A DNA stretch of 30,878 nucleotides from Pseudomonadota bacterium (GCA_043825735.1 JBDRRP010000025.1:62001-92878), one strand, 5' to 3'. Counted from the first letter of the stretch, positions 1 through 30,878 are shown. The notes: generated by a model not told the origin, from the letters alone. Program-made: numbers and translations.

Positions 1-1484
1 ATGGCCGGCACCGGTCCCAGATAGGGGATATCGAGATAGCGTTTGATCTCTTCAGGCGTTTTTATGGTGTTGTCCAGATACTCGAAGAAAAAGGCAAGCC
101 CGGTGCCGAGGGTGAGCCCCACGATCATGGCCAGCAGGATATTGAGCTTCTTTCGAGGTTTGACAGGAGCCTGCGGGATCTCGGCCTTGTCCACGATCCG
201 GATATTGCCGGTTTTCATATCCTCGGTGAGCGAGGTTTCCTTGAAGCGCTTGATGAGCAGATCGTACATCTCCCGGGCGCTCTCGGCCTCCCGGCGAAGC
301 ACCGTGTACTCGATGGCCTTTTTGTTGAGATCGAGTGATTCCCGCTTTTGCCGGGCCAGGGCGTCTTTGAGGGAGTTTTCCTTGGCCTTGGCCACCTCGT
401 ACTCGTTGCTCAGGCTGTTGATGACCCGGTTGATTTCCTGGTTTTTCCGTGACTGGAGCGTTTTGAGCTCATTCTGAATGGCCAGCATCTGCGGGTGGTT
501 GGACCCGTATTTTTCCGACAACTCGCTCATGCGTTTGAAGAGCGTGACCTCCATGCCCTTGATTTCCATGATGAGCTTGTTGTTGAGCACCTCGGGAATG
601 CTGTCCAGCATGTCCGGCGTGCCCTTGAGGGCTACGGCCTGGCGATACCGGGTTTCCGCCTCTACCCGGAACGACTCGGCGTCCACGACCTGGGTGTTGA
701 GCTGCGCCAGTTTCTGGGCGGTGATTTTTTCGTTTTCACCGGTAAAATCAGTGACGATGTTCTGGGCGCTCTTATAAGCCAGCAGTTTTTCTTCGGCGGC
801 CCCGACCTTGATACGCTCGCTGTCGATGCGCTGGTGCAGCCATTTTACCGCATCCTGGATCGCCGCCAGCTTGATCTCAAGATTCTGGTCGATGTAGGCC
901 TGGGCCAGGGTCGCCACGATCCGCGATGCCATCACCGGATCCTTGGCCTGGAACTTGAGATTCACCAGGCGGCTGTTTCTCACCGGCTCAACGGTGATGC
1001 GCGTTATAAAATCGTTGACCAGTCTATAGTCGCTTTCGATGTCGCCGCTCTGGACCTTGGGACCGCTGTTGAGCAAATCCAGAAGCGCCGTCTTCCACCC
1101 GGTCACCGTTTCCTTGATGGAATGGATAAATGTGGACAGAAAATCATCGGCCGGTTTCGGAAAAAACTCTTCGCTTTCAGCCAGATTGAGCCGGCGGATG
1201 ACTTCCCGGGCCACACTGCGGCTTTCGATGATCTGGTACTGAGTCTGGTAGTAGTCCGTGCCCGAGGCGTCAACGGCCATGACTTCCTGGATGGACACCA
1301 CGTTGGGGTTTTCCTTCTCGATGATGAGCTTGGTGGCCGCCTCATAGATGGGCGTGGCGGTGAAGGCGTGAATGGTCACCGACACTACGATGAGAAAAAA
1401 CACCGTAATGATGGTCCACCGGCGCTTTCTCAGCACCCGCAGGTAGTCTCTCAGGTCAATCTGTTCGCTGTGTTGCTCTTCCAT
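1..1484 (-). CDS. wzc: Wzc/GumC-type polysaccharide co-polymerase (chain-length determinant, probable tyrosine autokinase), N-terminal part; runs off the window
   Basis: Not in the ORF track (no stop in window). Manual translation from ATG at 1484: MEEQHSEQIDLRDYLRVLRKRRWTIITVF...TPIYEAATKLII (Wzz N-domain); near position 1, GNIRIVDKAEIPQAPVKPRKKLNILLAMIVGLTLG...EYLDNTIKTPEEI (GNVR/TM2 region). The kinase domain itself would lie outside the window. Confidence 0.9.
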   Translation of the reverse strand, partial: MEEQHSEQIDLRDYLRVLRKRRWTIITVFFLIVVSVTIHAFTATPIYEAATKLIIEKENPNVVSIQEVMAVDASGTDYYQTQYQIIESRSVAREVIRRLNLAESEEFFPKPADDFLSTFIHSIKETVTGWKTALLDLLNSGPKVQSGDIESDYRLVNDFITRITVEPVRNSRLVNLKFQAKDPVMASRIVATLAQAYIDQNLEIKLAAIQDAVKWLHQRIDSERIKVGAAEEKLLAYKSAQNIVTDFTGENEKITAQKLAQLNTQVVDAESFRVEAETRYRQAVALKGTPDMLDSIPEVLNNKLIMEIKGMEVTLFKRMSELSEKYGSNHPQMLAIQNELKTLQSRKNQEINRVINSLSNEYEVAKAKENSLKDALARQKRESLDLNKKAIEYTVLRREAESAREMYDLLIKRFKETSLTEDMKTGNIRIVDKAEIPQAPVKPRKKLNILLAMIVGLTLGTGLAFFFEYLDNTIKTPEEIKRYLDIPYLGPVPA

Positions 1485-1580
1485 GTAAAAAACCCTATTC
1501 GGATATCAATGAAACTCAACCTTGATGGCCATGTAAAATGCCTGAAATCACCACAAAGAGCACCGAGATTACCTATTAAT

Positions 1581-1727
1581 TAATGTTCATCCATGGGCAG
1601 CCACTTGCTCCCTCTCCCTTGATGGGAGTGGGCTGGGGTGAGGGTGACAACCAACCGATAACAAGTGATCATCTGATACCGACCCGCCCCCTCCCGCAAG
1701 GGGAGGGGTATTTATGGAGGGACACTA
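1581..1727. mobile_element. MITE-like element, copy 1 (~147 bp)
   Basis: Imperfect 14-bp terminal inverted repeats (TAATGTTCATCCAT / ATGGAGGGACACTA, 11/14). Internal CCCTCTCCC..GGGAG.GGG and CCCCTCCCGCAAGGGGAGGGG palindromes. Similar copy at 16421-16576. Confidence 0.75.
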
Positions 1728-1848
1728 TTTAGCTATTTTTCTGTTTTCCTCTGCGTTCTCTGTGATCTCCGTGGTTCAATATCGGTTTTCGAATAAACCA
1801 ATTGACGTATTCTGCATAACCGGAAAAACCAGAGTTGATCGGAGCCGG

Positions 1849-2916
1849 TTAGAAAAAGGACTCGGGCACGACGATCACATCGTTGGGCCGGATGATGACA
1901 TCCCGGCGTTTCTTCCCCACATCGGTGATCAGATCCACCTTTACTTCCAGTATTTTCTCGACACCGTCCTCTACCCGTATAATGCGAGTCTTGTTTCTTG
2001 CGGCGATGTTGGAGAACCCGCCGGCCATGCTGATGGCCTCCACCAGGGTGATCTCATCTTCGGACAGCGGATAGGACCCAGGGTTCTTAACTTCACCCAT
2101 GATATAGAAATGCTCGGCCCTGGGGATGTAAACCACGTCCTGGTCCATCAAGTAGATGTTGCCCGTCTGGTCCTTTCCCTGGAGCAGGCTGCGTAAATCA
2201 AAGCTGACGGCGATTTTCCGCTCGTTTTCCTTATTATAGTTTTCCGTCCGGATGATCACGCCGCGCTGCCCGGCACCGGCCTTGTCGTCGACCTTGAGCC
2301 CACCGGAGCGCGACAGCACGTCGAGCACCTTTTCCTGGGCCTGAAGGGCATAGCTGCCGGGGTTGTTTACCTTACCCAGCACCAGCACCCGCTTGCTGTT
2401 GTATTCCGTGACCAGGATGGAGACGTGAGCGTTTAGGAGATACTGCCCCTGGGCCAGCTTTATGCTGATCAGCTCGCCCACCTCGCTGGTGGTGAGATCC
2501 GCCACCCGGATCTGGCCGATCATGGGCAGGCTGACAAACCCGTCGGCTGAGACCCGCACTTTTTCCCGCGTCAGGTCCGGCTCTTCGTAGACCACGATGT
2601 TGAGGACATCCAGTCCGCCCACGACATACTCTCTCCCACCCCTGCCAATGGCTTCCGGATGCTCCTGAAGGTACTGTTTCATGGTGTACTGGGGGGTCGA
2701 CTCAAGCACGCTGGCAATCGCCTTGTCTCCGGCCCCTTCACTGGCTGCCTTCTTGATTTCCGCGAGCTGATCTTTTTCTTCCTGGGCGAGCACACTGAGA
2801 TCTTCCTCAGTGACGGTGCGCACCGTCACCACATCGCCCCCGCCGGTAGCACAGGCCGTTGCCACTGCCACCAGCACCGTCGCCATCACGATCCGAAAAT
2901 ATCTCTGATATCCCAT
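1849..2916 (-). CDS. wza: Polysaccharide export lipoprotein, Wza/OPX family with SLBB domains
   Basis: Lipobox-like VAVATAC; Poly_export motif YVVGGLDVLNIVVYEEPDL...VSADGFVSLPMIG; two SLBB repeats (VLGKVNNPGSY, IMGEVKNPGSY); ends DVIVVPESFF. Confidence 0.9.
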   Translation of the reverse strand: MGYQRYFRIVMATVLVAVATACATGGGDVVTVRTVTEEDLSVLAQEEKDQLAEIKKAASEGAGDKAIASVLESTPQYTMKQYLQEHPEAIGRGGREYVVGGLDVLNIVVYEEPDLTREKVRVSADGFVSLPMIGQIRVADLTTSEVGELISIKLAQGQYLLNAHVSILVTEYNSKRVLVLGKVNNPGSYALQAQEKVLDVLSRSGGLKVDDKAGAGQRGVIIRTENYNKENERKIAVSFDLRSLLQGKDQTGNIYLMDQDVVYIPRAEHFYIMGEVKNPGSYPLSEDEITLVEAISMAGGFSNIAARNKTRIIRVEDGVEKILEVKVDLITDVGKKRRDVIIRPNDVIVVPESFF

Positions 2917-3412
2917 GCACCATCCTCGTTCATCGTGGCGTTTGACACCGGAGAAATCATTGTCCCCCGGCCGGTGATCCCCGGCGCGACTGCATCATAT
3001 TAGGGGGACTTCTGCACCGCCAATGCAAATTGGGAATATAACGTCAATGGCCTTGTTTTACAATCTAAAAAGCCGTTTGCCGGCGCTCTGCTTCGTATTA
3101 GTAAATCAGCTTCTCTATGAAGCTCCAGTTTCGCTTCAAAAAGCAGTTCCTGTTGTTTCGTAGGGGAGCCCCTCCCGCAATCGGCAAAGATGACCCTAAT
3201 CGTTTGTGTTCTCCGATTATCGCTATTGTCACAAAAACGTTCCATTTGCGCAACGCCTCCTGTTGGCCATCGAAATCGCTATCGACCGTAGAAAAAATCG
3301 GTGTCGATCCCGATCCTGAGAGGATCCTGGGATGAAACGGAACATTATTCTGACAAGTACTATAGCTGGAAAATCGTGCATAAACCGATGGAGTTTTCTG
3401 GACCGTGCTTAA

Positions 3413-3446
3413 CTAATAAAAAGAAGGGGCGCTGGCGCGCCCCTTC
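3413..3446 (-). terminator. Rho-independent terminator after the beta-barrel gene
   Basis: 10-bp stem GAAGGGGCGC/GCGCCCCTTC with 4-nt loop, then TTTTTATT on the minus strand, about 45 nt after the stop. Confidence 0.8.
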
Positions 3447-3490
3447 CGAGTCATCAGGCGGGTTTGTCGTCTCAGATCGAACGTTTTGGA

Positions 3491-4795
3491 TCAGTAGGCC
3501 GCAGTGATCTTGAACAGGTAGCGGTTGTCGCTGTATTCGTTCAGGCGCCCCTGCTGATCGGCTACCGTGTTGCTCGAAGAGTCTTTCTGCATATGGATGT
3601 ACTCGACCCCGCAGCTGAGCCACTTCATAATGAAATAATCCATGCCGGCGTTCAGCTGGATATTGCGGTCTTCACGGTTGTTGGTGTTGTAATCCTGATA
3701 GGCGTAAGTCAGGCCGCCGAAAGCTTCGAATTTTTCCAGGAATTTCTGGGTGATATTGGCGCCGATCTGGGTTTCGATGAAAAATTCCTTGGATTGTGAG
3801 CCCGTGGATTTCAGATCACGGTTCAGGTTGAAAGTAAACCCTGTCATTTCAGACGGATCAAAGCTGATACTGGTAAAGGCCACCCAGGTGTTTTCATCCT
3901 GGTAGCGAACGCCTGAAGGATCAAACTCGTTTTTGAAATTGTACCAGGCCCAGCCCAGATTGAGCTCTCCGCCCAGCTTGTTGCCGCTGTCCCAGCTCAA
4001 ACCGGCATTGAGCCGATTGCGGTTGTAATCGGCATCGTTGCTGCTGTTAATACCGGCAGAAGTAGCCTGGCTGGAAGTGGTGTCGTAATCGAACTGCTGA
4101 TAGTAGTATCTGGCAAAGGCCCAGGTCTTAGGCATGACTTTTCCCTCGAAACCGATACCGCCTTCATACGCCTGGTAGTCCTGGGTAAAATCGAAGGGAC
4201 GCGTGGCCTGCTTGTCGTAGACCTGCTTATCGTAGTTGCCATAGAGCATGGTCTTGAACGTCTCGCCGAAGCGGAATCCGACGGCGCCGTCAGTGGTATT
4301 CTTCCAGCGCTTTCCCGTATCGCCGATACCGAAGCTGTTGGCATCGCCGTAGGGGTCTTGCTTGTTATTGTAATCGTTTTTCAGCTTGAAAATCCATCCG
4401 CTGGGCGCTTCATAGTCGACCCCTAAAAGCGCCTGGTGGTTCTGCCAGTTGTTGTCGGTCTCGCTGCTGTAATAGGTCAATGTGCCTTGGTAGCCCAGCT
4501 GGATTTTCCCGCGGCCAGAAATGTCATACTCAACACCGAAAGCGGGTTTTACGTAGGTGAGCCAGTCATGGACGATTTTTTCGGTCGGGAACGCTGCGAC
4601 GTTGAACCCGCTGGCCAGATAAATATTGTCGTCGTAGGCCGCCTGAACCGACAGGCCGGGAACCAGGGTGAACTTGCCCATTTTAAAATGACCGTAGTCG
4701 AGCCGATAAAACTCGGCGTCTATGGCGAATGCCTGAGTCGACAGCAAAACCAGTGCAAATGCGGCAACCCAGCTAAGCATGCTGCGCGTTTTCAT
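3491..4795 (-). CDS. Outer-membrane beta-barrel protein of EPS loci (beta-barrel porin 2-like)
   Basis: Start moved to ATG 4795 (AAGGAG RBS at 4805-4810; signal peptide MKTRSMLSWVAAFALVLLSTQAFA). YDDNIY motif, amphipathic Tyr-rich strands, C-terminal aromatic residue (ITAAY), next to wza. Confidence 0.8.
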   Translation of the reverse strand: MKTRSMLSWVAAFALVLLSTQAFAIDAEFYRLDYGHFKMGKFTLVPGLSVQAAYDDNIYLASGFNVAAFPTEKIVHDWLTYVKPAFGVEYDISGRGKIQLGYQGTLTYYSSETDNNWQNHQALLGVDYEAPSGWIFKLKNDYNNKQDPYGDANSFGIGDTGKRWKNTTDGAVGFRFGETFKTMLYGNYDKQVYDKQATRPFDFTQDYQAYEGGIGFEGKVMPKTWAFARYYYQQFDYDTTSSQATSAGINSSNDADYNRNRLNAGLSWDSGNKLGGELNLGWAWYNFKNEFDPSGVRYQDENTWVAFTSISFDPSEMTGFTFNLNRDLKSTGSQSKEFFIETQIGANITQKFLEKFEAFGGLTYAYQDYNTNNREDRNIQLNAGMDYFIMKWLSCGVEYIHMQKDSSSNTVADQQGRLNEYSDNRYLFKITAAY

Positions 4796-4875
4796 ATCTG
4801 TGTACTCCTTTCGGACTGCAATGGATGCAGATATTGTTTTATTTAGCGCCAACACCAACTTCAAGTTGCCGCCGG

Positions 4876-5685
4876 CTACTGACTCGGGCTCACCGTCGTT
4901 TCCACCGATGTCGTCGAGGTAGAGGACGTCGAGGTGGTCGTCGGCGGGATCGTCGTGGGGTCAGGCTCTGGCGCTGGAAGTGGGCCTGGGGTAAAATCCG
5001 GTGGAATAGGATTCGGGGGCATGCTTAGTATACCAACATAAATTTCTACAGCCGTTTCTATAGCAATAGCTAAATCAGCAGGACGCCCTGAATTCGTAGC
5101 CTGCACGATCAAATTGTAGAGCGCGGACTTCTGGGCGGCGCTGATCCCCGGATTATCAAACACACCAAGAACAAAGTTGCCTGCCAAGCCTTGACCCAAA
5201 CCAGAGGCCATATTTAAAAAGTTTGTCCTTCCATCGGTACCGAAATCGGCTTCAGAGCCACGAAGTCCACAGACCGCAGTCGGGGTCTGCAAGAAATTTT
5301 TCCGGTCGGACGCGCCGCTTTTAAACCAAAGTTTTCCGATATAAGCGGTGATCCGCCGGACGGGTGTTATCTTCTTCCAAAAAGCGAATCCGCTGGTCTC
5401 TTCACGCTCCTCAACCCCGGCAGTGCTGTACGGGTTGACCTGCATGGCCGCACCGTCAGCAAATGTGATCTGCGTCATCCCCTCCGCGGTCTGAATGGTA
5501 TCACCTGCCATGACCGCCACGCCGGGGCTCGTCACCTTGATGAGTTCGCCCTTTCTGACAATAACTACGTCACCATCGACAATGGATACTTTGCCGATCT
5601 GGTTAGCCATGGCGGGGACTGCCGACACCAGCACACTGGCAACTAAGGCCATAAAAAACAGATGACACCTGCCCGATGACTTCAT
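4876..5685 (-). CDS. Secreted FecR-domain protein with Pro/Thr/Ser-rich C-terminal tail
   Basis: Signal peptide (AVPAMA); FecR-like motifs GDTIQT..G..QITFADGA and QTPTAVCGLRGS; AGGAGG RBS; tail PPTTTSTSSTSTTSVETTVSPSQ. Confidence 0.75.
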   Translation of the reverse strand: MKSSGRCHLFFMALVASVLVSAVPAMANQIGKVSIVDGDVVIVRKGELIKVTSPGVAVMAGDTIQTAEGMTQITFADGAAMQVNPYSTAGVEEREETSGFAFWKKITPVRRITAYIGKLWFKSGASDRKNFLQTPTAVCGLRGSEADFGTDGRTNFLNMASGLGQGLAGNFVLGVFDNPGISAAQKSALYNLIVQATNSGRPADLAIAIETAVEIYVGILSMPPNPIPPDFTPGPLPAPEPDPTTIPPTTTSTSSTSTTSVETTVSPSQ

Positions 5686-6180
5686 AATCGTCCTCCTTAA
5701 AAACCTTGTAGATAATGAACGACAAACCTAATGACTATATGGGTATTGGTGCGGGGGAATGTGGCTGTCAGCGCGTCCTGCATCCGGGCGTCCCCAAATG
5801 GATTTCGCAGGCGCATGCAACCGCATGCAACAAATGGCATAATGGGTATATTTTTATGAAACTGCCGGGTTAATGTCAACGTGTTTTTGCATTTATTTTA
5901 AATTCCTCAAGAATCCCAAAACCGTTTACATCGTTAAACCGATAGGCTACAAATATCACCCGTTTGGGGCCTCCAAGGGCAAGAACCTGTTTTGAGTTTC
6001 TCCGTGCCCTTCGTGACGCCGTGGCGAACATAATGTCATCGGGGCACCGGCCTTTGACACTAAACTGGAGCTTCATGGAGAAGCGGACTATTAACAAGCG
6101 ATTTCTGTGTCCTCTGTGATAAAATCAGGCTTTTTACAGGGCCGTCATAAATTATCGTACGGGGAAAATGACATAAGCCA

Positions 6181-6894
6181 ATGACGAAAAGCGCCCCCTC
6201 ACCACATGCCAAAGCCATTCGCGATCAGGTCACCATCGTCATTCCCACCCTCAACGAGGCGGCCACGGTCAGCGACATCATCACCCACTGCAGCGCTTTC
6301 AGTGACGATATCCTCGTGGTTGACGGGCATTCCACCGACGGCACCGCAGACGTGGCGCGCGCCCTCGGGACCCGTCTGGTCTATGACAACCGGAAAGGCA
6401 AGGGGGCGGCCATCCGATGCGCCATCGGACACATCCACCGGCCGGTAACGGTCTTCATCGATGCGGACGGCTCCCATGACCCCGCCGATATCCCGCTGTT
6501 GGTGGCGCCCATTTTTGAAGGCCGGGCCGACCACGTGTCCGGATCCCGGCTCACCGGAGGCTCCAGTGAGCTGCACGGGGGGTTCGACGAGTGTTTCCGC
6601 CTCATGGGCAGCTCTTTTATAACAGCCTGCATCAACCACCGGTTCAAGGTGCGCCTGTCCGAGAGCCAGAACGGGTTTCGCGCCATTAAAACCGATGTGC
6701 TGGCCGATCTGGATCTTCAGGAAGATATCACCACCATCGAGCAGGAAATGATCATGAAAACCCTGAAAAAAGGGTACCGCATGGCCGAAGTGCCCAGCCA
6801 CGAGCACCCCCGAAAGGCCGGGTATTCGAAAATATCGGTGCCCCGGGTGGCGTTTCGGTATGTGTATACGGTGATTAAATATTTGCATTTCTGA
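6181..6894 (+). CDS. Glycosyltransferase family 2, DPM1-like (polyprenol-phosphate sugar synthase type)
   Basis: VIPTLNE, VVDGHSTDGT, KGKGAAIR, FIDADGSHDP, SGSR and SQNGFRA motifs. Confidence 0.9.
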   Translation: MTKSAPSPHAKAIRDQVTIVIPTLNEAATVSDIITHCSAFSDDILVVDGHSTDGTADVARALGTRLVYDNRKGKGAAIRCAIGHIHRPVTVFIDADGSHDPADIPLLVAPIFEGRADHVSGSRLTGGSSELHGGFDECFRLMGSSFITACINHRFKVRLSESQNGFRAIKTDVLADLDLQEDITTIEQEMIMKTLKKGYRMAEVPSHEHPRKAGYSKISVPRVAFRYVYTVIKYLHF

Positions 6895-6900
6895 TTCAGA

Positions 6901-7298
6901 GACTTGTCCGCCGATGATTTGTGGCGGATTGAGGAATTCAGGGATTCAGGGATTCAGGGATTCAGGGATTGCGAATTGGCGGCCTTCCACCTTCGCCAAG
7001 GCTACGGCGGACAAGTCGGCCGGAGGGCAACTGCAAAATCGATTTAAACGCAGCCGGACGCGGGCAGGCGCAGACGAACAGCTTTCGGCCTAAAAGCGAA
7101 AACCAAAAAAGAAGACTATTGTCAGGATTTACAGGATAAACAGGATTGACGGCCTTCGGCCGAACGCCAAGTAAGAAACTTTTATTGTGCAGGTTTTTCC
7201 CGTGCACCGTGTACCTGCCCAAAGGGCACAATCCCTAAATCCCTGAATCCCTCAATTCCTAAATCCTTCAATTCCTAAATCCTTCAATTCCTGAATTC
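6901..7298. repeat. Composite intergenic repeat block: inverted 8-bp tandem arms enclosing hairpin/box units
   Basis: (CAGGGATT)x4 perfect at 6939-6970; 8 inverted AATYCYTN units at 7230-7293. Inside: 30-nt insert 6986-7015, GCAACTGCAA, ACAGGAT arm and CGGCC-TTC-GGCCG (7150-7162). Confidence 0.9.
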
Positions 7299-7308
7299 GG
7301 TTTTCCCC

Positions 7309-8721
7309 ATGCCAAACATCCTCCTATTCAACCCGCCCGGCCCGGCCGGAAAAGGCTACACCCGCGAGGGGCGCTGCACCCAGGAAGCCGGGGTGTGGGG
7401 TACGGTGTGGCCGCCGGTGACGCTGGCAACGGCCGCCGCACTCTTGCGCGAGCAGGGTCATGCGGTAACCGTGCTGGACTGTTCGGCCACCGGCATGAGC
7501 ATGGCCGGGTTGGAGACTGTGGTCCGCCGCCTCAAGCCGGATTTGGCCGTATGGAACACGGGCACCCCGACCCTGGCATGGGATCTGCGACTCGGGGCAC
7601 ACGTCAAAACATGGTCCAATAAGACCGTTACCGGGGTCATGGGCACCCACGTGACCGCACAGCCGGAACCAGCGCTGGCCGCTCCCGGCATCGATGCGGT
7701 CATCCGCCGGGAGCCTGAGGCCGTCATCGCCGCCATGGCCCGGGGCCTTCCGGATGACTGGCGAACGGTGGCCGGAATCTCTTATCTAAATAGCGCCACC
7801 GGTGCCCCGGTTCACAACCCGGATGCCGATTTTTTACCCCCGGAAAGCATCCCCGCTCCGGCGTGGGACACGCTCGATCTGTCACCGTACCGATTGCCGC
7901 TCAAGGGCCGGCACTTTGTCATCGTGGCCCCCATCCGCGGCTGCCCGTTTTCCTGCACGTTCTGCACGGCCCCGGTCTACTACGGCAAGCGGCTGCGAAA
8001 GCGGCCGGTGGCCGCCGTCGTGGATGAGATGGTCCAAAATGTTCGCCGGTTCGCGATCCGGGACTTTTTCATCTGGGCCGACACTTTCACTGCAGACCGA
8101 GGCTATGTCGCCGAATTCTGCCACGCCGTCCGTCATAGGCTGCCCGGTCCCGTCGCCTGGACCTGCAACAGCCGGGTAGACACGGTGGACGCCGAGCTGC
8201 TGGCGCTGATGAAATCCGCCGGCATGTGGATGATCAGCTTTGGCATAGAATCCGCCAATGACCGCATATTATCAGCGTGCGGCAAACGCATCTCCCGGGC
8301 CCAGTCCGAGGCGGCGGTCCGCGCCGCTGCCGCTCTGGGCATCAAGGTCTCCGGGCATTTTATTTTCGGCCTGCCCGGGGAGAGCAGAGCGTCCATGCGC
8401 GAAACCCTGGCCTTTGCCCTGTCGCTTCCCCTGGACATCGCCCAGTTTTACACGGCGGCCGCTTTTCCCGGCACGCGGCTTTACAGCGATGCACAGGCGG
8501 CCGGATGGTTCTCACCGGATACCGGTCAGGACCAGCACCGGTCCATGATGCACCTGCCGGGGCTTTCTGCAGCCACAATCGACCGTTTCCGGGAATCGGC
8601 CTTCCGCCGGTTCTATGCGCGGCCCTCGGCGCTCTGGCGCCTTGCCCGAATGGTGGAACCGCCAGCCATCCGCAACGTGATCACCAACCTGAAGGGATTT
8701 TTCACATGGGCCAAGCAGTGA
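7309..8721 (+). CDS. B12-binding-domain radical SAM protein
   Basis: RGCPFSCTFC (CxxxCxxC); N-terminal WPPVTLA...GTHVT cobalamin-binding-type domain; FGIESAN; HFIFGLPGES; FPGT. Confidence 0.9.
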   Translation: MPNILLFNPPGPAGKGYTREGRCTQEAGVWGTVWPPVTLATAAALLREQGHAVTVLDCSATGMSMAGLETVVRRLKPDLAVWNTGTPTLAWDLRLGAHVKTWSNKTVTGVMGTHVTAQPEPALAAPGIDAVIRREPEAVIAAMARGLPDDWRTVAGISYLNSATGAPVHNPDADFLPPESIPAPAWDTLDLSPYRLPLKGRHFVIVAPIRGCPFSCTFCTAPVYYGKRLRKRPVAAVVDEMVQNVRRFAIRDFFIWADTFTADRGYVAEFCHAVRHRLPGPVAWTCNSRVDTVDAELLALMKSAGMWMISFGIESANDRILSACGKRISRAQSEAAVRAAAALGIKVSGHFIFGLPGESRASMRETLAFALSLPLDIAQFYTAAAFPGTRLYSDAQAAGWFSPDTGQDQHRSMMHLPGLSAATIDRFRESAFRRFYARPSALWRLARMVEPPAIRNVITNLKGFFTWAKQ

Positions 8722-10436
8722 GCCCTCGATATGTACTCGGCATCTGGGATGGTCACGATGCCGGCGCCGCCCTGCTTGACGGTGGTCGCATCGTCATGGC
8801 GATCAATGAAGAGCGCCTCACCCGGCGCAAGCTCGAGGTGGGGTTCCCGTTTCTGAGTGTCCGCGCCTGTCTGGCCAACGCCGGCATCGGCCCTGAATCG
8901 GTCACCACCATCGCCGTTTCCACGAGCGATCCGGCAAAGACGCTCACCCGTCTGGTGCCGGGCCTCAAGGAGGCGTACTACCTTATCCGGCGGCGCAAAA
9001 AAGACCCGGGGCCGCTGGACCGGTTCAAGAAAGGCTTCAAATACAAGTTTACCGAGCTGGCGCCCAACCGGTTATCGGTGGCCTTGAGCCGACTCAACCT
9101 TCACGCCCTGCTTCGAAAGGAAGGATTTCGCCGCTACAGGCTGCACCTTATCGACCACCACCGCGCCCACGCCGAGGCGGCCGCCCGCCTGAGCGGGTTT
9201 CCGCGCTGCCTCGCGCTCACCCTGGACGGGGTCGGTGACGGACTCTGCGGCAGCATTTACACCTATGAAGACAGCCGCCTGAAGCGTATCGCCGCCCTGC
9301 CGTCCAACGCATCACTGGGCATTTTTTTTGAGCACGTCACCAACCTGATGAACATGCGGGAGCTGGAAGACGAGGGCAAGGTCATGGCTCTGGCCAACTA
9401 CGCCTACCCCATCAGCGACAGCGAAAACCCGCTCATGGAAGTGATCCAGTGCCGGGGGCTGTCCCTGGTCTCGCCCCACTCTGTGACCGCCATGTACCGG
9501 CAGATGAAAAAGATCTTCTGGCGCTTTCCCTCGGAGCAGTTCGCCTTCATGGCTCAGCAGGTGGTGGAAAGGCGCGCCATGGCGCTGCTCCAGAACGCAC
9601 TCGCGAAAACCGGCATGGACCGGGTGGCCGTGGCCGGGGGGCTTTTTTCCAATATAAAGTTCAACATGAAAGCGGCCGAGCACCCGTCGGTGAAACAATT
9701 TTTTGTGTTCCCCCACATGGGCGACGGCGGGCTGGCCCTGGGGGCGGCCATCGCCGCAGCCTCCCAGGACCATGGCCAAACCAGTTTCAGCATGGACAAC
9801 CTCTACCTGGGCCCTTCGTACGCAGATACCGACATCCCGGCGCTTCTGGACCGGCACCCGGTGACCTACCGCAGACTGGACGATCCGGCGCGCGTAGCAG
9901 CAGATTGCCTTCTGGCGAACGAAGTCATTCTCTGGTTCCAGGGGGCCATGGAACTGGGGCCCCGCGCCCTGGGAAACCGCAGCATTCTCGCCCGGGCCGA
10001 CAGCGTGGCCATCAAGGACCGGCTCAACATGGCGCTTAAAAAACGGGTCTGGTACCAGCCCTTTTGCCCCAGCATGCTGGAGACCGACGCCCCGGCCCTG
10101 CTGCACACGGAAGACCAGGACACCGCCTGCAACCGGTTCATGACTTCAGGCTTCAGGGTGCGCCGCGAACACCTGGGCACCATGGCCGGCGTCATCAACG
10201 TGGACGGCACCTGCCGGCCCCAGTTCGTGGGAGACGACAATCCGCGCTACAGGGATCTTCTTGGCCACATCAAGAGCGCCCTGGGCTATGGCGTGGTGCT
10301 CAACACCAGCTTCAACATCCACGGCGATCCCATGGTCTGCTCCCCGGAGGATGCGCTGGATACGCTGTTTCGAACGGGCGTGCGGCACCTGTTTTTGGAG
10401 GACTATCTGGTTGAAAACCCGAATGCTCGGGATTAG
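8718..10436 (+). CDS. Carbamoyltransferase, NodU/CmcH/TobZ family
   Basis: GTG 8718 overlaps the upstream TGA. VLGIWDGHDAGAAL, EERLTRRK, DHHRAHA, DGVGD, EGKVMALA, GPRALGNRSIL, PFCPS, DGTCRPQ and LNTSFNIHGDP motifs. Confidence 0.92.
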   Translation: MSPRYVLGIWDGHDAGAALLDGGRIVMAINEERLTRRKLEVGFPFLSVRACLANAGIGPESVTTIAVSTSDPAKTLTRLVPGLKEAYYLIRRRKKDPGPLDRFKKGFKYKFTELAPNRLSVALSRLNLHALLRKEGFRRYRLHLIDHHRAHAEAAARLSGFPRCLALTLDGVGDGLCGSIYTYEDSRLKRIAALPSNASLGIFFEHVTNLMNMRELEDEGKVMALANYAYPISDSENPLMEVIQCRGLSLVSPHSVTAMYRQMKKIFWRFPSEQFAFMAQQVVERRAMALLQNALAKTGMDRVAVAGGLFSNIKFNMKAAEHPSVKQFFVFPHMGDGGLALGAAIAAASQDHGQTSFSMDNLYLGPSYADTDIPALLDRHPVTYRRLDDPARVAADCLLANEVILWFQGAMELGPRALGNRSILARADSVAIKDRLNMALKKRVWYQPFCPSMLETDAPALLHTEDQDTACNRFMTSGFRVRREHLGTMAGVINVDGTCRPQFVGDDNPRYRDLLGHIKSALGYGVVLNTSFNIHGDPMVCSPEDALDTLFRTGVRHLFLEDYLVENPNARD

Positions 10437-10555
10437 CCGCAGATGAAAAGGTGGGGAAAATCCTAAAAACAACTGCAAGGGCGAATTAACCGCAGATTAC
10501 ACGGATTACGCGGATGGACGGCGTGCGGCCGGAGGGCGCCTGTGCGGCGCTTAAA
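10431..10555 (+). repeat. Left repeat block of GxxExxY cassette 1
   Basis: AACTGCAA box, 9-mer arm ATTAACCGCAGATTACACGGATTACGCGGAT (10485-10515), and degenerate GC hairpins. Confidence 0.85.
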
Positions 10556-10578
10556 TCGGTTAACATGCTGATAATAAA

Positions 10579-10959
10579 ATGAATTTAAATGCAGTGACAT
10601 ACGCGATCAATGGTGCCATTTTTGCTGTTCACTCGACGCTTGGCGCGGGCTTCCTGGAAAAAGTATACGAAAATGCGTTGATGATAGAGTTGAAAAACAG
10701 ATCTCTTGATGCCGAAAACCAAGTGCCGTTGACTGTTCAATATCAAGGGCAGCCAGTTGGAGAGTACTTTGCTGATATCGTCGTCAATAATCAAGTCATC
10801 CTTGAAATCAAGGCTGTCATACGAATAGACAAAATTCATGAAGCACAATTGCTCAACTACCTGAAAGCCAGCGGGTTTCAAGTGGGGTTGTTGGTAAATT
10901 TCAACGCTGTAAAGGCTGATATCCGCAGATTTGTAATGACACCAGACAATAGCATTTAA
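10579..10959 (+). CDS. GxxExxY protein (PD-(D/E)XK-like putative nuclease)
   Basis: LGAGFLEKVYENAL, ADIVV, ILEIKA, AQLLNYLKASG...GLLVNF. AT-rich relative to neighbouring genes. Confidence 0.93.
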   Translation: MNLNAVTYAINGAIFAVHSTLGAGFLEKVYENALMIELKNRSLDAENQVPLTVQYQGQPVGEYFADIVVNNQVILEIKAVIRIDKIHEAQLLNYLKASGFQVGLLVNFNAVKADIRRFVMTPDNSI

Positions 10960-10976
10960 CGTTTTTGACTTTTAAT

Positions 10977-11075
10977 ATCCGCGTAATCTGCGTAATCTGC
11001 GGTTAATCTTGCAGTTTTTTTTAACTTTTATTATCCGCGTAATCTGCGGTTAATTATGCAGTTGCAGTTGGTTTT
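10977..11075 (-). repeat. Right, inverted repeat block of GxxExxY cassette 1
   Basis: 10977-11007 is the reverse complement of 10485-10515 (29/31). Second arm at 11033-11054. TTGCAGTT-type boxes. Confidence 0.88.
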
Positions 11076-11131
11076 TGGCTTTTTGTCATTTTTTTAAACC
11101 ATCAGCGGTTCATCCTTATAAATGATGCCTC

Positions 11132-12844
11132 ATGATAACAAGCGCATATAAACACAGACTGTTTCCACTGGTGATACTGGCGCTGCATCTCGCGCTGTTG
11201 GGAGTGGTGGTCTATTTTATGGACTACCGCGAGAAACCGGCCATCGAGGAGCTGCTGCAGACGTGGATCGTCCGGGGGCTGGGGCTCAATTTTTTTCTTA
11301 TCCTTGTGGCAGCCCTTTTCTGTCTTAGAGATATCCGGCGGGCGTTTTCCGGGTTAAAACGCCTGACAGCCGTCTGGCTGGCCGTCATCACGGTGGGCGG
11401 CATCCTGCTCTGCGCGTTGATGGTACCCACCGAGCACCGGATCTACTATGACGAAGACATTTACGCCAATATCGGCCAGAACATCGCGCTGTCCGGCAAG
11501 AGCGCCATGTGCAATTACGGCACATTCGAATACGGGGAGTACACGCCCCTCTGGCTTATGTACAACAAGGAGCCCAGCGGCTGGCCCTATCTCGTGAGTC
11601 TCGTCTTCAGGATTTTCGGCACCCATGAAGAAGCCATTTTCCGTTTGAACAACATCTTCTTCGGCGGGGCCATTCTGATCTGTTTTTTTCTGATCCGCCT
11701 CATTGCCCGCGATGACCGTTCGGCGCTTTTAGGCGCACTGGCATTTGCCCTCATCCCCCACAATCTTATCTGGTCCAACACGATGGCAGTGGAACCCTCG
11801 GCCATGCTGCTGGCAGGACTGTGCGTCCTGACAGCGGCCGCCTTCTTTCGGGACGGCCGGGATCGCCATTTTCTACTGCTGGCAGTACTGCTGCCGTTTG
11901 CCTCCCAGATCCGGCCGGAAGGACTTCTCATTGTACCGATCGTAATGGGGGCGTTTGCCGTGTTCAAACCACAGCTTTTCACTCAGCGCAAACTGTGGAT
12001 GCTGGCCGTGCTGATTCACCTTTTCCTTTTGCCTCACCTGCTCCACCTCTATGCGGTGAGCGGCCATGACTGGGGGGCCGGGGGCGCCAAGTTTTCAACC
12101 AGTTTTTTTTCACCCAATCTCTCGGTAAACGCTCCCTATTTTACCGTAAACCGTGAATTTCCGGTGATCGTTACGCTGCTGTCTCTGGTGGGCCTTGTAT
12201 GGGGAACCGCTAACGGACGCTGGCGCCTCGTCATGGCAGTGTGGTTTCTCGCATTCTGGGGAATTTTTCTATTCTTTTATGCGGGGAGCTACCATTATGG
12301 TGCCGACGACCGTTTCGCGCTGTTGGTGTTTTTACCGATGGCCGTGCTCGCCGGCATCGGCGCCGCTCGAGTGATCGCAGCCGTTGGAATGAAAGATCGC
12401 CAGCGCGGCCGCTGGGCCCTCGGGGTTTTACTGATACTGATATTTTTTGGTACCACCCGGTTTTTCCCCATGGTTCGAGCCGAAGGCCAGGAGGCCTGGG
12501 CCGCCCGGTACGATCATAAGTACGCCCGCCAATTCATCGGCCAGATTCCCGATCGCTCGATGGTGGTATCCCATGTGCCCGTCATGTTTCTTCTCTGGGG
12601 GCATAACGCCATCCAGTCCTTTGCGGCCGTCAACGAGCCCAAACTCATGGACAAACTCTTTGAGCGCTACCGCGGACACGTGTACTTTCACCGCAACTAC
12701 TGGTGTCATGCCGAGGTCATTTCTTCGAACCGCATCTGCGCGGAAATCGAACGATTGTACGACCTGACCCCGGTAGTCACTGCCCAGGAGCAGGATTTTG
12801 AGTACGGTTTATTTCAAATGAGGAAAAAAGCCGGCACGCCTTGA
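11132..12844 (+). CDS. Polytopic GT-C glycosyltransferase (PMT/ArnT-like)
   Basis: Many TM segments; YYDEDIY acidic motif in the first periplasmic loop; KEPSGWP, VEP, IRPE and DRF motifs; soluble C-terminal domain. Confidence 0.75.
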   Translation: MITSAYKHRLFPLVILALHLALLGVVVYFMDYREKPAIEELLQTWIVRGLGLNFFLILVAALFCLRDIRRAFSGLKRLTAVWLAVITVGGILLCALMVPTEHRIYYDEDIYANIGQNIALSGKSAMCNYGTFEYGEYTPLWLMYNKEPSGWPYLVSLVFRIFGTHEEAIFRLNNIFFGGAILICFFLIRLIARDDRSALLGALAFALIPHNLIWSNTMAVEPSAMLLAGLCVLTAAAFFRDGRDRHFLLLAVLLPFASQIRPEGLLIVPIVMGAFAVFKPQLFTQRKLWMLAVLIHLFLLPHLLHLYAVSGHDWGAGGAKFSTSFFSPNLSVNAPYFTVNREFPVIVTLLSLVGLVWGTANGRWRLVMAVWFLAFWGIFLFFYAGSYHYGADDRFALLVFLPMAVLAGIGAARVIAAVGMKDRQRGRWALGVLLILIFFGTTRFFPMVRAEGQEAWAARYDHKYARQFIGQIPDRSMVVSHVPVMFLLWGHNAIQSFAAVNEPKLMDKLFERYRGHVYFHRNYWCHAEVISSNRICAEIERLYDLTPVVTAQEQDFEYGLFQMRKKAGTP

Positions 12845-12855
12845 GGGGATGCTGG

Positions 12856-13138
12856 CGGGCGGCCTTTGACCGGAAAAGCAACTACAATTTATCCACAGAT
12901 TGCGCCTACACGGCTTAAAAGCGACACAGATTAACACAGATTAAAAGCATGGGGTGGCGGCCTTCCACCTTCGCCAAGGCTACGGCGGACAGGTCGGCCG
13001 AAAGGCAACTGCAAAAGATTTTTGGCACGGATTACGCAGATTACACGGTAAATAAGTTTAACGGCGCCTTCAGCGCCTTTAACCGCGTAATCCGCGTCGC
13101 TTTTTAAGCCGTGTAGGCGCAAATCCGTGCCAAAAAAG
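12856..13138. repeat. Composite repeat array upstream of TA1
   Basis: Hairpin-box-arm units, 22-nt insert (12904-12925), 30-nt insert (12964-12993), palindromic unit TTGGCACGGATT...AATCCGTGCCAA (~13021-13133). Confidence 0.9.
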
Positions 13139-13152
13139 ATTTTCCTGATTTC

Positions 13153-13186
13153 TTGACAGACTTAGTCCACCAACATAAACTAAGTC
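13153..13186 (+). promoter_or_regulatory. Sigma70-like promoter with overlapping operator for TA1
   Basis: TTGACA-N17-TAAACT (13153-13181). Inverted repeat GACTTAGT (13159-13166) / ACTAAGTC (13179-13186). Confidence 0.75.
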
Positions 13187-13214
13187 AAAAAACAACTCGT
13201 AAGCGAGGTGCGAG

Positions 13215-13463
13215 ATGCGAACCATCAATATCCATGAAGCCAAGACACACCTGTCGCGTCTGGTCGAGGAGGCGGCAAAAGGCAATGCCTTCATCATCGC
13301 CAAGGCAGGTAAGCCTATGGTCAAGGTGGCGCCGATATCCGAAGCTGATGTCAAAAGCGCTGAAAAACTGGGATTCATGGCCGGTGAAATATCCGTGCCG
13401 GACGATTTTGACGCACTTGGCGTTGCTGAAATTGTGGGGATCTTCGAAGGGGACGCACCGTGA
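13215..13463 (+). CDS. Phd/YefM-family antitoxin (TA1)
   Basis: MRTINIHEAKTHLSRLVEEAAKG..FIIAKAGKP signature; GTGA overlap with the toxin. Confidence 0.92.
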   Translation: MRTINIHEAKTHLSRLVEEAAKGNAFIIAKAGKPMVKVAPISEADVKSAEKLGFMAGEISVPDDFDALGVAEIVGIFEGDAP

Positions 13464-13846
13464 AGCTCCTGCTGGACACGCACATCCTCCTGTGGGCTGC
13501 CGGGCAATCGGAAAAACTCTCAGAGTCGATTCGCTCCCTTTTGTCGGCACCCGAGAACAGTCTAAATTTCAGTGCGGCAAACATCTGGGAGATCGTCATC
13601 AAGCTGGGACTTGGGCGTGAAGATTTTAAGGTCGATCCCTACCGCTTGCGAAAGATGCTCGTTGTGCATGGATATACCGAATTGCCGATAACCGCCGAGC
13701 ATGCCTTGATGGTCGATACACTGCCGTTGCTTCATAAAGACCCCTTTGACCGATTGTTGATTGCACAGGCCCGTTCAGAAGGGATGCTACTGGTTACCGC
13801 CGATACTGCCGTTGCTCAATATCAGGAATCGGTGCTGGCGGTTTAA
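13460..13846 (+). CDS. vapC: VapC PIN-domain toxin (TA1)
   Basis: LLLDTHILLW, SAANIWEI, HKDPFDRLLIAQA and LVTAD motifs. Confidence 0.93.
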   Translation: MKLLLDTHILLWAAGQSEKLSESIRSLLSAPENSLNFSAANIWEIVIKLGLGREDFKVDPYRLRKMLVVHGYTELPITAEHALMVDTLPLLHKDPFDRLLIAQARSEGMLLVTADTAVAQYQESVLAV

Positions 13847-13859
13847 CTACGCAGGGCAC

Positions 13860-14160
13860 ACCCACCACATAGAGAATTAGCCGCGGAGAAAGATTAGCGG
13901 CCTGCGGCCGAAGAGCAACTGCAACGGCTTAATGGCACGGATGGCGCCTACACGGCTTAAAAAGCGACGCGGATTACGCAGTTGAAAAATATTTCAGCGC
14001 CTACGGCGCTTTAATCCGCGTAATCCGTGTAATCCGTGCCAAAAAGAGGTTCTCCCGCCCCCGGCGGGCAGTTAACGCAGTGCCCAGTACTTTAATCCGA
14101 TCCAAACGATCTTAACGCTCTAAACGATCCTAACGATCCTAACGATCCAAACGAACCCCA
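13860..14160. repeat. Composite repeat array downstream of TA1
   Basis: CGGCC-TGC-GGCCG plus GCAACTGCAA; palindromic unit TGGCACGGAT...ATCCGTGCCAA with central AGCGCC-TAC-GGCGCT; 23-nt insert 13946-13968; about six AACGATCYN units at 14105-14158. Confidence 0.9.
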
Positions 14161-14169
14161 AAGACCAAA

Positions 14170-15009
14170 ATGAAAAAGATCTTTGCCATTAACCTGGCCA
14201 TATTAACGGTAATTCTGGGCCTTGCCCTCTCGACATCGTCAGCGGCAACCATAGTCCCTGGCATTGACATCGATCATGCCTTGAGGCCGGATGGCACGCT
14301 GACGATCGAGGCCTACCTGTCCAACGAAGGGGATGTACCATTGCACCATGCCACGGCAACGATTTTCTTTGCCGACCAGGCATCCCGCTCCGGAGATCTG
14401 GGAAACTGCCGTCCCGAAAACGAGGTGGCGTTCACGGCATCGTTTGGTGCGGACCAAGTGACGCCCGGAGATTACATGGCCATGGTCCGGTTCAACTACG
14501 AAGAGCCCTCCGGACGAACGCACCGCTCGTTTCACACGCAACTGATCCGCATCCCGGGTGGTGATAATGTCAACGTGAAGACCCTTTTGGAATCCGCAGC
14601 CCAAGTGCCCACGTTCAATACCAAGGCATTCTGGAAAAATGAAGACCATCTCCGGCTTGTGCTGAAAAACGGCCACAAGCAGCCCATCACCCCGCATATT
14701 GTCTTCTATCTGCCCAACGCCATCTTCGCCCCCCACGACACGCTGCGCCCGACGCTGACGCCGGGAGAAAACGCTACCATCGATATCCCGCTGGTCTACA
14801 CCGGTGAGTTTCAAAACGGCGGGGCGTTTATCGCCGTGGCCCAGTACGAACTGGACGGCCGGCACTATGCCATGACTATCCGGGGCGATGTCATGGTGAT
14901 CAGCAAACCGGTGCTTTTCAAGGGATATGTCATTGCTTCGCTGCTGATCTTCATCTTCGCCGGGGCGTTTTTTATGCGACAACCGAAGGTCAAAAGCGAA
15001 GCAATTTGA
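14170..15009 (+). CDS. Secreted protein with two beta-rich (Ig-like?) domains and a C-terminal membrane anchor
   Basis: Signal peptide, two beta-strand-rich halves (LSNEGD, LKNGHK), C-terminal TM helix followed by basic residues. Function unknown. Confidence 0.7.
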   Translation: MKKIFAINLAILTVILGLALSTSSAATIVPGIDIDHALRPDGTLTIEAYLSNEGDVPLHHATATIFFADQASRSGDLGNCRPENEVAFTASFGADQVTPGDYMAMVRFNYEEPSGRTHRSFHTQLIRIPGGDNVNVKTLLESAAQVPTFNTKAFWKNEDHLRLVLKNGHKQPITPHIVFYLPNAIFAPHDTLRPTLTPGENATIDIPLVYTGEFQNGGAFIAVAQYELDGRHYAMTIRGDVMVISKPVLFKGYVIASLLIFIFAGAFFMRQPKVKSEAI

Positions 15010-15547
15010 CAGGATTAACAGGATTAACAGGATAGTGGCGGCCTTCCACCTTCGCCAAGGCTACGGCGGACAGGTCGGCCGGAAAGCAACTGCAAAAGAT
15101 TGTTGGCACGGATTACGCGGATAGTGATTGGCGGCCTGCGGCCGAAGGGCAACTGCAAAGAGATTTGACAGGATTAACAGGATAGACAAGATAAAGGCGG
15201 CCTTCCACCTTCGCTAAGGCTACGGCGGACAAGTCGGCGGACAAGACGGCGGATAAGTCGGCCGGAGGTCTTATTGGGCAGGCAACAGAGGGCAAATAAC
15301 AGAGAACCGATAACGGGCTCTTAAATCTTCACTTTTTACTATTCACAATTCACTGTTCACTGCTTTTCCCCCGGCGACCCGATTCGGACAGAACTTGGCG
15401 CTCTTCGCGTCCTTTGAGGTTCAATGTATTTGCAGTTTGCTTTTTTCTGTCATCTGACCTTCTGACATCTGACCTCCGATCTTCGCGGTTCAATGCCTTG
15501 CTTTTGGCTGCCATCTGCTTGCCCGCCATAGCTTTAGCGAAGGAGGG
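15005..15547. repeat. Composite repeat array between convergent genes
   Basis: Three arm-hairpin units in series (15005-15267), the first two followed by the box; three 30-nt elements; TTCAC, CTTCGCG and TCTGAC arms; ends exactly at the vapC stop (15548). Confidence 0.9.
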
Positions 15548-15967
15548 TTATCTCCCACCGTTGGTCCCTATCCATTGAATCTCAACCAGGTGGGAGACGG
15601 ACTGAAACTCGGGATCACCGGTAACGAGCACGGCCGAATGGTCAATGGCACATGCTAAGGCGAAGCTGTCTGCGTAGGAAAGCGGGTATTGGGCTTTGAA
15701 GTCAGCCGCTTTAAAAACCAGATCGTTTGGCACCGGCAGCAGGGTAACTCCCAACTGGTATATGCGGGACAATATTTCGAGCTTTTTTTCGTCTCCAAAG
15801 CGTCTCTTGGTCAGGTATATGATTTCCCCAAGGTTGATCATGCACATCAACCGATCAAGATCGTGCTTCAGGCACTTTCGAAGAATCTCCGCGACGGTTT
15901 CCGCCCCGCTTTCGTTTTGAAAGAATGCCAACAGGGCATGGCTGTCAAAAAGGTAGCCGGTTGCCAT
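15548..15967 (-). CDS. vapC: VapC PIN-domain toxin (TA2)
   Basis: Start moved to ATG 15967. YLFDSHALLAF, NLGEI, LSYADSFALA and LVTGDPEF motifs. Confidence 0.9.
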   Translation of the reverse strand: MATGYLFDSHALLAFFQNESGAETVAEILRKCLKHDLDRLMCMINLGEIIYLTKRRFGDEKKLEILSRIYQLGVTLLPVPNDLVFKAADFKAQYPLSYADSFALACAIDHSAVLVTGDPEFQSVSHLVEIQWIGTNGGR

Positions 15968-15969
15968 GG

Positions 15970-16194
15970 TTATGCATCTTTCCGGCGCTCTTTGAGCAGT
16001 TCTGCCGACAAGGAGGGTGCACGGGGGAGGCATCCCATAGCGCTTTGCACCGCATCCTCAGAAGGCGGTACCAGATAGATGAGGTTGCCGTATTCGAATA
16101 TCTGTATGGGCATACCCGGCCCGATCTTGTATTTTTTTCGAATTGCAGCCGGTATGACGATTTGTCCCTTGGCAAGCACTTTGACGGTTTCCAT
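15970..16194 (-). CDS. AbrB/MazE/SpoVT-type antitoxin (TA2)
   Basis: VKVLAKGQIVIPAAIRKKYKIGPG; lies directly upstream of the PIN toxin. Confidence 0.9.
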   Translation of the reverse strand: METVKVLAKGQIVIPAAIRKKYKIGPGMPIQIFEYGNLIYLVPPSEDAVQSAMGCLPRAPSLSAELLKERRKDA

Positions 16195-16228
16195 TGTCGC
16201 CCCCCAATAGAGTTAAACATTTTTTGAA

Positions 16229-16257
16229 AAGATATAACGTTTTGGGCATACCGTCAA
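16229..16257 (-). promoter_or_regulatory. Sigma70-like promoter for TA2
   Basis: TTGACG-N17-TATCTT on the minus strand. Confidence 0.55.
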
Positions 16258-16420
16258 ACTTATTGTGAAATAGGGCCGAAGGGTAACTGCAGAATGGGGC
16301 GCAGAGAAAAATGATTTGGGCGCTACGCGCGGAACAACAAAAACAGTCATAAAACCCCAGTGAAAAGTTAAAAGTGAAAAATATGTGTCATGGTTATGCA
16401 TTTACCTTTTCACTTATAAT

Positions 16421-16576
16421 TATTGTTCATCCGTGGGAAGCTTCTTGCTCCCTCTCCCTTGATGAGAGGGCTGGGGTGAGGGTGACAACCCACCGATAAC
16501 AAGAGATCATCTTATGCGGACCGCCCCCTCCCCTGGCCCCTCCCGCAAGGGGAGGGGTATTTATGTATGGACAATA
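16421..16576. mobile_element. MITE-like element, copy 2 (~156 bp)
   Basis: Colinear with 1581-1727. Ends TATTGTTCATCC / GTATGGACAATA (10/12 inverted). Confidence 0.75.
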
Positions 16577-16597
16577 ACTATTCACTTTTCGCTGCTT

Positions 16598-16723
16598 TTC
16601 TAACGCTCTTAATGCGCCGCAGGCGCCTAACCCGGAACCTGGAACGCCGTGCAGCGGCCAGAACGCGACCTCCGGTCGCCCGAACGCCGCGCAGCGGCCT
16701 GAACCCGCCGCAGGCGCGCGCCC
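16598..16723. repeat. GAAC-linked mini-hairpin array, inverted partner of 20152-20258
   Basis: GCGCC-GCA-GGCGC, GCGACC-TCC-GGTCGC and GCCGC-GCA-GCGGC separated by GAAC; abuts the stop at 16724. Confidence 0.85.
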
Positions 16724-17782
16724 CTAAATCAGTCCCCGCCGTTTTGCCATTCTTGTCACGACAATCGAATAGATGATCTGAAAAATCAGAAACGGCAGGA
16801 ACACGAGGACGCGGGGGTTGTCGGGAATGGTGATCATCCATAGGGCACCGAAACCCTGGACGGCGCAGATGCCCCAGTAAATCAGGCTGACCTGGGTGTG
16901 GGAGAGACCCATCTGGTTGATGAGCTGGTAAAAGTGGGTGCGGTGGGCTTCAAACACGTTGTCGCCGCTGACGAATCGCCGGATGAAGGTAAACAGCGTT
17001 TCATAGATAAAATGAAACAGCAGCAGCGGCATCACGAACAATGAAGTATGGGCGTGGTCGTAAAGGGCGGCCACGATGGCGAGCGTCGCAAATACAAAGC
17101 CTAAAAATGCACTGCCCACATCCCCCATGAACAGTGTGGCCCTGGGGAAATTGAACATTAGAAACCCCAAGGCGCCGGCACAAATGGAATAAGTGATGAG
17201 ATAGGCGAAATTGCTCCCATGCCGGTAGCTGATATAGCTGAAAAAAACGCAGACAATCACTGCCGTGCCACCGGCCATGCCGTTCAGACCGTCCATGAAA
17301 TTGAATGCGTTGGTGAGCCCCATGATCCACAGGAAGGTGACGATCAGACCGATGAGGCCCAGCGGCACTTTCCCCAGCCACGGCAGCGTGATCTCGTGGA
17401 TGACGATGCCGAACGCCATGATGGATAAGGCCGCAATACTCTGTGCTGTCAGCCGCATTTTAAGGGATGAACTGATGATGCCCAGATCATCCAGCAGCGA
17501 CACGATGGCAATGACCACTGCCGAGACGGCGAACCCGATGAGGATCGGCCAGTCTACCAAGGTTTCTTTACCCAGTATGGCAATGGCAGCCACGCCGATG
17601 ACAAATGTGACGACAATGGCAATGCCCCCGCTCTTTGGGGTCGGTTTGCTGTGGGAGGAGCGCTTGTTGGGCACATCCATGATAAAGGCACAACGGGAGA
17701 TGTACCGGCAGATGCCGGCAGAGATCAAAAACAGCACGAAGCCGTAAAGCAGGTGCGTGATGAATGCAGATGACGTAATCAT
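16724..17782 (-). CDS. MraY/WecA/WbpL-family undecaprenyl-phosphate N-acetylhexosamine-1-phosphate transferase
   Basis: DVPNKRSSHSKPTPKSGGIAI, LLDD, NAFNFMDGLNG, LFMGDVGS and AHRTHFYQ motifs. Start 17782 preferred because the ORF-track start 17815 lies inside a terminator hairpin. Confidence 0.9.
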   Translation of the reverse strand: MITSSAFITHLLYGFVLFLISAGICRYISRCAFIMDVPNKRSSHSKPTPKSGGIAIVVTFVIGVAAIAILGKETLVDWPILIGFAVSAVVIAIVSLLDDLGIISSSLKMRLTAQSIAALSIMAFGIVIHEITLPWLGKVPLGLIGLIVTFLWIMGLTNAFNFMDGLNGMAGGTAVIVCVFFSYISYRHGSNFAYLITYSICAGALGFLMFNFPRATLFMGDVGSAFLGFVFATLAIVAALYDHAHTSLFVMPLLLFHFIYETLFTFIRRFVSGDNVFEAHRTHFYQLINQMGLSHTQVSLIYWGICAVQGFGALWMITIPDNPRVLVFLPFLIFQIIYSIVVTRMAKRRGLI

Positions 17783-17805
17783 GGAGTCGTGGTATTCCTT
17801 CAAAT

Positions 17806-17839
17806 AAAAAAGCACCCTGCAAAGGAGCTTGCAGAGTGC
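17806..17839 (-). terminator. Intrinsic terminator immediately upstream of the WecA-like gene
   Basis: Minus strand reads GCACTCTGCAAG-CTCC-TTTGCAGGGTGC-TTTTTT. Confidence 0.65.
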
Positions 17840-17879
17840 CTGTTCTTACGGAAAAACTAGTGTTAAATCAAGGCTTTTA

Positions 17880-18241
17880 AGGAGGGCAACGGCAACTACA
17901 ACTGCGGGTTATCCGCAGATTGCGCAGATTTACGCAGATTAAAACCAAAGGAGGGCGGCCTGCGGCCGGAAACGTCCAGATGACAGGAACAGCAATAGAA
18001 AAGATTTGACAGGATTAACAGGATAGACAGGATGGGAGCGGCCTTCGGCCAGGAACTGCCAGACGACAGAAAAACCAACTGCAAAAGCAAATGTACCGCA
18101 GACCTAAACGATCCTAACGTTCCTAACGATCCCAACGATCCCAACGATCCTAACGATCCTAACGATCCTAACGATCCTAACGATCTAAACGATCCCAACG
18201 ATCCCAACGATCCCAACGATCCCAAGGCGGCCCGAAGGGCT
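17880..18241 (+). repeat. Composite array ending in a 13 x 9-bp tandem repeat
   Basis: Arms CGCAGATT and ACAGGAT, hairpins with TGC/TTC loops, AACTGC boxes, (AACGATCCY)x13 at 18107-18223, and GCCC-GAA-GGGC next to the stop at 18242. Confidence 0.92.
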
Positions 18242-20143
18242 TCACATCACACACTCTGAGGGCTGCGATTCGTATTCGGGCACGATTTCCTTCAGGCGCT
18301 CGCGTATCTCGCATCCGTCCTGGCGTCTTGCCGCATCGTAGAGCCCTTCGAGTCTTTCACACAGCCTGTCCCGAAAAGCAGCGGCATTTCCGTTACCGTT
18401 GAACTGGTCTTCCGGCTTGAGAACCATTATTTTTTCGTGTTCGGTGGGTACAATCCCCTCCCCCTGTGTGATCAGCTCTTCATATAGCTTCTCTCCCGGC
18501 CTGAGCCCTGTATAGCGTATTTCGATATCCGTATCGGGTTCCTTTCCGGATAGCGTGATGAGGTCGCGAGCCATGTCGGCGATCTTGACCGGGGTCCCCA
18601 TCTCAAGAATGAAAATTTCACCTCCTAGCCCCAACGCGCCGGCCTGCAAAATGAGCTGCGTCGCTTCCGGAATCGTCATAAAATACCGCGTCACATCCGG
18701 ATGCGTGACGGTTACCGGCCCTCCTCTCTCGATCTGCTTTCTGAATAATGGGATCACGGAACCGGCAGATCCGAACACGTTGCCAAACCGAACGGCGATC
18801 ATCCGCGTTTCCGCGCTTTTGTATGCTTGAACTAAAAGTTCGCAAACGCGCTTGGTGGTTCCCATGACGTTGGTGGGTCGCACTGCCTTGTCTGTGGAAA
18901 CGAGAACGAAGTGTCCGACTCGGTATTTGATACTGAGCGCCAGCATTCGCTGTGTGCCTAAAATGTTGTTCAGCACCCCCTGCCACGGGTTTTCCTCAAC
19001 GAGAGGGACATGCTTGTAGGCAGCCGCATGAAAGACCACGGCGGGGCGATGCATTTTAAACAACCGATCCATGAGGAGGGTGTCTTGAACACCGCCAAGG
19101 ACAGGCAAAATGCGCTGGTGACTGATCACACTCTTGAATTCCATCTGAATACGATAGAGGTCCGGTTCAGACATATCGAGCAAAATAAGGTTTTCAGGAT
19201 GAAACCGGGCGATCTGGCGGCAAAGCTCTGATCCAATGGAGCCACCGGCGCCAGTCACTAGAACGCTCTTTCCTTTCAGATACTCGCTGATTCCCTGCTG
19301 ATCCAATTTTACCTGAGGCCGCCCTAACAGGTCTTCGTAGCTGACGTCACGCAGGGTCTTGATGCTCACCCGGCCATTGATGAGCTCCCCCAGCCCGGGA
19401 AGCGTTCGGTACGGTTTGCCGGTTTTTTCACAGGCCTCTACAATCCGACGCATGGTTTTTCCTGTGGCCGAAGGAATCGCGATAATCAGTTCATCGGCCC
19501 CGGTCATTTCTGCCTGGTGCACCAGAGTGTCGATTCCGCCCAGGACGGAAACGCCGTGCATGGTTCTGTCGATTTTGTTTTTGGCATCGTCCACGAACCC
19601 CACGGCCTGATAGTTCAGCCGCGGGTTTTCTCGGATTTCGCGCAAGAATTTCTCTCCGGCGTCGCCAGCACCAATGATGATCACCCGTTTTCCGCTGCCG
19701 CGCATCTCTCTTACAAAATAATTGAAAAACCCCTGATCGGTGCTTTGGTAATACATACGGATGGCCATCCGAAAGCCGCTGATCGTCAGGAAAAACAGGA
19801 GAAAATCGATAATGAAGACGCTGCGGGGGAATCCCTCGAACCGGTGGAAGATAACGAGAATGAAAACAACCAGAACACTACCGAGGACCGAAGCGGTGAT
19901 GATGCGCCGCAGATCCTGAATGCTTGTGTATCGCCACATCCCCTTGTAGACATCCAGGATAAAAAGGCACCCCAGTTTCACCACTATCACCCACCACACC
20001 GTCTGAGCAAAACTTGCGAGATAAGGTGTCGAGATGTTGCCCTCAAATCTGAGCAGATAGGCACCCCAGTAACACGCCGCCGCCAGAAAGGCATCGGCCA
20101 GCAAAATGATCCAAAAGTTCTTGTTCTTATATTGAAATAGCAT
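18242..20143 (-). CDS. PglF/CapD/WbpM-type membrane-bound UDP-GlcNAc 4,6-dehydratase
   Basis: Four N-terminal TMs, GAGDAG, EDLLGR, VTGAGGSIGSELCRQ, FHAAAYKHVP, STDKAVRPTNVMG.TK, VRFGNVFGS, RYFMTIPEA and GLRPGEKLYEEL. Confidence 0.95.
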   Translation of the reverse strand: MLFQYKNKNFWIILLADAFLAAACYWGAYLLRFEGNISTPYLASFAQTVWWVIVVKLGCLFILDVYKGMWRYTSIQDLRRIITASVLGSVLVVFILVIFHRFEGFPRSVFIIDFLLFFLTISGFRMAIRMYYQSTDQGFFNYFVREMRGSGKRVIIIGAGDAGEKFLREIRENPRLNYQAVGFVDDAKNKIDRTMHGVSVLGGIDTLVHQAEMTGADELIIAIPSATGKTMRRIVEACEKTGKPYRTLPGLGELINGRVSIKTLRDVSYEDLLGRPQVKLDQQGISEYLKGKSVLVTGAGGSIGSELCRQIARFHPENLILLDMSEPDLYRIQMEFKSVISHQRILPVLGGVQDTLLMDRLFKMHRPAVVFHAAAYKHVPLVEENPWQGVLNNILGTQRMLALSIKYRVGHFVLVSTDKAVRPTNVMGTTKRVCELLVQAYKSAETRMIAVRFGNVFGSAGSVIPLFRKQIERGGPVTVTHPDVTRYFMTIPEATQLILQAGALGLGGEIFILEMGTPVKIADMARDLITLSGKEPDTDIEIRYTGLRPGEKLYEELITQGEGIVPTEHEKIMVLKPEDQFNGNGNAAAFRDRLCERLEGLYDAARRQDGCEIRERLKEIVPEYESQPSECVM

Positions 20144-20149
20144 AGACTC

Positions 20150-20345
20150 TTCGGGCCGCCTGCGGCGGCGTTCATGCGACCGGAGGTCGCGTTCGGCCGC
20201 TACGCGGCGTTCCAGGTTCTGCGCCTGCGGCGCGTTTAGATCGATATGAGCGTTTAGAAGGAGGAAGCTCGTAGAGCGAAGGAGGAAGCCTTGGCGAAGG
20301 TGGAAGCTTTAGCGAAGGCGGGTCCTCCGACCTCTGCCCTCTGGC
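20150..20345. repeat. GTTC-linked mini-hairpin array plus tandem half-copies of the 30-nt element
   Basis: Four triloop hairpins at ~20154-20234; three AGC..GCGAAGG(A/T/C)GG half-units at ~20266-20322. Confidence 0.85.
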
Positions 20346-20348
20346 AGT

Positions 20349-22574
20349 TTATTTAGCCATTCTGGCCAAGTACTCCCCCATCGCCGCCTCAAGAAAGCTC
20401 TCATCCGGATAAAACGCCCAAATATAATTTCGTATTTCTAAAAGCAGCGCCTGCTGCTGCATTTTGGGCAATCCGCCACCGACACCACCCCCGCCCTGAA
20501 GTTCCATGCTGAGCGCTTTTTTGAAGTGATACCCGGCACGGCTCCAGGCCGGTTCCCACCGGGGGTCGGAGGGATCGAGCGTCTTGCTGCGCATCGTCCA
20601 GTACTTGCCCATCTCCACGTGAAATCGCGGATCTTTGACGCCAGCGGTGTAAGCAGCGCGCTCCATAGCGATGTCTGCAGCAGGCAGGTAGGTTCTGTGG
20701 TAGTCCGGCTGCTGCCAGAGGCTGGTAAATTCCCATCCGTTTCGGAGGTGGTATTCGGCCATGAAAGGATTTAAGGCGACGGCGTTTTCAACGGCCGCGA
20801 GAATTTTTTTCTGATAGGAGAGCCGCGCTGAAGACGGCAACAGCCATCCGGTGGGCAGGTCCCGCACCGCCGCATCCCGATCCCGGATGATGGCCAGCGC
20901 TTTTTTGAACCGGTATTCCCCGTTATCAGAGTCCCAGGAAATGGCGGTATCGATTCGAGCAATCGGTGGGAGGGGATCACGATTTAAGGTCAGATTAGGA
21001 ACCGTGTTGCAGTAGACCTCACCCATAAAATGGCAGATGCTCCAATACCCGGCCCAAACCACGATCAGGATGATGATGGATGTGGGAATCATGCCCGAGC
21101 GCTCAGCCGGCAGCAGTCGCTTGTGAAACAAGGATTTTTCACTGCCGCCGCGGTCCGACAGCCGGATGGCGGCCAGGCCGATGGCCAAAAGCGATGTCAT
21201 CACCAGAAAGTTGGCCGGATAATGCAGATTGAAATCAAAATAAGAGTGCGCGCCGATGGCCACGAGGCCGGACAAACACCCCGCGCCGATACCGATGGCG
21301 CCGCTGTCTCGGCGCCGCATCCACATGCGGATGTAGGAAATGAGAAAGTATAACAACCCGCCGATGCCGATGGCTGCGCCGACAATGCCATATTCTGAGA
21401 GCAATTGCGCCCAGTCGTTGTGGGCGTAGCGGATCCAGCCTTTTCGGTCTTCGACCGACTGGTATTTATTGAAGACATGGTGAAAAGACCCGCCGCCGGC
21501 ACCGGTCAAGCGGTAGTCCTGCCACATAGTGATCGTGTCTCTGGTGTAACGCGCGCGAACCTGCCAGTCCGCCTCGGCACTGTCAAAACGTTTCAGGGGC
21601 GCTTCGACGCCGATCTTTAACGCCCATCCACCGACGATGAGAAACAAAATGAGGATGATGCCCCCTTTTCGCCGATACCCTCGCCGGCAGAGCAGCAACA
21701 TCCCCATGGCCAGCAGCCCAACGGCAGCGGCGGCCATACCGGCACGACTGCCGGAGAAAATCAGGCTGATGCTGATCACCACAGCGGCAAAGAAGAATAA
21801 CACCCGGCGGTTGGCATCCTCCCCTTTTTGAATTATGCCAAGAAACCGACCACGCAAACTCTGCCGACCGAATGTGACCTTTTTCTTTTTAGTAAAGAAG
21901 CTGATTCCTATGGCCGTACCCAGTGCCAGTTGCAGCAGCATTTCCATCAATCCGGCGAATATATTGTGGTTGATGTAGGTGCCGGTGACCCACATCCCGT
22001 AGTAATCATTCTGCCACCACCACACGTAATTAAGACCGGTGGAAGGTTTGATCAGACCGTAGACGGCTTCAAAGCATCCGATACCGACTAAAACCAGTAT
22101 GGCACTGTCGATGCGCTGCCGCGAATTCAAGCTATTCACCATGCCCCAGAAAAACAGGCCATAGCAAAACCAGCGCACCAGCGCCATCCGCACCGGGTAG
22201 GTGTAAGGAGCCAGGGTGATCCAGGACGGCACGATCGAGGGATACCCGACCGCGTCCTGCGCCGGTACCGATTTTTGGGCCATAACCCAGGCCTCGGGGG
22301 AGATGATCTTGACCACGGCTTGCGGAAGCGGGAGCATTTGGATGATGAGAAAGGCCGTCATCAGGAGAAAGAGCGGCTCCATGCCGGTTTTGATCCAGTG
22401 GTACTGGGTTTCGCCGGTCAACGGATTTTTTCTAATGACCGATTTTAGCTGAAAGAGCGATGCCAGGAGGACCAACAGGAAGGTCAGGGTGTAGGCGTAG
22501 GTGTGCCCGGCGCCGAAGAGGAGTACGCCGATGACGACCGAGGCGAGATAGAGAATGAAGGCTGTTTTTTCCAT
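20349..22574 (-). CDS. O-antigen ligase / Wzy_C family protein with TPR-like C-terminus
   Basis: GTYINHNIFAGLME, SGSRAG, G.GGGSF, YAHNDWAQLLSEYG and HSYFDFNLHYPAN motifs; helical C-terminus. Start 22574 or GTG 22601, which lies inside a repeat arm. Confidence 0.88.
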   Translation of the reverse strand: MEKTAFILYLASVVIGVLLFGAGHTYAYTLTFLLVLLASLFQLKSVIRKNPLTGETQYHWIKTGMEPLFLLMTAFLIIQMLPLPQAVVKIISPEAWVMAQKSVPAQDAVGYPSIVPSWITLAPYTYPVRMALVRWFCYGLFFWGMVNSLNSRQRIDSAILVLVGIGCFEAVYGLIKPSTGLNYVWWWQNDYYGMWVTGTYINHNIFAGLMEMLLQLALGTAIGISFFTKKKKVTFGRQSLRGRFLGIIQKGEDANRRVLFFFAAVVISISLIFSGSRAGMAAAAVGLLAMGMLLLCRRGYRRKGGIILILFLIVGGWALKIGVEAPLKRFDSAEADWQVRARYTRDTITMWQDYRLTGAGGGSFHHVFNKYQSVEDRKGWIRYAHNDWAQLLSEYGIVGAAIGIGGLLYFLISYIRMWMRRRDSGAIGIGAGCLSGLVAIGAHSYFDFNLHYPANFLVMTSLLAIGLAAIRLSDRGGSEKSLFHKRLLPAERSGMIPTSIIILIVVWAGYWSICHFMGEVYCNTVPNLTLNRDPLPPIARIDTAISWDSDNGEYRFKKALAIIRDRDAAVRDLPTGWLLPSSARLSYQKKILAAVENAVALNPFMAEYHLRNGWEFTSLWQQPDYHRTYLPAADIAMERAAYTAGVKDPRFHVEMGKYWTMRSKTLDPSDPRWEPAWSRAGYHFKKALSMELQGGGGVGGGLPKMQQQALLLEIRNYIWAFYPDESFLEAAMGEYLARMAK

Positions 22575-22594
22575 AGTCACATCGAAGAGAGTTT

Positions 22595-22803
22595 TATCCA
22601 CAGATTACACAGATTTCCACAGATTAAGGGCAAAAAAGGGTGGCGGCCTACGGCCGGGAAACCGTGGCTGTGGCTGAGGTTTTTTGAGTCTGCAGCTGGG
22701 GGCTAAATATCCTAAATCCTTTATTTTGTCTACACCCTCAGTACAGTTTTACCCATCTCTCTTTGAATCATAAAATCTGTAAAATCTGTGTAATCTGTGG
22801 ATA
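22595..22803. repeat. Palindromic unit downstream of GxxExxY gene 2
   Basis: TATCCACAGATTACACAGATTT...AAATCTGTGTAATCTGTGGATA arms, CGGCC-TAC-GGCCG, and a ~55-bp core repeated at ~23479-23535. Confidence 0.9.
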
Positions 22804-22815
22804 CAGCTGATTATA

Positions 22816-23187
22816 TTAGAAGACCAGGCGTTTGTATTGGAGAGATTTTGTGCCGAAATTGATCAACAGCCCAACACCATACCCGGAGGCTTTCAGGTAG
22901 TTGATTACTTGGGACTCTTCTGTGCCTGAGAGTTTCTGAATGGCTTTGATTTCTACGATTATGGAATCGTAACAAATGAAGTCGGGCTGGTATGTTTTTG
23001 TCAGTGGACTATCTTTGTAGAGAATCTGAATTTGGGGTTGTGGAGTGAATGGTATATCCTGGAGTGAGAATTCTCTCTCAAGTGCTTCTTGGTAAACTTG
23101 TTCAAGGAAACCAAAACCGAGTTCCCGGTGGACTTCCATGGCCGCACCGATGATTCGGTATGAATTTTTGTCACCTTTTACTGCCAT
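22816..23187 (-). CDS. GxxExxY protein (PD-(D/E)XK-like putative nuclease)
   Basis: IIGAAMEVHRELGFGFLEQVYQEAL, PDFIC, IIVEIKA, QVINYLKASG...GLLINFG. Start ATG 23187 or GTG 23199. AT-rich. Confidence 0.93.
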   Translation of the reverse strand: MAVKGDKNSYRIIGAAMEVHRELGFGFLEQVYQEALEREFSLQDIPFTPQPQIQILYKDSPLTKTYQPDFICYDSIIVEIKAIQKLSGTEESQVINYLKASGYGVGLLINFGTKSLQYKRLVF

Positions 23188-23254
23188 GATATCATCCACG
23201 GATTAGATGCAACACGTTGGGGGCTAGGGCGGAAAAACAAACTTCAAAACCTTT

Positions 23255-23690
23255 ATCATCCACAGATTACACAGATTTACACAGATTAAAGGCAAAAAGG
23301 GTGATGGCCTTCGGCCAGACAGCGACTGCTGGTTTTCCACAGATTAACGACAAAGGTTAGCGGCCTGCGGCCGGAAAACCTTAACTGCAACAGCAACACC
23401 TATGTATCCACAGATTACACAGATTTCCACAAATTAACGGCGAAGGGGTTGGGCCTGCGGCCTGGAGCTTGATATCCATTTTTGTCTGCACCCTCAGTTC
23501 AGTTTTAACCATCTCTCTTCGGATTTCAAAATCTGTGGATATATTGTAGTTGGTTTTTGCTTTTCCGGCCGTAGGCCGTATCTCTTGTGGGTATTAATCT
23601 GTGGAAATCTGTGTAATCTGTGGAGTAGATTCTTCGCTTTTCGCTGTCCGGCCGTAGGCCGTTAAATTTTCTTCGGTTTGAATCTGTGAA
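23255..23690. repeat. Nested inverted array upstream of GxxExxY gene 2
   Basis: Three forward CACAGATT arms, each followed by GGCC-TNC-GGCC, then three reverse AATCTGTG arms with two CGGCC-GTA-GGCCG hairpins. Confidence 0.9.
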
Positions 23691-23699
23691 TAATTTCTT

Positions 23700-24566
23700 T
23701 TACGACTTCAACCGCAACGTCGCGGTCACCGGATAGTGATCCCCCGCGCTTTTCTTAACGACCTTTGCATCCAGCACAGCCACGCCATCTGAAACAAAGA
23801 TGTAATCGATCCGCGGATTCACCGGAAATGCAATCTTGTGATAGGTCCCGGTGAAATAACCGAAGGTGGGCCACAAAGCATCCTGGAAGTGATCTGTCAT
23901 TTGCCGGATGGTCCGCGAGCCCGGCACTGTATTGAAATCGCCGCCGATAATGACCGGCATTGACACTGCATCCTTTGCAAGGGCTTTTACCAGGGAATGG
24001 GCGCTCTCGGTACGTACCGTGTCGGTGAACACTTCCCCCCTTAAAATTTCCAGGATTTCCCTTCCTGTAAAAGCCACGACACCACCGGAGTCCCTTTTCT
24101 TCGGCGTCACCTCATCAAGATGCACCGAGCACGCCGTGACGTTTTTACTGCCGATATCCACAACGGCGCACAAGGCCCCTGCCCCCTTGCCATGAGTGAG
24201 CAATGGGTATTCGCGGGTGTCCCTGATCGGATAAACCGAGAGCACAATGAGCCCGGCCATTTTCCCGCGCCTAAGGGCCGGTGCGCTTTGGTATGGGTAT
24301 TCGAGCGTTTCCTGCAGCGCGCCGCCGGCTTTGCCTGATGGCATCTCCTGGAGAAACAGGATATCGGGCTTTCCTCCGGCTGTGATCTGAGCCGCCGTCT
24401 CCACCACCGGAAACCCGAGTCGCCCCACGTCACCCACGTTGCAGGTCATGGCCGTAAACGGAGGCGCCCCGGCGCCGTCAGCACCCGGACGATGCACGGC
24501 CCAGGCAATGCCGATGCCGAGCGAGACCACAAAAGCAGTAATGATGATCAGGCGGTTTTTATGCAT
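23700..24566 (-). CDS. Endonuclease/exonuclease/phosphatase (EEP) family protein with N-terminal membrane anchor or signal
   Basis: MTCNV, DILFLQE, SVHL, IIGGDFN, RIDYIF and GDHYPV motifs. Confidence 0.9.
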   Translation of the reverse strand: MHKNRLIIITAFVVSLGIGIAWAVHRPGADGAGAPPFTAMTCNVGDVGRLGFPVVETAAQITAGGKPDILFLQEMPSGKAGGALQETLEYPYQSAPALRRGKMAGLIVLSVYPIRDTREYPLLTHGKGAGALCAVVDIGSKNVTACSVHLDEVTPKKRDSGGVVAFTGREILEILRGEVFTDTVRTESAHSLVKALAKDAVSMPVIIGGDFNTVPGSRTIRQMTDHFQDALWPTFGYFTGTYHKIAFPVNPRIDYIFVSDGVAVLDAKVVKKSAGDHYPVTATLRLKS

Positions 24567-24576
24567 AACTGGGATA

Positions 24577-24899
24577 TGGCACGGCTATGGGTGGCCCGCC
24601 GGGGGCGGAGGAAAACCCTTTTTGGCACGGCGTTGATGGCCCGCCGGGGGCGGGGAAAACCTTTTTGGCACGGATGGCGCCTACACGGCTTAAAAAGCGA
24701 CACGGATTACGCGGATTTTGGCGCTGAGAGCGCCCTAAATTTTTAACCGCGTAATCCGTGTAATCCGTGCCAAAGACTTTTTTGCAGCGCTAAAGGCGCT
24801 TTAATCCGCGCCATCCGTGTCGCTTTTTAAGCCGTATAGGCGCAAATCCGTGCCAATAGGCTTTTGCAGTTGCCTTTTTGTTTTCCCGTCATCCGTGAA
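24577..24899. repeat. Composite repeat block downstream of TA3
   Basis: ~38-bp tandem duplication (24592-24630, 24637-24673), TTGGCACGG...CCGTGCCAA palindrome, two 23-nt inserts, TTGCAGTTGC box. Confidence 0.9.
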
Positions 24900-25247
24900 T
24901 CATACAATATCAACGATCAGCTTTATGCCTTGCGCGACCTCTTCCATTTTTTTATCGGACAGGGTGCCGATTTTTTCGGTGAGGCTTGCCTTGTCGACGG
25001 ATTTAAATTGAGTGACGTTGATAACGCACCGCTTTGGCATGTTTGCCTCGCCTTTTCGCAGCGTTACATTCCCGGGAAGGTCCCCGAATTTCAAAGTCGA
25101 GGTGATGGCAAGCATCACCACGGTATTGATTTTGCTGTCATTCAATGCGTCGGCTTGAATCACCAGCCCGGGACGGCGCCCTATCGGTTCAGAGCCTTTG
25201 CCGGGGGAAAAATTCACCCAAAATATGTCCCCTCTCCGTATTACCAT
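24900..25247 (-). CDS. mazF: PemK/MazF-family toxin (TA3)
   Basis: IRRGDIFWVNF.P.KGSEP.GRRPGLVIQ...N, AITS. Confidence 0.92.
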   Translation of the reverse strand: MVIRRGDIFWVNFSPGKGSEPIGRRPGLVIQADALNDSKINTVVMLAITSTLKFGDLPGNVTLRKGEANMPKRCVINVTQFKSVDKASLTEKIGTLSDKKMEEVAQGIKLIVDIV

Positions 25248-25495
25248 TCCTGACCGCCTTCATGGCCGGCGTCTTCGAGGCTTCTCGACATTTTGAGTTG
25301 CTCGTCTCGGATGCTTTCATCAGAAAAAACGCTGTCATAAGACTCCGTAATAAATCGTTTTTTTTCATTCTCTATTTTCTCGCTGACAGCCTGGGCGATG
25401 TACCGGCTACGAGACACGCCCTTAATTTTTGACAATGTATCAACTTCTTTGATCAACATCTCAGGTATTGTGATAGCGACTTTTTGAGTATGCAT
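25241..25495 (-). CDS. Ribbon-helix-helix (CopG-type) antitoxin (TA3)
   Basis: KVAITIPEMLIKEVD...SRSRYIAQAV; overlaps the toxin start. Confidence 0.88.
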   Translation of the reverse strand: MHTQKVAITIPEMLIKEVDTLSKIKGVSRSRYIAQAVSEKIENEKKRFITESYDSVFSDESIRDEQLKMSRSLEDAGHEGGQEW

Positions 25496-25536
25496 CGATA
25501 GACCCCCTTATGGTATGCAGCATATCGAATATCAAA

Positions 25537-25565
25537 ATAGTAATACACTGAGGTGCAAGGATCAA
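25537..25565 (-). promoter_or_regulatory. Sigma70-like promoter for TA3
   Basis: TTGATC-N17-TACTAT on the minus strand. Confidence 0.5.
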
Positions 25566-25589
25566 GGGCAACTTTTAGTGCGGATTTCG

Positions 25590-25915
25590 ACCAGAGATCG
25601 GAGGTCAGATGTCAGAGGTCAGGGAACTGCAAGACATTGAACCGCGAAGGGCGTGAAGGACGTAAAGTTTGTCCGAATCGGGTCGCCGGGGAAAAAGCAT
25701 CCCGGCTCACGATTAGCGCCAGAGGCGCGTTCAGGCCGCCTGCGGCAGCGTTTCAGGTTCGGCGCCGATGGCGCGTTAGAAAAGCTCGGTTGTCCGTTAT
25801 CTGCCCACTGATTTCTGACTTCCGACCTCAAAGGTTTTTCTGCCCTCTGTCGTCTGTCGTCTGTCGTCTGGCAGTTCCCGGCCACAGGCCGCCAAACTGT
25901 TTAATCCGTGCCAAT
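25590..25915. repeat. Composite repeat block between TA4 and TA3
   Basis: 7-mer GTCAGAG arms and inverse TCTGTCG arms, CGCGAAG arm, triloop hairpins; 25595-25698 is an inverted copy of 15362-15482. Confidence 0.88.
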
Positions 25916-25956
25916 ACAATAGGTTCCAGGGACACGTGCGATCAGCGGGCCCCTGG

Positions 25957-26232
25957 TCACTGGCGTTTTTCCATCAGCGGATAGATTTCCTTACGATGGC
26001 AGATACCTAATATTAGAATCTCATCGTCGGCCACCTGGAACACGATGCGATAATCTCCGACCCTGAGCTTCCAGTAGCCTTTAAGGTTCTTTCGCAAGGG
26101 CTCGCCATATTCCTGAGGGGCGATCATGAGACGGTTTTCAATCGCTTTTCTGATCCGCTGCCGGACATCAGCACTGAGCTTCGGGATATCCCGCCGCTTG
26201 ACATCGAGGTGGTAGAGAACCGAAAACGACAT
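25957..26232 (-). CDS. relE: RelE/ParE-family toxin (TA4)
   Basis: GEPLRKNLKGYWKLRVGDYRIVF...ICHRKEIY. Confidence 0.92.
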   Translation of the reverse strand: MSFSVLYHLDVKRRDIPKLSADVRQRIRKAIENRLMIAPQEYGEPLRKNLKGYWKLRVGDYRIVFQVADDEILILGICHRKEIYPLMEKRQ

Positions 26233-26233
26233 G

Positions 26234-26461
26234 CTACTCCCAAACCGCTTTGTGGCTCAAAGCTTTCCGGCGATCAAAACTGTTCTCGCGCTCCGCGGCG
26301 AAATCAACCAACGCCTGGTCTTCACGCAATTCCAGTGCCTCTTTCACCAGATCGCGCATCAGCATCGACATGGAGATGCCGGCGTCTTCCGCAAGACAGT
26401 GCAGGGCGTTATAGAGGGGCGTTTCAAGCACAACATTGATTCTGGGGTTTTTTGCTGGCAT
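26234..26461 (-). CDS. RHH-type antitoxin (TA4)
   Basis: Start ATG 26461 with AGGAG RBS; MPAKNPRINVVLE...SMSMLMRDLVKEALELRED...LSHKAVW; lies directly upstream of relE. Confidence 0.85.
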   Translation of the reverse strand: MPAKNPRINVVLETPLYNALHCLAEDAGISMSMLMRDLVKEALELREDQALVDFAAERENSFDRRKALSHKAVWE

Positions 26462-26482
26462 GGCCTGACTCCTTTGAAATAG

Positions 26483-26511
26483 AGTGTGCCACTTGTGTTC
26501 CACCTCGTCAA
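26483..26511 (-). promoter_or_regulatory. Sigma70-like promoter with direct-repeat operator for TA4
   Basis: TTGACG-N17-CACACT, containing GTGGAACAC / GTGGCACAC direct repeats. Confidence 0.5.
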
Positions 26512-26658
26512 GCCTTCAGGGAGATTGCACCTATACGGAAAGATATGGGCACTGCGATAGAGGGCCGCCTGCGGCGGGGAAAACCTTTTTGGCACGGATG
26601 GCGCCTACACGGCTTTTATTGTTATTTTTTTTGCACTCAAACAGTGCCACCCCTTTTC

Positions 26659-27045
26659 CTAAAGCGTTACCAACCCCGGGATGAGATTGAAATGCTTATC
26701 TCTTGAAAACAGTTTATAACCATGCTGAAAAGCGACGGCGCCGATCCATATATCATTGGTCGGAATGGGCGTTCCCGCCACCTTCAGGTTGTTCAATATG
26801 GCGGCATAAAAATCAGCTGTCCCGGCATCGATGGCGTGAACGACAACCCTGGGTGAATCCATAAACGCATTGAGTGCTTCCCTGTTCTCGAGTTCCCGGC
26901 GACCGCCTTTAAAGCCTGAAAAAAGTTCACCGATGCTAATAACCGAAAAACCGATCAAATCCAATCTTCTCAACACGGAGACGATATCCTCATCGCCCTT
27001 CATGGCCAGCGAATAGATGTTTGTGTCAATCAAGACTTTGTTCAT
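26659..27045 (-). CDS. vapC: VapC PIN-domain toxin (TA5)
   Basis: VLIDTNIY, IGEL, GTPIPTNDIWIGA.A and SRDKHF motifs; ATGA overlap with the antitoxin. Confidence 0.92.
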   Translation of the reverse strand: MNKVLIDTNIYSLAMKGDEDIVSVLRRLDLIGFSVISIGELFSGFKGGRRELENREALNAFMDSPRVVVHAIDAGTADFYAAILNNLKVAGTPIPTNDIWIGAVAFQHGYKLFSRDKHFNLIPGLVTL

Positions 27046-27302
27046 TTCCACAGATCCTGATCAATTTGGCGCGCCTGGTGAATCCTCTCTTGAATTTCTG
27101 CAAATTCCTCATCGCTCCATTTGCCGAACAGGTCGTCCAAGTCGCTGTATTCGCGCGAATAGGTCTTTTCCTTATTGAGGCCAAGGCCTGCCTTGATGAT
27201 GTCAATGGTCAGTTGATTGACACTTTTGCCCTGTTCCATTGCCTTCATTTTGAGTTTTTCGGCCACCTCGGGCTCAACACCGCGAATTGTGACAGCCTTC
27301 AT
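27042..27302 (-). CDS. FitA-like RHH antitoxin (TA5)
   Basis: MKAVTIRGVEPEVAEKLK..A...GKSVNQ; DLDDLFGKWS. Confidence 0.85.
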   Translation of the reverse strand: MKAVTIRGVEPEVAEKLKMKAMEQGKSVNQLTIDIIKAGLGLNKEKTYSREYSDLDDLFGKWSDEEFAEIQERIHQARQIDQDLWK

Positions 27303-27350
27303 ATGCCCTCCCTGAATTGAGATGCCATTTTATGCTTTCATATTGCAACC

Positions 27351-27379
27351 ACTTTATGACATCATCGGGATGGTGTCAA
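27351..27379 (-). promoter_or_regulatory. Sigma70-like promoter for TA5
   Basis: TTGACA-N17-TAAAGT on the minus strand. Confidence 0.65.
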
Positions 27380-27399
27380 ATCCATTTTAATCCGGTATA

Positions 27400-28335
27400 G
27401 GTTGCCCTTCGGGCAGGCGCCTGCGTCGGGTTAAGAGCGTTTGGAGCGTTAAGATCGTTGGGAGCGTTTGGATCGTTGAGATCGTTGGGAGCGTTGGGAG
27501 CGTTAAGCACCTTCGGTGCGTTCCGGGTTCGGCGCCGGAGGCGCATTCGGCCGCTGCGCGGCGTTCAGGCCGCCTGCGGCGGCGTTCCAGGTTCCGGGTT
27601 CCGGGTTTAAGGATTTGCGGACTCAGTCCGCTATCCTGAGAATCCTGTATATCCTTGTTGTTCGAAGCCGTTGGGCTGTAAAGCTTTTACTACCCACTTT
27701 GTCTGCGCTTTGCACCTGGCGCCACTGTCATCTGTCATCTGTCGTCTTGCAGTTCCCGGCCGGCTTGTCCGCCGTAGCCTTGGCGAAGGTGGAAGGCCGC
27801 CAACTCTTTGGTTTTAATCTGCGCTAATCTGCGCAATCTGCGGATAACCAGCAGTTGATGTTGCAGTTGCTTTTCGGCCAAAGGCTGCCAATCTGCCACA
27901 AACCGTCGGCGGACAAGTCCTGTAAATCTTGTCTGATTAGCCCTTCGGGCTGGTACACGGTACACGGTGCACGGTACACGGTTTTGCGGCAGAAGGCCGC
28001 CACCCCTTGGTTTTAATCTGTGTTAATCTGTGCAATCTGTGGATAACCCGCAGTTGATTTTCGCCTTTCCGGCCGACTTGCCCTCCGTCTTGTCCGCCGT
28101 AGCTCGTAGTGCGAAGGTGGAAGGCCGCCAACTCTTTGGTTTTAATCTGCGCTAATCTGCGCAACTTGTCCGCCGAAGCCTTGGCGAAGGAGGATCTGTG
28201 GATAACCCGCTGTTGAAGTTGCAGTTGCACTTCGGCCGACTTGTCCGCCGTAGCCTTGGCAGAGGTGGAAGGCCGCCACCCTTTTATTTTAATCTGTGTC
28301 GCTTTTTAAGCCGTGTAGGCTCAATCTGTGGATAA
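27400..28335 (-). repeat. Largest composite array (~0.94 kb)
   Basis: 8 x 9-bp GAKCGTT units (27433-27504), GTTC-hairpin array, five arm-hairpin-box units, four 30-nt elements and one 23-nt element. Confidence 0.92.
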
Positions 28336-28343
28336 GTAAGCGG

Positions 28344-29753
28344 TTAATACGCGTTATCGCGTCTGAGTACTTTAAATATGGTCAGGATGATAATTTTGAT
28401 ATCCATCCACAAACTCCAGTTACGGATATATTCCAGATCATGCTCAATGCGTTTTTCCATTTTTTCCAAAGTATCTGTTTCGCCTCTCCACCCGCTGACT
28501 TGAGCATATCCGGTAATACCTGGCTTCACCCTATTACGAGACATATATCGCCTGATTCGCTTCCGGTGCTGCTCATCAAGGGCCACCGGGTGAGGGCGAG
28601 GCCCGACTACGGACATGCGCCCCTGCAACACGTTGATAAATTGTGGGAACTCATCCAGAGACGTGCGGCGTAAAAATGCACCAAAACGAGTCACACGATT
28701 GTCACCATTAGTAGCTTGCTTGAACTGCTGTTCTCCATCTTCACAGCAGGTCATAGTACGGAATTTATAGATGTAAATCGGTTTACCGTCTATCCCGTAT
28801 CGGCGCTGTTTGAAAATCACCGGCCCGGGAGAGGTCAACTTTATCCCCACGGTGATGACAAGCATGGGCACCCCCGCCACGACCAGCGCGATTACTGCTA
28901 CTATCAGGTCTTCTACACGTTTCACTATGCCGGAAACTCCCCAGTATGGTGTATCAAGCACACTTACCGCCGGAATACCGCCGACATCACTCCATCGGGC
29001 ATTGAGCATGTCAAAGAAAAACAAATCGGGCACGACATATACCCTCACTGGGAAATCTGAAAGGGCATCCACAACATTGGTCATCCGAGCTTGGGCACGC
29101 ATGGGAAGTACGATATATACTAAATCAAACTTTCCCTTTTCCACATCCTCTATTAAACAATCCAGATTCCCCTTGACAGTGCAGGCAATATCTTCCAACG
29201 GCTGATACCCCGATTGGAGAGCATCATCATAAAAACCTTTAATAACAAGCCCCATAGACGGCTCATCATGAATGGTCTTCGCAACCCTCAGTCCGAGTTC
29301 TCCTGCCCCGGCAATTGCAACTCGGCGAGTGTTGCGCCCTTTTAACCGCATAAGAATAAAGAAATATTGTAACCCTCGGCGCCAAATTATCATCATCACC
29401 GGCGTCAGAATCAACCATAAGGTGACGACGACCCTAGAAACATCCTCGCTGGTCTTGGTTGCAAAAGCGAAAGTCAATACTCCAAGCACCGCGAATAGCC
29501 AAGCTTGTACAATTGCCGATGACTGTCGCTGAATTCCAGCGCCCCGCCAGGATCGGTATAGGGTTGTCGTTTCCGTTGCAACGGAAAATCCCAGAAGTCC
29601 GATAAAAACCACCACCCAATAAATAGTAACAATTCCTCGGGGATAAAAAGCATAAACCAAGACCATTGTCAGAGCAATTATCACCAAGTCCGAAAACCTG
29701 TAAAATATTTCCAAAAGCGATGGATATCGAGAGATGATTCCGCGTTTAGGCAT
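28344..29753 (-). CDS. wcaJ: Undecaprenyl-phosphate glucose phosphotransferase (WcaJ/GumD type)
   Basis: VKRVED, SPGPVIFKQRRYG, YKFRTM, FLRRTSLDEFPQFINVLQGRMSVVGPRPH, VKPGITGYAQVSGWRGETDT and DLEYIRNWSLWMD motifs. Confidence 0.93.
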   Translation of the reverse strand: MPKRGIISRYPSLLEIFYRFSDLVIIALTMVLVYAFYPRGIVTIYWVVVFIGLLGFSVATETTTLYRSWRGAGIQRQSSAIVQAWLFAVLGVLTFAFATKTSEDVSRVVVTLWLILTPVMMIIWRRGLQYFFILMRLKGRNTRRVAIAGAGELGLRVAKTIHDEPSMGLVIKGFYDDALQSGYQPLEDIACTVKGNLDCLIEDVEKGKFDLVYIVLPMRAQARMTNVVDALSDFPVRVYVVPDLFFFDMLNARWSDVGGIPAVSVLDTPYWGVSGIVKRVEDLIVAVIALVVAGVPMLVITVGIKLTSPGPVIFKQRRYGIDGKPIYIYKFRTMTCCEDGEQQFKQATNGDNRVTRFGAFLRRTSLDEFPQFINVLQGRMSVVGPRPHPVALDEQHRKRIRRYMSRNRVKPGITGYAQVSGWRGETDTLEKMEKRIEHDLEYIRNWSLWMDIKIIILTIFKVLRRDNAY

Positions 29754-29835
29754 CAAGTTGTTACCTCTATATATCCAAGGTATTTTATACTTAATTTTAG
29801 TCTATTAGTCGATTCTAAAAAACTCTTGATTTGCC

Positions 29836-29941
29836 TCACGAGGGGCAGATCGATGCTCTTTGAGACAAAAAAAGCCAGTAGAAAAATTGGCACAAAAGCG
29901 CTGCTATCCACCTCAGCAGCTTTCTGAAGTTCATGCCGGCC
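29836..29941 (-). pseudogene. IS5-family transposase C-terminal remnant
   Basis: Translates AGMNFRKLLRWIAALLCQFFYWLFL, resembling IS5 transposase C-termini. The matching N-terminus is at 30451-30689. Confidence 0.6.
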
Positions 29942-29944
29942 GGG

Positions 29945-30165
29945 CACCCCCCGCTCCCGTGCCTGCCGACGCCAGATGTACAAGGTGGCTTCGCTGATGC
30001 CTTCCTCCTTGGCCAACTCAAGGATCGACCGGTTGTGCGGAGGCATCATCTTTTTCAGTACCGCATCTTTACGTTCTTTCGAATATTGCATGATCGATCC
30101 TCCCTCGCCCCGAAGAAACTCAATTATAGAGGGATTCATATCATGCGACAACTACCCTGACACAG
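29945..30165 (-). mobile_element. IS3-family left end with truncated orfA
   Basis: ATG 30091: MQYSKERKDAVLKKMMPPHNRSILELAKEEGISEATLYIWRRQARERG (HTH), then breaks. Probable end sequence TGTCAGGGTAGTTGTCGCA. Confidence 0.75.
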
Positions 30166-30189
30166 GGGGCAACCAGGTATGCTTTAGTC

Positions 30190-30447
30190 GGATGAACCAC
30201 AAAGAGCATCGCCACAGCGGCATAGCGATCATGACGCCAGAGCAGGTGCATTATGGCCTTGCCGAAGAAGTCTGCCGCTACCGGGCGACGGTCCTCTCAT
30301 TGGCATTCGAAAAGAACCCGAACCGGTTCAAAAACAAAATCCCGGTTCCTGATACCTTACCGAAGGCGGTTTGGATCAATCCGCCTTCGACAGAAAATAT
30401 GGGAGCTTAATTTATCCCACACGGTGTCTCATCCTCATTGACACACG
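30190..30447 (+). mobile_element. IS3-family orfB C-terminal remnant and right end
   Basis: EHRHSGIAIMTPEQVHYG...NPNRF...VWINPP, stop 30410, then GTGTCTCATCCTCATTGACACACG. Confidence 0.75.
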
Positions 30448-30450
30448 CCG

Positions 30451-30689
30451 TTTTAATCGCTGAGATTGTGGGTATACTTCTGGTAATGCAGAGGCACCAT
30501 CAGTCGTGTACTGACCGCCAGGCGTCCATTGACTGGGCAATAGGAGGCGCCGAACATTTCGTCGAGCTGATTCCATGCGACGACCTTGGAAAGTTTGACC
30601 AATGGATGGCCTTTAACGATGATCCGCGATAGCTCGACTTTAAAAAAATCGCGCTACCAGTTTTTGCTGGTAGATTTTTCAGGTTTCAT
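30451..30689 (-). pseudogene. IS5-family transposase N-terminal remnant with in-frame stop
   Basis: Manual translation MKPEKSTSKNW*RDFFKVELSRIIVKGHPLVKLSKVVAWNQLDEMFG...STRLMVPLHYQKYTHNLSD*; TAG at 30654-30656. Confidence 0.75.
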
Positions 30690-30859
30690 GCTCTGAAAAT
30701 TTGCAAGGTGTTATGGTAAAATGTCATAAATACTTGCACCTAATCTGAGCGATTCTTAACAAAAAAAAGTCCCACACCTGCAGGTAACGTGTTATAATGC
30801 TTGCTAAATTCCGCCAAGAAGCTAACAAGCAACACGGCACCCAAAAGGTGGAGGACTTT

Positions 30860-30878
30860 ATGAAGGTTCATAACAAAG
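30860..30878 (+). CDS. Probable start of a CDS truncated by the window edge
   Basis: GGAGGA RBS followed by ATGAAGGTTCATAACAAA. Too short to identify. Confidence 0.3.

Follow-up and report, generated by a model that had tools for sequence, protein, structure and literature searches.

The window, a 30,878-nucleotide stretch of a Pseudomonadota genome (GCA_043825735.1), holds two GxxExxY genes and five toxin–antitoxin (TA) pairs, all of which border arrays of short intergenic repeats, as the first-pass annotation had noted. Repeat motifs occurred in 15 of the 15 intergenic gaps longer than 100 bp (6895 to 28343, ~5.9 kb in total), with 99 non-hairpin motifs in 5,913 intergenic bases vs 4 in 17,662 coding bases. 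Tandem Repeats Finder recovered the previously named tandem arm families at the positions given for them. Both GxxExxY proteins pass TIGR04256 (146.5 and 143.5 bits, curated cut-off 35) and show D..ExK residues; a relative of solved structure, sought by sequence, was not found, and the excerpted text of PMC3424549 gives the function of PF13366 as "Unknown". In the TA pairs, toxins and antitoxins alike match Pfam families, some of the antitoxins scoring under the curated cut-off.

At the left of the locus, two D arms in inverted orientation (GGGATTCA 8-mers, 6926..7296) enclose a hairpin interrupted by a 29-nt insert and followed by BOX and an A5 arm, a B arm with hairpin, and F modules; the same junction spans ~10 bp in relative G044, and in G009 it is occupied by a decayed four-helix-bundle gene that has arms of its own. 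GxxExxY-1 (10579..10959, plus strand; TIGR04256/PF13366, D..ExK intact) lies between a left end made of BOX, linker, three A1 arms and a degenerate hairpin (10469..10560, plus strand) and a right end of two inverted A1 arms with BOX (10977..11071, minus strand), where 31 nt are 94% complementary to the left arm and terminator-like on the plus strand. At 12856..13140, BOX, an A3 arm carrying a ~23-nt insert, a hairpin carrying a 29-nt insert and a second BOX precede a closed, gene-less A2 hairpin element. The Phd-PIN pair (13215..13846, plus strand), a passenger, is flanked by two A2 elements, and at 13899..14154 a hairpin, BOX and closed A2 element lead to a C arm (AACGATCCY) directly before the next start codon. 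The array at 15009..15546 reads B-hairpin-BOX-A2-hairpin-BOX-B-hairpin on the plus strand, with inserts in the first and last hairpins, and the minus strand next has I, G and E arms plus a 29-nt insert; the AbrB-PIN pair follows (15548..16194, minus strand). A palindromic repeat of ~160 bp (16417..16580), present more than 20 times in the genome, is separate from the BOX grammar, and H arms (CCYGGAA) with GCGCC-type hairpins occupy 16610..16720.

Further right, a single-orientation array (17892..18239, plus strand) runs BOX-A3-hairpin-B-hairpin-E-BOX and ends in 13 C repeats, antisense to its flanking genes; remnants of hairpin, H and C arms and of tandem 29-nt inserts lie at 20150..20330. GxxExxY-2 (22816..23187, minus strand; D..ExK intact) is flanked by two closed A3 elements, with a closed gene-less A3 element at 22590..22808 and a nested A3 palindrome, its modules first on the plus and then on the minus strand, at 23195..23690. 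An A2 element with an alternative cap, ~23-nt inserts and BOX on the minus strand (24577..24873) is followed by the RHH-MazF/PemK pair (24900..25495, minus strand), by a pair of E arms around a G element with a BOX-like sequence, hairpin and A2 arm on the minus strand (25592..25930), and by the RHH-RelE/ParE pair (25953..26517, minus strand). An A2 cap with a ~23-nt insert (26548..26620, plus strand) and the FitA-PIN pair (26659..27302, minus strand) precede the longest array (27405..28335, minus strand), which is sense to wcaJ and comprises A3, hairpin with insert, BOX, F, E and H modules with C at the end. Many of these blocks are nested inverted pairs.

Segments common to several loci mostly start at BOX and finish at a hairpin, and both inverted arms of GxxExxY-1 are capped on the outer side by BOX. 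Thus, the better reading of the repeat unit is BOX, linker, three arm copies and hairpin, ~70 bp in all, forming the left end of a GxxExxY/four-helix-bundle element; the "hairpin+box" described earlier is the joint where two such units meet. The proposal that ~15 blocks share one unit order is confirmed as to the presence of motifs in all 15 gaps and corrected as to phase. To call hairpin and box constant was an overstatement: the window holds only 8 exact boxes and 2 exact joints, plus 4 joints with the 29-nt insert in the hairpin loop. A single common cap links arms of about ten families, which carry nested micro-inserts; the joint, constant if degenerate, recurs every ~70 bp between variable arms. 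Where GGCC-NNN-GGCC sites adjoin arms or boxes, the loop is GAA, GCA or GTA in 89 of 102 cases (TNC on the box strand) vs 95 of the 623 sites lying elsewhere; the loop sequence is thus selected. The hairpins carry a GNA loop with a C:G closing pair, a combination reported, in the part of the source available, as a more stable DNA triloop (PMC3201870).

Two micro-inserts, of 29 and ~23 nt, were found almost solely within other repeats of unrelated sequence and have sharp ends. The longer, exemplified in a hairpin loop at 6987..7015 (plus strand), recurs at 12965, 15046 and 15205, on the minus strand at 27764 and, inside an arm, at 28165 (minus strand), and shows a 1-nt duplication in 37/56 copies; the shorter lies inside an arm at 12902..12923 (plus strand) and recurs at 13944, 24677 and 26601, and on the minus strand at 13105, 24828 and 28307. 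This siting, together with the 1-nt duplication, points to a real DNA-level insertion activity. Could an enzyme recognise the structure of arm repeats and of GNA hairpins in single-stranded form and write modules of 23–70 nt into them, in a programmable or templated fashion that would leave a polar record of the arm families met? The sharp-ended inserts, the ~70-bp alternation and the polar module order described below would suit such a system, as would the lineage restriction of the joint and the ~23-nt insert and the patchiness of the 29-nt insert over the phylum (5/151 genomes). However, the "spacers" are about ten recurring families and not unique sequences, the arrays have no adjoining leader or dedicated gene, and microhomology-driven gene conversion among repeats could yield the same pattern; we consider writing unlikely. 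A CRISPR-like array was rejected on the recurring spacer families, the degenerate joints and an Rfam search that gave no match; a scan of 25-26 proteins of the window and 192 flanking ones revealed no cas or effector gene.

That a Y1 tyrosine transposase mobilises the hairpin as a REP is very improbable. The genome has 8 Y1_Tnp matches and GTAG-type REPs, and the location of the arrays is REP-like, but by direct reading the hairpin carries no GTAG tag, no GTAG-tagged palindrome was found in the hairpin contexts, and 0 of the 8 Y1 genes are flanked by modules on both sides, one having a decayed module upstream. Where the first-pass annotation saw no recombinase or intact transposase nearby, the window has only transposase fragments (29.75–30.9 kb); elsewhere the genome carries 2 integron integrases and 7 reverse-transcriptase matches besides the Y1 genes.

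Consistent with the suggestion that arms are the ends of GxxExxY and four-helix-bundle elements, arms were present at 7/7 GxxExxY genes and 3/3 full four-helix-bundle genes of the genome, in 3 of the 7 in arrangements other than pairing around the gene. In a tree, arm family roughly tracks GxxExxY phylogeny: a 7-row clade (100/98) has 6 B-arm genes and an A3 pair is supported at 97/84; in the clade to which GxxExxY-1 belongs, the labels are mixed or absent. For each of families A1, A2 and A3, the commonest box-linked arms (39, 23 and 16), the genome carries an intact cognate GxxExxY gene; no cognate there was matched to the A4, B, E and C arms, abundant though these are. The two closest A2 cognate genes are found in the genomes that rank first and second for A2 arms, with 30 and 10 copies; A2 arms also occur without a close cognate in G001 (7), G089 (5) and G035 (3). 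G009 and G044 both lack the GxxExxY-1 cassette at the junction it occupies here.

The exact hairpin+box joint has 22 copies in its own genome and 0 in 120 relatives; it is restricted to one lineage whereas arms are widespread, which argues against a general attachment site. The same BOX/arm/hairpin grammar was found on three contigs of another metagenome (L118, L124 and L130), so it is not an assembly artefact. The relatives compared are distant (74–86% DNA identity), the sister species being represented by only three short contigs; hairpin and box were seen at 0/13 orthologous junctions in G001 and 0/3 in G002, some of which are empty or overlapping, and genes between the sites keep their order in G001, G002, G009 and G044. 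The sister-species contig L124 has one module in common with the window and different modules otherwise, and lacks two TA pairs; these indels are not bracketed by units, contrary to the expectation that breakpoints would coincide with them.

Do the arrays then capture and shuffle genes? The first-pass annotation saw single-gene cassettes with arms as ends and hairpin+box as a recombination site, much as attC serves integrons. In favour, all five TA pairs and both GxxExxY genes of the window border arrays; so do both copies of the RHH-RelE/ParE pair, a 565-bp segment of which is duplicated at 85% at G000:C151:2288-2852. Against an array background of 2.9%, this is above prediction. In G018, moreover, a Phd-PIN homologue sits within a B-arm element with a ~13-bp duplication, and an arm+GxxExxY unit is tandemly duplicated. 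Two integron integrases in the genome also speak for this reading. However, homology between the RelE copies spans promoter to stop codon only, with different arms on each side and no unit in common. Genome-wide, 3/27 PIN genes lie near arrays (24/27 away), as do 1/5 MazF-like genes, and TA homologues elsewhere rarely have tandem arms nearby (4/27 and 2/26 by a crude detector that scored GxxExxY at 10/24). A simple pattern for attC (RYYYAAC/GTTRRRY boxes 55-145 bp apart), not a covariance model, matched 0/15 gaps, with 0.24 expected from shuffles. No IntI or attI adjoins the arrays: the two integrases lie on other contigs (C139 and C64), where neighbouring genes and gaps are unlike such cassettes. 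With gene order conserved and a duplicated RelE pair having moved without arms, the shuffling system is mostly unsupported and, in our estimate, improbable. Since both RelE copies lie in arrays and a PIN pair has entered a B-arm element, the arrays are landing sites.

Nor are the arrays peculiar to polysaccharide genes, as a sugar-coat cassette system would have it: many of the 82 arrays in the genome sit in conserved housekeeping operons (ilv, arg, sec, leuS, coaBC and similar). Sixty-four are single-orientation, 16 convergent, 1 divergent and 1 mixed. Between co-directional genes, 32 are sense and 7 antisense (p = 7e-5), so the earlier statement that orientation ignores gene direction is wrong genome-wide and the argument for a DNA-level function drawn from it fails; DNA-level insertion into the hairpins does occur. 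Of the seven antisense arrays, one of which is 17892..18239, five lie in polysaccharide loci, and no antiterminator was found beside the seven. A same-strand stop codon precedes 50/62 single-strand arrays. The C arm comes last in module order (39:2) and is terminal in 33/35 blocks, with the next gene starting on the same strand in 26/32 scored. Terminator-like sites number 1 on the module strand vs 73 on the opposite strand, an asymmetry mostly explained by base composition (shuffles give 1.3 and 44).

Such polarity might suggest host-co-opted mRNA elements that tune expression inside operons, as protein-binding repeats, processing or stability hairpins, or antisense terminators. Sense bias, siting behind stop codons and the terminal C arm fit, as do the GxxExxY-1 arms, predicted to fold around their gene in RNA (z -5.9). 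The C arm also resembles the Beggiatoaceae TAACTGA repeats, sense short direct repeats right before start codons in operons that were proposed as translational signals; as far as the available text of PMC4679880 describes them, these are a single heptamer family without hairpin or box. However, array content varies between sister species and is absent within the genus, unlike a conserved regulator; the flanking genes share no functional theme, a GNA triloop closed by C:G is a motif of the DNA type, and Rfam is silent. We consider RNA-level control unlikely.

What, then, built the arrays? We lean, with a little more belief than doubt, towards a lineage-specific intergenic mosaic of the NIME or BIME kind, built from the ends of GxxExxY/four-helix-bundle elements. 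Every arm family is the terminal repeat of one such small element, whose full copies have the gene enclosed either by inverted arms or by a closed gene-less hairpin on each side. Several families in this lineage use one cap, BOX outside and GNA-loop hairpin inside, and ~70-bp modules are gained and lost at fixed junctions while genes stay put. Modules may insert into repeats that already lie directly downstream of stop codons and grow or shrink by slippage or recombination between direct-repeat hairpins and boxes, the older D and C arms remaining at the outer ends. Purifying selection could hold the T-poor strand in mRNA because the opposite strand is full of hairpin+U-tract terminator-like sites. 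The arrays serve as tolerant landing pads for TA pairs and the two micro-inserts, passengers that seem not to carry arms as their own ends. The foremost candidate for a mobiliser is the cognate GxxExxY nuclease, which would act on hairpin ends in single-stranded form, a possibility we put somewhat short of even. The one sequencing run that contains this DNA consists of assembled contigs, and neither excision nor a circle is seen. Overall, the blocks look like a fast-changing repeat mosaic gathering passengers rather than a gene-shuffling machine for sugar-coat genes.

How does this mosaic compare with known systems? Measured against MITEs, the closed elements have terminal inverted repeats and 64/82 arrays keep a single orientation; a 1-nt duplication is seen for the 29-nt insert, the relatives being too divergent to show one for modules. 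With regard to RNA cassettes like rRNA intervening sequences, whose arms would pair round the ORF and be cut out, GxxExxY-1 is predicted to fold in that way and 3/7 genes have arms arranged otherwise. CALINs need no adjacent integrase. Integron arrays and CALINs likewise have TA genes between palindromes, with integrases in the genome, but the arrays here lack R''/R' boxes, the host genes are not cassettes and the integrases are unlinked. Geobacter metallireducens has paired "global regulator sites" (classes 1-3, read as IHF/HU sites), each consisting of two inverted runs of 4-5 tandem heptamers or octamers with variable spacing, and class 3 (MTYCTGA) matches our E arm; the accessible part of PMC2700814 gives no link to GxxExxY or four-helix-bundle genes and no multi-family arrays. 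BIME/REP and pneumococcal BOX repeats are, in the excerpt of PMC3184786, modular extragenic repeats with small GC hairpins at gene 3' ends that spread in lineage-specific bursts; here, GTAG-tagged REPs and flanked RAYTs are lacking and the modules come from tandem-arm elements. There is also a likeness in architecture to the Neisserial intergenic mosaic elements, dRS3 + RS arrays reported only in Neisseria, according to the available portion of PMC1797815, and proposed as recombinase targets: there too many families of variable repeats are interspersed with one short, constant palindrome, arrays at syntenic junctions vary in number and length, and other repeats insert opportunistically. By reading, our constant part is a different hairpin+box without the 20-bp dRS3 inverted repeat; the variable parts can be identified as the arms, tandem 7-10-mers, of GxxExxY/four-helix-bundle elements, and the arrays are strand-polar, ordered and often in housekeeping operons, whereas NIMEs lie beside surface genes (PMC1797815). 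The novelty is that some ten arm families are chained into sense-oriented, ordered arrays.

The window, positions 62001-92878 of contig C25 in a draft genome of 6.8 Mb, contains genes for polysaccharides and glycosylation as well as five toxin-antitoxin (TA) pairs and two GxxExxY genes, an annotation that our home-made gene caller reproduced. The repeat blocks noticed in the first-pass annotation are real: motifs were found in 15 of 15 gaps longer than 100 bp between 6895 and 28343, and, of the non-hairpin tokens, 99 fell in intergenic DNA (5.9 kb) versus 4 in genic DNA (17.7 kb). The hairpin and box had been called constant. GAA, GCA or GTA loops were found at 89 of 102 hairpin sites near arms versus 95 of 623 elsewhere in the genome, and the GNA hairpin is under selection in this genome. 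Read on the strand opposite the box, the loop is C(GNA)G, described in the accessible part of one study as the more stable DNA triloop (PMC3201870). The full joint of hairpin and box was not as constant as first described, with 2 exact and 4 insert-bearing copies in the window. Also present are a separate palindromic repeat of ~160 bp (16417-16580 and about 1577-1727; >20 copies in the genome and shared with G001, a relative) and, within 29753-30880, an IS3-type transposase fragment immediately upstream of wcaJ and a second transposase-like fragment near 30.5 kb, presumably IS5-like.

How are the arrays built? We fixed the phase of the periodic arrays from the ends of shared segments and from the architecture of GxxExxY-1 (10579..10959, + strand). 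Segments shared between loci start mostly at the box and end mostly at the hairpin, and both inverted arms of GxxExxY-1 have the box on their outer side, with a degenerate hairpin inside the left arm. Thus, the module reads box, linker, three arm copies, hairpin. This establishes its boundaries and the origin of the arms: the module, ~70 bp long, is the left end of a GxxExxY-type element. Among box-linked arms (families A to M, labels coined in this analysis), A1 occurs 39 times, A2 23, A3 16, A4 10, E 7 and A5 5, along with a few others. Arms are present at all seven GxxExxY and all three full four-helix-bundle genes of the genome; four of the seven GxxExxY genes are enclosed by inward arms and three lie beside or between closed, gene-less hairpins. 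These designs recur in relatives, often with small GNA hairpins inside. For B, A2, A3 and J/G/L, arm family roughly matched the branching of the protein tree; in the clade of GxxExxY-1 the agreement was poor. A1, A2 and A3 each have an intact GxxExxY partner in the genome (window 10579, window 22816 and C151:8417). A2 copy number peaks in the two genomes having the closest A2 partner, and three genomes hold 3-7 A2 arms each with no close partner gene. In another relative (G018:C99:8735-12076, locus L083), complete B-arm elements follow a GxxExxY gene head-to-tail; at loci L085/L087 an arm+GxxExxY unit is duplicated in tandem, 871 bp apart.

The cap (box outside, GNA-loop hairpin inside) is specific to this lineage, a recent invention set on old, widespread arms. 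Exact matches to the hairpin+box pattern number 22 in the source genome; across 120 genomes from the order, same genus included, there are none. In a species-level genome collection, all 13 matches were armless singletons, set aside as chance, as were 10 of 13 metagenome matches; the other three metagenome matches are real arrays on sister-species contigs. Viral contigs gave no match to the pattern. G001 has plain C arms (AACGATCCY) and one closed A2 element in common with the source genome, and these components are therefore older. An Rfam search at gathering cut-offs gave no match, and a PDB sequence search with GxxExxY-1 gave none below E 0.2.

Genome-wide, we counted at least 82 arrays, a lower bound since our regular expressions miss arm families J, K and the 8-mer M: 64 are single-orientation, 16 convergent, 1 divergent and 1 mixed. 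Their density is highest in two polysaccharide regions, but the proposed tie to polysaccharide loci is not supported, as many sit among housekeeping genes (between ilvD/ilvB/ilvH, topA, arg genes, transaldolase, leuS/rne, rpsT/murJ, coaBC, maf and nadA). Flanking genes were identified in a profile scan taking in 192 of 199 called genes from 20 loci, picked for arrays or for GxxExxY or four-helix-bundle genes. Orientation, said earlier to be independent of gene direction, mostly follows it: co-directional gaps hold 32 sense versus 7 antisense arrays, divergent gaps only 4 of the 82, against 23% of background gaps, and a same-strand stop codon precedes 50 of 62 single-strand arrays, in half of the 50 within about 35 bp. 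Order is polar, with D arms (8-mers) first in 7:0 cases and C arms last in 39:2. On the module strand, which is poor in T, there is 1 terminator-like site versus 73 on the opposite strand (1.3 and 44 in shuffles). Because terminator-like sites crowd that opposite strand, selection against antisense placement is a simple explanation of orientation, the strand asymmetry itself being mostly compositional. Replication strand was discarded as a cause, since arrays flip with genes within single contigs (C25, C151). We also considered that antitermination might account for the antisense arrays in polysaccharide loci, but the second NusG-family gene (C121:77650-78180) is not beside a polysaccharide operon, and the single ops-like pattern tried had no intergenic site. 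By inspection that gene is RfaH/UpxY-like, and it precedes an ihfB-like gene. A reverse-transcriptase gene (C50:1045-1725) is located about 2 kb away from arrays. Assembly breaks at the arrays; the same 104-bp segment of array forms four contig termini (the end of L049, both ends of L048, the start of L051). Of the sequencing runs listed, one DNA run contains the stretch, in the form of contigs, and no RNA run does; contig joints at repeats were set aside for their short sides and possible origin in other organisms.

Do the arrays shuffle cassettes, as first proposed? Gene order is kept at the 13 G001 and 3 G002 (a further relative) junctions orthologous to arrays, which argues against shuffling of host genes, and a hairpin or box is present at none of these junctions. 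Some junctions are empty or overlapping, and at others there are unrelated repeats of the REP type or a separate TA pair, the latter identified by inspection. Two G001 pairs identified by inspection, Phd/RelE-like in the murJ-lptE gap (L092, contig C92) and MNT/HEPN-like at L095 (C124), each occupy a junction that has an array in the source genome; such pairs suggest junction hot spots. The GxxExxY-1 cassette is absent from the carbamoyltransferase-PMT junction in G009 and G044, and the GT2-rSAM junction is about 10 bp long in G044. At the latter junction G009 has a four-helix-bundle gene in decay, with inverted arms of its own (L011:2056-2490), where the source genome has a D-arm nest. L124, a sister-species metagenome contig with an identity of about 86%, is missing the two TA pairs found on contig C68. 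Units do not bracket these indels: they are absent from both borders of one and present on only one side of the other. Its arrays have one module in common with ours and otherwise differ. At the 3' end of a pfkB-family gene, a C68 array starts within the gene and replaces the stop codon seen in L124 (L053:5680-5720). Arrays turn over at fixed junctions and carry passengers.

The window RelE pair is duplicated at C151 (85% over 565 bp, promoter to stop); both copies are located in arrays, with different arms around them. Near arrays lie 3 of 27 PIN genes (after dropping 1 of 28 rows, long and atypical) and 1 of 5 MazF-like genes, all in the window, against a background of 2.9%. Of homologues elsewhere, 4 of 27 and 2 of 26 had tandem arms close by, versus 10 of 24 for GxxExxY, by an insensitive detector with a weak shuffle control. 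One Phd-PIN pair that this detector overlooked (L194, G018:C99) is embedded in a B-arm element and has a ~13-bp duplication at its flanks. The 15 window gaps have no attC box, and integron integrases and Y1 transposases are unlinked to arrays in this genome. Two integron integrases scoring above the TIGR02249 cut-off lie near contig ends (C139:144283-145524 and C64:807-2051). Some 10 kb upstream of the window lies a XerC-type recombinase, taken as housekeeping because it belongs to a conserved hslVU-argB operon and occurs in G001 and G002 too. Arrays attract or tolerate TA pairs, but arms do not form the ends of these pairs, nor are host genes shuffled.

Evidence of insertion activity at the DNA level comes from micro-inserts. 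A palindromic 29-nt element (69 copies, the longest variants being 34 nt; e.g., window 6987-7015; L174-L192) is found, by inspection of its contexts, almost only within other repeats. These are the hairpin loop, arms of the A and E families, REP loops of the GTAG type and repeats of the TCATCCC type. It has a 1-nt duplication in 37 of 56 measurable copies and adds exactly 30 nt in 39 of 56. Its distribution is patchy (5 of 151 genomes of the phylum), mostly inside repeats there too. A second element of ~23 nt (57 copies, e.g., window 12902-12923) follows TT inside 9-mer and 8-mer arms; searched as an exact pattern, it occurs 41 times in the source genome, once in G001 and not at all in 119 other genomes. 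The sharp ends of the inserts and their confinement to repeats point to an enzyme or to microhomology-driven conversion acting on these structures.

What could write the arrays? Modules may insert into existing repeats behind stop codons, arrays may lengthen by slippage or recombination, and selection would act on their orientation. We favor the cognate GxxExxY protein as candidate mobilizer because each of the three main A families has an intact partner and A2 is most abundant in the two genomes with its closest one. In the accessible text of one paper, the function of PF13366, the GxxExxY family, is listed as unknown (PMC3424549). Our fullest proposal is tentative, and we think it rather improbable as a whole: GxxExxY proteins (PD-(D/E)XK) would be the mobilizing nucleases of widespread, undescribed tandem-arm mini-elements, each subfamily pairing with its own arm as RAYTs do with REPs. 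In this lineage, single-stranded GNA hairpins and arms would be the substrates of a structure-specific activity that inserts modules of 23-70 nt, and passenger genes, into repeats already present, yielding ordered arrays. If true, this would mean a new short-DNA insertion chemistry and hyperparasitic micro-elements; if the arrays are only decaying debris, their value is mainly for annotation (broken assemblies, false ORFs). GxxExxY genes, like four-helix-bundle genes, are common and unexplained; the genome studied here supplies empty/filled site pairs, three intact nuclease-arm pairs, a selected GNA hairpin and sharp-ended 23-29-nt inserts, so that substrates can be defined for a direct test of repeat spread.

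The arrays are real and were partly re-parsed here, and the first-pass reading is supported in part. We read them as an intergenic mosaic element. Neither the available portion of a 2026 noncoding survey (10.64898/2026.10.21.760802) nor that of the myRT preprint describes them, and a literature search covering few subscription journals returned no account of such arrays or of arms with GxxExxY genes. From the text at hand, Geobacter paired heptamer/octamer sites are catalogued as IHF-type sites, one class matching our E arm (PMC2700814), and G. bemidjiensis repeats, as excerpted, cluster non-randomly in shared gaps (PMC2996986). To judge by the accessible parts of the descriptions, NIME arrays come closest in structure (PMC1797815), followed by BIME and BOX (PMC3184786). 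With our arrays, a NIME-like mosaic is seen in a lineage remote from Neisseria; its variable parts are traceable to source elements, which may explain how intergenic mosaics arise.
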